DNA of 64,000 nucleotides from Psammoneis japonica (taxonomy: Eukaryota). A program made the translations under genes and the position numbers. Positions 1 through 64,000 of this stretch are shown piece after piece. The notes beneath the pieces were generated by a model. It worked only from the letters and a program-made list of their open reading frames with translations. It did no database searches and had not been told where the DNA came from. How positions within the stretch are numbered: position 1 is the first letter of the stretch; each line of letters starts with the position of its first letter. The DNA is taken from NCBI GenBank assembly GCA_008632985.1, contig QPGO01000032.1, positions 183,330-247,329 of the forward strand, read 5' to 3'.

Positions 1-3000
1 AAGGACACTTGATGGAGCTGGGGTCATGGCAGAGGGTTTAGAAGGAGACACAGAATTCTTCAGTGCATTTGTTGCAGCTTGCTTGGATTCTTTTGGACCA
101 GGCAGAGTGGTTGAGGCCTTGGCAAAGTCATTGGGAGTGAAACCTGCAGCAGAAGCTGGAAGAGGTGAAGAACTTGGGGCAGGAGAAGGTTCTGGATGTG
201 GAGAGTCAGATGTGTCATTCCAACATTCATGAGATTGGAAACCAGGATGAACACAGAGATGGACAGTCCCAACACAGATTGTTGTGGCACCCTGATTGTC
301 TGCAATTGTTTTGATCACAGCCTTCTGAAGATTGGTGTGGTTCATGCAAATTGGAGAACTTTGAGGACAGCTGCAAAGAGAGCAGCCTTGTCCACAAGCA
401 CTGCAATCAATGTGCAATCTTCAGTCAGCACAGCTTTTGGGGTGATGAGATCCTGAACGGTCTTGTGACAGAGAGCTGCAATGGCACTGCTCTTGAGGTT
501 TGGAGGAGTGTGTCCATCCAGAAGATCTTTGGGAGCAGGTGTCTTGTCTGAACATGGCTGATTCAGGTGTCAATGGGCGTTGTGGGTGAGCAATGTTGTG
601 GTGTGAACTCAACCTGTGTTGACTTGATCTTGGCTTTAAATCAATGGCAGTTGTGTTCTTGTTGACCATGGTTGTGCATTAAAAAATTAAATTCCTTTGC
701 ACAGTGCTGGCATGTGTTCTGCAGTGGTTGTGATGATCACAAATTGAGAAAGAAAAATGGCTGTGACAAACATGATGATTTCAACAAAGAAACGCCACCA
801 AATCACACAGCAGGCATTGAAATGTGGCCATGCTGAGGAAGACAAACAGCGTGCTGCTGCTCACAACCTTCTTGCAGACCACTGGTGTTGGGACAATCTA
901 ATGACATCTGGGACAGATGGCAATGCTGTGCCAGAGAAGAAAGGAAGTGAGCAAAGGAGAGATCATTGGATCTCTCAAGTCTGTCTGTGCCAGTCTGTCT
1001 GATGCAAGGGAGTGCACTCCAAGTCTTGGGTGTCTGTCACTGTGCACAGTGCAAACTTTGTTTGCACACAAAGCACAAACACCAGTTGAGCACAACAAAT
1101 GTGCTGTCAACAACAGCCACTGGCTTCAGCACGTCATCATCATTGCAACAGCTGGCATTTGTTGTTGTTGCTGCACAGCATGCCACAAACTGTGTGAGCT
1201 CTGATTGTGCTTGGAGCAAGCTGGGCTGTGGCTGCATGCACTTGTGTCAGCTGCTGTTCTCTTGTCTCCAATGAAGTGCAGCAGTTTCATGCATTTTTCA
1301 AAAGTTTCTTTTGCCATGGTGTGCCCAAATGGGGTGGCTCCACCAGGGCACAGCATTTGCTCCAAACATCTTCAAGGTCTTTTTTGCACAAAATCATGTG
1401 TGATGTGTCTGTGGGATGAGAGCAGCACAGCAAAAGATGATGGCAGCAATGCAAAAAGCTTGTGAAAAAAAAATCCAGCTGCTGTGATGGTGATGGCCAA
1501 ACACAACAAGCAAGGCATCCAAACATGTGGAAACTTGACAAACAATGTCAGCAAAGAGTGTTTTCTCTTGTGTGGTTTCAGCAAATGGTCCCAGCATGAA
1601 GGTGCCTCAACTCAAACAAAACCAGAAATCTGTTTTACCTCTGCCTTGCTGCTGCCCACACCAACACCAACCACAGCAGACCCACATTCCCCAGTGCCCA
1701 CAAAGGGCAGCAGGGACAATTTTTTAACACTGTCAAACGTTTCAGAAAGACAATGCCATTGACACATTGTCCAAAGGCAATGCCGTTGATGCATCATCAG
1801 AAAGAGAGGCTGTTTGTCCAAGTCAGAACAGTGACCAACCGGATGCTTGTCACACGGCAACCCCAGTTGCTGTGCCTCAAAGAATGGACAAGCCCAGCCA
1901 CACCACTTGGGAGACACCAAAACAAACACTGCAGAAAACCAAACATGTGTCTGTCTCCAAAGATGGCATGCTTGAAGAGATGTGAGAGAAATTCCTGGAA
2001 TGAAAAACACCCAAGAAAGTCCAACACAAACCCCAACAAAGAAAATGAAATGATGATCAGAGTTGTCAGATGAAATTTCCGTCATGCGCAGAATTGTGCA
2101 GAAATTGTGTGCTGAAGCTGCAACATCAAAGAGCAAGAGGAGCAACAGCGAGACTTGGAAATGCCAACCACTTGGAAGACTTGTGATGACCCACTTTGGA
2201 ACACCATAGAACATCCATCATGATTTGCAGTGTGTTGGAAAGGAAACTCAAAGGAAGCACATTGGTGAGAAGAACAAGAGAATAAACCTGACCCGGTCGT
2301 TGACTTGGACTTCTGGCCAAATGCGTGGAATTGTGCGTGAAATTTGTGCTGAAGTGATTGACTTGGAAATTGTTGAATCACCTGGACTTTAACACAGAAA
2401 ACATGCTGACTTCAGGAAAGAAAATGCAAAGAAATAATGCGACACCATGGCGGCACCACTCCCTTGAATGTAGACACAACAGAGTGTCCCCTCCGACACC
2501 ATTTGGTTTCTCTGTCATTGGCGCAACTGCATGATGTCCCAAAGTGCCCGAGGAGGTTGGCATGCCACCACACTCTCACACAGGACAATCCCACTGGTGC
2601 TCGCACAGAATTGTGAAGGTGCGCCTCAACTCAAATGGCACAGCACACAGTGCTCTCACCCTGACAGACATGGTGGCTGCAAAGTGGCAAAAAACATTAC
2701 ATTGCACTCTGATTTGTGCCATGTTGTGATGATGAAATGCCACCCCTTTTGTGTTGGTGTGCAAAAATGGCCTTTTTTGATTCAAAACCATGTGTCAAGC
2801 ATCCAGCGCAACTGGCACTGTGGCAGCAGTTGATTGGCTGCATTTTCGCTGCATCTTTAATTCAAGCAGGGCTGTTGCAGCTCATGTGAGGAGGCTGCAC
2901 ACACACACATGATGAGGTTGGTGTTGCTTTTTGAGTTTCACTGTGTCTCTCACATTTGCGCACACTTTTTCTTCACCCCAAGCAGAAAAAAAGTGCAAGC

Positions 3001-3490
3001 CGCCACCAGCTGAGTTGCCCCAAGAACTTCTCCCACACCGCTGGAGACAATGTTCCCAGCACCAACATGATTTTTTTGCAAATGCCTCACCCCCCTTCTG
3101 CCACTTCATTTCTTTCACTTTCTTTGAAGACCCAGCCCGGCGCCTGGTGTTTTTCTTTTTGCAAGAAGCCGTGCAGCCAACGGCTCTGCTTCTTTTTGCA
3201 AAACAAACCTGGCTTGAAAAGGAAAAAAAAGCTGGGAAAGGGGGCTGAAAACTGCATTTCTTCCAGGTGGTGGCCAAGAGATTGCTGCAAAGAAGGCAGC
3301 TTGTTTTCTGCCCTATAGTGAGGGTGGTGGCCACACGGAGTGCGACAGCCTGTGTGATGATGTTGTGTGCGCCAGCAACAAGGAACAACACCCGCCCACA
3401 TCATGGTCTCTCCTGTGTGGTGCTTGTTCGATTTTTTGGCGGGAAATCAGCACGCACATTCAACGGAAAGTGTGACGAGGTCTCATCATT
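1..3490. mobile_element. Highly degenerate TE-derived block (TpA- and CpG-depleted)
   Basis: About 16 TA dinucleotides in 3.48 kb (by-eye count) and few CG. No intact ORF. Normal TA content returns abruptly at ~3490. Same signature as the identifiable TE relics elsewhere in the window. Confidence 0.75.
1262..1345 (-). pseudogene. Possible piggyBac-like transposase fragment
   Basis: Minus-strand peptide ATPFGHTMAKETFEKCMKLLHFIGD resembles the piggyBac 'M.R.RF..I...LHF.D' motif. Short and degenerate. Confidence 0.35.
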
Positions 3491-3855
3491 TTAAAATATT
3501 TAGTCTTTATAGTTTAAATAAAAAATTAATACCGCAGTAGTACTGTCGTTGCCTGTCGTACAATTTTTACGCCTGCCTGGTAGGTACATTATACTGTGAG
3601 CTACGAAAGCACTGCTGTAATTACGGTAAGTGACCGCGCGAGCAATGCAACAGCGAGGCTTTGCACGACGACAACGGCGGCGGCGGCACATCACACAAAG
3701 AGTTTGATCTACGCCGGCGCCCATGCTCTTCATCCTGTTATCAATTGGCTTTGTGTGGTTCTGGTGACCCTTATTCACTGCTCTTGGAGAGCTGTGTGTG
3801 ACTTGGTTCCACAGAGACTCGTGTTTTTGCATATTATTTAGAAGAGAGGAAGGAA

Positions 3856-6800
3856 ATGACACAATTGCCTGCCGATTCTCAGTACGTATCAGAAAAGGAC
3901 GAAACCCGGGTCATTTCGAACGATATGAAAGGCTCACAGCCTGCTGAGCAGCAGCAGTCTGCAAAAACGGGTGGAAGGAAGGGTTCAGAGGAACAGAGAC
4001 AGCCTCTTGTCTCTAATGCTGAAGGTGTTGCTGTCCGGAGCGAGGTCACCGCGACCCACAACGCAGCTGTAACGCATGCAACAGTAGCAGAGCAACCCAA
4101 AGCAGCAGTTCCAGCGGCGCGAGCTGCAAGTCCCGTTGCAGCGCAGAAGGCACCAGCGCCGACGTCCACTTTAGTGACGTCGATAAACGCACCTGCTCCA
4201 GCAGCTAAGCCTTCTGCTCCTCAGAATGTAGCGGCAATGCCTGCTCCTCAGAATGCCGAAGCACATGCGGCGAACCCTGCTGCGATTAAGAAGGGTTCTG
4301 TATCAGCAGCTACTCATTTTGGGGCACAGAAAGTACCTGCAGCAGCGACAAATCCTGCTGCGTCACAGAAACCACCAATTCATCCTCCTGTTGTCAGTCA
4401 TAAAGAAGTTAGTCCCAAGCTTGTCAAGCTGGACGTGAAGCAGGTACCTGTTGCGAAGACAAAAGGCCGTTTCAAGGTGTTGGCTACACCGGCAAACGTT
4501 CTAACCGTTGGAGATGGCGTCTCTGCGAGTTCAGATCCAGTGGGTGCGGCGTCGGCCGTAACAACAGCGGCTTCAGCCACAACACCTGTCAAGCTGACCA
4601 GAGAACCTTCGATCCAATCAGCTCCTGCTACCAGCAGTCCCTCCGATACCATTCCTCCAGCGCCCTCTACAGGAGAAATACCCTCGAAATTACCCGCAAT
4701 CATTACCTCAATGAGTCCTGGCACTAGTAGTGGGAGTAGCGTGGCACCAACACCCAACACTTCTCCTGCTGCACAACCAGCTGTGGCTATGAAGAAGGGT
4801 CGGTTTGTGGTGCTTCCTCCCGGGACAGCCGCAGTAGTTCCTGCCGCTCAACCGCCGCCGCAGCCGCCAGCACCACCTGCACAACCTGAAGTTGTGGTGG
4901 CTCCGTCACCTGCAGCCGCAAAACCTGCAGCGACGACTCCACCCGTCACTCCGGGAGCAAGTCAGGCGCAACATCCCGAGACGGTTCGTCGGGGAAGTTC
5001 CTCGTCCAAACCACCGGCTTCCTTTGATGCAAAGGGCTTGGCGTCTCAAGAAGGTTTAGGAAAAGTGCATTATTATTTGAATCAGATGAAGGCAGAAGTA
5101 ACCGAAGCGGAAAAGAATATGAAGAGTCTGCAAAACGAGCTGAAGGCATTTGTGAGTGTTTCTGAGATTGTACTGCCATGACAGAGTCGTGCGCGTACAC
5201 ATTATTGATTCTGCTCGTCACTTACACAAGCGCATTCTTTTAATTTACAGAAAGAGAAGAATAAAGAATTGGAAGCGAGGGCGAGGGAGATGGAGAGACG
5301 GTGGATCGAGGAGAAGGCTGCAAGAGAAGCATCGGACTCAAAGGTACGTACATTGCGAAGGAAGCTTAAGGAAGTAAAGGGAGCTGCAGCGCTGCCTGTG
5401 GAAGGCACTACTTCGGCACCGCATTCCAGGGGTAATTCAGTTGATAGCATGGACGAATTGGTGGGAACAAAAGTAGTGCCTCCCGCTGACATTTCCCCCA
5501 AGAAGGCCCCGCCACCGGCTGCCGCAGCGCAAACTGGAGCGGCCAAGTTGGGTACAATCTCGTCGAACGAAGACAGTAAACTTGCCGAGAAACAGGAAAT
5601 GATGGACTTGAAAATAGAAGGCAAGGTCATCGTGAAGGCCCAGGTTGCTGATGCAGTTGGGAAAAGCCATGCGGTTCCAGCCAAGACGGAGGACAAAAGT
5701 CATCGCAAAGCTTCGAGTATGGGAGTGGAAGTTATTGAGTTTTTGCAACCTACAAGGAAACGAAGTGGCTCATCGAGTATTTTAGAGGGAATCGTGGGTC
5801 AAAACGAATCTGCGCCTGCTTCCCCGAAAGCGCCGGCCAGTGTTCTTCAGATCGACCTTCAGTCGCCGCCGCCACCGCCGCAGCAGCCGCACGACGCACC
5901 CGTCCAGGAGATTGGCGGGATGGGAACTTCTGTTTCTGTTGCATCAAGTGTAACAGTTGCCGATACCAGAGCTGCGTTGAGCCAGGCGAAATCAACTCCC
6001 AACCTCTCACGACCGGTACATCAGGGTGTCCCCTTCAATACGATGAGTGTAAATGCAACGGTAGAGAATCCCCTACAGCATACTTCAAGTACGCCAAACA
6101 TGATGCTGGGGGACAACGGAATGATGATGGGGACCGCGAATGGCTCGGCAAACAACTTAGCTCAGATGGGCGTCCAGCCAGGTATGATGCAGCAGCAACA
6201 AATGATGAACATGGTGCAACAGCCGCAACAAGCTCAGCAAACGTCCATGAATCCTATGTCCCAACAAGCGAATGCAGCAGCGCGCCACTCTCGTAGTGCT
6301 AGCACCGGCTGGAGCCAAGATCCGTTGACGATTCAACATCCTATGGTAAGACAGCACAGTACAGGTCACGCCAACCAGTTTCATCAACAAGGGCCCCAGC
6401 AACAGTTGGCCCCGATGATGAATGGCTCGCAAGGGCCTCTACAAGGACAACATGTGATGGCGCAAGTGAATCAGATGATGAATACTCAACAGCCGCAGCA
6501 ACAGCAAATGATGACCGGACCGCAACCATTACCACAGCAGCCTCTGGTGCAAGGAAGCCCCACGATGAACGATTCACTCACGCACCAAGCACAACAGCAG
6601 CAAATGAATACCATGATGAACGGCCAGTTTGGTCAGCCACAGCAAATCCAGCGGGCACAATCGATGAATCAAATGATGAATGCTCAACAACAACAACCGT
6701 TGACGGGTCAGATGAACCCCATGATGAACGGTTCGCCTTCCACCCAACAGCAGATGAATACCATGATGAACGGCCCGTTGCCACAGCATCAGTTTCTGCC

Positions 6801-6957
6801 GGATCAATTACAGCAGCCGGTCCTTGGAGGGCAACCGTCTCAGCCTACTCTACCACAATCACAGCAGCAGCAGCCGAAACCATTAGCAATGAATGCGAAT
6901 GGAAGTTCCCATGCGGAATCGGACGAATTCACACAGTTTGTGTCGGAACGAAAGTGA
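3856..6957 (+). CDS. Low-complexity protein with two RFxV motifs, a central coiled coil and a Q/M/N-rich C-terminus; 2 exons (3856-5151, 5251-6957)
   Basis: ORFs 3856..5181 and 5269..6957 join in frame via a GTGAGT...TTTACAG intron at 5152-5250 (…ELKAF|KEKNKELEARAREMERR…), giving a continuous coiled coil. Normal TA/CG content. Confidence 0.8.
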
Positions 6958-7538
6958 GGTGAACGTGATGCGGTATTGGAGAAAGTTCCGAGTCCAAACA
7001 TTCTGAAGCATTTTTACCGAGGCTTGCCGTCGCGGGGAAGTTTTGAAAGTCCTACGCGACTTGTTGTTGAAGGATCTGCAATACATATATATTGCGGCAT
7101 AAACTTTGATCCTCTTGGCTGCCGCGAATTGTTTGTTTCATACCCTCTCTACTAGCCGCTCGATACAGTTCCGTGAAGACGCATCTTGGATTTTAGGAAC
7201 GAGCAATAAATAATGTGGGTACGAGAGATATGTAATTGTTGTTGTGAAACAGCCCATGAGGGATGGGTTGAATGCGACTGCATGATGGGATCAACATTGC
7301 GGACATGCTGCCACTTGAAATATCATAATTTTCCCCTTTTCTATAATTCAATTCCTGTTTATAAATATGAAATTGAATATTTTCTTATATTCATTTTGTT
7401 TCGCGCGGCCGTCATAGTACAGAGTACATACAGGATCCCACATCCCAATAGCACGCACAAAAACGTTATTATTTTTATTATATTATGGATATGAGATAGA
7501 CCTTGACGCATCACCCATTGTGTTTGTTGTTTGAGACC

Positions 7539-10500
7539 ATGGCAGAACCGGAGGAACAGGAGCAGCCACCACCGGTTGCAGAAGTAGATACGAACGTAGG
7601 GCGCTCGGTAGTATCGGATGACACACTTACAGTGGCACAGAACGATGAATTCATGAACTCTTCTATGCCCGACGCATCGTCTTCTCAACAGCATCAACAA
7701 CCGAACGTTCATCCCCATCAACTCCTGAATGCGCCGCAACCTTACCCGTTTCCCGCCATGCCCAATCAGGTACCGGATCCCATGATGATGGCACAATTTT
7801 ACGAGGCTCAAATGAGAGATCATGCAGCGGCATACGCTTCTGCAGCCGCTGGGGCTGCGTGGGCCGCGGCGCAGATTGCGTGTTCATCAGCTTCAGGCCT
7901 CCCTCCGTCTCTTCCACCAGCACCTTTCTTCAACGGACCTCCAATACCTCCACCGATATTTAATGGGCCATCATCAGTACCACCGGTATTTCATGGACCA
8001 CCGCCACTACCGCCAAATGATCCATCCATGTATCACGCCCAGCCACAACCGCCTCCCCATCGAACGGAAGCAAGTGCTTCCGAGGAGCGAAAGCCAAAGC
8101 GTCACCAATCTATGCCTGATGAATACTGTAGTGAAGCTCCACCACCGTGGCAGCCATCATTCTCTGGTCCTGGTAGGCCCGTTTATGCTCCAATGGGCAT
8201 GCCCGACGCTTCTTCGCCTCAGCAAGAAGGAGGAGGAGATCAGTGGACCGGACCAGGTATCGGAGAAGCAAGGCACATGCATCGTGGCAATTCTTTTGAT
8301 AGAAATGAAGGATCTACCAAACGAGGTCGACGGTGGCTGAGAGACAATGCAGGGTCCTCGGGAGGCGAAGGAGGACGTGGCGGAAAGCGAAGTGGTCGGA
8401 GCTCGGATGGATCTACAGGGAGCGGCGGATACTACAACAAGAAGCAGCAGCGACGATCGTCTGAGGACATTAATTTACTCAGCTTGGTCGGAAAGTCTGG
8501 AGTTACTGCTCTCCATGAGTTTTGTGCCAAGAAGCAGCTGCCACCTCCCAATTTCTGCAATGTTGAATCCTCTAGCCCCGATAAATTCTGCATTGCGGCA
8601 CTTATTGGAAAGCATGAGCGAGGAAGAGGGCGAGGCTTGAACAAGACATCGGCCAAGCAGGATGCTGCTCGAAGTGCCCTGCAGAAGCTCGTCTCTGGAA
8701 TCAAGTTTGATAACAATGGAAATGTGCTGCATGTACCCCGACCTCCTCCTTTCAGAACTCCCAAAAACGAGGCACTGGAAGACCTTGCTCCGAACCTGGC
8801 TTCGCAACTTGCGATTGGTACCCACGAACAAGACGGAGAGAAAGACGACAGTAACAAGAAGAGGCACCGAGGTACGACCAACAATAGCCAGATGACTGGG
8901 CGTAGCAGACAAAAACCGAAACGTCGATGGGTAGCATATCCCGGTACTTCAACGACTTCAGAAGACGAAGATAAGAGCGACGATACTGCCGCTAGGGGCT
9001 CTTCAGAATGGTCTTATTTGCTGCATGCAATGTGGCAAATCCGAGACGATATTCCAGAGCCACCGAGTTATACGTACGAATTTTTCCCGGTAGATCGCTC
9101 ATTCTCTTGTACGGCGAGCTTACTCGTAAAGCGGTCTGACAACAGCACAAGCGACGAAAGTGAGCTAAAAGACCGTAGTGGCGACATTGACTCTACGGTG
9201 AATTCGGAGCACGAAGCAAGGCTGTTACCGGAAAAAGAGGAAGGCAAAGGTGTGGATGCGGAAACGGACGGAAAGCGGCCAGGCACGGACAAAGCAGCTG
9301 AAAAATTGAGCGCTACAGATTACGGCAGGACCAAACGAGAAGCAAAGCATGCAGCCTCTGCGAAGGTTCTTGCTCTCCTATTTCCCAACTGTCCTGATAT
9401 GTCTGAGGTAAAGGCAGTGGCGGACGCCGCTCGAGAAGAATACGCCGCTAGGAGGGCGCTGAAACTGCAGCAGAATTCACTCTATTTCACCAACAATAGT
9501 CGAAAGAACCAAGACGGGGAGCACGATGCTGCAGCAAACTATCCTGATTTCTCTTTTGCTTTACCATCCCCATCCGACCCTCCTCTTCCAGAGTTCCTAG
9601 CAGAACAGCTCCGGCCTACGCTGAAGACTTGTGGGACTGCTCAGGGAAGCAAGCTTCCTTCGCCAATGGGCTCACCGCTGTGTGGTGTGACTGCCGGAAT
9701 AGCAAAAGTTGCAGCTCTCTCGCTCTCGGAGGCAGTGGAGGAAAACATTACCAAACAAGAGGATCGTACCGGGAGTGGCGATGCTTCGCGTGATGCGATT
9801 GCTCACAAGTCGAATCGTATGAAGCAACTCGAAGATGAAGTCGATGCTGCGTTGCATGTTATGAATGAACTGGACGAGACTGGGAAGTCACTTGCCGAAG
9901 AGTTGCCGGAAGATCAAGTCGGGCGAACGGTTCTCCGCAGAGCCACGCCTCATGACGTCGACTGGGTCAAGAGGCTATTCTCGAAAGCGCATGATTCAAG
10001 GCGGAAGAAGATTTGGCCTCGTGACAGATACCAGCCGGTCAGTCCGCTCTCTCTCTTGTCGAGAGATACCGATCAAAATGGAGCGGATACACATGCGCAG
10101 CTTTCTGGTTTATTATGGGGCTCGATGTCGGTCGTTTTGCTTTTATGTCGTGCTATTGCTCTTGACGACGAAGCTCCTCTGGGATGCGCGGTTCTGACTT
10201 TAGGATTCTCGATGGAAAAGGGGCGTCTTCTTCGAGTGTCCGAAATTGCACACGAAACGCATCTCCCAGAGGAACGCTTCATTGAATGCCTCGAAACTTT
10301 CTCCCAGAATATGAAATGCAGTCTTGAAAGACAATCGTTGGAGGCACCCTCCTCCAAGGAAGACAAGACACCGAAGAAAAGTTTCAACCGATGGTACTTG
10401 AGGTCAATCGTTGAAAGTCATGTGGAGAATGACACAAGAATCAAGACCATGAAGTACGACAAGGTCGTCGAAAATGCTTCTCTGTTGAGCGCGAGTGCTA

Positions 10501-10637
10501 GTTCAAAAACCCCTCTTCAGTCAGTCAAAGAGGAAGAATGTGAAGCGGAAGACGATCGACGGCCTGGGTCAAACACTGAAGGTGGTCGTCGGACAAAGCG
10601 AAGAGACAAGCCAAAGAAGAGGTCTCGAGTGGCATAA
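7539..10637 (+). CDS. Double-stranded RNA-binding domain protein (2 dsRBDs) with a C-terminal GNAT-like region
   Basis: Single long ORF, first ATG at 7539. dsRBD1 is KSGVTALHEFCAKKQLPPPNF…GRGLNKTSAKQDAARSALQKL. dsRBD2 ends GRTKREAKHAASAKVLALLFP. The C-terminal LRRATPHDVDWVKRL…PLGCAVLTLGFSMEKGRLLRVSEI resembles an acetyltransferase fold. Confidence 0.8.
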   Translation: MAEPEEQEQPPPVAEVDTNVGRSVVSDDTLTVAQNDEFMNSSMPDASSSQQHQQPNVHPHQLLNAPQPYPFPAMPNQVPDPMMMAQFYEAQMRDHAAAYASAAAGAAWAAAQIACSSASGLPPSLPPAPFFNGPPIPPPIFNGPSSVPPVFHGPPPLPPNDPSMYHAQPQPPPHRTEASASEERKPKRHQSMPDEYCSEAPPPWQPSFSGPGRPVYAPMGMPDASSPQQEGGGDQWTGPGIGEARHMHRGNSFDRNEGSTKRGRRWLRDNAGSSGGEGGRGGKRSGRSSDGSTGSGGYYNKKQQRRSSEDINLLSLVGKSGVTALHEFCAKKQLPPPNFCNVESSSPDKFCIAALIGKHERGRGRGLNKTSAKQDAARSALQKLVSGIKFDNNGNVLHVPRPPPFRTPKNEALEDLAPNLASQLAIGTHEQDGEKDDSNKKRHRGTTNNSQMTGRSRQKPKRRWVAYPGTSTTSEDEDKSDDTAARGSSEWSYLLHAMWQIRDDIPEPPSYTYEFFPVDRSFSCTASLLVKRSDNSTSDESELKDRSGDIDSTVNSEHEARLLPEKEEGKGVDAETDGKRPGTDKAAEKLSATDYGRTKREAKHAASAKVLALLFPNCPDMSEVKAVADAAREEYAARRALKLQQNSLYFTNNSRKNQDGEHDAAANYPDFSFALPSPSDPPLPEFLAEQLRPTLKTCGTAQGSKLPSPMGSPLCGVTAGIAKVAALSLSEAVEENITKQEDRTGSGDASRDAIAHKSNRMKQLEDEVDAALHVMNELDETGKSLAEELPEDQVGRTVLRRATPHDVDWVKRLFSKAHDSRRKKIWPRDRYQPVSPLSLLSRDTDQNGADTHAQLSGLLWGSMSVVLLLCRAIALDDEAPLGCAVLTLGFSMEKGRLLRVSEIAHETHLPEERFIECLETFSQNMKCSLERQSLEAPSSKEDKTPKKSFNRWYLRSIVESHVENDTRIKTMKYDKVVENASLLSASASSKTPLQSVKEEECEAEDDRRPGSNTEGGRRTKRRDKPKKRSRVA

Positions 10638-10961
10638 GGTACAGAATAAGTAACTAGAGCACACCTTTTGGCGGGAAACATGCTTCGCCTTGATCATAGC
10701 GTATGTCCGTTTCGTCATTGCGTTCTGAGTGATGTCGCTTTTTCACGAGGTTGAAGGTCCGACGGCGCGGATACCGAAGAACATGGGTGAACGTCAGCTA
10801 TGCGGAACGTGGTATGAATCTTTCGTAGAATCTACGTGCGCAGCTTGCACTACTACGAATTACGTAGAAAGAAAGACGCGGGAAAGATCGCGACCCGCTG
10901 TTGCCAACTGCTCACTCTTCTCACAATTTCTTGTCAAACCGAAACACATTGAATTTCAACG

Positions 10962-11561
10962 ATGAAGTCTGTTATCGCTGCCTCCCTCATTGCCGGTGCT
11001 TGCGCCTTTGCCCCTTCCCAGGTCTCCACCAAGACCACCGCCCTCAACATGGCTTTCGAAGACGAACTCGGTGCTCAGCCTCCGCTCGGATTCTTTGATC
11101 CCCTCGGCATGTTGTCCAATGCCGACCAGGATCGTTTCGACCGTCTCCGATTCGTCGAGCTCAAGCACGGCCGCATTTCCATGCTTGCCATCGCCGGATA
11201 CCTCACTGCTGAGGCCGGAATCCGTCTCCCCGGTGACATTGACTACTCTGGAACTTCCTTTGCTGATGTCAGAAACGGTTTCGCCGCCTTCAACGATGTT
11301 CCATCTGGCGGAATCCTCCAGATTGTTTTCTTCATCGGCCTTCTCGAACTCTTTGTCATGAAGGACATTGAAGGAACCGGAAACGAATTTGTCGGTGACT
11401 TCCGTAACGGTGCCATTGACTTTGGCTGGGACACCTTCAGCGAGGAAGAGAAGATGCAGAAGCGTGCCATTGAGCTCAACAACGGCCGTGCTGCTCAGAT
11501 GGGTATCCTTGCCCTTATGGTCCACGAGCAGCTTGGAGTCTCCCTCATCCCCTCTCTCTAA
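10962..11561 (+). CDS. LHCF: Fucoxanthin-chlorophyll a/c binding protein (Lhcf family)
   Basis: Signal peptide followed by AFAP. Motifs AFEDELGAQPPLGFFDPLG, ELKHGRISMLA and RAIELNNGRAAQMG. Strong C-ending codon bias typical of a highly expressed gene. Confidence 0.97.
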   Translation: MKSVIAASLIAGACAFAPSQVSTKTTALNMAFEDELGAQPPLGFFDPLGMLSNADQDRFDRLRFVELKHGRISMLAIAGYLTAEAGIRLPGDIDYSGTSFADVRNGFAAFNDVPSGGILQIVFFIGLLELFVMKDIEGTGNEFVGDFRNGAIDFGWDTFSEEEKMQKRAIELNNGRAAQMGILALMVHEQLGVSLIPSL

Positions 11562-11813
11562 GCAGCTAGTTTCTGGAAAGAGCACAATTTTGAATATAGT
11601 TCTTTTAAAATTGGATAGTGATCGGTTTCACATTAAACTTTTATCCTCTTTCTTTGTTTGATGTAGTCTCTAGTCAGAAACAGTTGCTGAGGTCGTCATA
11701 GGATACCGTCGTACCGTAGTATTGTACTTGCTATTGGACTCAAACGCAAGCTCTCTATGTACTCTTAGTGTCTAGTCTACCAAGGACCTCAACAGAGGCA
11801 AAAACCTTGATTT

Positions 11814-12585
11814 AGGATTGACATGGTGGAACCCGAAATGGCCTTTGCAGACTTGGACTCTGCCATGGACAATGCCGAAGCCATGCTCAAATCGGTTGTG
11901 TCGCATGTCCTTGACACATGTGAGTCGGACTTGACGTTTTTCCAAAAGTTTAACGATAAGAATCTCAAGAAACGATTGGAAAAGCTAGAGTGGCTCAGCC
12001 GTTTGCACGTGTGTCGTATCGTGATACTATTGGATTTCTTCAAGAGGAAATTGCCAAGGATCCTTCCAAGTTGCAGTTTCCCGAAGTGGATATTGGCACA
12101 GACCTGGCAACTGAGCACGAGCGGGGTTGCCGGAGACAAAGTTCGACAGCGCCGTCTTTGTGTACAACTATCCCAAGAGTATCAAGGCCTTTTTACATGT
12201 GCGACAATGACGAGGATGGCTGGGAGACTGTGAATGCCATGGGCCTCCTCGTGCCAGGTGTTGGAGAGTCAGTCGGAGGCAGTCAAAGAGTAAGTGATGC
12301 TCCCTGTGCGTTTTCTGTCTTTTTTACTATGTTCTGCGCTCATCGTTTTCCTTTGTTAATGGCCACATTTTAGGAGGAACGCTGATGTGTTGGAGGCAAA
12401 ATTGGCTGAGTAAGATTTGGACCCGGGAGACCATTTGGTGATAAATGGATCTGAGGCGACACGGCTCTGTTTCGCATGCGGGGTATGGTCTCGGTTTTGA
12501 ACGCTTGGTAACTTACGTACGCGGTATCGAGAACATTCGCGATGCGATTGCATTCCCAAGAAATCCGGGAAACGCCGAATTCTAA
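11814..12585 (+). pseudogene. Asparaginyl-tRNA synthetase 3' fragment, frameshifted, with retained intron (12290-12373)
   Basis: Motifs [48 protein letters not shown] and [11 protein letters not shown]…[19 protein letters not shown] are spread over several frames. The 5' half is absent. Confidence 0.9.
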
Positions 12586-12699
12586 ACTAGTTTCGCCGAA
12601 GATACCTTTGCGTACAACATGTTTCACATGTAAAAACTTTCTAGCTTAGGGCCCAAGCTTGATGTCTGCTGCAAGCATAAAGTGCCCTCGAGCTAGGGC

Positions 12700-13902
12700 C
12701 TATGCATCGTCGCGCTTTCGTTTACGGTTGTGCTGACATCCATGTGGAGCCACCCCTTGTTGCCGCTGAAAGATATCCGGCCTCTCTCTAATCATCCCAA
12801 ACATCAAACTGGGGTGAGTACTGATTGATTTCTTGGACAAGACAATCGGCCACAAAGCGACCGGCATGGATACATCACCCACGTGCTGACGCCCCAGACG
12901 ATTTAGACAGCAATAGAAACTAATCTGTTTGGCCATTTCCGATACTTGGACATTCTCCACATTCGAAGCTACTTTGAGGTAAGAAATGGTTCAGTTGTGA
13001 TCTCTGACTGCCTCCAATAAAGCCGAAACTCCTCTACTGTCAATCGCATTATGGCATAAATCCAACATGGCTAGGCTCGTGTTATCTTGGAGGCCATGTG
13101 CCAGAACCTCGGCGCCATCACTGGTGATATGGCAATGTCGAAGGAGAACAGCTTTCTTGTTCTTCAAAAGTTTTCCAAGGGACAAAGCTGCACTGGTCCC
13201 AACAAAGTTACGCGACAAATAAAGAAGTTGCACGCTTGTATTGTACATCAGCTCTTCCGCAAGCATGCATACACTACTATCATCGAGTCCTTCGAGGCGC
13301 AACGCTCTTAGCGACGTATTGTTGCGTAACGCTGTGGCCAACGCCTGCCATCCCAGAAATGTGACATCTTTCGACGAGAACCAAAACACTTTCAGTTTAA
13401 AGAAAGGATTTGCCAGCAAGTCATTGGAGATGTGTGTGAGCCCTTCATCTCCAATGCAGCAACGCCTAAGGTCAAGGCGCCCCAGGTTTGATGCTGCTGC
13501 TTCTCCAGAATACGCTCTCGACAAGCCCCGGACCAGCTCTGCGGCTCCCTCATTTCCAATTCTAATGCGGATAAAATAAACCTCTCTGACGTTTTTCAGG
13601 TTTGGCGCTAGAGCACGTACCCCGCGCCAAGTTATGCCGGCTGTTTGGCTCAAGAGGACGGGCTCATGAGAATATCCCAATCTATTTATAAGATGTGGGT
13701 TCGGAAAGGAATTTCTCTGCATCAGAGCCAAGCCCAACGCTTCGACACCATCATCACCAATGTCAAACCAACGACGTGTAACTTCCACAAACGATGGTTC
13801 ATTTGAGGCTATTCGATAACTTTCTCGAATTAGCCACTGTGGCAGGTTCTGGTTAAGAACCCGAATGGATCGCCGACGCGGTGCCTGGGAGCTCGTGTCC
13901 AT
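12700..13902 (-). pseudogene. RNI-like leucine-rich-repeat protein with one in-frame TGA at 12991-12993
   Basis: LRR repeats such as LGRLDLRRCCIGDEG, LYLSRNFVG and LAMLDLCHNAIDSRG. Reading through the TGA continues in frame (DHN*TISYLKVASNVEN…LNRLGRQ…VALWPIVL…LMFGMIRERPD) into a C-terminus of the kind common in diatom LRR proteins. Confidence 0.75.
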
Positions 13903-14053
13903 TCTTCGATTGAAACTGCGTCAGCAAAAGTTGTGTTATCTCTTTCTTTGTACTGTTTGCAGGTGAAAGATGTTAGAGCACTGCTCTGATAAACAATGCG
14001 CCTCGAACACCGAGCGCGGGGGGTCATAGACCTATGGTATGATGTGAATCGAT

Positions 14054-14146
14054 GTCGTGAGTCGTGAGCCGTGAGACGTGAGCCGTGTGAGATAGACGTG
14101 AGACGTGAGACGCGTGAGCCGTCATCGTGAGTCGTGAGTCGTGAGC
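14054..14146. repeat. Heptamer tandem array (CGTGAGN)n upstream of the LRR gene
   Basis: gtcgtgagtcgtgagccgtgagacgtgagccgtg…cgtgagtcgtgagtcgtgagc. Confidence 0.85.
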
Positions 14147-14215
14147 AGCACGCTCATGAAGAATTTCAAATTATCGACTTCGGCTGGTCAAATTCCAAAT
14201 TCCAAAACATTTAAG

Positions 14216-16968
14216 GATGGATCTACGTGCTGTGGTCTGTTTTCTGGAAGCTCGTAATTTTTGTAAAATAACCCGGGTCCTTCACACTAAACACTCGCGT
14301 TCGCCAAAAATAAAATTTCGGCGACAGGTCGAACTTTGTCCACTTGAGGGGGTCGGGGGTCATCATTTGCTGCTTTTTTTTTTGGCTCGAATCAGACCGA
14401 ACAGCTCGTGATTTGCACGATTTTTCCTGACCTTCACTGTGGTGAAAACATCAAGCCACAAGTCTGTGACAGAGGTGGTCCATCTGTCAACTCTTGTTCA
14501 TTTCATGTTCATTGTGTGTGTCATTGAGGGCGGAGGACAACCGCTGCATTTCTGAGCTGTGCCAGCATTGCCGTCATTGTCGCGACGCTTCAATCGTGGT
14601 GCCTGATGTTCTTGTTTTCATGCATGATTGGGGGTAAATGCAAAAACAGTTTTTGCACCAAAAAATGACCACCACAAATGTCGTCCTTGTTCAAACGCCA
14701 CATGGCAGCTCTGGGACAAACACGGGGATGCCCCCCCACTGCCCAAAAAGACACCATGACATGATGCACAAACAGCTGTTGCTTGTGAGCATGTGCAATT
14801 TTTGCCTTGTTGTCAACTGCAAATGTGCCCACAGCCAGTCAAATGCCAAGAACACACCCCAGATGCAGGTGGGTGGGAATCCGTGTGACATTGGGCCCAC
14901 AGAATTTTGCGTGTGAGCTTCGCAATGAAATCATTGGGCAATGACAGTGTCAATGATCACCAACAGAAAATGAGGCAATTTTTCACATGCACAAACTCGT
15001 CCATGACTGAAGTGCATCATTTTTCACTTTGTCAGGCACGTTCTTCAGACATTAAAGAATGCAACTGGCACATTGTTGTCCCCACAAATTTGTCAATTGA
15101 AGCATCTGGGGCTTTGCAAAACAGCGAGTCTGGAACAATTTTTTGGAGTGTCACATGCAGAAATGTGCATGCAAAAATGCAATGGATGACAAAAAACAAT
15201 CATGTCACACATTGGTGCTGCAAGCTCCCATCCAGGCTGGAGTGTGTCTGCCACTTGTCGGGCATGGACCCACAAGTGGCATTTGGAGCTTTGAACATGC
15301 AGAACTTGTGCCAGTGCAACAGCCCTGAGAAGGGCTTGATGAGTGCACAAGAGTGCTTGGGGGGTCTCTGAGGCAGCAGGTCAAAACAATGCAGTGAAGT
15401 GTGGGAAATGCAAGCCATTTTGAGCTGGACCAAAGCACGCAGATTTGTCCTCAACATCATCTGCTGAGTGCTTGCAACAGGCACGCTGGTCACACTGCAC
15501 AAAGCAAGCACCATCAGCCACAACAAAATGCAAAACCAAGCAACCAGTGTCAGCACAACAACAATGGGTGGCTTTGTCCATCATTCAGCATTTTGCCACT
15601 CTTTGCATGCAGAAGTGTTTGGATCATTGACGGTGAGTTCAAGAAGTCAAAAGCAAGTGGTCCATTGCCCAAATTGGCTGGGGAGAAAACTGGCTCTGGC
15701 TCTGGTGGCTCTTTGCTTTTGTTTGTTTCACACAGACATGCTGCACAGCAGAAAGAAGCTTGGCAAGGTGTGTTGTCATCTCATGCTGGGCACTGGCACA
15801 TTTGATTGCCTTGTGTCCTCCACCTGCTTTTTTTGACATGGGGCCCACTTCAGTGTGAGTGGGCCGGACCGGCGCAGTTTCCCCAAGGCAACATGCAAAT
15901 GTGCACAATGCAGGGACTCCTCTTTTCTTCTCAAATGAGCCTTGGCAGACCCACCTGCAATCTGTGCCTGTCCATTTTCAATTTGTAGTCTGCTCATTTT
16001 CAATTTTTGATGGGCCAAAGCACAGGCAAAATGAGTGGAAACATGGCTCCATGCAGCACCCTGGACCTTTGGGGCTGGTGCCACCATTGCAGGACTTCCA
16101 CTCATGGGTTGATGGTTGAGATTTTGGCACATTTTCCCCCTTGTTGGCCGTTGTGCATCATCCTGCTGACTCTGTCTCCTTTTTGTTTTCGCGTGGTGCG
16201 TGTTCCAGCTGCTTGACAACTGAAGTTTTTGATGTGTTCCAGCGGCACACAAACCAAAGTGTGCACAAAAACAAAACATTTACATGATTTTCATGGGGTC
16301 TCTGACTTGCAAACAAGCTTTCGCCACCAAAATCACAGATTCGTCCAAATTTTTGTGTTTTGCAACACTGACAAGACCAGCGTCAGGGTTGCAACATCAT
16401 TGCTTTTTTGCACAGCCAATGTTTTTTCATTGCGTCAAACAAGTTGCAACACAGTGGGTGATTTTGCCAAATTTTTTGATGATTCACGCTGCACTGCGGT
16501 TTGGAGGTTGACACAAAATGTTTCTGTGTTTGCACATTTTGCAGCAGTGGCCCACTTGCACAAAATTCTCTGCAAAAAGAGAAAAAATTTTGCAACATGT
16601 GTCCCATGAAGACTTCAACACCGGTGAAAAATTTGCTCAAATGTGCACACTGTGATTGAACACAAAAGCCAGAGTGCACATGCAACATTTTGTGTGTTGT
16701 TGCCCAAAGAGCAGCTGTGTGCAACATGATGTCGAAAGTCAAACGGCCACAGGTGCTGAGTTTCAGGCCTCCAAATAGAGATGCGCCACAACGCTTTGTC
16801 ATTTTTTTTGTGCATTGGAGGTGCTGTTGGTGCGGCAACATTGCAGACTGCAAGTCGCCGCACGACCGTCAGGAGGAAAGGGGTCCCGGCTTTTTGCAAG
16901 TGTTCGCGAATTCTCGAGCAGCAGACAGACAAATCATGCTCAGCTTGTTGCTTGTTGCACCAGTGCTG
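14216..16968. mobile_element. Degenerate TE insertion (TpA-depleted), host of a MITE copy
   Basis: TA is nearly absent from ~14330 to 16968 between two normal genes. No intact ORF. The left end is uncertain and the family was not identified. Confidence 0.7.
14848..15248 (-). mobile_element. ~400-bp MITE, most degenerate copy (subfamily A)
   Basis: Collinear with 28103-28498 (gtgggaatccgtgtgacattgggccc…aaaatgaggcaattt…aacagcgagtctgg…). Termini are eroded and the left boundary is approximate. Confidence 0.85.
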
Positions 16969-17248
16969 TAGAGAGGGCTGCCCTCTATGGCACTCTAGCT
17001 AGAGTGGCTCTCTCTCTCTACCTGCTCTCTCTAGAGGGCCCTAGAGAGCTAGAGAGTGCCTCATTGGGTTCAGTGCGGAGGAGACGCGGTGCGACATCGT
17101 GGGCATCAACGGCTGACGGTCGAGCGAGCGAGCCGGCCGGCCGCGCGCGATCTTCGATCGGCGTGGTCTGTTTTGCGTTCGCGCGGATAGATCGTGCTTT
17201 CCTCTCTCTTTTGTCATTCTCAACAGCTTCTTTCTTGCAACTTCGACG

Positions 17249-20200
17249 ATGACGAGCTATCCCTGGCCGCCGCCACCACCCCCTGGAGGCCAGATGCCAT
17301 ATCAGCATCACAGCGGCAGTCAGGCTCCACCTCCACCGCCCCGCGTTGGCTCATCGTCCAGTGCAGACCATCCGCCAGCGGCTTCAACAAATCACGGTCA
17401 TCAAGGTGTTAGAGCACATCCTCCTCCTTCAATGCCACCTCCTCCGCCTCCGCCAGGGCATCATCAACAGCATATCCATAGAGGTAACGCACCTTTACCA
17501 TCTCCTCCATCTTTTCAGGCTCAAAATTCTGCTCCTGCTCCGATACCTTCAACAGCGCCTCCGCCGTATCTTGCGACGGGTCAGGCGCAACATCACATAC
17601 CGTCTACAAGTCATCACACAGTGCCGCCACCACCTCCGCCGCCCCCTCCTCCTCACCATGGCATAGCTCCACCTCCTCCCGTATCTCATCCTTATGGAAG
17701 CATACCGCCACCATTGAACGGCATGCCACCACCACCGCAGAATAATGTTGGAATCCGATCACCTGTGCATCCTCCCATGAACGGTTTTCAGACGCCAGCA
17801 CCTCCTCAACATCGAGTGCCACCACCACCACCTCCTCCTCCTCCAGCTGCCAATCATTATGGACATCCGCCGCCACCACAGCATGGAGTTCCTCCTCCGG
17901 GGCCTCCACCACATGCACACACACCTTCAGGGCAACATGTACCGCCGCCAGCACCAAGACCTCATCCTCCAGCTTATCCACCGCAGCAGCATCAAGAACG
18001 ACCAAAGATTGATCCTTCTCAAATCCCTCGATGTCCCTTATTCACACGTCCTGGATTACCTGTTCCTATTTATTATCCAAAGCGGGTACTTGAGGAAGAA
18101 AAAGCTCTACCGCCTCCACCTGCCGATTCTCGTTTTCTGGTCGAGGACGATGGCAATGCTTCGCCGCAGCTCTTGCGGTCCACACTCTATGCCATTCCGG
18201 AAAGCAGCAATTTACAACGAAAAACGGGTATTGACATGGGATTGATATGTACGCCACTTGCCATTGTCAGTCAAGATTTCGTGCGTCAACCAAAAATTTT
18301 GCCAGACGGGACAACCGCAATCAATACGAATCCTCAGCGAGTTCCAGTCCTCCAAATGACAGACAGCAATGGCCCGACACGTTGTCCACGGTGCCAGGCT
18401 TATGCGAACCCCTTTTGGACAGGATGGGACTGTAACTTTTGTAGATCTCGACACGGCCACAGTGATATATCGGGACCGGCGTTTCAATATGGAACAGTTG
18501 AATATGAAGTCGGAGGTCCGTATGTAATTCGAAATCAACCAGTGGAACCTATCGTCCTTTACGCCATTGACGCCAACATGCCAGACATTGCGTTAGTCAT
18601 TCAAACGATTCGACATGTGGGCAATGCCCTCTCTCAGCAATGGCAAGCACAGCAACCAGTCCACACAGCAGCTACTGTCAAGCCAAGAATTGGATGCTGT
18701 CTCGTTTCAGACAAGGGCATTTATATTCTTGGATACAAGTCGAACGGAGACGCAACACTTTGCATCATGCCGGACGTGTTGGAGGATCCATTTTGTCCGC
18801 TTCCAATATCGGAATGGACCTTTGACTTATCGACACCACTAGGATGCGACAATTGGAATCGCGCTGCCGAGTCGTTTTGGGATACTCTGAAACCCCTCGT
18901 CGCCAAGACTACCAATAACGTCTTTTCGCCCGGGGGTGCAGCGTTGGCCACCCTGGTGGATGCACTTCAAGAATCCGGCGGTCGAGCGGTATGGATTTCA
19001 AATCAGCGGCCCAATGTCGGTGTCGGAGCCATTCGTGACCGTGAAATGAAAAAGATTGAGGGCTACACCAAATCTGCGACGGAAAAAGCTCTCTTTTCCC
19101 CTCTTCAACGGCAGCAACATCTGTCCAACAAGGCCGACATGGAAGCGGCTCACTTCTACAAGATGCTCGGAGAAACAAGCGTGAAGAATCGGGTGAGTAT
19201 CGACATTTGTCTCATTACACAAGAAGTAATACCACCGAGCTTTCTGGACCTTGCCACGTTGAGCGAATTGTGTCGCGTATCGTGTGGGAGACTCAAGTGG
19301 ATTCGGGGACACCATGCATGGCGAGAACAGTTACAGGAGGAATTGTGGTGAGTGATTTGGCTGCGTCGTCAGTGTTGTTGATTGGTGTATTCTGACGCCG
19401 CGGTGTTCCGTTTCTGCTTCCTACTATTACGCAGTCGGCATGTGTTGGCTTTCAGTGGCGGCGACGCTGTTTTTAAAGTGCGTTGCTCAGAAGGACTGGA
19501 GGTCAAGTCCTACATGTCATCTACAGCTCCGGGTATGACCTTTTCAAGCGGAGGTATCGGAAGCTCACCAGAACTGGAAATGCCCATTGTTTGTCCAGAC
19601 ACTTGCGTTGCCGTCGAGCTCGAACATCGGGTCGGAGGCGTACCGTCGGCATGTAAAACTATCTTTTTCCAATCTGCTCTGCTGTATACAACAACCATGG
19701 GACAGCGACGCGTACGAGTTTCGACCCTTGCGATCCGCAAGGCCACTACTGTGGCTCAAACTTTCCGATCCGCAGATTTCAGTGCAATTACGGCCATGTT
19801 AACACGACAAGCCATTCGGCACGTGTGGGAAGATAAGGACGAGAACGGAAGAAGTCTAAGTGGCGCCCGCCACGAGCTGAAGCAAAAATGCATCACAATG
19901 CTTTCCAACTATAGACTACACACGACAGCAAAGAACAGCCCACTCGGACAACTCATTCTTCCGGAAACGATCCAACTACTTCCTCTGTTTTGCATGAGTG
20001 TCGTCAAGAGTGACATGTTCCGTGCAAGTCTCCCGAAACGCGACTTGGGCCTGCACGTCGATCACCCGTCGCCAACTGCGGACGATCGAGCCTTTGCCTT
20101 GTATCACGGATCATCCGTTCATCCCTCCCTCGCAATGCTCATGGTGCATCCCAATGCTTTCTTGATAAGTAACTTGCGTGACGGCTCAGGTGACTGGCAA

Positions 20201-20701
20201 ATGCCGTCGTCGGATGTCCAGCCGTCGTCGGAAATGCAGAGGGCAGCGCTTGAGCCTTATATCCAGCTTCCGCAATCCACGCATTTGAGCATCTCGCTTT
20301 TTGAGGACGATGGGATTTACCTTATTGATAATGGTCTCACCCTATTTGTCCATGTCGGAAAGGACGTTTCTCAGGATGTATGCGATGAATTATTTATTAG
20401 CAGTGGATCTGGACCAACGGACTTGTCAATATCGCAAACCTCCGACTTTGGACAACATGTGCTTCGACTGATTTGGCAAATGAGAACATATTGTTCGGTT
20501 GGCGGTGGAAGTGAGTCGGTAGTTCGTCCGACTTTTGCACCCGTCGTTGTTGTCTTCGCCGAGCGTGGCGAAGCTGATCCGTACGAAGAAACTATCTTGA
20601 CGCTCATGGTTGATGACACTGTCAAGAGCGAAGATGGCTATGTTGAGTTTCTCTGTGCACTCCACAGAGGAATTAAGGCACATATCAGTAAAGCATCGTA
20701 G
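17249..20701 (+). CDS. SEC24: COPII coat subunit Sec24 (Sec24C/D-like); 2 exons (17249-19347, 19435-20701)
   Basis: Pro-rich N-terminus, KIDPSQIPR, DDGNASPQLLRST, zinc finger RCPRCQAYANPF…WDCNFC, GTVEY, FQSALLYTTTMGQRRVRVST, GQLILPETIQLLPL, gelsolin-like DGIYLIDNG and YVEFLCALH. The GTGAGT…GCAG intron at 19348-19434 joins the frames. Confidence 0.95.
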
Positions 20702-20837
20702 TGGATGTGCAGTATCGTTAAAAAGACCACGCCACGGTGAACTTGAAAGTGTAGACTTCTTGAAGGAAACAACAACTTGAAATCGAGAGAATGGTATGCC
20801 TTCTCTAGAGTCTATCTTCTTGTCTTCGCGCCACTTT

Positions 20838-21778
20838 GAGGCCAACCCTAGCCGAGCGAAAAAAGAAAATGAAAAAGAGCCAACCTCAACTCTTTTTTCA
20901 TTTTGTCGTTTTGGTGACCTAACCGGCGTGAAAATTAAAAAGCTAAATATCCGGGTGTCTTGGGCATTCTGATGATAAGCAAAGCGAGAGGCCTCACACG
21001 ACAGTGAAGATGACGACCATAACGGCATCGAAGTTCTACCTTATGACAATGAGAATAACACCATTAGAACCTCCATTTTTTTCTTAGTCGGTGGGTGCTA
21101 TTTCTTTTTTTGTTCAGTGCAAATACAACAGGCTAATGGGATGACTTAAGTGGTTGTCAAGTGGAAAGTTTTTGTACACTTCTCGGGCCATTTCGAGCCC
21201 CTAATCTAAAATCAAACAACATAAGAATAGCCCCATTGAATAAGTCGTATCTAAATTAGTCAGTATGGTTATTTCTGTGTCATAAAGATCTACTTTAGGG
21301 ACCTTATGTGTCGACTGTCTATGATGCACATCAAGACCGGCAACATCATTTGAAGACAAAAGGTCTGTTGTAGAAGAACTGCTACATACTTCACCAGTTC
21401 CTTCAAGAGATATATCATATCTATTTCAAATTATCAATTGGTGTTACTTATACAGTCATGACATTGAAAGAAGTCGTCAAAAACAATCACAGACCGCCAT
21501 GGCGACTTGATGATGCGGTGCGTGAGGCGAACTTTGGATTGCTTTACTGGTGTCCTACGTAAACCAAGACGCATGTACGAATTGTATGACAGCATGCGGC
21601 CCACATCACTCTTTTCTCTTTTTTTCACACTTCCGGGTTTGTGAAAAAAGAGTCGGACTCTTTTTTCGTTTCGGCCGAGTTGAAAAAGAGTCGAGGGTGA
21701 AAATCCGGGTAAGTTCGAGCTTTTCGAGCTATTTCGTCTTTTTCATTTTCTTTTTTTCGCTCGGTTAGGGTTGGCCTG
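20838..21778. mobile_element. Putative non-autonomous TIR element (~940 bp)
   Basis: aggccaaccctagccgagcgaaaaaagaaaatgaaaaaga (20839-) is the near-perfect reverse complement of tctttttcattttctttttttcgctcggttagggttggcct (-21777). Subterminal TGAAAAAAGAGT repeats. No TSD seen. Confidence 0.55.
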
Positions 21779-22000
21779 GAGAGGAGAGGGGAGCTGGCAA
21801 AAAACAGACGACGACTCTGGACGACCGTTGAGTAGCGAATGCATATTTTCGGATTCGTAGATTTCTGAATGCAATGACATTGGACCGTGTCTAAGCTACG
21901 AATGTCACGTAATATTGTAGTACAGTACCGTACCCGCGACGTGATGCACTTCGATTCGTTCGTGCCCGGTACGAACAGCGAAAACGAAAGAGCGAAGACG

Positions 22001-22421
22001 ATGGCTTATATTTCTGCGGACGGCAACGTCTCAAACAAACGCACAAAATGGAGATTTAGCATTGTAACAGATTTTATAAGAGGCATATTTGATGTCATCG
22101 CCCTCTTCTTTTCGGCGGTGACCCACCCTCCTCAACAGATCGAACGAGTAAGTTTTCTGCGGTAGTTTTCGATTCCTTTCTCTTTTTGTTGAATACCATT
22201 TTTGTATTTGATATATGTTTATTGAATCTAATTTTTCTTATTCAATTGCCATAAATTCAATCCAGAATCCACCTGCTTCTCGGTCGCGAAATCCCTACGC
22301 GGCGTCTTCGTCTTTTAGAGGAAGCGGCAATGCGTCAGGGCGAAGAAGTAACATTCGTGGAATGAAAAACATACAGGGAGATGCCGAAGCGAGGTGTGGG
22401 GGTGGAGGCTGAGGCAGGTAG
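22001..22421 (+). CDS. SELENOK: Selenoprotein K-like, 100 aa; 2 exons (22001-22147, 22266-22421); Sec = TGA 22410-22412
   Basis: N-terminus MAYISADGNV…WRFSIVTDFIRGIFDVIALFF (SelK N-terminus plus TM helix), G/R-rich tail and C-terminal GGGG-TGA-GR-TAG matching the SelK 'GGUGR*' end. A SECIS lies downstream. Confidence 0.9.
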
Positions 22422-22517
22422 ATTTTCTTGTCCTGTTCCCGGAACAGTGCAGGAAAATCGCTGCTACACACGCTTGTCACTTGGTGGAGGAGCATAAGTC
22501 TTGAGCATTACGGCTAC

Positions 22518-22592
22518 TCGCCGTGGAATGACGCAAATTATGCTAAGCAAGGACAATACCATCCTTGAGGTTATTTTGCTGATAGCATGCCA
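22518..22592 (+). promoter_or_regulatory. SECIS element (type II) in the SelK 3' UTR
   Basis: ATGAC (22528) … TGAT (22580) quartet, GCAAA/TTTGC helix, unpaired AA at 22545-22546 and a CAAGGA/TCCTTG apical mini-stem. Confidence 0.8.
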
Positions 22593-22684
22593 AGCATCTC
22601 TCGCAGAGAGACTCCGCTAGGTTTCTTTATTTGAACGATAACACATAGGTCCATGTTGTGACTGAAGCACTCTTTGGATCGGAA

Positions 22685-23812
22685 TCAAATTTCCATGCGT
22701 ATCGATATTGGCTCGTCTCGTTTGAGCAAGCTCCAAATGTCTTGCTCGATACTCTTCCGGAAATCGGCCACAAGCGTTTGGCACCATTCCAAATCATGCG
22801 TTAGCTTGTTAGCTTTTGTACGAATGGGAGACAATTGATCTTCGGCTTGTTTGACCTGTCGTTTAGCATCAGACATTCTTGAGCGTGATATCTTCAAGTT
22901 CGCAACGCTTTGTTCACGACACATTCCTTCCCACAATACCCATTTTGACAATGAATCGTTTGATCGTAGCTCGTCCAGAAGGGAGTTCACAGTACAAATT
23001 TGCTGGTCCAACTGTTCAGGGCTGTCGGGTGTCCCCTGAACCATGAGCGGCAGTGTCTTTCCCTTGGCGACTGAAGCATTGTCAAATCGTCGACCTTTCA
23101 GAAACGCCTCCAAAGCCTCGAGTTCCAGCATCAGTGTGCGGAAATCGGCAAAGTCTGAAATCTCCGTCAATGCTTCTGCATTCGTTATTTTCGATAGCAC
23201 GGGCAAGTTAGCCGGAGCTTTGATATTTCGATCCTCAAAGAACCTATCATGATAAAGAATAACCGGCTTTAGTTCGAGAACTGCACTCTTTGTAATGACA
23301 TTATGGACAAGCCCCATACATGAAGGCCGCAACTCCGTTTCCACCCAAGCATCAACAGACTTTGCCAGGTCATCAGTTTCCACGACAATATTCGAAGGGA
23401 TACCCAACATATCGCACAATCCTTCCCAATCGCTCTTGGCCTGTTCACGCCGGGTTTTGAATAGATCGACCTTTGCTAATGTTGCATCCGCTTGTGATGT
23501 TGCCTCCCGCACAAGATACTTCAAGGTAGATAGGTCTTGTGTCATGCAGGTATGCAATACAGAAAGTCTTTCCAGAATTCCAGCACTGCTTCCGTCAGAC
23601 ATGACCTTGCGAATAGCTGCATCTCGTGGCAAAAACAAAAGATCACGATGCTGCGTTTCGCTTATAGACGGGGCATCTAATGGCGGCGTCTCTGCTTTCT
23701 CATTCGATGGCGCGAGTCCTTGATCTTCCAAATACCATTTCCATTCCTGCGCACTCATATCAAGACTTTCAACAGCATCGATGGAATAATCTGCAGCTTC
23801 TCCATCACCCAT
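22685..23812 (-). CDS. CDK5RAP3 (C53)-like coiled-coil protein
   Basis: Intact 375-aa ORF. FRTLMLELEALEAFLKGR and the C-terminal FRKSIEQDIWSLLKRDEPISI resemble CDK5RAP3 conserved blocks as I recall them. Divergent. Confidence 0.55.
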   Translation of the reverse strand: MGDGEAADYSIDAVESLDMSAQEWKWYLEDQGLAPSNEKAETPPLDAPSISETQHRDLLFLPRDAAIRKVMSDGSSAGILERLSVLHTCMTQDLSTLKYLVREATSQADATLAKVDLFKTRREQAKSDWEGLCDMLGIPSNIVVETDDLAKSVDAWVETELRPSCMGLVHNVITKSAVLELKPVILYHDRFFEDRNIKAPANLPVLSKITNAEALTEISDFADFRTLMLELEALEAFLKGRRFDNASVAKGKTLPLMVQGTPDSPEQLDQQICTVNSLLDELRSNDSLSKWVLWEGMCREQSVANLKISRSRMSDAKRQVKQAEDQLSPIRTKANKLTHDLEWCQTLVADFRKSIEQDIWSLLKRDEPISIRMEI

Positions 23813-23842
23813 GATTGCACACCAAGGATACTCTAGCTAGTT

Positions 23843-23877
23843 GTCGAAGGTCGCAGGTCGCAGGTCGCAGGTCGCGG
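23843..23877. repeat. Heptamer tandem repeat (GTCGCAG)x5
   Basis: gtcgaag gtcgcag gtcgcag gtcgcag gtcgcgg, about 30 bp upstream of the minus-strand ATG at 23812. Confidence 0.85.
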
Positions 23878-26734
23878 CGTCTATCTAAGGACCGGCTAAA
23901 TGCGCTCGTCGAAACCAGGTTTTGCGCACAAAAATGCGCTGAAACTGGCTACGTGTTTCTGCGTAGATACAGTACTGATCGATGACGTCACAGCCCCCCT
24001 CCAACACTGCGCGCGGTCTGCGCGCTGCCTCGAGCTTCAAGAACCGTAACCGCACAAATCCATTGCCCGTGGCCAGACCCTGCGCGAGATTCTTGAGATC
24101 CTCATGTTTGAACGACTGCACAGCAAAGACCATCACTTGCTTGAGTAGGCAATAGCTGCAAATGTATGTAATAGTGAGTTTTATGGCTGTCAATTGTTTC
24201 TAATTACTTCTGTGCAGTTGCTAGCTCATCACGAGCAGGTTGCAACGTTTCGGTGTGACACCACGTAGAATCCTGGTACGTTTCTACGTACAAGCGCATT
24301 TTTGCGCATTTAGCGCAAAATGAGCCCCAAAAACTCAAAAATGCGCACTGCGCATTTAGCCGGTCCCTAGCGGCGTCTGATGCTGTCTTTCTTCTGTCAT
24401 CCGCTGCGCGATTTGTGCATTTTTTTTATTTTGTGTCCCCTTCGACCCAAAAGCCAAAAGCGTGCAAGTAATCATAAAAATCGTTTCCTAAATTTTCTTC
24501 TCGACTCCTTCAGGGGCAGAGATTGCTGGAAGTCTTGGCGGCACTCTCCTCGTACCCAAGTTTAGATGGAGACGGACTGACTCGAAGCAACCCCGCTCGA
24601 TGACTGTGACCCCTCGCTTGATCCATGTCGGAAGTGGGGAACTTCCGACTCAAGATGACCCAGTCTAGTCTTCCGACTGTGACCGGTCAAACTTCGGTCT
24701 TCGCTTGTCTCACTTTTCCAGCTTTGTTGGAACAGGAACCCTGATCAATGTGACTGGATCACACAAGCTCGGAAAAGCATTGTTCTTTTTAGTCTCTCTC
24801 ATCATGTCAGATTTCTTTGCCTCGGGTGTCTCGGATGATGCGTTCGTTGATTTGGCTCGTCAACTGGAGTCTGATGTTGTCTCACCATTCTCGTCAAGCT
24901 CTCTGGTGGCTCCCTCTCCTCAGGCTTGCCCTTCTGGGGCTGCGCAACAGGGGGGGGTCACGGGGCTCAAATCCCCGAGGTGCAAGCGAGGACATTTTGG
25001 GGGGTCATGGTCATCCCCAATCGGACATTGACAGGGCGGAGTCAGGGGAAGTCATTTCCCACCCTCCAGGAACTCACGTTTTGGAAGGAGACGCATCCTG
25101 CCCATTTCAGAGGGAAGCTTGCTCGACCCGAGCAGGCTTCTTTGGGTGGGACTTGGCGGGTGACATCAGGGGCACGCTCGAGACGGAGAAGGAAGGCACG
25201 TCTTCTTCGTCCTCGCATGTGTCTCGTTGTCAAATCACCTGGCTGGAGACTGCTGGGGCACCTTGGTGCTTGGGGATCAAGGGCAGAGGAGCCACTTTCT
25301 GCCTCAAGAAGGCAAGTGAGTGCAATGTGAAGCACAAGGGCAGAAGGATGAACATCCTGGTGGCGGGTGTGATGGTGATCCTCAAGTCCCCAGATGCGGG
25401 GTTTTGTCAACCCACCCTGGACGGAAGGAGCATGTCTGGGGAGGTGCCAGTTAAGTGGGAATCCGAGTCGGATGCGCTGGCCGGGTGGCGGCAAAAGTTT
25501 TTGGTCCTGGGCAATGGTGAGCCCTTTTTCACCAAGGATGAGGTGGAACCCACTCTGAAGGAGCATGAAAGGGCAGCCGATTTCAAGACACCGGCTCGCA
25601 AGCAGTGGCCAGAACCCACCTCACCTCACGAAGACGCCATCCTGGAGAGGTTCATCCCACATGAAAAACAAATGCTCTCTGCGCCGGTGCAATTCCTGGT
25701 GGCAAACAAGAGTCCGTCCGCATTGGCTCGGGTGGTGCAATCGACCGAGGACAGATTGAGGCAAGCCGGGGAGGTGCCAGCCGAACTGGGTGACAAAGCT
25801 GGGAAGCGTTTCCACGCAATGGAGTCCATGGTTGACATTCTCAGCCGAAAACTGGATCAACTCGATGCGTCTCTCGGCACACCGACCCAGGGATTTGACA
25901 AGGCTCTCCTTGCCCCCATGCTTTGGGGCACCCTGGCGAACGTTGCATCTTGGGAAACAGGAACCCAATCCAGCAAGTGGAAACGGGGTGGAGGAACCAA
26001 TCCAACAATCTCATGAGAACGTTCAACGAGAGGTTTCAAGCGATGCAAGATGGGATGGGATCTGTGCCCAGTCGCACGGATCTGGAAAACCTGAAAAGAA
26101 ACATGCTTTGGGTTTGCACTCAGTTGGCTTCAAAGGTCAGGTCATTGGAATCCCAGGGAGCTGTGGGGTTCACTCCACCAGGTGAGTCACATGACCAAGG
26201 TTCTGTGGATGTGCGCCTCACTCGACTGGATTGGGCAGTGAGTGAGTCACGCACTAAATTGGACAAGTCAGCTGTCAAGTTCTTGGGGTTGGTGCATCGT
26301 CCTACGAGGAGTGCCAGGCTTGGATGACACAACATTTCCCGTCAAGGGCGCGTGGATGTTTAACCGACATTGTCCTGCTCTTGGATCGGATCAAAGGAAT
26401 CAAGCCAATGGCCCTGCATCACTTTCTGTCTCAGTGGGCCAAGCAAATGAGCATGAACATTGCGGCCAAGGAAGATGCGCGAACTTTGGCAGGCTTCCAA
26501 TGCCACATGCCTCGGATTTTCGACTCGGGATCTGCAAAGTTGGCCCAGACCTTGGGGTTGCATCCTTCCTGCTTGGACAGGGTCGAGACTTACGAACATT
26601 GGTCCTCGGGGAACATGGGAACGAAGCACTTCATTGAGGGGAAGATCGCCTCGATGGAAAATGACATCATGGAGGACATCAACCAATGCATTAGACCGGG
26701 AATGTTTGAGAGCCAGGCAGTGTGGGATGCTTTG

Positions 26735-27130
26735 GATGCGTTCCAGCCCTGGGTGGGAGCTTGCAGTGCTGACGTGTGACACAAACAATTTTTGTCATCC
26801 GTCGCATGTTTCGCACGTACATTTCCACGTGTGACATTTAAAAAAAATTGTCCAGACTTGCTGTTTTGCGAAGCCCCAGACGTTTTACATGACGCATTTA
26901 TAGAAACAACAATGCGCCAGCTACATTCTTCAATGTCTGAAGAATGTAACTGGCCAAGTAAAAATCGATGCACTTCAATCATGTGCGAGTTTGTGCGTTC
27001 GCAAAATTGCCTCATTTTCTGTTGGCAAACATTGATGTTCTAATTGCCGCACAATTTTACTGCGGAGCTCGCACGTAGAATTCTGCGGGCCCAATGTCAC
27101 ACAGATTCCCACCCATGCCTGGAACGCGTC
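26735..27130 (+). mobile_element. ~400-bp MITE (subfamily A), TSD TTTG
   Basis: GATGCGTTCCAG…CTGGAACGCGTC flanked by TTTG on both sides. Removing it restores the host gag frame (QAVWDAL|SKSVAFLRAL). Confidence 0.95.
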
Positions 27131-28102
27131 TTTGTCTAAATCGGTGGCTTTCCTGCGGGCGCTGATTCAGTTTGTCGACTCAACTTGTGCTTCCCTCACG
27201 GATCTGAGCAAGTTCTCAAAGAAGCAAGCATGGTCCTTGACCTCCAAATTGACACATCACATCTTTGAGGACATTCACAAGGCGCACTCGGGGGTTTTTA
27301 CCTCCATTTCAAGCACGGACCCAGACGCAGTGTGCAGCAAAATTTTGTGGGCGGTGTTTTGAACCCAGGACATTGTGGCCGAGCACACATCCATGGGGTT
27401 TGCCGATCACCCCTCGATGGCGTCGGAACATGTCAAGTTTCTCACGACTAGTTCCAGTTTTGAAGTGGTTGTGGACTTGCAATCCACGGTTCTGACGTTG
27501 ACGGAGAAGGCCAAAAACGCTGGCTCTGAGGCAAAATCAGCCCAGGCTCGTGGGGATGCGGCTCATGTGGAACTGGGAAAATTGCGGACGGAGGTGAAGG
27601 ACCTGACTCGCCGTCTGAAGGCTCTTGAGAACAAGAAGTGAAGCTCATGGGGAACGGAGGAACTGCAGGAGGGTCTGGTTTTGATTGATGGGCCCACTGA
27701 CCTGAGGCATGTCATGCGGGGCCGCAAAGCCTTCTCATTTCAAGGAGCTTGTTTGGTTCTTGCTTCCGGTCCCCCAATTTGGCTTTTGTCTCTTAGACCA
27801 AAGGAATGGCCTACATTGTGCCACTGCTCCAATGATGCCTGCACTTCCCACTGGAGCCCCCTGTCAGCAGAGATGTTCCAGAGCCAGTTGGATGCCTCCT
27901 TGGCTTGGGTCTCTTGGTCAAGTGTGGGACACCTCGCCGCCCAGGTTGGCCTTGTGTTCGTGTTGGGCCCACCCTCTTTCCTTGAATCCGCTGCACATGT
28001 CGTCCAGTCTGCACCCTTGATTGTGATCCCCGTGGAAAAGTTTCGAGACGTAGCCTCCTTGGACTGCACCAGTTCCGCCGTCGGGATGTCACACATGCAG
28101 TG

Positions 28103-28498
28103 GATGCGTTCCAAATGCAGGTGGGAATCCGTGTGACATTGGGCCCGTAGACTTCTACGTGCGAGCTCCGCAGTAAAATTGTGTGGCAATTAAAATGTCA
28201 ATGATCTCCAACAGAAAATGAGGCAATTTTGCGAACGCACAAACTCGCCCATGATTGAAGCACATCATTTTTTACTTGGCCAGTTGCATTCTTCAGACAT
28301 TGAAGAATGTAACTGGCGCATCATTGTTTCTATAAATTTGTTGTGTAAAACGTCTGGGGCTTCGCAAAACAGCGAGTCTGGACAATTTTTTTTAAATGTC
28401 ACACGTAGAAAGCTACGTGCGAAACATGCGACGGATGATAAAAATTGTTTGTGTCACACGTCAGTGCTACGAGCTCCCACCTAGGGCTGGAACGCGTT
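28103..28498 (-). mobile_element. ~400-bp MITE (subfamily A), TSD AGTG/GGTG
   Basis: Reverse-complement copy of 26735-27130 inside the retrotransposon. One TSD mismatch. Confidence 0.93.
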
Positions 28499-31400
28499 GG
28501 TGGCAGGTGGCGTTACTTCCTTCCATGCAACACTGTTCTGGCAAGGGGCACCCGCTCCGTTTTTTGACGGAGGCCTGTGGTGGTCCATCGGGCATGTCAT
28601 TGATTGCAAGCTTCCCGGGCCGCCATTGCCCCAACACCCCCGTGATGATTTTCACACGGAGTCTGACCATCTTAATCCTCAGTTCTTGAACCGACCGGTC
28701 GTGTGCCCATCTTGTCAGTCTGCAACAGGTTGGGTCTCCCGCACTCTCTCTGTGGATGAAATGTTGGCGGCCTGGGATTTACCTTTGAGGTTCCGCATGC
28801 CTCAGGTGCACCAGGCCTTCGAGCAGAGTTTTCTGCTTGTCCCGTTGAACCTCCTCACTCTGTTTGTGGATGCGTTCATTGACAAAGCCCCCCGGGACTC
28901 GTCGCAGCCTGGGCATGTGGGGGGCGGGGACACTGCACCTGCAGCTCCGGTTTGTGGGGCTGGAACTTGGCCACCTGGCCTTTGGTGGTGTTCACCACAC
29001 ACTTGGATTGATGTGTCCCTCACAACTGCAAAAGCTGCCAAGGGCGATGCAGCTGCCCCTCCATTTTGTTTGTGGGACAAGTGGATTGCTTTGCTTTTCC
29101 CTGTCTTTAGAAAGGTTTTACCTGCCCTGCGGAACTCAACCCATCAATGGTGGCGGAGGCGGACTCTCCGGTCCTTTCTGTCATGCCTGCGCCGGGTGTG
29201 TGGCCCGACGTGGGGCGCCATGTTGGCCACACAATGTCAGCATTTTAGGGACGCTACAGGGCGTCTTCAGGGGGGGTTTGCCGCCACCCTCCACTCCCAT
29301 CTTTGCCACTTGATGCACACCTTGGGGTGGATGTGTCAACACAAGTGTTGGCCAGCACATGGTGGAACTGGGACAGTGGTTTGTCCCTTTTATTTTGGCG
29401 GTGGCCCACTCCGGAGCAGCGGGTTTGCGCTCAGGATGGGATCCAGATCTTTGTCAACAGTCCTCTCCCTTGCAATCATCGCTGCCAGCAAATTCGGGGT
29501 TCAGAGCATGAGATCCTCAGGATGGCGGACAAGATGCAGAAAGTCCGAGACCAAGGATGCATCCGTCGGGGTAGGGTGATCAGCTTGACAGATCATTTCT
29601 GGGTCCCAAAGACCGTCCAAGTGGAAGCCCAGAATGGACGGTTGGTGGAAATCGTCGACGATGTACGGATGGTTTGTGGTGGCACTTTTTCTGGATTGAA
29701 TGATGCCTTGTGGGCACCCTCCTTTTTCTTGCCCACCCCCGCTTTGGTTCTGGGCTGCATGACCCATTCTACGTTCTTGGTGGACCTCGATCTCGGCGAT
29801 GTGTTCTTGAATTTTTTCATGGATCCCAGCATCCGGCCACATGCAGGAATTGACTTAACCCCGCTCAAGCCGTGCCTCCCGTCGCCGGAGCCAGTCTTGG
29901 GGGGTAAGCTCTGGTTCGAACGATGGAACCACTTGTTCATGGGGATGCGTCCCAGCCCTTGCTTGGCAGTGCGGGCATTCCATTGGGCCAACGAGATTGC
30001 CCGGGGCGATCCACAATGTGCTTCCAACATCATGGGGCATGACAAGCTTGTCCAAACTTGCCGGGTGACCCAAATTTCCGGATGGAAAACCCGTTTGTCA
30101 TGAAGTGGAATTCACGTTGGAAGGAAATTGCTGGGGACATCAAAACATTTGTGGACGACTTGCGAGGAATGGGGTGAGCGAGGAATCCGCATGGCAGGTG
30201 GCTCACCAAATGGCCTCACGGTTGCAGTGTCTTGGTCTGCAGAATGCGGCCCGGAAGGTGCGCCCCCCCTCTCAAGTCGAACTGGAGCTTGGGCGGGCGC
30301 CATCTTCAGAGTTGTCGATGGGGACGTTGCTCAGTCTGTGGCTCAGGCCAAATGGAACAAAGCCAAGGTCATCATTGCCAATTTGCTGGGCCACTGCGCA
30401 AATTGACCTGAAGACTTTCTCCCCAGTTTTTTGATTTCAAGGATCTAGAGCGGAAACGGGGTTCTCTGGCACATCTGGCTGTGACTTGCTCTTTCCCAAC
30501 ACCATTCTTGAAAGGTGTCCACTTGACCCTTGACTCGTGGTGGCCAAATCGAAAAAAGGATGGCTGGGCAATGACGGGAAAGGAGTTTGTGAGTTGGATT
30601 CATCATCTTGCTGAGAAGCGGGGCCTGGACCCATCAGAGGTTGCGGAGGGGCTAAGGGATCAGCCGCCACCTCCCCAGCTTACGGCAGTCCTGTGTCTGT
30701 TCATGGACTCAACAGCCATGTCCCGCATTGTGGAGTCGCCGACCCCTTCTGTGGTGATCATCAGGTCGTCAAAAATCATCTCAGTCCTCTGCGGTTTTGG
30801 TGATGCATCCGGAAAAGACCTTGGCACGTCCCTGGAAGCATCGGATGGAACACTTGTCTTTTGGATCGGTGTGTGGGGCGACGACGAACTGGGGAACTCT
30901 TCGAATTAGAAGGAATTATTCAATGCGGTCGATGCCATCCAGGAACTTGGAGAGGAGGGCGAATTGACTGGCGCGTGCTTGTTCTTTTTTACAGACAACT
31001 CGGTTGCTGAGTTGGCTTGGCACAAGGGTGCCTCTTCCAGCCCCCTCCTGTTTGAGCAAGTCATTCGGCTGAAATCGTTAGAGGCCAAGCATGGGATTAG
31101 GCCACATCTCACACACGTCTCGGGAGGTCGGATGACAGCTCAGGGCATGGACGGAGTCTCTAGGGGAGTCTTGTCCGAAGGTGTTGTGAATGGAGCCAAG
31201 ATGTTGTTGTTTGCACCTCTTTGTCTTTGAGCCACTGCTCGGTCTCCCACTCTTTTTGCGTGGGTTCAGTCTTGGGCTGGCACCCCACCCCCGGAGCTGC
31301 TGACCCCCTTGGAGTGGCATCAGAAGGGACATGACATTGCGGGGTGGAGTGCCCAGATCACGAAGCAATCGAAATGCCTTGTTTCAAGTCAGGCACTTGG

Positions 31401-34400
31401 GTTTGGGCCCCGCCCCCAGCTGTGGCGAGGGCAGCCCTGGAAGAGCTCCGCATCGCTAGGATCAAACGCCAGACATCATTTCACATGTTCATCTGCCCAC
31501 ACTTGATGACACCGGAGTGGCAGAAGCAGTTGTACAAGGCGGCGGATCTTGTGTTCACCGTTCCGGCTGGAGCAAGACCTTTCTGGCCAGGTGACATGTT
31601 TGAGCCATTGCTCATCGGCCTTCTTTTTCCGTTCGTTTCCTGCAGTCCTTGGCAGCTTTGGGGAACCCCAAAAATGTGTGCCATGGACCGGTCCTTGCGA
31701 CGAGTGTGGCCGGACACTACGGTGGACATAAGGCATGTTCTGCGCCAATTTTGTGCACAATGCAGGAATCTGGCCGGCATGTCAGAAGGTGTGGTGTCCA
31801 GGGTGCTGCACTTCAAGAGAAAGCGTGACATTCCATCCAGGAGGGACCCCATCGGATGACCCTCAAAACGACGATGAGCAAACTCTTGGGGCTGACCGCC
31901 CTTGGTTGGACGACAACGCGTGATGTCGGAAGCCGCAGGATAAAAACAAATTCGTGCGGGCTTGGGCAGGAGATCATCTCACGGTGGTGTTTGAGCACGA
32001 CTCCTGTGTCTTTCACAAGCCACACCAGAGGGAACCCGCACCATCATTCCCTTGAGACAAGGTCGCCCTGGCTTGCATCCGACAGGTGATCCTGGATGCC
32101 TTTTGGAGCAGGGAGTCTACAACGGTCAAGGCAAACGCGGCGAGAGTCGGCCGGGGCCTGGCCTTGTCCGAATGTTTGGGCCTGACGGGCCCTTGCCTGG
32201 AACCAGGTCTGCTCCCGCCCTGTGATCACTGTGGGCACAAGGTTGCGATGCAGATGGTCTTGGCATTGACGGCTGCAGGGAAGCACTCGGAATCACACAC
32301 TCAGTTCGATGCGATCAGGAAATTACGCACCGCGTGTTCCAATCAGGTGCACGCTTCTGCCCAGGCTAATTCACGTGCTTCAGCGTTGGGTGACTTGGAA
32401 GGAAAACAGCATCTCCGGATGTGTGAGGACCCGTGTGCTTTGCTGTGGTTCCAATGGTTTATGACCAGGTGCAAGAGACGGATGGGCCAAGACTGGGGGC
32501 CCGACAGGGTGACATCAGTGGACGTCATGCAACACCTCTTACCTCGGGTCAAAGAGAAGGCTCTTTGAGCCCCAGGAGAGGCGGACAGATTCACGTGCCT
32601 CTCCTGCGGATTGCACTTTGTGGCCAGCTACATCTTGTCCCTGCGGGGCCCAGAAGGTTTGCTTGTGGACTTGGGGGCGATGGCAAAGCATCTTTCAAGA
32701 CACACAGATTGTGTTGTGGTCCCTCTTTTGGGGCGAGTGAAGGGAGAACATGGGGAGCGGCAGCACCTTCTTCCAAGTGTCAATGTGACCAGCTCAGGGA
32801 TCAACCTTCGATTTTGGGTAGAGACGGCAGTCTCACTACACTGGGGTCATTGGCGAATGCACGGACCAGCCATGTCGGATGTGGACAGTCAAGTCTTGTC
32901 CACAAAAGAGCTTGACACTTTTCTGCATGAAGTTCTGGGAGACATCTATGATGATCACCCAAGCTCATTCGCAGCTGACATCACCTCTCTTGCTGACACA
33001 CAGGACAAACATGACGTGAGCCGGTCATTCCAGAGGGGATCTGACTCTCGTGCTGTTGCTCAAGAGGCATTGGAAGATGACATTGACGTCGTCAACCATT
33101 GGAAAAAGAAGGAGAGGTCGGGGGCGGCTTGACCCACCCACAAAATGCAGCAACACTGTGCTGACATCACCCTTCTTTTGCCCTCTTTCCTGCGTTGCAC
33201 CAAGGCCATGTGATTCGGGATGATCGCAAGTCCTCGGTGACGTTGGGCCCCCGGAGAGCAGTCCCATCTTCCTGCTCTCTGGGTTCTCATTGTTGGTGGC
33301 CACTGCCCAGGATTCTCATCGGGGGGATCAGAGCTCGACCCATCTCATCCGGCCTCGGGAGTCAATGAGACGAGGTCAAAGACAACTGAGTGGCACAAGA
33401 CCTTCGACGGCTTTAGTTTTCGCGCGGGAAAACTTGGTCTGGCGTGTCTTTGTTTGAGTTGGCCACTTGCTCTCTAGTCTGCACCCAACGTCGCGAAATG
33501 CCAAAGGGAACAACACCAGAGTTTGGTCCTCAAAAACGCCCGAGGTGCTGGCACTGCATCGGTTTTCGGAAGAGCCCCTGCACTGCTGCAGGACCCTGTG
33601 GAGGGTTTGGATTTTCCCATCCCCCCTTGTGCGGAGCAGAGCTCACACGGAAAGCTTTGCTCATGAGTCTCCCAAGCATCCCAATGATTTGTTGCTTCTT
33701 GTGGTTCTTGACTGCTGTAGGATCATCCGAGATCCAGTCCGAAGCGGCGGTTCACAGAGTCTGTGCTCGGATCCTGCCTGAACACGATTGCAACACAGAA
33801 TGGGGGGGGCTGGCTGGCTTGTGGTGGAGTGGCCTGGTTGTCCCATTCTTGTACCGGCACGCTGCATTTTCAGCCAATCATGTCATGTCTTCAGTGAATT
33901 GTGACTCAGCAATCCCCAATTATGACAATGCAACACTTAAGAACAATTTTGTCTTGAAGCCATTTATGACTCAGCAACGTTTTAAGACCACTCGCTAAAC
34001 GGACAGACAGAAAAGACACTGCATGCATGCAGCAGGAAAAATCATCACGCGCACTTGCCACCCTCGAACCGTCGCAGCACAATGGCGACCAGCTCCGTTC
34101 ATGAATCGACCATCACTGTGACGATGCGAGGGTTGACAGCATTGACACAAGGCACAAAGTCTGTGTCGAGCATGACGGTTGCATTTTTTTGTTGGTGTCT
34201 CCTAAATTTCTTTTGTTTCCATTGTGTTTAAACAGAGCATGTGTTTTGAGTTTTGTTTTCTGCCGCCGACAAGATTGCTGCTAACAATGAACCACAAGGA
34301 CTGTGAGGATGCACCAAAATCATTAAGACAAGGCAATGTGAACACATCGAGCATGATGGGGTTGTTTCTTTGATGGCACCTTCTACATTTCTGTTGTTTC

Positions 34401-35973
34401 TATTCCTTTTAATTGGACAGTGTTTTGCTTTGTTTTCGGCCAACGGCATTGGTTAATGCAATCAACCACAAGTGCCACGAGGGCACACCAAAAGCATTGA
34501 CACAAGGCAATGGAAATGTGTTGAGTGTCATGGGTCTGTTTCTTTGTTGTCGTGTTCTCAATTTTGCTGTTTCCACTCCTTTGTTTCTGCTGCAGGGCTG
34601 CGACAGGCCACCGCTGTCCGTGCCATTGATGTTGGTGCGGCCCGGCAATGGTTGGTGTGGTGGACTGGTGTGGTTGTACAAGTGCAAACTGTTTGTTGCC
34701 CCACCGTGTTGGATCCTAATCCTGAATTAATGCATCTGCGCTGGGAAGTGGTGATGTGATGTGCATCAACACAAACAGAAAAAAGAACAAAACAAAAAGA
34801 CACCAAGAACACCTTACTTTCCTTGGTTGCACCACAAGGTGTGAGCGACCCGCCCCCCGATGACCATTTTTGACATGATTTTTTCTTCCCTCACAGCAGC
34901 ATTCTTCTTCTTTGACCTTTCGTCTCTTTGTAGCTGGAGTGACAGTGGATGGCAGCACAGGAGCAGATGCTGCAAAACTTGCCGTCCCAAGAGAAACGGG
35001 TTGGCAGCAGGTTGAACATGGCATTGACAACGCAACAGCAGGTGGGCCCAAAGGTTGCTGCAATGACATTGGCAAATTTGTCACAGGAATGGGCAGCAGA
35101 GGCAGCAATGGCAGAGCTGGTGCCGGCATGGGGAGGATTGGGGCAGGCGGCACGGAGCTCAATTCTCAAAGTTGCAGATCATTCGTGTTTCTTGGGGAAG
35201 CTGCTCTTGAGGAGGAGTGTCTTCAAACACAGAATGACACTCTTGCTCATCAAAGTCGACACCAAACTCAGCAGCGTCAAAGTCACCAGCGTCATTGTTC
35301 ACAGGTGCCGTTTCATTTGGCACCACTGCAGATGCCGCCGACTGCTCACGTGAAATGGCTTGTAGGATGTGAGGAAGAGGCATCGGATTTGCAGCACATT
35401 TGGGGCATTGGCAGCGACTGTTGGTTGGATGGGGTGGACATTGTGCTCCGTTTCAAAAATTGACCACGGCATTGAGGGTGTCAGAGTCCAGGAGGCCGAG
35501 CGCATGTGGAGTTGGCAATTCCCAGCAAGGGCTGCGCGTGCATCACAATTGGGTGATGCACGTGCCCACTGGCAAGGCTTGCTAAGAACACGGCCAGACC
35601 AAAAGAACCCCCCCGGCAGATTCATCACAACCTCCTTGGGGCAGTCCTGGTTTTACCCTTCACTTAAATGCGGCCTTTTTGGTGCATGCAAGATGCCAAC
35701 TGTGACGGCAGAAGCTGTGAACTTTGAAGGACCGATGACCGCAGGCTGTTGATCCTGGTCTGCAGCGTAGGACGGATGACCCCACTGCCTGCAAATGCCA
35801 GCACCAGACCGCCGCTGCCCTTCGTCTGATTGCAGCTGTTGCCATGCTTTAGATCGTTGCTTGGCTGGCGTCCGTGATGAGCAAATTAGCAGACCTGATT
35901 TGCAGCTCCCATGACCGACGGCATGGCGTCAATCTTGAGACAAATGCCCACGATCCCGTTGCATGATCAGCCA

Positions 35974-36414
35974 TCATCTGCCGGACAATGACACTGTGGG
36001 GGTTGTTGCTCCACCCTGGCAGTCCACGCTGATGGTGTGGAAATTCACGTTTAGCGTCTCGAGGCTTTTCCCATTGCCTCCCGTGGGGCTCACCATGCTG
36101 AAACCGGCAATGATCGCATTGGTGAACTTGAACGTTGCATGAAGTCAATTCTTGTGGGTCATTTCAATCACTGTGAGTGGTGTGTTCCTGCCCTCGGCTA
36201 GATGCAAGCCGAGCTCGGGAGTGGCCCGGTCGGGTTCCTTGGCAAAGGAGAGGTCGGCAATGGAAACCCCGCCAGCAGAGCCCGAGCCAGCTGATGCACT
36301 TACATCAGGGTCTGATTTGGGAATGGTGAAGGAAACCAGGTCGATCCAGTTAAGATGTTTCTTGTCCTTGCTGCTGCCCGGGATTGCGTCAATTTTGAGA
36401 AAAGTGCCCACAAT
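35974..36414 (-). pseudogene. Type VI secretion Hcp (tail-tube)-like domain with one internal TGA (36145-36147)
   Basis: IVGTFLKIDAIPGSSKDKKHLNWIDLVSF…SAGSGSAGGVSIADLSFAKEPDRATPELGLHLAEGRNTPLTVIEMTHKN*LHATFKFTNAIIAGFSMVSPTGGNGKSLETLNVNFHTISVDCQGG follows the Hcp1 pattern from end to end. Confidence 0.8.
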
Positions 36415-37089
36415 TGCATGGTGGTGAGGCTGCTCCCTTGCACAGTTGCGACAAATCCAGGAGCTTCCCACCAGCCCCTGGGGGCAAAGGCTCCAAGTCA
36501 TTGAGCAGGTCCCCGCGATCACTCATCACGACGCCTGCAGTTGGCACATGGGCGGACAAAGCCGTCCGATGCGCATCCATGTCAGCGTGCCAGAACTCCA
36601 GCACCGTCCGTGAATTTTGTTGTTTGTGGACATTCACACAAATGCAATGGAAATTTTTGTCATTCGTGACATCAAGTTTGTAACGGTTGTCCGTTGAATT
36701 TAGTCTTGTTTGGCGAAGAACACATGGGCTGTGGAGATTTGAAAAAATGGTTGCACTCGGCCTGTCCTTCCATGCATTTGCAAAACTTGTGTGGGATTCC
36801 ACGTGCACAACATTGCGTGGGGCGATGCTGAAATGGCAGTTGCGCCAATCAGCTCATTCAAATTTGCGTGAGGCCAACGCAAACGGCACTTTCACGATGA
36901 TGATGATGCAGCGGCGGCGGCGTCTTCAGTGCATTCCCGCAGCCACACCACAGCACATGCTTCTGCATGTGACAATGTGTGTTGGAAAGTTTGAAAGAGA
37001 TCTGTCTCATTGGCGGCGTCTCTGAAGGTGTTGTTTTCAACATGAATTTATGATTTGTGGACTGGGCTGTCATGGCAGGGCTGAATGTG

Positions 37090-38320
37090 GCAGCACTGGC
37101 GGCGGCAGGAGCCTTTTGCTGCTTTTGCACTGGCGGCAGTTGGAGCCTGTGTGCTGCTGTCCTTTTTATCTGGTGGTGGTTGGCAGCCCTGCATGATGCT
37201 GGCACTGGTGGTGGTTAGAGCTTTTTTGCCACCAGCCAGTGGTTGCAGTGGGCAGTGGGAGCCTGTGTGTCGCTGCTGCTGTGGCACTGGTGGTGGTGGG
37301 ATCCTGCATGCTGCTGGCACTTGAGGCAGTTGGAGCCTTTTGCTGCTAGAATTGGTGGCAGCAGCAGCCTGTGTGCTGCTGCTGTAGCACTGGTGGTGGT
37401 GTGAGCCTGTGTCCTGTGTGTTTGCTGGCACTGCAGCAGTTGGAGCCTGTGCCTGGCAGCAATTGAGGTGGTTGGAGCCTTGCCATGTGGCGGTGGTGGG
37501 TGCTCCTGCATGCTGCTGGCACTGGTGGTGGTTGGAGCTTTTTTGCCACTGGCCAGTGGTTGCAGTGGGAGCTTGCACATGTCGCTGCACTGCAGCACTG
37601 GTGGCGGTGGGATCCTGTGTGCTGCTGGCACTGGAGGCAGTTGGAGCCTTTTGCCACTGGCTGGTGGCAGTGGGAGCCTGTGTGCTGCTGCTGCAGCACT
37701 GGTGGCAGTGGGAGGCTGTGTCCTGCACAGCCACTGGCACTGGTGGTGGTTGGAGCCTGTGTGCTGGCAGCAATCGAGGTGGTTGGAGCCTTGTCATGTG
37801 GTGGTGGTGGGTGCTCCTGCTGCTGCTGGCACTGGTGGTGGTTGGAGCTTTTTTGCTGCTGGCCAGTGGTTGCAGTGGGAGCCTGCATGTCGCTGCCACT
37901 GGAGCACTGGTGGCGGTGGGATCCTGTGTGCTGCTGGCACTGGAGGCGTTGGAGCCTTTTGCTGCTGGCACTGGTGGCAGTGGGAGCCTGTGTGCTGCTG
38001 CTGCAGCACTGGTGGCGGTGTGAGCCTGCATCCTGTGTGTTTGCTGGCACTGGCGGCAGTTGGAGCCTGTGCACTGGCAGCAATCGAGGCGGTTGGAGCC
38101 TTGTCATGTGGTGGTGGTGGGTGCTCCTGCATGCTGCTGGCACTGGTGGTGGTTGGAGCTTTTTTGCCACTGGCCAGTGGTTGCAGTGGGAGCCTGTGTG
38201 TCGCTGCCACTGGAGCACTGGTGGCAGTGGGAGGCTGTGTCCTGCACAGCCTGCTGGCACTGGTGGCAGTGGGAGGCTGCATCCTGCATTTGAGTGCAGC
38301 TGCTGGCAATGGCGGCGGTT
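37090..38320. repeat. Complex tandem array: short subunits (…gcactggtggcagtgggagcctgtgtgctgct…) within a ~310-bp higher-order repeat
   Basis: The anchor gcagcaat(t/c)gagg(t/c)ggttggagccttg recurs at ~37457, ~37767 and ~38077. Confidence 0.9.
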
Positions 38321-38750
38321 GGAGCCCAAATTCACCAGCAAAGCAGTTCTTGTCTCAGCAGCTGCAGCCAGTGATCGGTCGGCGAATGAACGAGCCGTGA
38401 AACGCATGAAGGCATGTGGCATGATGAGTGGTGGCATCCACCAGCGCAGGATCTTGAAATGACCGCTGACTTGTGGATTGCTTGGGGGTTTCAGTGCAGC
38501 TCAATGTCCAAACCAGTGCTTTAAATGTCAAAGTGGACGCAATGGAATGTGATCTCTTGCAAATCTCTTTCCACTCTTTCAACGACGGTTCTTCACACCG
38601 GTGCGAAAAGAGCATCGCCGCAGATTTTGACCTCCGATGCCTGGTGACGGACGGACAGTGCAACCAAGTTTTCCAAATCTCCACAGTCCATTGTTTGTAA
38701 ATTTTGTTTATTCACATGCCTTTTTGTGTTCTAAGTCGTGAGGGCTGTTG

Positions 38751-38840
38751 ATGACTTGTGATGACTTTTGATCACTTTTGATGACTTTTGATCACTTGCA
38801 ATTACTTGTGATTGCTTGTGGTTGCTTTGTGATTGCTTGT
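38751..38840. repeat. 10-bp minisatellite, TA-depleted copy
   Basis: atgacttgtg atgacttttg atcacttttg … attgcttgtg; preceded by agggctgttg. Confidence 0.85.
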
Positions 38841-39650
38841 CCCCACTCCCAGCATGAACCATGCAGTGGTTCACCGCGCGAAATCACGAATGCGCGCGAT
38901 TCCTGCCCTGAACCATGAAGTGGTTCGCGGCAAGCCAAAAATGAACCGACAGACGATGGGCAAAAGTGCAAAAGACAATGAGACATGTGTGATGACTTTG
39001 CATCAGTCGACACAGCAAAGTCTGTTTGACAACATCTGTGCTTTGTTTTGGTGGTTAACTATGTTCTTAAAAGTCTCCGTGCTGCTGCCGTCTTGTTCAT
39101 CATGAGCCTCATTTTTCTGGTTCGATTTTTCATTCGACCCTCTGGTGCAAATCACACGTGTGTTTCTGCGCTCGTCCTCCCGAACCACCTCATGGTTCGC
39201 CAATTCTATGGGGCTCCTGGCGTTTGTCTACGCAGCGAACCTTCCAATGGTTCAACATTTTTTTGGTGCCACTCGCTACGGTGGTTTCTACGGGGTGAGA
39301 AAATCACCGCCAACGACCATGACGGCAATTTGACGGCGACCGTGCTCCAACACGAGTGGCGGCTGACAACACAACGCATTGATGACAATGGCTTTTTGCC
39401 TCTATTAACAAGTTATTTACTGGGAGGTACTGCTTTGTTTGGTCAGTGGCGAGTTTCACGCTGTGCAAGTTGCGAACCACTGAGTGGTTCGATTTTTTGC
39501 CCGAGTGGGGTTATGATTACTTTAGAAAGTCGAGTGTATGTGCGGTTCCCGTGCGAAGGACAGCCAGCTGTCTGTCTTGTGCATAAATGTCACGTTAACG
39601 GTCAGATTTGAAGGGCTGTTGTGTCAGTTTGTCTGTAGACATTTGTCTTG

Positions 39651-39800
39651 ATTACTTATGATGACTTATGATTACTTGTGATTACTTATGATGACTTATG
39701 ATTACTTATGATGACTTGTGATGACTTATGATTACTTTTGATTACTTTTGATTACCACTTGTGACCACTTATGATTACTTTTATGATTGCTTATGATCAG
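39651..39800. repeat. 10-bp minisatellite (ATKACTTATG)n, TA-retaining copy
   Basis: attacttatg atgacttatg attacttgtg…; agggctgttg also lies shortly upstream (39612). Confidence 0.9.
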
Positions 39801-41179
39801 TCGACGTCTTGCCGCGACCAACTCTTAATTGACATTTCACGATTAAAAACATTGGCGATTTGGCGAGCATAGAATGTGTCTTATCGCTAAAAAGCAATGT
39901 GAACCTTCATAACATTCACATATGTTTAGTCCGTTGGGTTCATATAAACACACAAAGCAGTGAAAATTCGCGGACGGTGCAGTGGCACGGTCGCGGCGTG
40001 ATACCTCGCGGGGCGGCTCGTCATGTGTAACTACGAAATGGTCATATGTGTAACTACGATCCGTCACAACAATTAACAAATTATGACAAAAAAGGTCATT
40101 TCGGTCATTGCATGAGTGTTTGAAAAATCAGATGAGAAAACAACAGACATGAATGTAAGATAAATCGTGGGTGTTTTACGCGCACAAACCACCAAAATCA
40201 GTTCACTGACCATGACAACCACAGCCGCCGCGTCTCAAAGCACAATCACCCCTGCATCACACTCGCCCAGCATAAACTGTGCATGCATCACACACGATTG
40301 CCTGCTCTGCATTGGATGCGCCACAGTCTCCGACGGTTGGCCAACATCAGACCTTGAGCTGCTGGTTGCCGCTGCAGCCTTCAAACCTCCAGAGCTTTCT
40401 CGTTTCTCGTTGACACCACCTTCCATCCTGCAGAGTCCCTCGCCAAACGTCTCAACACCATGGCTGCTCTTGGTCTTTGCCTGGGTCACTTCAGCACTTT
40501 CGCGAAATCTTCACAGGCCTGTTTTGGTTTTGATGCGATCAGCTGGAAGACAGAGTGCACAGTGAGCACTTCGTTTGCAAAGTGCACAAGAAACAGCTTC
40601 TTCACCACTGATGTCTCACCTTTTGCTGTGGCTCCACTTTCGTTGAATGTTCTCATGGTGCTGCAATTGCGGCTTGCACTCAACTCGTTCAAAAATGCAA
40701 GAAATGAATGATCGTCTGAGCCAGTTTGGCATTTTTTTGAACGAGTTGCACGCCTGTCTGACATTTTTGTGTTTTGCACAACCCCAGCATTGGCGCTTCT
40801 GTTTAAGAGCTCATTGCCAAATCACAAGCTGCTCAGGCTGTTCAATCGCTCATTTTCAATGTTCTTTCTGGAGGATGTAGAAAGCCAATCTTCGTCAACG
40901 GACTGGATTCAAAATTTTCCTGGAAATGCAAAACAAAGTGCAGCCACAGCATTTGTTTCAACTGTCAAAAATGTGCTACAATGATGGTTTCTGTGGGATT
41001 CTGCATTGGTGGGAAAATTTGGTTTTTGGCGGGAAACTTCCCTCCGACGTGGCCGCGATTTGCTGTCCGCAGCCTCCCGCCTCCTCTCCTTTTTAGTTTG
41101 CTCCCCACAATTCTTTGTTTCTGGCCATGTTGCATGGTCTCTTGCATGCATTTGCAATTGGCTCCTTTTGGTCCGTCAT

Positions 41180-44100
41180 GCCCATGGCGGGAAGCCTCCA
41201 CTGCCGTCTCCTGGGACCAGGATCGAGAAGGTGGCAAGACGCGTTCCAGCTCTGGGTGGGACCTCCAGTGCTGAACTGTGACATCAACGGTTTTTTGGAT
41301 CGTGCCGCATGTCGCGCATGGATGGCTGCATGTGATGTTCTACGAAATTGTTTCACACTTCCTATTTTGCGAAGCCAAAGGCTTTCCATTTTCAACATTG
41401 TGACAATGAAAACATGCTGGGTGTGTTCTTAATGTCTGTAGAATGCCCATGCAAACTGTTGTTCATGTGCTACAAGTGTGAAGGAGGAGATGCATTCATA
41501 AAATTGCCTCTTTTTCTGTTGTGATCATTTGCATTTTAATTGATCAATGATTTTAACACAGAGCTCGCACGCAGAAGTCTGCGGGCCCAATGTCACAGGG
41601 AGTCCCACCTGGGATTGGAACCTGTCGCAACCGGGATGGCTGCGGTCGTGGCCGGGATGCTTGCCTCAATGTTGTGGCACGCAAGGTTGCCACAGAGCCA
41701 AGAGATTTTCTCTCTCCGCAAACCAAGGCATTCCTGGAGAGAGTCGACTTTGTCACAGATTCATCGGATCTCATGCCATCTCCCAAAGCCGAGCAACTCG
41801 TTGCCTCGGTTTGTGACGACTTTGTGAACCAACGTGCCAAACGAAGCATCACGGGAAAAGATTCCTGCCCTGCTCCCAATGCTGTGCAAACAGAGCAAGC
41901 CGAAAAGGATGGTGCACCCCGCTCTGCATCCAAGACAGTTTCGGCTTCTGCCTCTGCCAACGATTCGAGCGTGACTCTCGAGTCGCACCCGGGAGATTTG
42001 TTCCCATCCTTCGCAGCTGCCCGACATTGTCTTGGTCCCGACACTAAAGCCGACCGCAATGACAACAATGTCAAGAAGAAGAACAATCCATCAATTCCTG
42101 TGGTCAGCAAGTTCAGCTGCAAAAATCCAGGTTGTCACTTCAAAGCAAACATTGTTGCTTCTCCGTCGACCAGCCCCTGCAAGTTGCAAGTGATCTGTGG
42201 CCACAACGGCCACCATCTCCAAACTTGGCGGGACCACATTCTCTCCAAAGGTTCACGTGGTCTTCCTCCATTGGCGAAACTGCACATGCAGCTCATGATG
42301 GAAAATGACCCTAACGCTCCACCAAAGGACATGCAGAGAAAAACTGTGGATCACTTTTCATCATTGGAAGATGCATCTGCATCCAAGTTGTTCGAAACGC
42401 AGGAGCTCCGAGACAAGGTTTCTAACAAGATTTGCCACTGCATCACACAGAGATGACAAGAGGCAGCAACACCAGCACACCCGGCATCAGAAATCTCTGT
42501 GGATGACGGCAAATGGTCTGGCACAAAAATCTCGTACACACAAGACTTGGTTGCACATTGTCGCAAATGGTGTTTGCAGATTCCAGAGGGTTTTGATGCG
42601 GAGCCCGTTTCTTCTGAAGTCCACATGAAAGAAGGTGAAATGGCTGCACGAGAGGGGTGTAAAAGGCAAGCGCAAGAGCAAAAATGGGGTGCCACACACG
42701 GACATGTTCTGCTTGCTCCAACCAGATGAGTTGCCCTGCAAAATCAAGCAACGGTTGACGGAACTGCAATCCAAGTTGGAAGAAAGGCACCAAAGAAGAA
42801 AAGGCCCAAAGTGTCCATTCCTTAAAGCAAGGGACAACATGGTGGCATTTTCCTCTCTTGGGCTCTTGCAAAACATCTGTGATTGTCGCGAACTGGAGTG
42901 CCGTGTGGTTGGCACAATGGACGGAACTCATGGTGTTGTTTGCAATGACTTCATTCTCATCGTATTTGGCGTGAGCAATTTTTCAAAATGAGAGAAAACC
43001 AGAAAGCATTGCTGCTCAAGCACGTTCAAGCTAATCTGCTGCTGCTTGACCACCGGAGAGCATGAAGAAGGTGCGCTGTTGATGTTCTTGTCCTTGCAAA
43101 AGGCAGCGGCGGACTTGTTTGGCACAATCGACTTGGAGTTTGCAGGCAGACTTTGTTTGGATCACTCTCGTGCTTTCTCGAATGCTTTTAAACTGTTGCA
43201 CCCGACAATCCCCGAGGGACATGCTGTCCTCACATTCTCCGCAAGTTCCGCACTGATCACCACTGGAAAGCAAATGGACAGCCCAGAAATGCCTGAAGGA
43301 TGCAACGTTCCTGTCGAGAGTGGCCATCCATGACGTGAGGATGCTCCATGGTGCAAAACTCCAGAATTGTTTCATTCAATGTCTGGGATGGTTCTTGATT
43401 CTTGGAGGAGGGCAGGGGAAACCAAATTGGCTGATGTCTTTGCAGAACAGCACATCAATGACAAAGACTTTGCCAACTGGCGATGCACGTCTTTTGGAGC
43501 CCGGTTTGGTTCCACAGAACAACTCTCACAAGAGGTGCATCTGCCATTGTCACAAACATTTCGTTTCTAAACTTGGTTGTTTGCTCACACTGCACTGCTC
43601 ACTGCAGGATGAATCTCGAGATGAAGGGTTCGCAATCATCAATGGCTTGATTCCCCTGGGCATCACCCTGTCGCGTGCGCTGAATGTCACCCTTCCATGA
43701 TGGTCCACACCCACACACTAGAGAGATCCACTGTTTCCAGGAATTGGAGGATGTTGGACGAAGACAAAACGCTGCCAACAATGTGTTGGTTGACATCAAC
43801 CGAATGGATCCAAAACAAGACATTGCTCCGTATGAAGGCGGTGCCTTGTCAACACTCAAGACTGCGTTGGGGATGCAATTGACAAAGTTCGAATCATGGA
43901 CCACCACAGCGCGTTAAAAGGGTTCCCGCATGGAGAAGCGGCTTTGTCCCACAAGTCGCTCCACAAACTGACCACTGGATTTTGCAAAGTGACGGTGAGA
44001 GAGTTGGCCGATGGCACAAAACTCTATGTTGGAGACTGCGAGGAATTTTACAAAACAATGAAGTGTCCGCATGCTGCCATCCTTCAACATGCCGACGTCA

Positions 44101-44320
44101 CAGAATCACGGTCCACAAAATTGCCCACCAGAAAACGCACCAGACAAGAGCAAACAGACCAAATGAAGATTGACGTGAAGCTTGTGAAGAAGAAAGCAAG
44201 AAGAAATGGAAGATGGCACCACAACCTTCACCGCAGTTGCACACCCCATGATTTCCCCGGCTGCATGGCCCGTTGCTCAGTCTGGTTTGTCCTTGTTGTT
44301 TCCAACATCTGCTCTGCCAT
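41180..44320 (+). pseudogene. Mutator (MULE) transposase relic with N-terminal Zn finger and C-terminal SWIM
   Basis: SCKNPGCHFKA…GHNGH (WRKY/GCM1-type finger), TMDGTHGVVCNDFILIVFG and CLDHSRAFSNAF (MULE DDE core), VGDCEEFYKTMKCPH (SWIM-like). Broken by stops and frameshifts. Confidence 0.8.
41238..41626 (+). mobile_element. ~390-bp MITE (subfamily B), TSD GCAA
   Basis: GACGCGTTCCAG…TTGGAACCTGTC flanked by GCAA/GCAA. Interrupts the 5' part of the MULE ORF. Confidence 0.92.
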
Positions 44321-44399
44321 TTGAAATGACTGTTCTGCTGGCAAATCCGTCCGCACGTCAAGGGGCATTCCAACCAACTGTTCAACCACCTTTTGCCAT

Positions 44400-47300
44400 G
44401 CACACTGCATTCATGTCCAACAAAGCCCACCTTGGGAGAGTTGCTGCCTTTGTGTTGTTTGTCAACATGGAGTGCAGGGTTGTCTGTGCTCGTGTCACTG
44501 TCAGTGTGGTGGAGCTTGAGAGGTTGGCATGCCGGTGGAAGAGATGGAACTGAAAACGGAAGCACTGGCAACAAATGCATTTCACAATCAAATGATTTGA
44601 GCCACAGACCCAACATTGAAATTAGTTCAAACAGTTGCCGACAAATCCATTCACATCCTTGCCACCACCAGAGGTTGCAGCACCAATCCTTTTTCCTCCG
44701 ACAAAACGCACATGTGCTGTGGGTTCTTTCTGGCAACTGAATCATGACACACAAGGGCCACTGCTTTCATGCTGGAAATGTTTTGCTTTCGGTTGGCAAG
44801 CGGCAACAGCAGCACAAACTCCCTTGTGCAACGAAGACACTTCCACAACCAAGAACGCCCGTAGCCGAAGTTGGTGTCAAACAGCAAGTGCAACAAAAAA
44901 GCTGTTGATGCGTCAGCTTTGCTGTTGTGCGAAGGCTGGTGTTTGCTTTTCAATCCAGCTGGAGGCAGACAATGACGATGGACATCATCCATGCCGTCAA
45001 CAACAATGCTGCGCCGAACAGCATAGGCAACCGCCATCCTCGGTGCACTTGGTCTTCATCGCCGAGCGCAATTCCTTGCTGCTCTTCATTCCAAGGCAAT
45101 CAACTGCCATGAAACTCATGACATCTGGCAATGGAAGATGGTGGTTTTTGTTCAGCAAAGTCTGAACCACAGCAACGGGATCAAACATGGTTTTGTCGGA
45201 GTGCAACTTTGATTGTTCCAATTTTGATCGTTCCTTGTCAGATGTCTTGGCTTCAACTGTAAACTCCAAGTTCTTCCTTGTGGCAACCTTGCAACAAACG
45301 AACATGATTTGACAGACGAATTGAAGGCAGTGCACCATGATGGATGACAGTGGTTGTCAGATGCACCCGGTTGGGCACAGTTCTTGCGGACATGCTTGGC
45401 AGCCAGTGCCAAGTTTGAAGGGTGGTGAACGATCATTGGAACTTTTCCTGCACCGCACTTGCACTTAAACAGATCGCACCCTTCGATGTGACTGTCACTG
45501 CCACCTGCGACAGTGTTGTGACTGTCCTTGGGGAACAAACACAGACACTCCTCAGCCTCTAGCCACGCAATGCGCAGTGCCGCCGACACGGCTGCAACTG
45601 TCTGACACAGTTGATCCTTTTGTTCGATGTTGATGCCAAGCTGGACGTGTTCCAGCTCTGGGTGTGACCTCGCACTGCTGAACTGTGACACAATTGTTTT
45701 TTGTCATCCGTCGCATGTTTCGCACGCACATTTCTACGTGTTCCATTGTAAAAAATTGTTCCACACTGCCTGTTTTGCGAAGCCAAAGGCTTTCTGTTGT
45801 CTGCACTTGTGTCAATAAAAATGCGCTGGGTGTGTTCTTTAATGTCTAAAGAACACACCCGGGCATGCTGCAAAGAATGTGCTTCAAGTGTGGAGGAGGA
45901 GACACGTTCGCAAAATTGCCTCTTTTTCTGTTGGCGATCATTCATGTGTCCATTGCTTGACAATTTTACTGCGGAGCTCGCACGTGGAATTCTGCGGGCC
46001 CAATGTCACAAAAAGTCCCACCTGGGACTGGAACCCGTCGCTGCCTGAACTTCTTTGTGGATTGTTCGCTGCCTGGCAGATGCAAATCAACAATTCCGAG
46101 ATCATGCTGCTTGTTGTTGCCGACAAAAGTGAGAATTAACTTCTGTGTTTTCAACTTGTCACTGGAGTGAAACGAATTGGAGGCTTCCTTCACCAACTTT
46201 TGATGCTTTGTTGACGTTGTCTCTTTGCCGCGATGCAATGACATGATTTGAAAAAAGCTGCAAATGGATCTGTCATGGGTTGTGTCCAAAACCAGTTGGC
46301 TGTTGCTGCTTTGGTGTCGAATGCCGCCCACGCTGGCAGATCCATCTGGCTGGGCATTTCCGTCAACACTGGGACAGTGCACTCCCAGCCACCGTCGAAA
46401 ACCATTGGAAAATCCATTTGGCAACGGATTTGATTTCGTTTTCCTCCATGCATCCAAATGCTCAGTTCCAAAATGATGAAAATGTTCAATGTTGTTCGTT
46501 TGAGCAGTGGCAGCAACACAAGTGTCTGCAAGCAGGCATTCGGACATTCGTTCACGATGCTCGTTGTGCAAATGACTTGACATCTTGTGGACGAGGTCAA
46601 ACACCAGGGACAAGCCAACCAGTGGATTCAAGTGGATGCGGTCCCTGCGGCACACAGCGCCAGGAGGACAATGGGTGTCGGGTGCAATTTCTCGATGCGG
46701 CAACGGCACCTTCTGGTGACGATCGACTGACAAACGGACAGCCTTGTCCATCTCCCACATTCGATGGCAGCAGTTTGCATTTGAGCCCTTCCAAAAGGCA
46801 GTGACCGGAAGTGACACATTTGCGCGCAACACTTCACAGTGGAAATGTGTCCACACACTCATCAGCGGAGTCCACTTCTTGCAGCCAAAGCCGTCAATGT
46901 GGTGGAGCAGGTGCGGAGGTGGGTTGATGCTTCCGTCGAACTTGTGTGTCATTGGAACAAAAGACATGCACTCGTTGAAGACATCTTCATGCATTTGTCT
47001 GGCAAATTCGTTCAGATGTTTGGGACACTGTGATTGTCAATGATGGGAACTCAGGGAAAAGCTGCCGCCCAAACATCCTCAAATGACTGACCAACCTTGG
47101 CCATTGGAGGAGCATGTCGCTTGGTGCCCTTGTTGAACTGTGGCACCGATGCGCCATTCTCTCCTCTCACTCCATTGTGGTTGCCACCGGATCCAACCGC
47201 AACTTCACGATTGCCTCGCTCTCCGGTGACAGGGACCTGATGTAGACCTGGAGACCCTGGTTTCTCTCCAAGGCAGAAATCCCGCCACACTTCCTGCAGT

Positions 47301-48700
47301 CCAAGCAAGCACACACAAGGACACCATTCATCGTCATCCACAACTGCCGCAACTCATTGATTGCCACATGCAACGGCATGCAGACGTCCTGGTTGCAAAG
47401 AAGTTACATCGACACCAAGACGACTGGCCTCTGACAGGTGGCATGTTCGGTCCTCCAGTCTAACCTCACCATGGGGATTGCAGTGAGGCTTGGTCATCAC
47501 AGCTAGTCCAGTGTGCCCTCGTGGAAACAGCAACGCCATGTCAGGGTCTGGAAGAATGAAGTGCTCACCCAGATGCTTCGCTTTGAGCGCAGTGGACGGT
47601 GGGTCCTTGTTTCGCATCTGGATGGAGAACAGAGCTTTCCAAAAATGTGCCGAGTCTTCGTCGCAACAAGCAATGGAAATGTCCTTGCAGGAGACACTTG
47701 GCTTTTTGGAGGAAGCGCAATCAATTGCTTGGCAGCACCTTTGGACATTTGCATGGTGAGATGCCAGGAGAGATTGATGTCCCTCGCATTGGGCCTGCAA
47801 CGCAGGAGGGGCAGCTTCTTCTGAGTCAGTAGAATCGCAGGAGTCGTCAGCTGCATCCAAGGGATCAAATGTGCAGGACTCGTCGTCACTGAAAAAGGAA
47901 GTCCAGACATGCACCGGAGGGCCAAACCATGCTTCTACAATGGGCGACGAAGGGGCAGACGCAGAATTCTCGCGGGCTCTTCGTGGACTTGTGTTGCATT
48001 TTGTGGACAAGGAAGAAGAGGATGATGTAGAATCGCAGCCAGAAGCAGACAGAGCAAATCCACAAGGACGCTTAAAAGGGTGACTTGACAAAAGGGACCA
48101 GATGAAGATCGCTTTGTTCCAACAAGAGACACATCATCACATCTCGACCGGGTCGACATGACAGGTGCAGACATGATCAATGGAGCCAGACAAGAAATGG
48201 AGGAACTGACACTTGATGAACCAGAAATGTTGGCAGCTTGGTGTCCGACGTTGTTCTTGGGATGCCAATGAGAATGATGATTGGATGATGAATTGTTTGC
48301 CATCACAGGAGAACCAGTGGCAGAGGGGCTGGCAAGACTCGTGGAAGCAGCGGGAGCACTCCCAGCACTGGCAGGAGATTGGTTTCGGTCACTCCAGCAA
48401 GAACGACTGTTGGATGCCACAGGCAGGTGTCCGACACTCCAGCAAGAACGATGATTGGATGCTGGAGGATCACTCACAATCATGGGAGAACCATTGGCTG
48501 ATGGGCTGGCAGCAGCCGGGGAAGTTGCAGCAGCAAGCCCAGAAATGGCGGTGTCTTGGTTTTGGTCCATCCAGCAAGAATGACAAATGTTGGCCATCAG
48601 GGGGGAACCAGCGGTGGATGGGCTGGCAGAAGATGCCGGAGATGCAACAGCGAGACCAGGGTGGTGGGGCTTGAGTGGCAGGTCCCATCATGAATGCCAT
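44400..48700 (-). pseudogene. Decayed long ORF convergent with the MULE transposase (probable TE accessory gene, function unknown)
   Basis: Successive minus-strand ORF pieces (47354-48091, 45966-46994, 45152-45691, 44651-45037) with protein-like composition, split by a MITE. No family recognised. Confidence 0.4.
45644..46039 (+). mobile_element. ~400-bp MITE (subfamily B), TSD GCTG
   Basis: GACGTGTTCCAG…CTGGAACCCGTC flanked by GCTG/GCTG. Confidence 0.95.
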
Positions 48701-49026
48701 TTAAAATGATTCGCATGGGTTGGGGCGCCGCAGCAGTCACTCATTGCGCTGTCCCAAACGTCGCATTCGCAACAATAAAAAAAGATGCAAACAGCAAGGA
48801 ATGGAAATGAGCACAGAATGAAAAAAGGAAGAGAACTCGCAAAGGACAGAGCAAAGAGAACAAGAAGCAAGAGCAAAGAGAAAAAAAAAAAAGAAAACAG
48901 AAAGAGAGCAAGCAAGAAGAAGAAGCGAGACAAAGAAACGAAAAGAGAGCAAGCAAGGGGGAGAAGGAAGAGCAATGAAGAGAGAACAAAAAAGGGAACA
49001 AGAACAGCCAAACCGGCACCAGCAGT

Positions 49027-49770
49027 GCAAAAGCATTGATGGCGCCGGTGTCAACAGGAACAAAAACAGAACGAAGAGAGAACAAAAAAGAAAAAGAGAA
49101 TGGCTGCAGCGGCGCCAACTGTGCAAAAGCATTGATGGTGCCAGCATTGACAGGAACAAAAACAGAACGAAGAGAGAACAAAAAAGAGAAGGAGAATGGC
49201 TGCACCGGCGCCAACCATGCAAAAGCATTGATGGCACCGGCATCAACCAGAACAGCTGCACCGGTGCACAACCATGCAAAAGCACTGATGGCGCTGGTGT
49301 CAACAGGAACAAAAACAGAACCAAGAGAGAACAAAAAAGAGAAGGAGAAGGGCTGCACTGGTGCCAACCGTGCAAAAGCATTGATGGCACCGGTGTCAAC
49401 CAGAATGGCTGCACCGGTGCACAACCGTACAAAAGCATTGATGGCGCCGGCATCAACAGGAACAAAAACAGAACGAAGAGAGAACAAAAAAGAGAAGGAG
49501 AAGGGCTGCACCGGCGCCAACCGCACAAAAGCATTGATGGCGCCGGCATCAACCAGAATGGCTGCCCAGCGCACAACCGCACAAAAGCATTGATGGCGCC
49601 GTCATCAACCAGAACAGCTGCAACGGCGCCAACCGCACAAAAGCGTTGATGGCGCCAGCATCAACAGGAACTGGATGGGGCGAATCATGCCTGAGTAGAG
49701 TGAAAGAGACAAAGGAACAGAAACGTCGCATTGTGAGGATCAGGTGAGGCAAAAAGCATTGATGGCACAG
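49027..49770. repeat. Tandem array built on aaaagcattgatggcgccggcatcaac with long and short unit variants
   Basis: The motif aaaagcattgatgg recurs about 10 times. Long units carry aggaacaaaaacagaacgaagagagaacaaaaaagagaaggagaa. Confidence 0.9.
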
Positions 49771-50917
49771 GCAGCAACAGGAATTGGACAGGGTGCATCA
49801 TGCCTGAGCAGAGCAAAAGAGAGAAAGGAACAACAAACAACAACGGCAACAAGAAACGTCGCGTTGTGCGGATTTGGTGAGGCAAAGATGCGGTGTGCGG
49901 TGGGATCAAAAGTGATGGGATCCGCTGCAGCAAAACTCAACTGGTTTGCACCACTGCGGCAGATCCAATCTCCAACGGATGATCGCCAACGGAAAATGTG
50001 AACAGAAATGCAAACATTCATGAACATCAATTTTGGCGAACGAAAGCGTCAAAAGGCATTGTCAAGATGTGCGCAAAATTGTGTAAAAAACAGCACTGGG
50101 GAAACAATTGGAGGACATCAATGTCAATCATCTTTGCACAAATGTGAGCCAAAGACACTTGTTTAAAAGAAAATTTGTCCATCATGTGCTTTTTTACACA
50201 AATTGTAAGAATGCACTGGCATTCCTCACCAAAATGACTGTTGACAAATTGGCCCTCGGGTTTGGAGTCATTTTGTGCACTTTGTGCAACTGCGCGACCC
50301 GTGGATGCACAGAAGCAGCCGCGGCGCAGTTCCTGCCAATCGGCCGGCCTGGCTCCAGGCAGGACAGCAACCGCCTTCCATGCGTGGCGTGCCCAGCGCG
50401 TCGCCCCCGGGCCGGGGTGCAACGGATCACGCATGGGCTCAAGTTCAAGAAACAGGCTGGCATGTTGCTTCAACAGAAAAATCTTTAACGTGCATCATTT
50501 GAGATGATTTTATGTGTGCCGATTTGTGACCTTTTTGGCGAATGTTTGGTCCGTCATCTGTCCGGTCAGATTGTTGATTTTCATGACCTCTCATGCCTTT
50601 TTCACTGTGACAAAGCACTGCACGATGGCGCCGTCACGCCGTCACGATTTTGAGCACAATGGAAGGTGGGGCATCGGTCGCCGACGATTGCATTGTTCCC
50701 TTTTGATGCGTTAAAGGCTTGAACATGTCATCAGCAACTGATGCCCCACCTTCCTTCATTGTGAAAATGCCGTCTCTTTTGCGCCATGGCCGCACCGCGA
50801 TCTTGCGAGTGATGACAAGGTGGCAGATCTTTACGTGATTCAGTGCTCATCATTTGAATTTCCAATTTTCTCACACCAACATCATCAACCGTCATCTTCG
50901 TTCGTGTGGTCTAGCCA

Positions 50918-53660
50918 TGGCATCCAGCAAGAAAAAGAGCACTGCTGCAGGAAAGAAAAAAAGCGGTTGTCCCATTAAAAAGAGAGTTGACAATGCTCTC
51001 ATTCTTTTGACAGCACATGTCTTGGTGAGCTCTGATGGGAAATGGCCAAATGCGGGAGACATTCACCGTGTGCTCCAGAACAGTGGCATTCCATCTGGAA
51101 CAACCAAAAGTGACACATCGGATGCAATCCAGAAGGGATCTGGATCCAAGGGCTTGGTTGCATTTGCAGAAAGGCCAATGACAATGAAAGGTGCTGCCGT
51201 TCATTAAAATTTGAACCCAACCCCAATGCGCCCGAATCTCAAGCCGACACTCAAATTGAATCATTCCGGATCGACTTGTTGGCCTGTGGTCTGCATGATT
51301 CCCTTGTTGAGTCCATTGATGCTCACATTGCACAATCTGCCACAAAGTCATGCACAAGGTGATGCCACTGCCAAGGAGAAAGCTCCGGTTGCACCTGTTG
51401 CCGATGAGCTTCATGTTGACTGACGCCATGCCGTGGTTGGGGTGGAGAGAAGTGCAAGCAAGCAATGTTGATGTCTGTTCAAGACAACTTGGAGAAAATG
51501 AAGAGCGGTCCGGAGATCATGCTGTGTCCCTTGCTCAGACACCAGAGAAGATTCCGCTCTCTAGTGCATTCGCCCACAGAAAAGACTGTTCCGAATTTTA
51601 CATTGATCGTTCTTCGCCAGAGGAGCTTGTGATTCGGTCTTCAAGTTGCATCTCCAGTTGCAGCAAATCCAAACTGTGTTGCAGCTGCAGTGCATTGTCA
51701 AAGTCAATGGCGTCTGTTCAGCATCAGATGAACAAGCCCCGCCCCATCAAGCCTGACATGCATCTGAACAGCATGGCGGTGCACATGCTGGGAGCAGATG
51801 AGACAGCCAATGCAACAAAGACTGTCAGAGCTCATGCCAAGGCAGAGAAGAATCGACTCAAACTTCGAATCAAGCGGCTTAAAAGCAAGATTGAATCAGC
51901 TGAGACAACGGAGGAGGTTGACAATCCAACGGACATAAGATTTTGAAGGATGCGATGGAGACAGCATTGCGGATCGCAAAAGAGAGGTTTGGTGAAGAGT
52001 CCTTGCAGTGTCATGTGCTTGCAGCACAATTTGAAGTCATCCAAGGGAAACGATTCAACAAGGATGGCACGGTGTTGAAAGGCATTCGGTGTTCGCCAGA
52101 GGTTCTGTCGCACTCTCTCTCATTGCTTCGAGATGCGAATGGTCGGGTCTACGAATCCCTTCAGAAGGTGCTGCACCTGCCCGATCCAAGATGCATCAGG
52201 AAGGCAATGGCAGATTTTGTTGGGGACACTGAGGATGGGCCGTGCTTTGAAATGATTGGCACAATGAAAAATCAACATGAAGAGTGGTCGAACAAACCCC
52301 GGCAAGTCTTCAGGATGGAACGACGTTGTGGTTGCATTTGATTCCATGACTTGTCTTCTGGCATGATGTTGGCCGTCGCAACAACAAGAAGAATCAGACA
52401 GCCGGTGCACTTCTGCCTGAGAACATGGACATTGCCAATCAGCTGTTTGATGGCTTCATGCACAGGTTGACGGAAGAGAAAGGACTGCATGGCAAGGGAA
52501 ACAAGATGGAGAAAGTTGCGGAGTCGCCAGTGTTGAACAAAGAACACAGTGTTTGTCATGCTGCATCAATGAACCCGAGTTGTGACATGAGCTTTATTGC
52601 TGGAGTGCACAACATGCCATCGATCAAGGCAAGTGACATCTCGATGCAAATGGATCAGGTTGCTGTGGCACTTGCAGAAAACGGAATTATGAAGCGGATG
52701 GAGGTGTCGGATTGTGCCGGGGCGAATGTTTTCTGCACCAATGGATGGTGCAACAAGCCAGCCAATGAATGCATTCCGCAAGATGTGTTGGAGCGGCACG
52801 GGCAGATGGAAACTGCATGATTGCTTGTGAATCTTACGTGGACGGGGAGCCCGTGTTCAGTGTGGACGACATGCCACACTTGTTGAAGCGCACTGGGAAT
52901 GCAATGAGAAACAAACCTTTGTCTTGGACACCCGACAGGGGACGACCAATGGATCTCTCAATGTTGGGTGACGTGCATGAAGCCGTCGGTCTTGTCGAGA
53001 TGAGTTTGCACTGGCTGAACATCGAAACCTGAGTCCAAGCATTTTCGACAAGAAAGCGTCCCGTGCTCAGTGCATGAAGGTCAAGCCTGTGGCTCGTGTG
53101 TTGAGCAATGCCATGGTCAAAGCAGTTGACCAAGTGTGCAGCGACCCAACCATTGATTTCCCAAAGGTCCCTTTCTCACAGCACACTAATGTCTTGAGCA
53201 AGGCAAGGGAGTTGTGCTGCAAAATGAATCGTTGGTTTGACATTTGTAACTCACGCGATCCTGCAAAAAGGGACAAGGATTGGAGGGTTTGGGCAACTCC
53301 AAGAAATGGGAAAGCCATTGCAGATGAGCTGCTTGGCACCCTCAAATGGATTGAAGAATGGCAGGAGTCATAACGGGGCCTGATGGGCTGCAGAGAAAAA
53401 GCACTGCATTCCAGATGAGACGCCAGACAGTTTCAGGCGATGCTGCCACGGGTTTGCATCCCTGATGTGCCATCACGTAATTGGCAAGAGATGTTCCACT
53501 CTCCTCTGCCGCATCAACCAAGATTGTTGCGAGCACCATTTTGGCCATGTCCGTGGTGCGTTTGGCAACACCAGCCATTCCACCACGGCACATGCCATGC
53601 ATGTACCAAGGGCTCGCATTGGAAAAAAGCCGTGATGGCGAGCGACAAGCAAAATGTAAC
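50918..53660 (+). pseudogene. P-element/THAP9-like transposase relic
   Basis: SPEVLSHSLSLL…VYESLQKVLHLPDPRCIRK, VVVAFDSM, VSDCAGAN, DMPHLLKRTGNAM, MKVKPVARVLS, MNRWFDICNSR and INQDCCEHHFGHVR are the P-superfamily motifs in the expected order. Confidence 0.88.
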
Positions 53661-53773
53661 GCTCGAGCCCCGGAAACGTCGCAGAATGGAACAATCTATT
53701 TTATGGTAATTGATGTTGTGGCGGTGTTATTTTTTTGTACATTGCAGTAGGAAAGTGTGTGCAGAGTTGCAAT

Positions 53774-56303
53774 TCACAACTTCGCATCCTCGTGTGCTGC
53801 AGCTACGCGAGTTCGCGTTGCCAACCTTTCAGCGTTGCTGATCGGCCTTGAATTGCAAACAAGTTTCAATGAGTCACTGGATTTGAGTGCAGAGTAACAA
53901 CTTAACAGGAAGACATGGCACATTCGCCATGTTCCCTTTCTCTGTTTTAAGTCGAAGGAGGGCGGCATACATTTCAAAAACTTCTGGCGCAAAGGTGCGC
54001 TTTTTCGGGCCGTTTCCAAAATCCTCTTTAGTGTTTGTCCTCGGTGATGAATCACTTGTCTAGCATTGAAATTTACCATGAACATTGCCTCCAAAAGGCA
54101 CATGAATGCAAACCAGCTTTCGCCGCTTTGTCGTAATGCCCCGGGTTTGTAATCTTATCGTCAACAATGCGAGTTGGCATCTTGGCATCGCGCGCAGCCT
54201 CCAGGCTCACAGTGTTGAAAGCTACAAAGGCAAGAAGAGTTTCTTTGTCTGCTCCTCTCAATTTGACATCACGTGCTTTGTTGATCAACCACCCCGAAAC
54301 ATGACACACCGTGTGACTGGCCCCGCCACCTCTCAGACGATCGACATTGTTGTGTCGTCTACGTCATCATCCATTGCCGTCTCAGTTTGTTTGTAAAGAT
54401 AAGATTCCCATGCTTCATACAAGTTTTCATGCAAGCGCCCAAAATATGTTCGCACCAAAACAAAAGATGGGTCACTCCCTTGCAGGAAGTTTTCAACAAC
54501 AAACTTGACGAATCAATGCGCCTGTCTCGCTTTCTCCATGCAAGTGCTTCTTCAACCCGTTTGTCAACAGTGTTTGGTTTTGCTTGATCTAGTGTCCAAC
54601 ACAACTTGCGAGAAAATACACCAATTTCAGAATGTAAACATTCTTTGAGAGATTCACTTCGAGCAATTGCATCGAGCCTCACACTGTTGGCAGTTGATGC
54701 CGAGGCTGTTTTTGCCAGGGCGTCTTCAACACATTTTGATGCATCAATTGCTTTCACAATTTCATCAATTTCACATCCATCATGTTTGCAGACAGGAAGA
54801 GGAACAATGCCCTTTGATTGTTTGAACTTGAGCCACCGCTGAGAACAATGCCGTCGGTTCTGAAGAATGCACAGAGATCGCAAGAGAACGTCAAACTCCG
54901 TGTCGTCGCCTTTCCTTGGCAAGTTCTGTCGCAATGTCCACATCCGGGCATTTGATCGATCATAAACTCACATTTGAAAAAACTTGTCCAGCTGTTCCCT
55001 GCATTCTGCACAATTTGGTGGCTCCTCTGAAGCAACAAGAGGGGGGACGGTGTCAGGCGGCACCTCGGGTGCTGCCATCTCATCCGATTCTGTGGCGTTC
55101 GACACCCACTGATTCACTTGGGCAGAAGCTTCACTCTCAATATCGGGTGGAATATCATCATATTCTTCAAAATCATCCTCTTCTTCAAATTCTGAAGACG
55201 AATCAGCTGCCGGTACAGTCGTCATCGTAAAGAAACAGCTCTCGCTTCAGTGTCGGAGGGAGAAATAAAATTCTCAGATTGCACGTAATTTCAGTGCTGA
55301 AACACAAGTAGAAAGGACAGCAAAAAGACGTGCAGGCCAACCCACATTCACAAAATGGGACTCTCATGGAGGCCCACCCCTGTGGCAGGGGAGCTGTGTG
55401 TGTGTGCGTGGTTGTGCGCACGGCTTTGCCGTGCGTTGAGTTTTAATGTCAATGTCCACACGGCAAGTGCAAAAAGGGAGTGGCACAGCGATCCCACACT
55501 GCACTTGCAGGCACCCAAACTCCATCGTTGAGGCAGAGTTTGCCAAAATAATTTGGAACTCTGTCGATGACATCATGAGCTGTGACAGAGTCAATGTCCC
55601 AGCGGAGCTCCCATCCTTCTTCTTGGAGACGTGTGGCGACTGTTCCGATCCATTCACGCTGCTCCTGAAATGCTCGGAGGTCCGCAAGATCCTGTGAGCC
55701 TGGAGTGCATTCGTCGAGTTCATCCTGAGGGCATTTGTCAGGATCATTTTCATGGAGCAAAGACAACAAACGTTGGCAGTCTTTGTCAAGAGTCTTTTCC
55801 TGAGGGTGCCGATGCACGCCAATCTTGCAAGTAACGCCATTGCTTGGGTCACACCCCAACTCAAAAATGTCATGTTCATCATAATCAGAGTCTTTGTCGT
55901 CATCAAGCGTGGCAACAGACGACGCCATTTTGTTGGCCACAACACCCAAAAACGCCTCTGAAGCAGCAAAGCCATCAGTGCACCGCTCCCAGCAGTTGCG
56001 GTTCGTGTCTGGCTTGGCATCTTCTAAATTACACACCCTGATGTCAAAGTCATTCGGCTTGGTGTCCACCTGTGTGCAGGCGCGGCCCCCGAGAACGACC
56101 TGCCACTTGAGATTCGGACCCATGACGGCCAGGGATGTGGGATCCACCACATCAGAAAGAATGCCATCACTGCCAGTGCTCTTCTCCGTCAACGACGATT
56201 TCCTCATCCACACACCCGTGTCTCGGGATGATGATGTTGCAGACAGGAAGCGATGGAAACCACCAGCGCGAAACGAATGGCTGATGCCGAGACGACACAA
56301 CAT
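53774..56303 (-). pseudogene. Decayed ORF(s) convergent with the P-like transposase, probably the same element
   Basis: Minus-strand pieces 55449-56303, 54968-55225, 54359-54943, 54073-54309 (CHVSGWLINK) and 53774-54103. Protein-like and partly TA-depleted. Confidence 0.5.
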
Positions 56304-56615
56304 TAAAAATGTGGAGGGATTGCAGCACCTTCAATTGTCAAAGGCAAAGCAATGATCAAAACGGGAGCAGACAGCCAAACAAAAAATGGTTTCGCGATCG
56401 ATTTTGCCATCGCCAAAATTCATTGCGTTCGTCCGTCGCATTGGCACAAATTTACGTAGATTCTACGTGCTTGAGCTCTGGCGCCTGTAAGATCGGGTTT
56501 TCAAATTGTCGTAGAAAGCTGCGTGTTTTTACTGCCAGGGTGCCTGCACAAGCTCTCTCGCCATTTTTGAAATCTTGCTGTTGTTGTTAGACTCTTTTTT
56601 CTCTTTGTGACCATT

Positions 56616-56881
56616 GACGTCCATTTGTGCCTCATGACATTTGCGACATGCGTTTGTCAATGTTCGATTTCTGTGGCCCCGAATTGTTTGCACGTGCGGC
56701 CCTCAAATTGAAGACATCTCAAACACTTGTCGAAAAACACTTGTTGAGACGTCTGTTTGTGCCTCACGACATTTACGACACGCGTTTGTGAATGTTCGAT
56801 TTCTGTGGCTCCGAATTGTTCACACGCATGGCCCTCAAATTGAAGACATCTCAAACACTCATCGAAAACACTCATTGAGAC
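56616..56881. repeat. Tandem duplication, 132-bp period
   Basis: gacgtc..tttgtgcctca…aatgttcgatttctgtggc…ggccctcaaattgaagacatctcaaacact starts at 56616 and again at 56748. Confidence 0.92.
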
Positions 56882-57899
56882 ATTCGTCTTCTCACCTTTT
56901 CGAAATTCAAAGTGCAGCAATCACAACCAGTTCATCTGTGTTCATCACGAGGCTGGTTGTCAACTTAGTTCTGATTGCAAACTGTTGGCTCACACGCTTC
57001 CTCTGCGACAAAGTGTTCTCAATCGAACCAGCAACGTTCTCAGGAACTTCAAGACCTCATCATGGCGGATGCTGACGCGCTTGCTGATGCCATCGCACAA
57101 GCCATCCAGGCGGCTGTCCAGCCGACTGTGAACAACATGCTGCACACTTTTTGTGTGTTTGGCTTGTTGTGAGGCAGTGATGGTTTCTAGTTCGGGATGC
57201 AAGAACCAATGCAAGAAGGGTGTGCAGGTTGGTTTCGAAGCGTCGTTGTCTTGCTGCTGTTTGTTGGCTTCTTGCTGCTTGATTTTTGAATGCACATGAG
57301 GTGCACTGCCAGAGCGGCCAAGGCAGTGACTGTTGCGATCGCAGTCAGTGTCACAGCGGTCATTGCCGTGGCTTGGTTGTTCGCATTGCTTGTTTTGTCT
57401 TGTTCTTCTCCTTCGTTGTGATCATTCCTTGGATGCACCTGCTGGGCTGTGAGCAAGCTCAGACCACCAATCAACAACAAGAAAGTGCCCGCGAGAAACC
57501 ATTGCAGACTGTCCGCGGCCGGAAGAGCACAGCCACAGCAACCGCAACCACAGCACTTCATTCTTTTTTGTTCTCTTGTCTGTGAGAGTGTTTGTTTGGA
57601 AGCAAGGCACGACAGTGGGAGAGAAGTGACACAACAAACACACAGCAATGGCTTCAACGTCTTGTGACTGTGTTTTGGCGATTCCAAATTTCGGGTGTGC
57701 CACGAAAAAACTGGTTGTCAGCCAGACGTGCTGACTCGTGATTTTGGCGTGAACCTCAACCCGATCGATGATGATGGATGAGAAGCCCACAGCCCCTGCA
57801 AACCGTGTCACCAAACTTGACACAATTGTTCTTCGCACTCTCAATTCATTGCACAAATTGCTGACATGACAAAATCAACAACCTCTCCCGGCCATGCAA

Positions 57900-60560
57900 G
57901 TCCTTCAAAAGGTGAAGCTGTGTTTCTCATCTAATCTGCATGGCCAGCAGAATGGTCTCCTCAGGCTCGTTTCTTTCTTTGCGACAAAAGGTGCTCGGAG
58001 AAAAACTCTTCGCCCCTGCACTCGGGGCAATCTCGTAGATTCTCATGCTGTGGTGCTTTGGATCCATGCTTGGTGGACCTCTGTTGATCTCCAGCAACTT
58101 GAGATGGTTGCAATGAATGGGTTCAGTTTGAAAATGGCTTGGGATCTCGGGTGCATTTCTTCCGAACAGTTTGTGCCACAGCTTGAGATTGCATCGACAC
58201 GTGCCGCGGAAATTCAAACTGTCGGTGAGCATTCGCTGCATGCCCATGTTTCCAAAATGAGCTGGCAGATGGTGAAACTTTTCCAATGAAGACTCGCCCT
58301 TTTCAGAAATGCATCGAGGTGGTTTGTGTTTCGATTGGGCAGATGCGAGTTTCTTGTGGCAGTCGCCAACAATCTCTGGCAGATGCTGAGCTTTTCCATC
58401 AACGCTCTCACTGCTTGTCTTGCTCCTTCCATGAACAGGGTTTTTCCATTGTCCAGCTCTCCTTGTCCTGCTGGCTCACCATCACTGTCACTCACTTTGC
58501 ATGGGCACCACCAGTCCCTCAACTTAATCCTTGCGAGCTCTCCTGGAACAGGAATCTTTTGGATGCACTGCCCACAGCGAAATCCAAGATCTCATCAGGC
58601 TGGTGGATGCAGCCATTCATTGTCCCGTCTCGCAGTGTTGCCACTGCGGCTGCTTCATCCGCTTGGTTCAGACTGCACAGGCAGCTCAAGAAAGAGCGGA
58701 GAGCTTTGTTGAAATCCTTGTGATCTTTCCGCATGAACTTGGTGACGTGCTGAATTGCATGGAACAAGCCAAGTTGACCAATTGTTGCAAATCCGTACAT
58801 TGTCTTGAAGAATGGATCAAGATTGGGCCATGCATCCATGTGCACATGCTTTGGGTTAAAGTTTGGTCATCTTGCAGTTTGCTCAACACCGTGGGCACTG
58901 TCTGACATTGCGGCAGAGTCAACAAGTCCAAGCCAGGTGATGAATCCCGCATCAGTTGACTGCTGGCACAAGCTTGAGTGCCCAGTGATGATGGGCAGTT
59001 GCTCAACATTGCGTGGGTGTGATTGAAGGCTGCAGAAGTTTTGCAGCCGCATGACTGCATTTCTCTCTTGTGACGGTCGTCGTCGCTCACGCCACACATG
59101 GTGAGATCAGAGGAGTTGGCTTCTTTGCAAAGATCTGGCAACTGAGCACTTGATGGCGGGCACTGTCCTCGCCACTCTTCAATTGATGGAAAGTCTGGAA
59201 AAGGTTTGTCCTTGCAACTCTTGTCAGAGCTGCAATGTGACAGTTCCAGTTCTTTGTGCCGATGGTTTTGACTTCAGAAGAGCGTTCGTGACACCCACTG
59301 TGCACCAGATTCTGTTAGAGTGGCCTCCTCCAGCAGAAAGGACACCTCTTTGTGAAGCAAGAAGAAGGATGGCTTCGAGCAATGCAAGGGATCTGCTGGG
59401 AAGCTTCAATGTGCGCAGTCTTGTAGAGAATGACGCAGCAGTCTACCATCACACGACTTGACAAACTCTCCACAATTAGAGCACTTGTGTGCAATGCCAT
59501 GCTCCCAACCCGCATGACCTTTTGTTCTGAAAATGGGCATCGCACTGCTTGCAAACCTGGTGCCGCCGCACTCTGCCCTCGTGTGCTCCAGAAATCCGTC
59601 CCACATGAAAAACACTTCAATGGCAAGTCTGGCATGTTCAGTTCCCACCGAGCCAAACATGTTGTTGAGCCTTGAATGGACTCATGCATTGGGTCGGGAA
59701 CTTCATTTTCTTTCCCACCCACCAACAACACCGTGAACGCAACATTTCCACACGGAAAGTGGTCGCGGCACCAAGAAATGCGTTGTTCACCTCCACCAAG
59801 CTTCTTGGCACCATTGGAGTTGGTGCAAACTCTTGGGCATTGCATGTGAATGAATTCCAGCAATGCCAAAATTGGAAGAGGCACTTTTCTGTTGTCTTGA
59901 GCGAGTTGCTCTTTCTCACTTGTGCTCCACGTTGACATCACAGCGGGTGTCGCTTTTTTAGATGCGACGCAGTCATTTTCTTGTGCAGCAACGGCTTCAA
60001 CACATCCTTGGATTCAACGCTGCTGAGAGCATCCCCAGCTGAATTGTTGTTGTTGCTGGGTGGATTAGAATCTGCTGAGGACTCAGACACATCAAAAAAC
60101 ACTTCTTGTGCACTTTCTGCACTTCCCTCTGGCAAAGAGAAAAAAGATCTTTCCAAAAGGCTCCTCAAATGAGATTGTTTCTGCAATCTTGTGGCAGTGC
60201 CACAAGGAAATCTGGCTCTACCTCTTTCAGAACTTGAGTGACAATTTTCTCTGGCAGCTTGTAATTTGAAGCATTTGGATTCTTGTGGCATGTGTCGTCA
60301 TGACCCTTCTTGCAACCCGGCCCTTTGACACACCGTTTGCACGTTTTCGTTCCGAAGTCAACCCGAGTTGTGACTTTTTCACAAATCTTCTTGCTTTTCT
60401 TGCATTGATTGCACCTCCATTTGAGTTCATCAGCTTTGTCAATTTCCTTTTTCTTTCTACGTCACTCCGCTTCACCCTCTTTTGTGCACTTGTTCAAGGG
60501 GTGGGGCATCAGCCTCGATGCATTTTGCTTCAACTCCTTCAGTCGCGAAGGACTTGACTG
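57900..60560 (-). pseudogene. Unclassified DNA-transposon transposase-like relic
   Basis: PKHVHMDAWP…LGLFHAIQHV and CISEKGESSLEKFHHLPAHFGN, an 'RGxSxLExFH'-type motif I associate with transposase-like ORFs. Heavily decayed. Confidence 0.5.
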
Positions 60561-62829
60561 GCTTTTTGGCCCCACCATTGTTTCAAGTGCAGGCATGGAA
60601 ATGAGAACGCAAAGGGGCTCTTGACAAACCCTTGTTGAAAAGGAAAGATGTTGATGAAGCATGAAGTGTGCACTTGCAACAACGATGAGGGTTGTTGTCA
60701 TGAAGAGCGTTCCAGAAAAAGGCCAAAAAGATGGCGCGCGACGACGACTGTCACACTTCTGCGGATTTTTTGTATGAGGGGGGGGGGGGATGTCACAGGT
60801 GCTTAAATGAGGCTGAATTTTGTGGGGGGCTTGAGCAAATGCACCCCCCCCCCCCGCAAAATCGGGCAAGGAGGGGTGTGTGACTCTGGAGAATCACCGC
60901 CACTGGTGCACGTGAGATTTGCAGGAAGGTTCTTGGCATCAACTGTGGAGAACCACAACACTGCTGAGAGGTGTTTGTGTGGCTTTCACAAATCAGCAGG
61001 TGGTGGGCCAAGGGGGAGGCCACTCCATTTGTCCCTCATGCAAGAAAAACGGCCACATCGGCCTGCTGCTGCTTTGGCACCTCAAACAAGCCAATGTGCA
61101 AGACAAGTGATTCACCTTGGCATGCGCCACTGTGCCATGACAGTTCAGCACATGTTGTGATTGCAAAAGGCAAAACAGAGACAGGGTCATGATGTTCTGC
61201 AGGCAATGCAGCAAGATGCGCGGCCTCACACATCTGCTGTGTGACAAAGGAGTGCACCTGGAGGCAGTTTCCAAACTGCTTGCAAAGTTGTGCTCCAAAA
61301 AATGCTGCCAGGAACATGCCAAAAGAGAGAAAACCAGTGCCAGGCAGCATGACAGGAGTCTCAACTGTGCCTCTGGAAGAGATGCAAGAGAGCCTTGCTT
61401 GCACTCACAAGAAGCACCACAAAGCCACTTGACTGCAGTTGGATGAGGAAGCAAAGAAGAGAGGTGCTCGCTGACTTCACACCAGTGCTTTGTTCAAAAA
61501 AGCAAAGCACCTGTGCCAGCAGTGCCACGACAGCTGCCCCATGCAAAAATTGGGGTCTGAGTGCTCAGTCGCAGAGAGACAGAGAATTTCTGTTGTGTGT
61601 GAAATTGTTGTGAGATCATTTTATGTAGAGCATGCGCATGTGCAACAGCAAGACACACTGAGCACGGAGTTCTGAGTCCTTGCACGGAATCAGTCACACT
61701 CGGCACTGCGCACATCCTGCGCAGACCCTTCATGCAAGGTGAGTCACTTGCGCGATGGCCAGTCGCGCCGGTCTCAGTCGTGTGGACCCCTGCAGCCTCT
61801 CGCAGGTCTCATGCTGCGAGTCGCATTTCCCAATCGCGCTTCTGCGGGATCAGCATCGCTGCGGACAGCCTGCAGACGCAGGAAAGCAGCATCAACCGCA
61901 ACGACGGCTACGCAGCGCAGGGATGCCTGCTGCACAGCACAATCTTCAAAGGCCTTGTTGCCCATGCAAACAAGATTGCCCAGACTGGGTGCAGCGCCAC
62001 ATTGTGCAAGACAGCCGTGCCCAGATGCAGAGCACAATTGCTGCACTCAAGCTGTTTGGCCAAAATCATCCATTGGAGATGATTTTCACTGACAAGACAG
62101 GAGCAGACAAACTCTTCCTGCTGCAAGAGGCTCTGCTGTTGCAGTGGTGCAAAGCCAGGCACAGCCCAGCTGCTTCAGCCCAGCCAAGCAATGATGAACA
62201 TTGTTGGAGCAAGTTAGATGAGGGTGTCAGAGAACCTGGAAACAGTTGAAGTCTGTGGATGTTTGTCTCCTGATGTGGCTGCCCGTCTGATGACGATGTG
62301 TTCTTTGTCATTGCACTGTCGTCCCCAAAATGAAGCATTCTCACTCTTTGTGGTGAATCATCTGGTCTGTCAACTGTTTTCATTGGTGCTGGGAAGCACC
62401 TGTTAAAACCAAATCCTTTTGGTGTGTGAAGTTACGTTGAATGATCTTCCAGGCAAAGAACCACAGCCGCACAAGCAGTGTGTGTGTCAAGAGTGGAGGA
62501 AGCTTTGTTTGCCACCATTGACATGTTGGTTCAACATTTGCTCCAAAGAGTTGTGAGCGTGTAAGAGACAGCTCACCATACGAAGTCTACATTCTCTCAA
62601 AGAAATGAGCAGCCTGCACGATGAGTGGCAGAGGAGCAAGCAATCCGCGCAAGAAAGGCCAAGACCAAAAGTGTGGCCAAGGCAGTGGAAACAAGAACCA
62701 CAAGTCTTCTGGATCAAAGCAGAAGACACACAGCAACAGGAGCTTTAACCCTGAAATAAATTCCATCCATCAATGATGAACAGCAACTCTTGCAACCCAA
62801 CGTTTGAAGATGTGAACAAGACGAAGATT

Positions 62830-63500
62830 GTGCATTGCATCCAGAAAGAGCACACACAAAAAGAAAGTGCTTGGCACTGTCACTTGAAGACATGAAGTGT
62901 CAAGACTTCTTGGGTGAAGAACCAACCTTGAAGGTGTCCAACGAAGCAAAGGGCTCACCAGAAGCAGAGCAAGAGAACAGACAGTTCGAATGTGAGCACA
63001 AGGCTGAACTTGGAGATCGCCAATGCAAGACAAAACAGCTCAAGGAGAACAAGAACAAGGCACTTGCAATGATTCTCAATGACTGCTGCACGAAATTAAT
63101 GAGGCAGAGAGTGCAAGCAGATCCAACCTGCAAGGCAATCAGGGACAATCCTGTTGAGCTGCAGCGTTCAAGGCCAGCAACATGGGGCCACACATGCTCA
63201 AACTGAGCAAGGAGTTCTTCGAGAACGTCCAATGGCTGCAAGAAGAAGAGTGACACACAAGTCTGAATGTGACAAAGATGAGGAAGTCAAGGCAGAAGAT
63301 GCCAAAACCCAGCAGTGAGTCAGGGGCCGTGATTCCATCTGCCAAAGAAAGCGCCAAGAAGGGCTGCACAAAACAGGAGATGTTGCAAGCAAAAGAGGCA
63401 CCGAGATTCTGTTGTGAAGCCAGCATCCCAAGCATGTGGGATTGCAAACATTTCTTGTGTTCTAATCAGGTGAAGAACTTGACCATTGCACCAGATGATG
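62830..63500 (+). pseudogene. Copia (CoDi-type) gag-like fragment
   Basis: QLKENKNKALAMILNDCCTKLMRQRVQADPTCKAIRDNPVEL resembles diatom Copia gag as I recall it. Confidence 0.55.
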
Positions 63501-63532
63501 CTGATTGAATGGCGGCCATTTGGGGTCCACCA

Positions 63533-63935
63533 GACGTGTTCCAGCTCTAGGTGGGACCTCGTACCACTGAACTGTGACATAATTATTTTTTATCATCCGT
63601 CGCATGTTTCGCACGTACATTTCTACGTGTTCTCTATTATAAAAAATTGTTCCACACTGCCTGTTTTGCGAAGCCAAAGGCTTTCTGTTACTGCATCTGC
63701 ACTTATGTCAATAAAAATGCGCTGGGTATATTCTTTAATGTCTAAAGAATATACCCGGGCATGCTGTAAAGAATGTACTTCAAGTGTGGAGGAGGAGATG
63801 CGTTCGCAAAATTGCCTCTTTTTCTGTTGGCGATCATTCATATATTCATTGCTTAATAATTTTACTACGGAGCTCGCACGTAGAATTCTACGGGCCCAAT
63901 GTCACAAAAAGTCCCACCTAGGACTGGAACCCGTC
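63533..63935 (+). mobile_element. 403-bp MITE (subfamily B), TSD ACCA; least mutated copy
   Basis: ~25-bp TIRs GACGTGTTCCAGCTCTAGGTGGGAC / GTCCCACCTAGGACTGGAACCCGTC, flanked by ACCA/ACCA. TA-rich, unlike its surroundings. Confidence 0.96.
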
Positions 63936-64000
63936 ACCAGAGGATGTGATTAAAGGAAAGACCAAGGGTGCTCACCATTCCCACGGGTGGAACGATGTTG

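Follow-up and report, generated by a model that had tools for sequence, protein, structure and literature searches.

Two thirds of a 64,000-nt window of the genome of the diatom Psammoneis japonica (contig QPGO01000032.1; "the window" is this whole stretch) consist of silent DNA that bears transposons and in which almost all TA dinucleotides have become TG or CA. We consider it likely that these TA-poor blocks are silenced mobile or foreign nuclear DNA that has been rewritten in place, from TpA to TpG or CpA, to near saturation. So far, this footprint is known from a single preprint of 2026 that deals with an unrelated alga: Mettrop et al. (bioRxiv 10.64898/2026.01.13.699255) describe TpA→TpG/CpA hypermutation occurring de novo in viral DNA integrated into the Bigelowiella natans genome. 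That report outdates the statement, made in an earlier interpretation of the same DNA (here the sequence-only reading), that no described system has such a spectrum. The window extends B. natans-type hypermutation from a chlorarachniophyte (Rhizaria) to a diatom (Stramenopila), near saturation and with CpG decay; whereas the B. natans evidence consists of de novo mutations, ours is a sequence footprint in one 64-kb window.

We segmented the window into TA-depleted and TA-normal DNA with a two-state HMM on P(A given T) (Table 1). Over the whole window the observed/expected ratio (O/E) of TA is 0.27, with 1-kb bins ranging from 0.02 to 0.79. The depleted DNA, pooled (42,494 bp), contains 250 TA where base composition predicts about 2,570 (O/E 0.10), with O/E values of 0.55 for CG, 1.59 for TG and 1.62 for CA; in the pooled genic DNA (17,777 bp) the values are 0.60 for TA, 0.97 for CG, 1.14 for TG and 1.17 for CA. 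The HMM blocks match the division into TA-poor blocks and ordinary host genes drawn in the sequence-only reading, and its early counts hold, with 16 TA in the first 3.49 kb and 23 in the 136 bp directly after. Block edges are abrupt: 0 TA in 175 to 320 bp gives way within a few bp to one TA per 6 to 20 bp, and the transition at the right edge of block 1 (3491) is only a few bp wide. Block 2 sits between the LRR and Sec24 host genes and holds the most mutated MITE copy. The TA-normal island at 39207-40273 contains a 10-bp tandem array (39619-39778). A further segment called depleted, 10888-11500, is a false positive: it is the FCP gene, which is highly biased while its CG is normal.

Table 1. 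Features of the window, with positions counted from its first nucleotide
Feature	Position	Strand	Content	Basis
TA-depleted block 1	9-3491		16 TA, O/E 0.07; CG 0.21, TG 1.91, CA 1.75	HMM
TA-normal host DNA	3492-14311		ORFs without assigned function, dsRBD protein, FCP gene, LRR protein	
dsRBD protein	7500-10634		in TA-normal host DNA	
FCP gene	10953-11558		in TA-normal host DNA	
LRR protein	12994-13920		in TA-normal host DNA	
TA-depleted block 2	14316-16967		5 TA in 2652 bp, O/E 0.03; CG 0.38	HMM
MITE c14870	14870-15241	-	1 TA, 6 CG; most mutated copy	
TA-normal host DNA	16969-24563		Sec24-like gene 17117-20698 and other ORFs	
Large TA-depleted compartment	24567-63546		segments O/E 0.07-0.15; four TA-normal islands inside	HMM
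MITE c26738	26738-27130	+	11 TA, 22 CG; TA-normal island in depleted DNA	
TA-normal island	26818-27137			HMM
MITE c28103	28103-28495	-	15 TA, 22 CG; TA-normal island; inverted relative to c26738	
TA-normal island	28148-28514			HMM
Bacterial-type Hcp (type VI secretion tube protein) domain relic	36148-36522	-	3 TA in 375 bp	
TA-normal island	39207-40273		TA O/E 0.65, CG 1.11	HMM
MITE c41238	41238-41628	+	8 TA, 12 CG	
MITE c45644	45644-46039	+	6 TA, 18 CG; 90.8% identity to c63533	
Decayed P-element/THAP9-type transposase relic	52981-53632	+	5 TA in 652 bp	Pfam PF21788, PF21789
TA-normal island	53604-54445		TA O/E 0.40, CG 0.98	HMM
293-aa ORF	55452-56330	-	multi-copy depleted DNA; one homologue, P0003, 38% identity	
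MITE c63533	63533-63935	+	30 TA, 18 CG; TA-normal; terminal inverted repeats	
Further TA-normal island	63548-63999			HMM

Apart from CG, the loss is confined to TA, which gives TG or CA according to strand, and it is balanced by these products. AA and TT have a higher O/E in the depleted blocks (1.27 and 1.26) than in host DNA (1.12 and 1.17), neither CA nor GA is depleted, and AT falls slightly (0.88 versus 0.97), with TA/AT at about 0.11. Pol-eta-type WA→WG repair, one of its candidate mechanisms, is disfavoured because AA is not depleted. The number of YR dinucleotides per kb is 241.8 in depleted and 241.7 in normal DNA, and their total is kept in each flank context (depleted/normal ratios 0.87-1.22). 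Per kb, TA is lower by 32.0 and CG by 24.1, while TG is higher by 35.7 and CA by 20.5; the balance is exact, the gain in TG and CA equalling the loss of TA and CG. CpG decay covers only 24.1 of the 56.2 extra TG and CA per kb and none of the TA loss. It had been given too little weight earlier, as CG O/E is 0.21-0.63 across the depleted blocks against 0.97 in genic DNA, but the separateness of TpA loss stands.

Across 39 depleted 1-kb windows, TA and CG depletion covary (Spearman 0.46, p 0.003), as if both tracked age. This would suit a genome-wide TpA→TpG/CpA bias in which purifying selection retains TA in functional host sequence and the blocks are old neutral DNA; the islands with normal TA could then just be young. 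We regard such a bias as unlikely to account for the window: the host segments that average 0.60 for TA and 0.97 for CG include intergenic DNA and probable introns, selection on function leaves the few-bp switch at the edges unexplained, and Mettrop et al. report rates that differ 1000-fold between regions of one B. natans genome.

A 400-bp MITE family records the change copy by copy, its six members in the window carrying 30, 15, 11, 8, 6 and 1 TA; in the HMM segmentation, TA-normal MITEs are nested within TA-free DNA. The TA-rich copy, c63533, is a true, recent insertion. It is flanked by a 7-bp duplication (CACCAGA), and its precise empty site (joint 63527→63935, two contigs, seven letters fitting both sides) is present in run X1, a separate read set possibly from the same sample as the window assembly and of a sequencing technology not on record. 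Nesting and the empty site make c63533 the youngest copy, and its TA content is ordinary (O/E 0.83, TA/AT below 0.89). Of the 40 differences between it and c45644, 23 consist of one TA↔TG/CA change and 5 are transversions, so paralogs do differ mainly by TA versus TG/CA, as first proposed. At the 29 aligned TA sites of c63533, c45644 is changed in 23 (15 to TG, 8 to CA) yet has lost none of its 18 CG, and in this one pair changes at TA sites are about 30-60 times faster per site than other substitutions. Both TG and CA products occur inside single copies, and hence both strands are affected, again in agreement with the sequence-only reading; single alignment columns show TA, TG and CA.

The direction of change appears to be TA→TG/CA, a conclusion drawn from converging indirect arguments. 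The pair c63533/c45644 is by itself silent on direction, and unconstrained parsimony over the six copies is ambiguous (22.7 TG/CA→TA versus 28.8 TA→TG/CA changes), which leaves room for the opposite polarity: the TA-poor state would be original and the TA-rich MITEs mutated, by RIP-like CpA→TpA change or serially through CG→TG/CA→TA. A C→T-only model of this kind meets no impossible column, although 13 MITE columns contain TA, TG and CA but no CG. It takes more events, however, than an irreversible TA/CG→TG/CA model (131 versus 122 on the tree, 208 versus 166 on the star) and needs an ancestor with 38 CG and 0 TA in 70 YR columns. The 42.5 kb of unrelated sequence at TA O/E 0.10, coding relics included, would stay unexplained, and the copy that is TA-rich has ordinary TA, the same CG (18 versus 18) and the youngest position by nesting and empty site. 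With the de novo mutations of B. natans also running TA→TG/CA (Mettrop et al.), we find the reverse polarity very improbable.

Recognisable relics in the depleted DNA are limited to the MITE family, a P-element-type transposase and an Hcp-like domain. The transposase relic has a GTP-binding insertion domain followed by an RNase H C-terminal domain (PF21788, E 7.7e-6; PF21789, E 0.0015; 36 homologues). The Hcp relic matches PF05638 at E 1.7e-13 and aligns to residues 6-85 of PDB 1y12 (E 2e-10). For most of the depleted DNA neither a protein nor a repeat can be recognised, and the description "foreign or mobile" is limited to these three. In the 293-aa ORF, nine aligned Tyr of its sole homologue stand opposite C, C, C, H, H, P, S, D and F; Cys or His thus faces 5 of these 9 Tyr, with one case in the reverse direction, which also points to TA→TG/CA polarity, as far as a single homologue can. 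The sequence-only reading had both retrotransposons and DNA transposons as targets; the MITE and the P-type relic bear out the second, and a scan of stop-to-stop ORFs (overlapping sets of 83, 150, 150, 11 and 29) turned up neither RT nor integrase, RNase H or gag domains. Likewise, no viral genes were found in the depleted DNA of the window. Nor does the window bear out the suggested restriction to repeats: the depleted DNA is partly low-copy in X1 (several bins at a depth of only 75-160, versus about 50 for single-copy contigs) and includes the Hcp relic, and the MITE, the highest-copy element (summed X1 depth about 45,000), still has a pristine copy.

These targets bear on whether the change could have been made in RNA, by A-to-I editing (ADAR/ADAT-like) of transposon transcripts or dsRNA that was fixed by reverse transcription before integration. 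Whole copies edited before insertion would explain sharp element-wide borders, and a 5' U/T preference is typical of adenosine deaminases, as the Discussion of the B. natans preprint points out. The MITE and the P-type DNA transposon, however, have no RNA copy step, the Hcp relic is affected as well, and the scanned ORFs hold no reverse transcriptase; the two strands are affected equally and interleaved, and the graded TA loss among MITE copies fits accumulation after insertion. ADAR prefers G as its 3' neighbour, which differs from the 3' order T>C>G>>A in the window. Since the B. natans mutations, too, are reported in DNA already integrated (Mettrop et al.), RNA editing is highly unlikely to be the source.

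Nor does a sequencing or assembly artefact, in which long-read basecallers misread modified repeats (5mC at CG, modified A or T at TA) in an unpolished assembly, seem at all probable. X1 contains 0.85 of the sampled 31-mers from block 2, which makes miscalling unlikely: about 100 TA are "missing" from that block, and one miscall per approximately 27 bp would ruin nearly all 31-mers. The 40 best-supported differences between X1 and the window include 21 with TG/CA in the window and CG in X1, as 5mC miscalls would give, but just 4 of TG/CA versus TA. Allelic or paralogous CpG polymorphism would give the same TG/CA versus CG pattern. A random choice of TG or CA without strand runs would also match conflicting strand calls, but real divergence is visible in coding relics and graded MITE copies, and the identical spectrum was obtained from Illumina data in B. 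natans (Mettrop et al.). Raw reads at odds with the assembly had been named in advance as evidence against the proposal; the X1 reads support the window sequence, the polarity is as proposed, and the core of the sequence-only reading is upheld, namely a DNA-level, TpA-specific A:T→G:C process in silent or mobile DNA, distinct from RIP and 5mC decay.

The trinucleotide reading of the footprint, the sparing of TTAA, the absence of strand runs and the untouched state of AA are new here. Loss follows the base 5' of TA in the order A>G>C>>T or, equivalently, the base 3' of the A in the order T>C>G>>A. Relative to normal DNA, the frequency in depleted DNA is 0.021 for ATAC, 0.024 for ATAT and 0.059 for GTAC, rising to 1.03 for TTAA; the baseline is host genic DNA, in which TTAA is already rare (share 0.065), and so "spared" is firm for this context while "untouched" is not. 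Six of the seven blocks show the exception for TTAA. Under an additive half-site model (A 1.87, G 1.41, C 0.80, T 0), predictions for four of six mixed contexts lie within 1.8-fold of observation, with CTAC and CTAA fitting worse. The pair that is altered lies beside the flank that matters, so that TTAA is largely immune. The MITE copies follow the same trend, retaining TA at 0.16, 0.26 and 0.38 for 0, 1 and 2 refractory flanks, and carry the product predicted from the flanks 20 times and the other 11 times. Residual TA may partly reflect newly created TA. For 6 of 7 blocks, z in runs tests on TG and CA lies between -0.5 and +1.5.

Taken together, the changes at TpA strike both strands independently, halt within a few bp of segment edges and are accompanied by a slower CpG→TpG/CpA decay; we propose that a DNA-level process has converted TpA to TpG or CpA (A:T→G:C transitions) in integrated DNA. 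The base change at TpA would be enzyme-driven, directed to foreign or silent DNA and probably of the same kind as in B. natans. Because TA is self-complementary, the sequence is blind to whether its A or its T is chemically altered, and the earlier choice of the A as the converted base went beyond it. We tentatively favour, at somewhat less than an even chance, an ADAT2/TadA-type deaminase that would act on DNA at the A of 5'-T-A-Y-3'. Enzymes of this type take T or U before the target A and favour a pyrimidine at +1 (native UAC loop); in the footprint T at -1 is obligatory, and the order at +1 is compatible with that preference. Two observations speak against a deaminase of single-stranded DNA: strand-coordinated runs are absent, and sites with A at +1 are refractory, yet tRNAs with A35 are substrates of ADAT2/3.

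The main alternative, which we think possible but less likely, is TET/JBP-type oxidation of the T in 5'-R-T-A-3', to a product that would pair with G. Oxidised thymine mispairs with G, from which we infer the link to T→C change. To our knowledge, no thymine-oxidation modification is documented in diatoms, and among the matches listed for diatoms and 5-hydroxymethyluracil, all titles concern dinoflagellates. In dinoflagellates, this base is enriched on repeats and transposable elements (Marinov et al. 2024, PMC11071213); the same paper cites 1980s work for a TA/TC preference in Crypthecodinium and reports that no TA preference was recovered in Breviolum. It thus offers a thymine modification on repeats in another SAR lineage, but a modification, whereas the diatom signature is mutation.

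The closest likeness is to B. natans. In its mutation-accumulation lines, Mettrop et al. counted 231 de novo mutations in two integrated viral regions, and 230 of them were A→G or T→C changes, every one at TpA. The rate was some 1000 times background, with activity intermittent between lines; the authors propose an ADAT2-like DNA adenine deaminase. As in the diatom window, the spectrum reported is only TpA→TpG/CpA on both strands, restricted to particular non-host regions of the nuclear genome with normal DNA beside them. Their footprint is defined by clustered 1-kb windows with rho TpA of at most 0.43 combined with a rho CpA+TpG of at least 1.52; most 1-kb bins of our blocks have TA at 0.02-0.21 and TG and CA at approximately 1.3-2.3. 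Genome-wide, their TpA-poor, CpA+TpG-rich clusters are described as mostly unannotatable and enriched for RT, DDE, transposon, bacterial-type and other foreign domains. Depletion is far deeper in the diatom (O/E 0.03-0.15 over 42.5 kb) than in the B. natans NCLDV region (rho 0.45), and the targets that can be recognised in the diatom comprise a MITE, the relic of a P-type transposon and that of an Hcp domain, with no viral gene among them. CpG decay accompanies TpA loss in the diatom window; the words CpG, flanking, trinucleotide and diatom are absent from the main text of the preprint.

Other systems share single features. Fungal RIP also makes irreversible, dinucleotide-specific transitions on both strands and inactivates mobile DNA in place in sharply bounded blocks, but in the opposite direction: its C→T change at CpA raises TpA, while in the diatom TpA disappears and GC goes up. 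RIP is triggered by duplication above a length threshold; no such dependence is evident here, where the highest-copy MITE has a pristine copy and some depleted DNA is low-copy. Decay of 5mC yields the same TpG and CpA products in the same blocks yet is unable to remove TpA, and the two are separable in c45644. In animals, APOBEC3 converts C to U on cDNA and ADAR converts A to I on dsRNA, favouring a 5' U; both are enzymatic editors with strong nearest-neighbour preference that cripple invading nucleic acids. They act on single-stranded cDNA or RNA in strand-biased clusters, however, whereas the diatom change affects integrated DNA, DNA transposons included, and leaves no runs.

It is conceivable, and we put it forward tentatively, that diatoms and chlorarachniophytes share an old, homologous genome defence in which TpA of integrated foreign or mobile DNA is chemically rewritten on duplex chromatin according to a trinucleotide code (R-T-A best, TTAA immune), beside cytosine methylation; its effector would be of an enzyme class new to such a role, either a DNA adenine deaminase or a thymine oxidiser. 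If so, no better record of the specificity of this system would be available than the near-saturated footprint in the diatom, and the search for the effector gene would belong in tractable diatoms.

With a TA observed/expected ratio (O/E) of 0.27 over its whole length, the window is bimodal along the sequence. Segmentation with a two-state HMM on the probability of A following T bore out the TA-poor blocks described in an earlier, sequence-only reading: the depleted segments, pooled over 42,494 bp, have a TA O/E of 0.10 (250 seen, ~2,570 expected), with values of 0.55 for CG, 1.59 for TG, and 1.62 for CA, against 0.60, 0.97, 1.14, and 1.17, respectively, in 17,777 bp of TA-normal genic segments, here termed host DNA. 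All sequence figures come from this one 64-kb window. The boundaries are sharp. At the edge at 3491 there are 0 TA over the preceding 175 bp and 23 over the following 136 bp, and comparably sharp switches lie at 14316, 16967, and 24567.

Features of TA-depleted and TA-normal DNA in the window
Feature	Coordinates	Strand	Details
TA-depleted segment (HMM)	9-3491		16 TA, O/E 0.07
TA-depleted segment (HMM)	14316-16967		5 TA, O/E 0.03
TA-depleted compartment (HMM)	24567-63546		component segments O/E 0.07-0.15
TA-normal DNA (HMM)	3492-14311		alternates with depleted segments
TA-normal DNA (HMM)	16969-24563		alternates with depleted segments
TA-normal islands within or at end of large block (HMM)	26818-27137, 28148-28514, 39207-40273, 53604-54445, 63548-63999		
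dsRBD protein	7500-10634	+	1045-aa ORF; dsRNA-binding motif at residues 336-397
FCP gene	10953-11558		TA O/E 0.12 and CG O/E 1.04 (normal) over 10888-11500
MITE copy c63533	63533-63935		30 TA, 18 CG
MITE copy c28103	28103-28495		15 TA, 22 CG
MITE copy c26738	26738-27130		11 TA, 22 CG
MITE copy c41238	41238-41628		8 TA, 12 CG
MITE copy c45644	45644-46039		6 TA, 18 CG
MITE copy c14870	14870-15241		1 TA, 6 CG
P-element/THAP9-type transposase relic, GTP-binding insertion domain	52981-53370		E 7.7e-6
P-element/THAP9-type transposase relic, RNase H C-terminal domain	53384-53632		E 0.0015; next in order
Bacterial-type Hcp (type VI secretion tube protein) relic	36148-36522	-	Pfam E 1.7e-13
ORF with homologue P0003	55452-56330	-	293 aa, 38% identity
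Long ORF in depleted DNA (example)	24793-26013		407 aa
10-bp tandem array in TA-normal island	39619-39796		TGATTACTTA-like units; every TA in TTAC/TTAT context (one refractory flank)
GC-rich degenerate tandem array in depleted DNA	37090-38290		CA O/E 2.72 vs TG 1.76; ORFs open in all six frames
GC-rich degenerate tandem array in depleted DNA	48974-49886		

The TA-normal DNA carries a fucoxanthin-chlorophyll a/c protein (FCP) gene, whose best PDB matches are FCP chains (E 2e-93) that we take to be diatom entries, together with a Sec24-like gene and genes for an LRR protein and a dsRBD protein; the dsRNA-binding motif is the sole recognizable feature of the last. The HMM also called 10888-11500 depleted, a false positive that corresponds to the FCP gene, with its normal CG and strong codon bias. 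Its low TA has the look of a codon usage that avoids TA, as in genes with high expression, and in a TA-only scan this gene mimics the hypermutation signal. No convincing terminal repeats were found at the islands 39207-40273 and 53604-54445.

Modified bases can be misread by long-read basecallers. We compared the window with the contigs of a sequencing run, X1 (word depth ~50-fold), which is possibly the window's source sample and whose technology is not on record. Were the ~100 "missing" TA sites of the block at 14316-16967 miscalls, almost no 31-mer match would be expected, yet 0.85 of the sampled 31-mers of this block are present in X1. Over 44001-64000, compared at 80% likeness or more, X1 covers all 30 bins, and transitions account for 1,508 of the 1,901 kinds of difference. 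Only 4 of the 40 best-supported all-contig differences in this stretch set TG/CA in the window against TA in X1. The 31-mer share and this small count indicate that the depletion is supported by reads and is not an artifact. A further 21 of the 40 set TG/CA against CG, a class open to two readings: CpG polymorphism between alleles or paralogues in methylated DNA, or 5mC miscalls left in the assembly. Two other runs, X2 and X3, share next to none of the window's words, and no RNA run is listed among those that do share them.

The TA-poor state is a conversion rather than a base composition. Depleted and host DNA have nearly equal densities of YR dinucleotides, 241.8 and 241.7 per kb; per-kb deficits of TA (-32.0) and CG (-24.1) are balanced by excesses of TG (+35.7) and CA (+20.5), and the YR total is conserved in each of 16 flank contexts (depleted/host ratios 0.87 to 1.22). 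AA, CA, and GA are not depleted in the TA-poor blocks, and therefore the change is restricted to A preceded by T or, read on the other strand, T followed by A. As TA is self-complementary, the sequence is unable to tell which base is altered.

The loss depends strongly on the flanking bases. Among palindromic contexts, the depleted/host frequency ratio is 0.024 for ATAT, 0.059 for GTAC, 0.20 for CTAG, and 1.03 for TTAA. An additive model in which each strand's contribution is set by the base 5' of its T, with contributions taken from these four contexts (A 1.87, G 1.41, C 0.80, T 0), places 4 of the 6 mixed contexts no more than 1.8-fold from their observed ratios: ATAC/GTAT (predicted 0.038, observed 0.021), ATAG/CTAT (0.069, 0.059), ATAA/TTAT (0.154, 0.101), and GTAA/TTAC (0.244, 0.235). 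The fit is poorer for CTAC/GTAG (0.11, 0.207) and CTAA/TTAG (0.449, 0.304). TTAA is spared in 6 of 7 blocks; the baseline is host DNA, where this tetranucleotide is itself scarce, and against it the protection is firm and complete immunity is not. Copies of a miniature element (MITE) described below, once polarized, follow the same trend, with 0.16, 0.26, and 0.38 of TA kept at sites with 0, 1, and 2 refractory flanks. Where the context is xTAA, enrichment is 1.55, 1.59, and 1.44 for the product xCAA, versus 1.20, 1.34, and 1.01 for xTGA, and MITE sites with one refractory flank show the predicted product 20 times versus 11, so that the changing pair adjoins the discriminating flank. The motif is thus 5'-N[T>C]A-3', with N = A>G>C>>T, or in its other form 5'-T[A>G]N-3', with N = T>C>G>>A.

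The process affects the two strands equally, and its TG and CA products are intermixed at random, with a runs-test z between -0.5 and +1.5 in 6 of 7 blocks and of -3.3 in the remaining one, similar to one host segment. This absence of strand runs speaks against an editor moving processively along a single exposed strand or along RNA. Depletion of TA and of CG is correlated across 39 depleted 1-kb windows (Spearman 0.46, p 0.003), and therefore either both track the time spent silenced or their targeting is shared.

Self-comparison of the window revealed one dispersed family, a ~400-bp MITE in six copies with terminal inverted repeats of ~25 bp and a 7-bp target duplication. The family must be very abundant, since summed X1 contig depth over two MITE bins is ~45,000, compared with ~50 for single-copy contigs. 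Copies c63533 and c45644 are 90.8% identical, with 40 differences in all; at 29 aligned TA sites of c63533, 23 have changed in c45644, to TG (15) or CA (8), a per-site rate ~30 to 60 times that of other sites in this one pair. The pair also shows that TA loss is able to proceed without CG loss. Copies c26738 and c28103 lie in inverted orientation and flank 1 kb of depleted DNA.

A serial C-to-T route running the other way, from CG through TG/CA to TA, would make the TA-rich MITE copy the most mutated one, and unconstrained parsimony on the copies leaves the polarity ambiguous. Five lines of evidence favor TA to TG/CA as the probable direction. Thirteen MITE columns hold TA, TG, and CA without CG, and TA alone can reach both products in a single step. 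With an irreversible forward model, the tree requires 122 events and a star 166; with a C-to-T-only model the counts are 131 and 208, and the implied ancestor has 38 CG and 0 TA across 70 YR columns. The TA-richest copy, c63533, is a bona fide young insertion, flanked by the 7-bp duplication and with an empty site preserved in two X1 contigs that join 63527 to 63935, where 7 letters fit both sides; it and two further TA-normal copies are nested within TA-free DNA. The reverse route also leaves 42.5 kb of unrelated TA-free sequence without explanation. Finally, TA is present in every Tyr codon, and at the 9 aligned Tyr of P0003, the only homologue found for the 293-aa ORF, the window has Cys three times, His twice, and Tyr never, with the reverse pattern seen once. 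The word-based search with this ORF returned that single match, and P0003 as query matched only itself. The same Tyr comparison on the transposase relic gave no usable polarity, its 23 aligned homologues averaging 2.4 Tyr per 130 aa, and because an Rfam search (E<=0.01) and a tRNA scan found nothing, no RNA-gene relic serves as an outgroup.

The identity of the depleted DNA bears on what is targeted. Retrotransposons and DNA transposons had both been read into these blocks; the MITE and the P-type transposase stand, and no retroelement domain was found. In Pfam scans of depleted-DNA ORFs, covering part of those of 75 to 103 aa, the only matches were Hcp, TNP-like_GBD, and TNP-like_RNaseH_C, with no reverse transcriptase, integrase, or viral capsid. 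The transposase relic has 36 homologues in a representative library and gave chance hits only in the PDB. The Hcp relic aligns with PDB entry 1y12 (E 2e-10), had no homologue in a word-based search, and may derive from an ancient transfer of a bacterial gene, silenced later. A start motif similar to its "FLKID..." recurs ~400 bp downstream, with a possible second start near 35940-35990, which suggests tandem Hcp copies. NCBIfam gave 0 matches for 58 ORFs of 24.8-38.7 kb, and a protein atlas gave no usable match for ORFs of 407 and 356 aa. Because every Tyr codon and the stops TAA and TAG disappear when TA is lost, ORFs of 200 to 400 aa arise on both strands; mostly without homologues, these may be spurious. 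The target is not defined by copy number: in X1, a number of depleted bins come close to single-copy depth, and the highest-copy element, the MITE, has a pristine member. It is therefore more apt to speak of "silent or foreign DNA" than of "repeats" as the target.

Our literature searches found no report of TpA loss in diatom repeats, and one paper on TpA hypermutation, a preprint on the chlorarachniophyte Bigelowiella natans (Mettrop et al., bioRxiv 10.64898/2026.01.13.699255). As reported there, 15 mutation-accumulation lines yielded 302 nuclear single-nucleotide mutations, 231 of them within two integrated viral segments, one of NCLDV (186 kb) and one of virophage (25 kb) origin, at ~6e-7 per site per generation, 1000-fold over background; 230 of the 231 were A to G or T to C, every one at TpA, and just 11 of these lines showed any activity. 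Windows poor in TpA and rich in CpA+TpG form 124 clusters in that genome, mostly unannotated and enriched in RT, DDE, and foreign domains. The authors hypothesize an ADAT2-like adenine deaminase acting on DNA, and the preprint also mentions a DNA-permissive Asn in deaminases of this kind. Its main text makes no mention of diatoms, of CpG, or of trinucleotide or flanking context. In mutation spectrum, TpA specificity, regional confinement, and long-term dinucleotide footprint, the diatom window matches the hypermutation described there, and it differs in lineage, in depth (O/E 0.03 to 0.15, versus 0.45 in B. natans), in its recognizable targets, which are non-viral, and in the CpG decay that accompanies TA loss. 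The sequence-only reading was right in kind in proposing TpA-specific A:T-to-G:C change in silent DNA, and this precedent overtakes its remark that it knew of no described silencing system with such a spectrum. On present comparisons, the window is best filed as a putative diatom instance of the TpA-hypermutation defense described in a chlorarachniophyte. Relative to the preprint's main text, the window adds a quantitative rule for the flanks, depletion close to saturation, CpG decay alongside it, and targets that are not viral.

Taken together, the data show in-place, TpA-specific, flank-dependent A:T-to-G:C conversion on both strands, confined to sharply bounded silent DNA. As in B. natans, the conversion would be enzymatic and targeted. 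Adenine deamination by a TadA/ADAT2-type enzyme, the only published hypothesis for TpA hypermutation, is the leading, if tentative, candidate for the chemistry. The native substrate of TadA/ADAT2 is a U-A-C loop, which the obligatory 5' T and pyrimidine-favoring +1 position of the window's motif resemble. Thymine oxidation by a TET/JBP-type enzyme is a less probable alternative; oxidized thymine mispairs with G, and action on duplex DNA would fit the absence of strand runs. Dinoflagellates have repeat-enriched 5hmU with a reported TA/TC preference (PMC11071213). The remaining probability falls to some other process, such as biased repair. ADAR-like editing is rejected by the 3' preference, by changes on both strands, and by targets that include DNA transposons; Pol-eta, previously put forward for its WA-to-WG signature, by the untouched AA; 5mC decay alone by its inability to remove TA; and fungal RIP by its opposite direction, TpA erasure being its mirror image. 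As had been noted, no effector gene is evident in the window, and the neighboring dsRBD protein is rejected for this role, as it has no deaminase, nuclease, or other catalytic domain.

In diatom genomes, TA-poor blocks of this kind defeat annotation of repeats and genes by homology. They also set a trap for gene prediction, because all Tyr codons and two-thirds of stop codons vanish and long, possibly spurious ORFs arise. The footprint yields a quantitative flank rule, for which the 231 events reported from B. natans may be too few, and this rule can discriminate between candidate enzymes; a natural DNA-level A:T-to-G:C editor would interest base-editing work. A mutational genome defense that erases TpA has so far been reported once, in the 2026 preprint on a chlorarachniophyte. 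The near-saturated diatom footprint adds a second SAR lineage, one that is ecologically dominant and includes genetically tractable species, and suggests a widespread process rather than a curiosity.

Follow-up and report, generated by a model that had tools for sequence, protein, structure and literature searches.

Loss of TpA dinucleotides and tyrosine codons in a dead tyrosine-recombinase retrotransposon of Psammoneis japonica

The retrotransposon copy and its parts

The window is the whole stretch of 64,000 nucleotides of Psammoneis japonica DNA that was analysed. At 24546..33775 it contains a dead copy of a diatom retrotransposon of the tyrosine-recombinase (DIRS/Ngaro) type. The copy aligns at 77-90% to 11 other copies in the genome, and its nearest named relatives come from Fragilaria, Cylindrotheca and Cyclotella. 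Its parts are as follows.

24546..33775, + strand: retrotransposon copy, 3'-truncated; the second A and B repeats of other copies are absent
24546..24791, + strand: terminal repeat A1; matches A1 and A2 of other copies
24804..27641, + strand: ORF1, putative gag by its place in the order; broken and MITE-interrupted; TGA stop at 27639 common to 19/19 copies
26738..27130, no strand assigned: MITE insertion 1; absent from other copies
27690..28900 (limits approximate), + strand: N-terminal pol domain, C5 cytosine-methyltransferase fold in a modelled relative; catalytic Pro-Cys not conserved
28103..28495, no strand assigned: MITE insertion 2; splits the N-terminal pol domain; placed by comparison with other copies
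29300..31840, + strand: pol with presumed reverse transcriptase, RNase H and C-terminal domain
30907 (TAG) and 31228 (TGA), + strand: premature stops in pol
31786..33213, + strand: tyrosine recombinase ORF; Cre-like fold of an intact relative; family profile score 516 bits
32053 and 33130 (both TGA), + strand: premature stops in the recombinase
33157..33159, + strand: codon TGT (Cys) where the recombinase probably had its catalytic Tyr
33325..33710, + strand: internal repeat B1; matches B1 and B2 of other copies

Both repeat pairs, arranged as A-coding-B-A-B split direct repeats, are present in 14 of 18 fetched copies, whereas no long direct repeat was found in the window between 24000 and 36500. 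The two MITEs form a 393-nt inverted pair that is 90% complementary. There are apparent indels of 1-2 nt in pol near 30054, 30171, 30281, 30426 and 31350.

Naming the proteins relies on motifs and models. The reverse transcriptase and RNase H are presumed from characteristic motifs, together with a weak RVT_1 hit in one relative only (Pfam, E 0.028). A Pfam search of 27 window ORFs returned nothing within the element, including ORF1, and its reverse transcriptase, RNase H and recombinase all fall below Pfam cut-offs. For the relatives, sequence searches against Pfam, PHROGs and solved structures added one unrelated match and nothing else. A modelled intact relative of the recombinase folds like Cre (E 1.4e-4); in the window copy conserved Arg codons are changed at 33031 and 33097. 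The N-terminal pol model of a relative (pLDDT 86.6) matches DNMT2, DNMT3 and M.HhaI (best E 1.7e-8), and on this model the domain is a degenerate C5-methyltransferase fold. No conserved catalytic Pro-Cys appears in a 20-row alignment of it, Pfam DNA_methylase gives no hit in pol, and neither Pfam nor PHROGs shows a Dam-like domain.

Like members of the DIRS superfamily, the element has an ORF for a tyrosine recombinase instead of a DDE integrase. It shares its repeat arrangement and ORF1-pol-recombinase order with Ngaro/PAT-type elements, and its A-B-A-B repeats and methyltransferase (DNMT) fold inside pol with SymbioDIRS-Dnmt3 (PMC4157794, PMC3783388, PMC5890265). However, Ngaro has no methyltransferase domain, and SymbioDIRS-Dnmt3 has conserved catalytic DNMT motifs and Dnmt3 ancestry, whereas the fold seen here has no conserved catalytic Pro-Cys.

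Tyrosine positions and their former state

The initial annotation picked out ten motifs of pol and the recombinase in which Cys or His stands where Tyr was expected. All ten are present at the places claimed. Residues at these columns were counted in 119 pol and 151 recombinase natural proteins related to the element.

29555, + strand: GCIRRG; relatives Y 90/93
29585, + strand: LTDHFWVPK; relatives F 53, Y 36; Tyr in 4 genome copies
29666, + strand: RMVCGG; relatives Y 89/105
29834, + strand: RPHAGID; relatives Y 51, F 23
29951, + strand: PSPCLAV; relatives Y 96/117
30222, + strand: LQCLG; relatives Y 68/118, His 9/118
30790, + strand: CGFGDASG; relatives Y 95/118
31018, + strand: WHKGASSS; relatives Y 57/113, H 16
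33145, + strand: MQQHCAD (TGT at 33157-33159); relatives Y 89/94
33190, + strand: LRCTKAM; relatives Y 62/91
29558, 29594, 29675, 29840, 29960, 30228, 30487, 30790, 31021, + strand: C/H codons in pol where the column is Tyr or Tyr/Phe
32236, 32614, 33010, 33157, 33196, + strand: recombinase C/H codons at Tyr columns; one Tyr is kept, at 32629

Tyr is the commonest residue in relatives at nine of the ten motifs, the exception being LTDH (Phe), so the view that these positions were formerly Tyr is borne out. Are Cys and His themselves informative? A single transition in TAY can give no missense product other than these two, which means that the type of residue proves nothing; the rate does. At columns conserved to at least 70%, the window copy keeps Tyr at 0 of 7 (5 C, 1 H, 1 F) but other residues at 268 of 318 (Fisher p=4e-6). 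Over 19 genome copies the figures for conserved columns are 23/130 for Tyr and 5076/5900 for the rest, and Trp, whose codon holds neither TA nor CG, is kept at 444/467. At the 17 columns with at least 50% Tyr, the window copy has 12 C/H, 4 F and a single Tyr (TAC, 32629). The four F columns are a family trait, as F occurs there in 11-12 of 12 close copies. The region 29520..33213 contains 28 TpA, where base composition predicts about 187.

The recombinase residue at 33157 deserves separate mention. This column is the most conserved Tyr and lies C-terminal to a conserved Arg-Trp; its position and the Cre-like fold suggest that it is probably the nucleophile. It is Tyr in 89/94 relatives and in 1/26 genome copies, and has thus gone from 25 of 26 copies. 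The proposal that the likely catalytic Tyr had been hit therefore stands.

The direction of change follows from the Tyr of the relatives, and so has a basis independent of the MITEs, as the annotation had held. Run X1 contains a version nearly identical to the window copy that reads TAT/TAC at 29675 and 30487, codons that are TGT/TGC in the window. Among 80 metagenome relatives, residues at the 17 Tyr columns are almost entirely Y (764 Y, 4 C, 24 H), the opposite of what intact relatives carrying C/H would look like. Observed/expected TpA is 0.29-0.78 in these 80 and 0.10-0.26 in 19 genome copies, although the relatives are the best 80 of 444 hits, a choice favouring intact ones, and their sequences may be consensus assemblies in which copies have collapsed. 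None of those 80 is a TpA-erased relative, but the collapse of copies makes this weak evidence on range. For the progenitor, TpA comes to 10.2 or more per 100 codons, compared with a median of 11.5 for relatives and 9.2 for host genes. Since progenitor and relatives are normal in this respect, evolved avoidance of TpA in the active lineage was rejected. The transposing source lineage had TpA and Tyr at normal levels and evidently escaped the process.

The TpA spectrum and its effect on proteins

The copies have undergone A:T->G:C changes after integration, confined to TpA, on both strands and site by site, together with CpG->TpG/CpA decay; of this much we are almost certain. A->G-type change reaches 0.38 per site at TpA but 0.013-0.020 at A after A, C or G, and transitions outside TpA and CpG occur at 0.009-0.020 per site. 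At TA columns, 177 of 182 non-TA states are TG or CA; TpA falls while CpA and TpG rise. Both Cys and His occur at the same column in different copies, in keeping with the TAY->TGY/CAY change originally suggested. Conversion depends on the flank, with relative rates of 1.01 for TAT, 0.87 for TAC, 0.51 for TAG and 0.34 for TAA (p about 1e-26). Raw counts of 233 TG and 137 CA pointed to a strand bias, which was rejected because modelling the flanking context removes it (strand ratio 1.04, p=0.64).

The timing is also clear from the copies. Five young copies have 64-84% of their TpA converted, whereas the terminal branches of four of them show background change of just 0.1-0.35% alongside TpA conversion of 65-84%. 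Within-element terminal-repeat pairs differ over 8610 columns by 109 TA/TG or TA/CA, 103 TG/CA doubles, 114 CG-type and 62 other changes, totals that include an identical 156-nt L038 pair that is not a terminal repeat (8/57 shared TA) and leave out L037. From these pairs, TpA change is estimated at 150-350 times other transitions. The sister copies L024 and L028 have 118 ordinary changes in common and agree at 89/158 converted TpA sites (0.56, with 0.54 expected if independent). In several non-sister pairs concordance at converted sites lies slightly above the independence model, with a maximum of 0.64 against 0.54, an excess implying that the context model is incomplete. Across the window, TpA observed/expected is mostly 0.02-0.3 in gene-poor blocks and about 0.45-0.8 in gene blocks.

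What does this do to the proteins? It had been claimed that every Tyr codon is a target. Each TAY does contain TpA, but Tyr codons are not specially chosen. Converted TpA in the five young copies numbers 132/171 in Tyr phase, 169/230 in NTA phase and 133/193 at codon junctions, so that synonymous TpA is lost almost as fast as Tyr-codon TpA. Tyr is lost most completely because every TAY holds TpA, cannot be recoded without TA and offers a preferred context on the sense strand. Disabling by missense was likewise right only in part. Tyr missense occurs, but it is not the main load, and CpG decay is equally damaging: of 291 replacements at conserved columns in 12 close copies, 123 are TpA-type (58 Y>C/H) and 114 CpG-type, and of 33 in the window copy, 10 are TpA-type and 18 CpG-type.

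The erasure of TAA/TAG stops does not hold in general. Genome copies retain 44 premature stops (41 TGA, 2 TAG, 1 TAA), one of which, at 30409, lies in an uncertain frame and is not relied on for the window copy. Conversion is slowest at TAA and TAG, and of 434 observations of Trp codons just 2, both TGG->CAG, hint that a TAG was erased. The natural stops are themselves TGA, in 19/19 copies for gag and, for the recombinase, in all 13 of the 19 copies that were aligned there.

Candidate processes and what they would mean

The closest known system is Bigelowiella natans, in which integrated viral DNA undergoes TpA-specific hypermutation (Mettrop et al., bioRxiv 10.64898/2026.01.13.699255). That preprint describes a rate raised about 1000-fold per generation and active in only some lines, and proposes an ADAT2-type deaminase that is as yet unproven. 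There, as here, TpA becomes TpG/CpA on both strands of foreign or mobile DNA only, and host genes are spared. TpA-poor sequences of B. natans are enriched for transposon domains, although its target is viral DNA and the one here a multi-copy retrotransposon. Other differences are that the host here is diatom-like, that loss is far deeper (observed/expected 0.10-0.26 against 0.45), that CpG decay accompanies it, that the TAY preference and protein-level effect are measured here, and that the rate is inferred from copies rather than from mutation-accumulation lines.

A host-targeted process akin to that of B. natans is quite probable. It would aim at repeat DNA, probably CpG-methylated silent chromatin, where a TadA/ADAT2-type zinc deaminase might turn the adenine of TpA into hypoxanthine, read as G, over many cell generations. 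The result would work like RIP in the reverse direction. This whole account, observation and host process together, is probably the best explanation, and the part naming a TadA-type adenine deaminase is moderately plausible. Editors derived from TadA make A-to-G/T-to-C changes at TA motifs, according to two reports (PMC13225742, PMC12265680). The genome contains genes that look ordinary and are candidates only. By likeness to known motifs we take them to be TadA-like and ADAT2-like, and genes of the TadA/ADAT kind occur universally as editors of tRNA. A defensive role is a possibility, given that CpG decay and premature stops damage the copies in any case and that the source lineage evidently escaped.

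Perhaps the chemistry is on the other base. Oxidised thymine paired with G, or an error-prone polymerase or repair failure in silent chromatin, could produce repeat-restricted change at TpA after insertion, and this may be a by-product rather than defence. TpA is self-complementary, which makes A->G indistinguishable from T->C on the opposite strand, and the missing strand bias and processive runs and the co-location with CpG decay agree with such an origin. However, the strict dinucleotide limit and the graded flank preference look enzymatic and match the TA preference of TadA, and transitions outside TpA and CpG are rare. We regard this alternative as unlikely.

Editing of RNA or cDNA during retrotransposition, ADAR- or APOBEC-like, is largely refuted and very improbable. 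In its favour, ADAR prefers U before A (bioRxiv 10.64898/2026.01.13.699255), the raw TG:CA count is skewed, and the genome has two A_deamin genes, which read by eye have no recognised accessory domain. One-strand, clustered changes fixed at insertion are not what is seen: every copy has both directions, none of the five copies has a same-direction run, repeats that should have been identical at insertion have diverged at TpA, and the nearly identical version from run X1 shows TpA differences of either direction. A dsRNA-binding gene at 7500-10637 was rejected as an ADAR, as Pfam finds dsrm only.

Three further explanations have next to no chance. Functional Cys/His, or codons read differently by the organism, might appeal to the His of relatives at WHKG and LQC and to one column that is His in all 12 close copies, but C and H alternate at the same column between close copies, some keep Tyr, synonymous TpA is lost too and host genes of the window use TAY at 1.6 per 100 codons. 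A sequencing or assembly artefact, such as a miscalled modified base at TpA, gains from apparent single-base indel errors (the indels near 30054, 30171 and 30281 are absent from run X1 contigs, which also lack the TAG at 30907), yet those contigs, a separate assembly that may be of the same sample, cover 30/30 bins at ≥95% identity (61/121 at ≥99%), and among 40 of 49 differences listed only 7 put TA at window TG/CA. A general bias from AT to GC, or GC-biased gene conversion among repeats, fits the net rise in GC but is contradicted by the stability of A after A, C and G, by concurrent CpG loss in the AT direction and by the independence of changes between copies.

Repeat-directed mutation and editing are familiar in other forms. 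RIP of ascomycete fungi makes TpA from CpA and creates TAA/TAG stops. The process here is like it in ruining transposon genes by repeat-restricted, post-insertion, dinucleotide-specific transitions, but TpA is destroyed, Tyr is removed and same-direction runs are lacking; the C:G->T:A change at CpA/TpG that raises TpA is not what occurs, as TpA falls. APOBEC3 edits one cDNA strand during reverse transcription, giving G->A. Context-specific hits on a non-recodable residue (Trp for APOBEC3, Tyr here) are common to both, whereas the change here is A:T->G:C, on both strands and after integration.

No diatom report of TpA erasure was found in the literature searched, which yielded the Bigelowiella preprint and otherwise only work on fungal RIP and APOBEC, with subscription journals and bioRxiv supplements outside its reach. 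A process described in 2026 for one rhizarian alga is thereby extended to a distant lineage and to ordinary transposons. Its damage to proteins is now measured, with high TpA conversion and loss of a probable integration residue on near-unchanged young branches. Elements that lose Tyr and gain Cys/His also bias the dating and annotation of diatom repeats. To our knowledge, hardly any natural deaminases are known that act on adenine in genomic DNA, so the clear footprint (TAT>=TAC>TAG>TAA, both strands) makes a hunt for the enzyme testable. A more tentative idea, though a possible one, is that a DNA adenine deaminase dedicated to genome defence is common to diatoms and chlorarachniophytes, and that it is guided to silenced repeats and prefers 5'-TAY, so that it acts on the one codon family that cannot do without TA. 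If so, it would sterilise new insertions very fast in evolutionary time by removing catalytic tyrosines, and would be to adenine what RIP and APOBEC are to cytosine, an A-to-G editor of DNA that occurs in nature.

Tyrosine loss in the element, compared with its relatives

The features needed here are as follows.

24546-33775 (approximate), plus strand: retrotransposon copy, aligned to 11 other genomic copies at 77-90% identity
26738-27130, 28103-28495, 14870-15241, 41237-41627, 45644-46040, 63532-63935: MITE of about 395 nt, in six copies
27690-28900: C5 DNA-methyltransferase fold, pol N-terminus (fold match E 1.7e-8), also at L032:5480-6322 and L053:1612-2400, two fetched pieces of the same genome
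31330-31840: conserved domain of about 160 residues, after the putative RNase H

Split direct repeats (A-coding-B-A-B) are present in 14 of the 18 fetched copies. The window copy ends after B1, and two 393-nt MITEs (two of the six window copies) are inserted in it in opposite orientations to each other. Pfam does not recognise the methyltransferase fold, which is without the conserved catalytic Pro-Cys and is kept in metagenome relatives. Neither Pfam nor PHROGs has any match for the domain at 31330-31840. DIRS elements have a Dam-like domain at the corresponding place, after RNase H. The layout resembles that of SymbioDIRS-Dnmt3, with a methyltransferase fold in pol, as far as the available text describes it (PMC5890265). 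The element departs from Ngaro, for which the available text specifies the absence of a methyltransferase (PMC4157794).

The initial annotation held that conserved tyrosines of the element's enzymes are systematically Cys or His. All ten of its motifs were found at the places given, and in alignments to natural relatives Tyr, not Cys or His, is commonest at nine. The exception is LTDH, where Phe (53) outnumbers Tyr (36); four genome copies have Tyr there. The comparison used 151 natural recombinase proteins (one fused protein excluded) and 119 natural pol proteins drawn from the best 120 of 253, the named ones being from Fragilaria crotonensis, Cylindrotheca fusiformis and Cyclotella meneghiniana. 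The window copy and 18 more copies from the genome were aligned to profiles of these proteins, with frames handled singly and stops as X. In columns with conservation of 70% or more, the window copy retains Tyr at 0 of 7 and other residues at 268 of 318 (p=4e-6). Pooling the 19 copies, which are related and so give non-independent counts, yields 23 of 130 and 5076 of 5900. The Tyr replacements are C (61), H (31), F (14) and R (1).

The likely catalytic Tyr of the recombinase is indeed hit. The best-conserved Tyr, found in 89 of 94 relatives, sits downstream of a conserved Arg-Trp, a position that makes it the probable nucleophile. It survives in one of 18 aligned copies (C 12, H 5) and in none of 8 further copies (C 7, and one L whose alignment is doubtful). 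Cre and XerH are structural matches for the model of an intact recombinase relative (pLDDT 90). In the window copy the recombinase carries two TGA stops as well, and conserved arginines are altered. A few database recombinases (P0039, P0005, P0083 and P0138) have C or H at the same position; the composition of P0039 (459 residues: Tyr 3, Cys 20, His 23) suggests, as sequence, TpA-type mutation in its source.

Direction, timing and footprint of the TpA change

Could miscalling explain this? Contigs from X1, a public run possibly of the same sample, span the interval with an identity of at least 95%, and 40 of 49 differences from the window (38 events) comprise 12 TA-type, 17 CG-type, 2 TG/CA doubles and 7 others, which argues against such an artefact. 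Two of these 40 are Tyr codons in X1, at 29675 and 30487, so two codons are polarised directly. Together with the Tyr of relatives, this upholds the proposed TA->TG/CA direction at the protein level. Three of five apparent pol frameshifts are missing in X1, as is the TAG at 30907; faulty assembly or differences between alleles may account for these. Compared with the window copy, L021 (G000:C41:171097-181096) has many single-base indels, which suggests that the assembly is faulty there.

Singleton transitions per site in five young copies (91-96% identical) reach 0.38 at TpA, 0.20 at CpG and 0.009-0.020 elsewhere. Repeat pairs within one element should match fully at insertion. Their later differences over 8610 columns are 62 TA/TG, 47 TA/CA, 103 TG/CA doubles, 114 CG-type, 38 other transitions and 24 transversions, with L037 left out of the totals and one identical 156-nt pair that is no terminal repeat counted in. 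Relative to other transitions, TpA loss is about 150-350 times and CpG loss about 29 times as frequent. At a truncated copy, L038:795-950 and 5862-6017 (minus-strand orientation) form an identical 156-nt duplication that retains 8 TpA and is possibly very recent.

Two sister copies have 118 ordinary changes in common, yet of the 158 TpA sites converted in both they agree at only 89. The independence expectation is 0.54, so conversion took place on terminal branches. The young copies descend from a progenitor with at least 2.9, 4.0 and 3.3 TpA for every 100 codons, counted by codon phase, near the medians of the best 80 of 444 metagenome relatives (2.8, 4.4 and 4.3). The transposing lineage was not TpA-poor.

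A likelihood fit over 253 TpA columns gives relative conversion rates of 1.01 (TAT), 0.87 (TAC), 0.51 (TAG) and 0.34 (TAA), a context effect with p about 1e-26. Thus the sense-strand context of Tyr codons converts fastest and that of TAA/TAG stops slowest. Over these columns there is no strand bias (ratio 1.04, p=0.64), and no runs of same-direction changes were found. Per copy, 64-84% of TpA is converted versus 7-17% CpG loss; surviving TpA clusters weakly in two copies (p=0.014, p=0.044).

Consequences for coding

The annotation called every Tyr codon a target. However, conversion is similar in Tyr-phase (77%), NTA-phase (73%) and junction (69%) sites, so Tyr loss is a consequence rather than a choice of target, and no purifying selection is evident after insertion. 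Disabling by Tyr missense holds in part. Conserved columns of 12 close copies have 291 replacements, 123 TpA-type and 114 CpG-type; 58 of the 123 are Y>C/H, and the remainder include L>P, M>V, L>S and K>E. The proposed erasure of TAA/TAG stops is not general, since the natural stops are TGA and persist, and 44 premature stops (41 TGA) are still present. Two TGG->CAG codons suggest, by their sequence, that TAG arose and was later erased.

Mechanism and relation to known work

The TpA->TpG/CpA change is repeat-restricted, post-insertion, two-strand and gradual, with a 3' pyrimidine preferred. We infer that the adenine of TpA would be deaminated by a TadA/ADAT-type enzyme within silenced chromatin. 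Thymine-side chemistry or faulty repair may instead be the cause, and sequence alone is compatible with either. Among possible candidates, the genome has what we take, by motif likeness, to be TadA-like and ADAT2-like genes. It holds two candidate A_deamin genes and many C5-methyltransferase matches; several extra, partly broken ones cluster on contigs C297, C301, C10 and C28 (G000). L047:313-1785 (minus strand) encodes a zinc-deaminase domain apparently fused to a second domain, presumably a 2-oxoglutarate/Fe(II) oxygenase by motif likeness, and may merit attention as a candidate for base modification. In a host gene at 7500-10637 (about 1030 residues), a single dsRNA-binding motif is the only domain recognised (Pfam dsrm, E 2.6e-11). 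TadA-derived editors make A-to-G/T-to-C changes at TA motifs, according to the portions available of PMC13225742 and PMC12265680.

The same TpA signature has been measured in Bigelowiella natans, going by the available part of a preprint (bioRxiv 10.64898/2026.01.13.699255). No diatom report was found in the literature searched, a set with most subscription papers and bioRxiv supplements outside it. The Tyr loss in element copies is real, and the process itself is probably akin to the one recently described. What is added here is polarisation of the mutation at the protein level, loss of the probable nucleophile from nearly every copy, and evidence for escape of the source lineage.

What the first reader, a model, noticed from the sequence alone, without database searches (positions are those of the whole stretch)
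63533..63935. Six MITE copies form a mutation time series and fix the polarity
Seen: aligning 63533-63935 with 45644-46039 gives about 22-24 sites with TA in the first and TG or CA in the second (ctcTAgg/ctcTGgg, gggTATAttc/gggTGTGttc, gaaTATAccc/gaaCACAccc, gctTAaTAat/gctTGaCAat). There are also two CA/TG reciprocal sites, only about 2 other substitutions and 2 small indels, and CpGs are essentially conserved. Some sites show all three states. ctcgcacg[..]gaa is TA at 63881 and 27076, TG at 45985 and CA at 41572. atg[..]cttcaa is TA at 63776, TG at 45880 and CA at 26971. Inference: TA is ancestral, TA loss outpaces CpG decay, and load accumulates with age (63.5k lowest, 14.8k highest). A TA-rich copy inside a TA-free host implies the process acts in situ after insertion.
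Basis: seen in the sequence. Interest (0 to 1): 0.88.

Follow-up and report, generated by a model that had tools for sequence, protein, structure and literature searches.

The report
TA-erasing hypermutation recorded in MITE copies
Six copies of a small mobile element in a diatom-like alga show that this genome converts TA dinucleotides to TG or CA in its non-genic DNA, a mutation process so far reported only once, in an unrelated alga.

Summary
Copy 63533-63935 differs from copy 45644-46039 at 23 sites that are TA in the first and TG (15) or CA (8) in the second. There are none the other way, 2 CA/TG reciprocal sites, 3 other substitutions, 2 indels and no CpG difference.

The six copies are MITEs: roughly 25-bp terminal inverted repeats, 4-bp target duplications, and an empty-site allele for the 45.6-kb copy.

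TA is the ancestral state. A TA->TG/CA model beats the reverse model by 37.9 lnL units.

The "time series" holds only loosely. The copies fall into three subfamilies. The 45.6-kb copy lost about 80% of its TAs with no CpG loss, which looks like a burst rather than a clock.

The process is regional. 41 kb of non-genic DNA has TA O/E 0.10 against 0.57 in gene blocks, and synonymous TAs in genes are spared.

The 3' neighbour matters: T > C > G >> A.

The same TpA-only hypermutation was measured directly in Bigelowiella natans (bioRxiv 10.64898/2026.01.13.699255). This window's closest named relatives are diatoms, so I file it as a new member of a very recently described kind.

The parts
63533..63935 (+). 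MITE copy c63k (subfamily A). It is the least mutated copy: 30 TA, 18 CpG, TA O/E 0.89. TSD ACCA.
   Evidence: A contig skipping 407 bp (403 + 4) hints at an empty-site allele, but only 20 letters lie on the shorter side.
45644..46039 (+). MITE copy c45k (subfamily A). 6 TA, 18 CpG. 23 TA sites converted to TG (15) or CA (8). TSD GCTG.
   Evidence: An empty-site contig joins 45639 to 46040, skipping 400 = 396 + 4, with 116 letters on the shorter side and 4 shared letters.
26735..27130 (+). MITE copy c26k (subfamily B). 11 TA, 22 CpG. TSD TTTG.
28103..28498 (-). MITE copy c28k (subfamily B), sister of c26k and inverted 972 bp away from it. 15 TA, 22 CpG. TSD CACC/CACT (3 of 4 match).
   Evidence: (I1: 393-nt arms, 90% complementary)
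41238..41626 (+). MITE copy c41k (subfamily C). 8 TA, 12 CpG. TSD GCAA.
14850..15248 (-). MITE copy c14k (subfamily B), the most decayed: 1 TA, 6 CpG. Ends are approximate. The TSD is unclear (GGCA, displaced by 2 nt).
1..3200 (.). TA-depleted block in which CpG is also largely lost.
3201..14400 (.). TA-normal gene block. It holds two unnamed ORFs, a dsRBD protein and an LRR protein. The intergenic stretch 7201-7600 holds 31 TA.
14401..16800 (.). TA-depleted and CpG-poor block that holds c14k.
16801..24800 (.). TA-normal gene block. It holds Sec24 (17117-19348 plus 19382-20698) and an unnamed ORF (22688-23836, minus strand).
24801..39200 (.). TA-depleted block. It holds c26k, c28k, the Hcp-like remnant and a TG/CA-rich tandem array.
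39201..40400 (.). Small TA-normal island around ORF 39030-39608.
40401..63532 (.). TA-depleted block. It holds c41k, c45k and a P-element-like transposase remnant. A partial exception lies at 53.6-54.4 kb.
36148..36522 (-). Hcp-like ORF (bacterial type VI secretion tube protein family) inside TA-depleted DNA.
   Evidence: Pfam T6SS_HCP E 1.7e-13. Aligns to PDB Hcp1 chains, best E 2e-10.
52981..53370 (+). Remnant of a P-element-type transposase (TNP-like GTP-binding insertion domain).
   Evidence: Pfam PF21788 E 7.7e-6

Best explanation
The six sequences are copies of a non-autonomous DNA transposon (MITE) of about 400 bp. They have sat for different lengths of time in DNA that this genome subjects to a regionally targeted mutation process. 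That process converts 5'-TA-3' to TG or CA, that is, A to G on one strand or the other. TA is the original state. The 63.5-kb copy is a recent, almost untouched insertion, and the others are partly or almost fully converted. The process hits non-genic DNA whether or not it is repeated today, and it spares gene blocks, including their promoters and synonymous sites. It runs faster than CpG decay in the same DNA. It prefers T, then C, then G after the target A, and largely spares TAA. It probably works in bursts. Shown here: the pattern, the polarity, the regional restriction and the sequence context. Inferred: that the agent is an enzyme deaminating adenine to inosine in DNA, guided by a chromatin or silencing mark, as proposed for Bigelowiella natans.
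For: Pattern: 23 TA->TG/CA sites and 0 in reverse between c63k and c45k, with CpG untouched.

Polarity, by four tests. First, on 72 dinucleotide columns the forward model has lnL -331.25 and the reverse model -369.11, with equal parameter numbers. Second, 13 columns show all three states TA/TG/CA. Third, at 11 of the 16 scorable c63k/c45k sites another copy carries the opposite product, and at the other 5 another copy carries TA. Fourth, close copies differ by reciprocal TG/CA dinucleotides: 7 for c26k/c28k and 2 for c63k/c45k. These are single steps only if the ancestor was TA or CG.

Element identity: TIRs match at 22 of their first 25 positions (24 of 32 compared) in c63k. The 4-bp TSD is perfect in 4 of 6 copies. 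An empty-site contig skips exactly element + TSD.

Regional targeting: depleted DNA (41.2 kb) has TA O/E 0.10, CG 0.55, TG 1.59 and CA 1.61. Gene blocks (20.4 kb) have TA 0.57, CG 0.96, TG 1.17 and CA 1.18. Within genes, TA O/E is 0.57 at codon positions 2-3 and 0.63 at positions 3-1. Block boundaries are sharp at 400-bp resolution.

Not repeat-dependent: 15 unique-depth bins have TA O/E 0.111 and 12 repeated bins 0.103.

Ongoing: of the 40 displayed differences between the window and other contigs of the same sample, 9 are TA<->TG/CA and 19 are CG<->TG/CA.

Context: residual TA density in depleted DNA relative to genes is 0.89 for TTAA, 0.04 for ATAT and 0.03 for ATAC. In the MITE copies the edited fraction by 3' neighbour is T 0.73, C 0.59, G 0.49 and A 0.40.

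Precedent: mutation-accumulation lines of B. natans gained 230 of 231 mutations as A->G or T->C in two integrated viral regions. Those GC-biased changes all fall on TpA, the rate was about 1000 times the baseline, and only some lines were affected (bioRxiv 10.64898/2026.01.13.699255; abstract, Results and Discussion read).
Against: Equal-cost parsimony on the six-copy tree does not favour TA. Of 24 columns with TA in some copy, it roots TG or CA alone in 9 and TA alone in only 4. The case for TA rests on models that allow parallel directional decay.

Only six copies were available. They share ancestry, so the cells are not independent.

In-place mutation is not proven for any single copy. c45k may have been copied from an already converted source.

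No strand-coordinated runs of TG or CA appear (pooled z +2.79, meaning more alternation than expected). This gives no support to a processive single-strand enzyme.

No deaminase gene could be sought because no whole genome is held.

The sequencing runs that confirm the sequence are probably from the sample the window was assembled from, so they are not independent.

The 40 differences analysed are the rows displayed out of 685. The tool chose them by support.
Confidence: 0.8

Rival explanations
1. Reverse polarity, as in fungal RIP. TG and CA are ancestral, and the 63.5-kb copy is the derived one, hit by C->T at CpA on both strands.
For: All 23 changes sit on one branch, so either direction is possible for the c63k/c45k pair alone. 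Equal-cost parsimony roots TG or CA at 9 of the 24 TA-bearing columns.
Against: The reverse model fits worse by 37.9 lnL units. The 13 three-state columns and the reciprocal TG/CA differences would each need two adjacent substitutions. The surrounding DNA is TA-poor and rich in TG and CA, the opposite of what a RIP-like process leaves. TA makes the CTAGG core identical in both TIRs of c63k, whereas c45k has TG in one and CA in the other when read in the same sense.
Confidence: 0.02
2. The conversions were inherited rather than acquired in place. Each copy was made from a source element that was already converted, so the six copies sample master lineages and are not post-insertion clocks.
For: The copies fall into three subfamilies separated by 18-32% at other sites. 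c45k is heavily converted, yet an allele without the insertion survives in the sample. It differs from c63k by only 3 other substitutions.
Against: The sisters c26k and c28k carry 7 reciprocal TG/CA sites and 6 one-sided TA losses, so they decayed independently after they separated. Unique flanking DNA is itself TA-free and polymorphic at TA sites. This rival changes where the mutations happened, not what the process is.
Confidence: 0.3
3. The pattern and polarity are the same, but the chemistry differs. A base modification at TA, such as a hypermodified thymine or N6-methyladenine, mispairs at replication. No adenine deaminase is involved.
For: The data here do not separate A->G on one strand from T->C on the other. 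The depleted blocks also show CpG decay (CG O/E 0.55 against 0.96), so they are probably chemically marked chromatin. From recall, not from any call: thymine is replaced by 5-hydroxymethyluracil at TpA in dinoflagellates.
Against: No evidence here for any such modification in this lineage. The only study of the phenomenon favours an ADAT2-like deaminase, and that too is only by homology.
Confidence: 0.15
4. Selection against TA or GC-biased gene conversion removes TA, rather than a TA-specific mutation process.
For: TA is mildly under-represented in most genomes (recalled). In the gene blocks here TA O/E is 0.57.
Against: G+C is nearly equal in the two compartments (0.508 against 0.495). AT, AA and TT are not depleted, so there is no general AT->GC drive. 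Selection on every TA of dead MITE copies and of unique spacer DNA, but not on synonymous sites of genes, is implausible.
Confidence: 0.04
5. The pattern is an assembly or base-calling artefact at modified bases.
For: The library type of the confirming runs is not on record, and they may be the assembly's own data.
Against: Contigs built separately from the run agree with the window: 811 of the 3787 laid are 99% or more alike, at a word depth of about 50-100. States are shared between sister copies in a tree-like way. A second haplotype shows ordinary polymorphism at these sites.
Confidence: 0.02

Closest known systems
TpA-specific hypermutation of integrated viral DNA in Bigelowiella natans (Mettrop et al., bioRxiv 10.64898/2026.01.13.699255; abstract, Results and Discussion read)
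   Same: Changes are only TpA->TpG/CpA. The process is confined to particular regions while ordinary genes keep a normal spectrum. It leaves TpA-depleted, CpA+TpG-enriched clusters that hold transposon-type domains. It is episodic, affecting only some lines. Foreign DNA is among its targets.
   Different: That organism is a rhizarian, whereas this window's closest named relatives are diatoms. There the hypermutable virus region still has Rho(TpA) 0.45, and only 124 short clusters were found genome-wide. Here about 64% of a 64-kb window sits at TA O/E 0.10. Targets here include MITEs and unique unannotated spacer DNA. The 3'-neighbour effect and the coupling with CpG decay are not mentioned in that paper's main text. 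No direct rate measurement exists here.
Repeat-induced point mutation (RIP) of fungi
   Same: It is a genome-defence-like process restricted to one dinucleotide. It degrades transposon copies and leaves compositionally distinct blocks beside normal genes.
   Different: RIP turns CpA into TpA and makes AT-rich, TA-rich blocks. Here the direction is the opposite. RIP needs duplicated sequence. Here unique-depth DNA is as depleted as repeated DNA.
CpG decay by deamination of 5-methylcytosine
   Same: The products are the same (TG and CA). It also occurs in these blocks: 7 CG/TG/CA columns in the MITE copies, 19 of the 40 displayed polymorphisms, and CG O/E 0.55.
   Different: It starts from CG, not TA, and is slower here on every terminal branch. 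It cannot remove TA.
ADAR / ADAT2-type adenosine deaminases
   Same: They change A to I, which is read as G, and prefer a U or T before the target (as stated in the preprint's Discussion).
   Different: Their usual substrates are RNA. DNA editing is reported for amphioxus ADAT2, which I know only as cited in the preprint. The one dsRNA-binding protein in this window shows no deaminase domain. ADAR's 3' preference for G is recalled, not tested, and would not match the T > C > G >> A order seen here.

Membership tests
TpA-targeted A:T->G:C hypermutation (Bigelowiella type) | Substitutions are almost only TpA->TpG or CpA. | tested here: met
   Between c63k and c45k there are 23 single TA->TG/CA substitutions, 4 more in the 2 reciprocal dinucleotides, and 3 other substitutions. 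The forward model is preferred by 37.9 lnL units.
TpA-targeted A:T->G:C hypermutation (Bigelowiella type) | It is confined to particular regions, and ordinary genes are spared. | tested here: met
   TA O/E is 0.10 in 41.2 kb of depleted DNA against 0.57 in 20.4 kb of gene blocks. Synonymous-type positions in genes are at 0.57-0.63, and boundaries are sharp. This is judged from composition, not from measured rates.
TpA-targeted A:T->G:C hypermutation (Bigelowiella type) | Targets are foreign or mobile DNA. | tested here: inconclusive
   MITE copies, an Hcp-like remnant and a P-type transposase remnant lie in the depleted DNA. Most of that DNA has no recognisable origin: 128 of the 132 ORFs scanned had no Pfam family at E <= 0.01. 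Unique DNA is equally depleted.
TpA-targeted A:T->G:C hypermutation (Bigelowiella type) | The rate is raised by orders of magnitude and seen as de novo mutations. | not testable with these tools
   There is only indirect evidence. c45k lost about 80% of its TAs while 3 other substitutions accrued. 9 of the 40 displayed polymorphisms involve TA, although TA makes up about 0.6% of dinucleotides in the depleted DNA.
TpA-targeted A:T->G:C hypermutation (Bigelowiella type) | It is episodic rather than constitutive. | tested here: inconclusive
   c45k shows TA exposure 0.79 with CpG exposure 0. c41k and c14k show both. This fits bursts, but there are only six copies.
Fungal RIP | C->T at CpA, producing a gain of TpA. 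| tested here: not met
   The direction is the opposite.
Fungal RIP | It acts only on duplicated sequence. | tested here: not met
   Unique-depth bins have TA O/E 0.111 and repeated bins 0.103. The tool warns that depth is a poor copy-number measure.
MITE (non-autonomous class II transposon) | Terminal inverted repeats. | tested here: met
   In c63k, 22 of the first 25 end positions match between the two ends (24 of 32 compared). The ends are conserved across the copies.
MITE (non-autonomous class II transposon) | Target-site duplication of fixed length. | tested here: met
   4 bp: ACCA, GCTG, TTTG and GCAA are perfect, CACC/CACT matches 3 of 4, and c14k is unclear. The empty-site contig skips 396 + 4 bp.
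MITE (non-autonomous class II transposon) | Short, without a transposase ORF, and present in many copies. | tested here: met
   The copies are 389-403 bp. The ORF across c63k has no Pfam hit. There are six copies in 64 kb. Summed word depth is about 40,700-41,300 over the bins that hold c45k and c63k, against 58-110 in unique bins. The tool warns this is not a copy number.
MITE (non-autonomous class II transposon) | Assignment to a transposon superfamily or an autonomous partner. | not tested
   No partner was found. The only transposase remnant in the window is P-type, a superfamily that I recall makes 8-bp duplications.

The most novel reading that the evidence does not exclude
A diatom-related lineage has a chromatin-wide, TA-specific DNA adenine-editing system with motif 5'-TAB-3' (TAA is spared). 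It has already rewritten most non-genic DNA to a TA-free state and disarms new transposon insertions within a span shorter than the divergence of the two haplotypes. Seen together with Bigelowiella, this would make an 'inverse RIP' an old, shared genome defence of the stramenopile-alveolate-rhizarian group and would point to a natural DNA adenine deaminase.
Probability: 0.35. Interest if true: 0.88.

Novelty: new member of a known kind. Interest (0 to 1): 0.72.

Why it matters
Dinucleotide-specific hypermutation used as a genome defence was long known only from fungi (RIP, C->T). A TA-specific A->G counterpart has been reported once, in a 2026 preprint on a chlorarachniophyte.

This window suggests the process also exists in a diatom-related alga, and on a much larger scale. 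It shapes about two thirds of the sequence, creates a compartment without TAA or TAG stop codons, and acts on DNA transposons and unique spacer DNA as well as on viral inserts.

The MITE copies give an internal control for direction and relative speed. The TA-context analysis gives a motif (TAT and TAC preferred, TAA spared) that any candidate enzyme must reproduce.

If an enzyme is responsible, it would be a natural DNA adenine deaminase. To my knowledge (recalled) that activity is otherwise best known from engineered TadA variants.

There is also a practical point for annotators. In such compartments long open frames occur in all six frames and are not genes.

Tried and rejected
- **Whole genome.** None is held for this window. 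I could not collect all copies, build a genome-wide tree or search for a deaminase.
- **Metagenome scan.** I scanned with a 15-base motif invariant in all six copies. 
- **Earlier findings of this scan.** Nothing for this genome or this sequence. The one word match is a phage island unrelated to this case.
- **RNA runs.** No RNA holder is listed.
- **Equal-cost parsimony.** It is indecisive because parallel directional decay misleads it. I replaced it with the model comparison.
- **Strand-coordinated runs.** The runs test for TG versus CA gave no deficit of runs (pooled z +2.79). The site set is noisy, and I draw nothing from the excess alternation in c14k.
- **Outside polarity test on the Hcp-like ORF.** I looked for tyrosine replaced by cysteine or histidine relative to solved Hcp proteins. 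The sequences are too divergent to read single steps.
- **The dsRNA-binding protein at 7500-10634 as a possible ADAR-like enzyme.** No deaminase domain was found by Pfam at E <= 1, by PDB sequence search, or by the Atlas search of residues 400-1045, whose best score was 0.77.
- **Literature.** Six searches found only the Bigelowiella preprint for TpA-specific DNA hypermutation and nothing for diatoms. Subscription journals are not covered.
Full report

Yes. The sequences at 63533-63935 and 45644-46039 align over their whole length.
- I count 23 positions where the first copy has TA and the second has TG (15) or CA (8). None goes the other way.
- There are 2 dinucleotides that read CA in one copy and TG in the other, 3 further substitutions and 2 indels covering 7 columns.
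- No difference involves CpG. Each copy has 18.
- Four more copies lie at 26735-27130 (+), 28103-28498 (-), 41238-41626 (+) and about 14850-15248 (-).
- TA counts run 30, 15, 11, 8, 6 and 1 for the 63.5k, 28k, 26k, 41k, 45k and 14.8k copies.

**2. What the element is.**

It is a MITE.
- The copies are 389-403 bp and carry no recognisable coding capacity. Their ends are inverted repeats; in c63k 22 of the first 25 end positions match (24 of 32 compared).
- They are flanked by 4-bp duplications. ACCA, GCTG, TTTG and GCAA are perfect, CACC/CACT matches 3 of 4, and the oldest copy is unclear.
- In contigs built from a public run of what is probably the same sample, one 424-nt contig joins 45639 directly to 46040. 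It skips 400 bp (396 + 4), shares 4 letters across the joint, and has 116 letters on its shorter side. That is an allele without the 45.6-kb insertion.
- A similar joint skips 407 bp (403 + 4) at the 63.5-kb copy, but it has only 20 letters on one side and is therefore weak.
- Summed word depth over the bins that hold c45k and c63k is about 40,700-41,300, against 58-110 in unique bins. This hints at many copies genome-wide, although the tool warns that this figure is not a copy number.
- I could not assign a superfamily.

**3. Polarity.**

With equal costs it is not decisive. Of 24 columns that have TA in at least one copy, parsimony on the tree ((c63k,c45k),c41k,((c26k,c28k),c14k)) roots TA alone in 4, ties TA with TG or CA in 10, prefers TG or CA in 9, and ties TG with CG in 1. 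Parsimony is known to fail in exactly this way when many lineages decay in parallel in one direction, as at CpG sites. I therefore used tests that do not assume symmetry.

- **Model comparison.** I used a four-state dinucleotide model on the 72 columns in which all six copies hold TA, TG, CA or CG. It had separate TA-process and CpG-process lengths per branch and a small symmetric background. The TA->TG/CA version gives lnL -331.25 and the TG/CA->TA version -369.11, with the same number of parameters.
- **Three-state columns.** Thirteen columns show all three of TA, TG and CA. From TA each state is one step away. From TG or CA, two adjacent changes are needed.
- **Support from the other four copies.** Of the 23 c63k/c45k sites, 16 can be scored in all six copies. 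At 11 of these another copy carries the opposite product, and at the other 5 another copy carries TA. The remaining 7 sites cannot be scored because other subfamilies differ there.
- **Reciprocal differences.** The sister copies c26k and c28k differ by only 8% at other sites, yet they differ at 7 reciprocal TG/CA dinucleotides. This is expected only if both decayed independently from a common TA or CG.
- **TIR symmetry.** With TA, both TIRs of c63k carry the same CTAGG core.
- **Surrounding composition.** The surrounding DNA is poor in TA and rich in TG and CA. That is the end state of TA loss, not of a RIP-like gain of TA.

**4. Is it a time series?**

Only loosely.
- At columns outside TA and CG sites, the copies form three subfamilies. 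c63k and c45k differ by 2.8%. c26k and c28k differ by 8%, with c14k at 18-19% from them. c41k stands alone. Differences between subfamilies are 18-32%, mostly transversions. So the six copies are not one burst sampled at six ages.
- Estimated terminal-branch TA exposures are 0.05 (c63k), 0.24 (c28k), 0.40 (c26k), 0.79 (c45k), 1.20 (c41k) and 1.61 (c14k). The CpG exposures are 0, 0.06, 0.03, 0, 0.33 and 1.06.
- c45k breaks the clock. It lost about four fifths of its TAs with no CpG loss and 3 other substitutions, and an allele without the insertion still survives. Either conversion comes in bursts, or c45k was copied from an already converted source.
- The rank correlation between TA exposure and private changes at other sites is about 0.71 on six points, computed by hand. 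It is not significant.

**5. The wider picture in the window.**

TA O/E is 0.27 for the whole window, with TG at 1.46 and CA at 1.47. The distribution is bimodal, with sharp borders at 400-bp resolution.
- Gene blocks (3201-14400, 16801-24800, 39201-40400; 20.4 kb) have TA O/E 0.57, CG 0.96, TG 1.17 and CA 1.18.
- The rest (41.2 kb, MITE copies excluded) has TA 0.10, CG 0.55, TG 1.59 and CA 1.61. G+C is almost the same in both (0.508 against 0.495), and AT, AA and TT show no loss.
- In the nine ORFs taken as genes, TA O/E is 0.57 at codon positions 2-3 and 0.63 at positions 3-1. Intergenic stretches inside gene blocks are TA-rich: 31 TA in 7201-7600 and 31 in 21201-21600. The genes are therefore spared by the process, not merely protected by selection on protein sequence.
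- Depletion does not depend on present copy number. Fifteen unique-depth bins have TA O/E 0.111 and twelve repeated bins 0.103.
- Some blocks have lost CpG as well: 1-3200, 14.4-16.8 kb, 37.2-38.0 kb and 60.8-63.2 kb. This fits TA loss as the faster process and CpG loss as the slower one.
- All six MITE copies lie in TA-poor flanks (flank TA O/E 0.05-0.15). Five of them still hold more TA than their flanks.
- Recognisable remnants in the depleted DNA are an Hcp-like ORF of bacterial type (E 1.7e-13) and a P-type transposase domain (E 7.7e-6). The other 130 of the 132 ORFs scanned gave no family, or only a weak hit below Pfam's cut-off (2 ORFs).
- Without TAA and TAG, the depleted DNA carries long open frames in several frames at once. 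These are not genes.

**6. Is it still going on?**

The run contigs include a second haplotype about 2% different from the window, for example 10 differences in a 424-nt contig. Transitions dominate: 612 of the 681 places tabulated. Of the 40 differences displayed (645 more were not shown), 19 toggle CG with TG or CA, 9 toggle TA with TG or CA (7 with the TA in the other contig, 2 with it in the window), and 12 are other changes. TA makes up only about 0.6% of dinucleotides in this DNA (259 in 41.2 kb), so its share of the polymorphisms is very high. The direction of these polymorphisms cannot be set without an outgroup.

**7. Sequence context.**

Residual TAs in depleted DNA are not a random sample. 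Relative to gene blocks, density is 0.89 for TTAA, 0.33 for CTAA, 0.27 for GTAA, 0.23 for CTAG, 0.22 for CTAC, 0.11 for ATAA, 0.09 for GTAC, 0.05 for ATAG, 0.04 for ATAT and 0.03 for ATAC. An additive reading fits all ten classes roughly. In it, each strand's target A is lost at a rate set by its 3' neighbour: about 1.6 for T, 1.2 for C, 0.7 for G and 0.06 for A, in log units (my arithmetic).

The MITE copies give the same order independently. The edited fraction is 0.73 (T), 0.59 (C), 0.49 (G) and 0.40 (A), with A against non-A at Fisher p = 0.013. The cells share ancestry, so that p-value is optimistic. TG and CA products show no strand-coordinated runs.

**8. Whose genome, and what is in print.**

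The window is eukaryotic. It encodes a Sec24 protein whose closest named relatives are all diatoms: Thalassiosira, Fistulifera, Nitzschia, Cylindrotheca and a Bacillariaceae MAG, at 34-39% identity. Unnamed environmental sequences reach 72%.

Six literature searches found one relevant work, bioRxiv 10.64898/2026.01.13.699255, of which I read the abstract, Results and Discussion.
- In mutation-accumulation lines of the chlorarachniophyte Bigelowiella natans, 231 of 302 nuclear mutations fell in two integrated viral regions.
- 230 of those 231 were A->G or T->C, and these all fall on TpA.
- The rate was about 1000 times the baseline, and only some lines were affected.
- The authors also found TpA-depleted, CpA+TpG-enriched clusters enriched in transposon domains, and they proposed an ADAT2-like DNA adenine deaminase.
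- The main text mentions neither diatoms nor any trinucleotide context.

**9. Mechanism and rivals.**

- **Shown here:** a regionally restricted, ongoing, TA-specific conversion to TG or CA, with a 3'-neighbour rule, running faster than CpG decay.
- **Inferred:** the agent is an enzyme that deaminates adenine in DNA and is directed to silenced chromatin. The CpG decay suggests these blocks are cytosine-methylated.
- **Not separable here:** a TA-specific base modification that mispairs at replication. I give this about 0.15.
- **Live for individual copies:** whether a given copy mutated in place or inherited its state from a converted source. I give this about 0.3 for c45k.
- **Rated very unlikely**, for the reasons in sections 3 and 5: reverse polarity, selection or biased gene conversion, and artefact.

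**10. Verdict.**

The clock-like "time series" is overstated. The phenomenon is no longer categorically new, because it was measured directly in another alga in 2026. What is new here is a second, unrelated lineage, a far greater extent, transposons and unique spacer DNA as targets, and a target motif. The main limits are six copies, one window, no whole genome, and confirming reads that are probably not independent of the assembly.

Noticed in passing
window 7500-10634 (+): A 1045-aa ORF has a single dsRNA-binding motif at residues 336-397 (E 2.6e-11) and no other recognisable domain. I checked it as a possible ADAR-like enzyme, and no deaminase signal was found.
   Followed up: yes
window 36148-36522 (-): An ORF matching the bacterial type VI secretion tube protein Hcp (Pfam E 1.7e-13; PDB Hcp1 E 2e-10) sits inside TA-depleted DNA of a eukaryotic window. 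It is probably an old bacterial insert, and only the first 85 of the 129 profile positions are matched.
   Followed up: partly
window 52981-53370 (+): A remnant of a P-element-type transposase (TNP-like GTP-binding insertion domain, E 7.7e-6) lies in TA-depleted DNA.
   Followed up: no
window 24801-64000 and 1-3200: Because TAA and TAG are nearly absent, ORFs of 100-400 codons overlap in up to six frames, for example at 37051-38500. Almost none has a family match, and gene finders would over-call here.
   Followed up: partly
window 37050-38500: A TG/CA-rich tandem array with a period of about 310 bp (families D3, D5, D9 and D10). It has almost no TA or CpG and is open in all six frames.
   Followed up: no
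window 48970-49830: A tandem array with units of 96 and 153 bp (families D2, D4 and D14). The copies differ largely by CG/TG/CA toggles.
   Followed up: no
window 26735-28498: Two MITE copies (c26k and c28k) lie in inverted orientation 972 bp apart. Their arms are 393 nt long and 90% complementary. This could be a composite element or a chance pair.
   Followed up: no
window 19348-19382: The Sec24 reading frame is split into ORFs of 744 and 439 codons, about 30 bp apart. The break could be a short intron or a frame break. I did not resolve it.
   Followed up: no
window 44001-64000: Contigs of the public run show a second haplotype about 2% divergent, with a strong transition excess and presence/absence polymorphism of MITE insertions. 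This implies a heterozygous diploid with recently active elements.
   Followed up: partly
window 53601-54400 and 39201-40400: These are small islands of near-normal TA inside depleted DNA, around ORFs 53777-54154 (-) and 39030-39608 (+). Neither ORF has a family match. They may be isolated live genes that the process spares.
   Followed up: no
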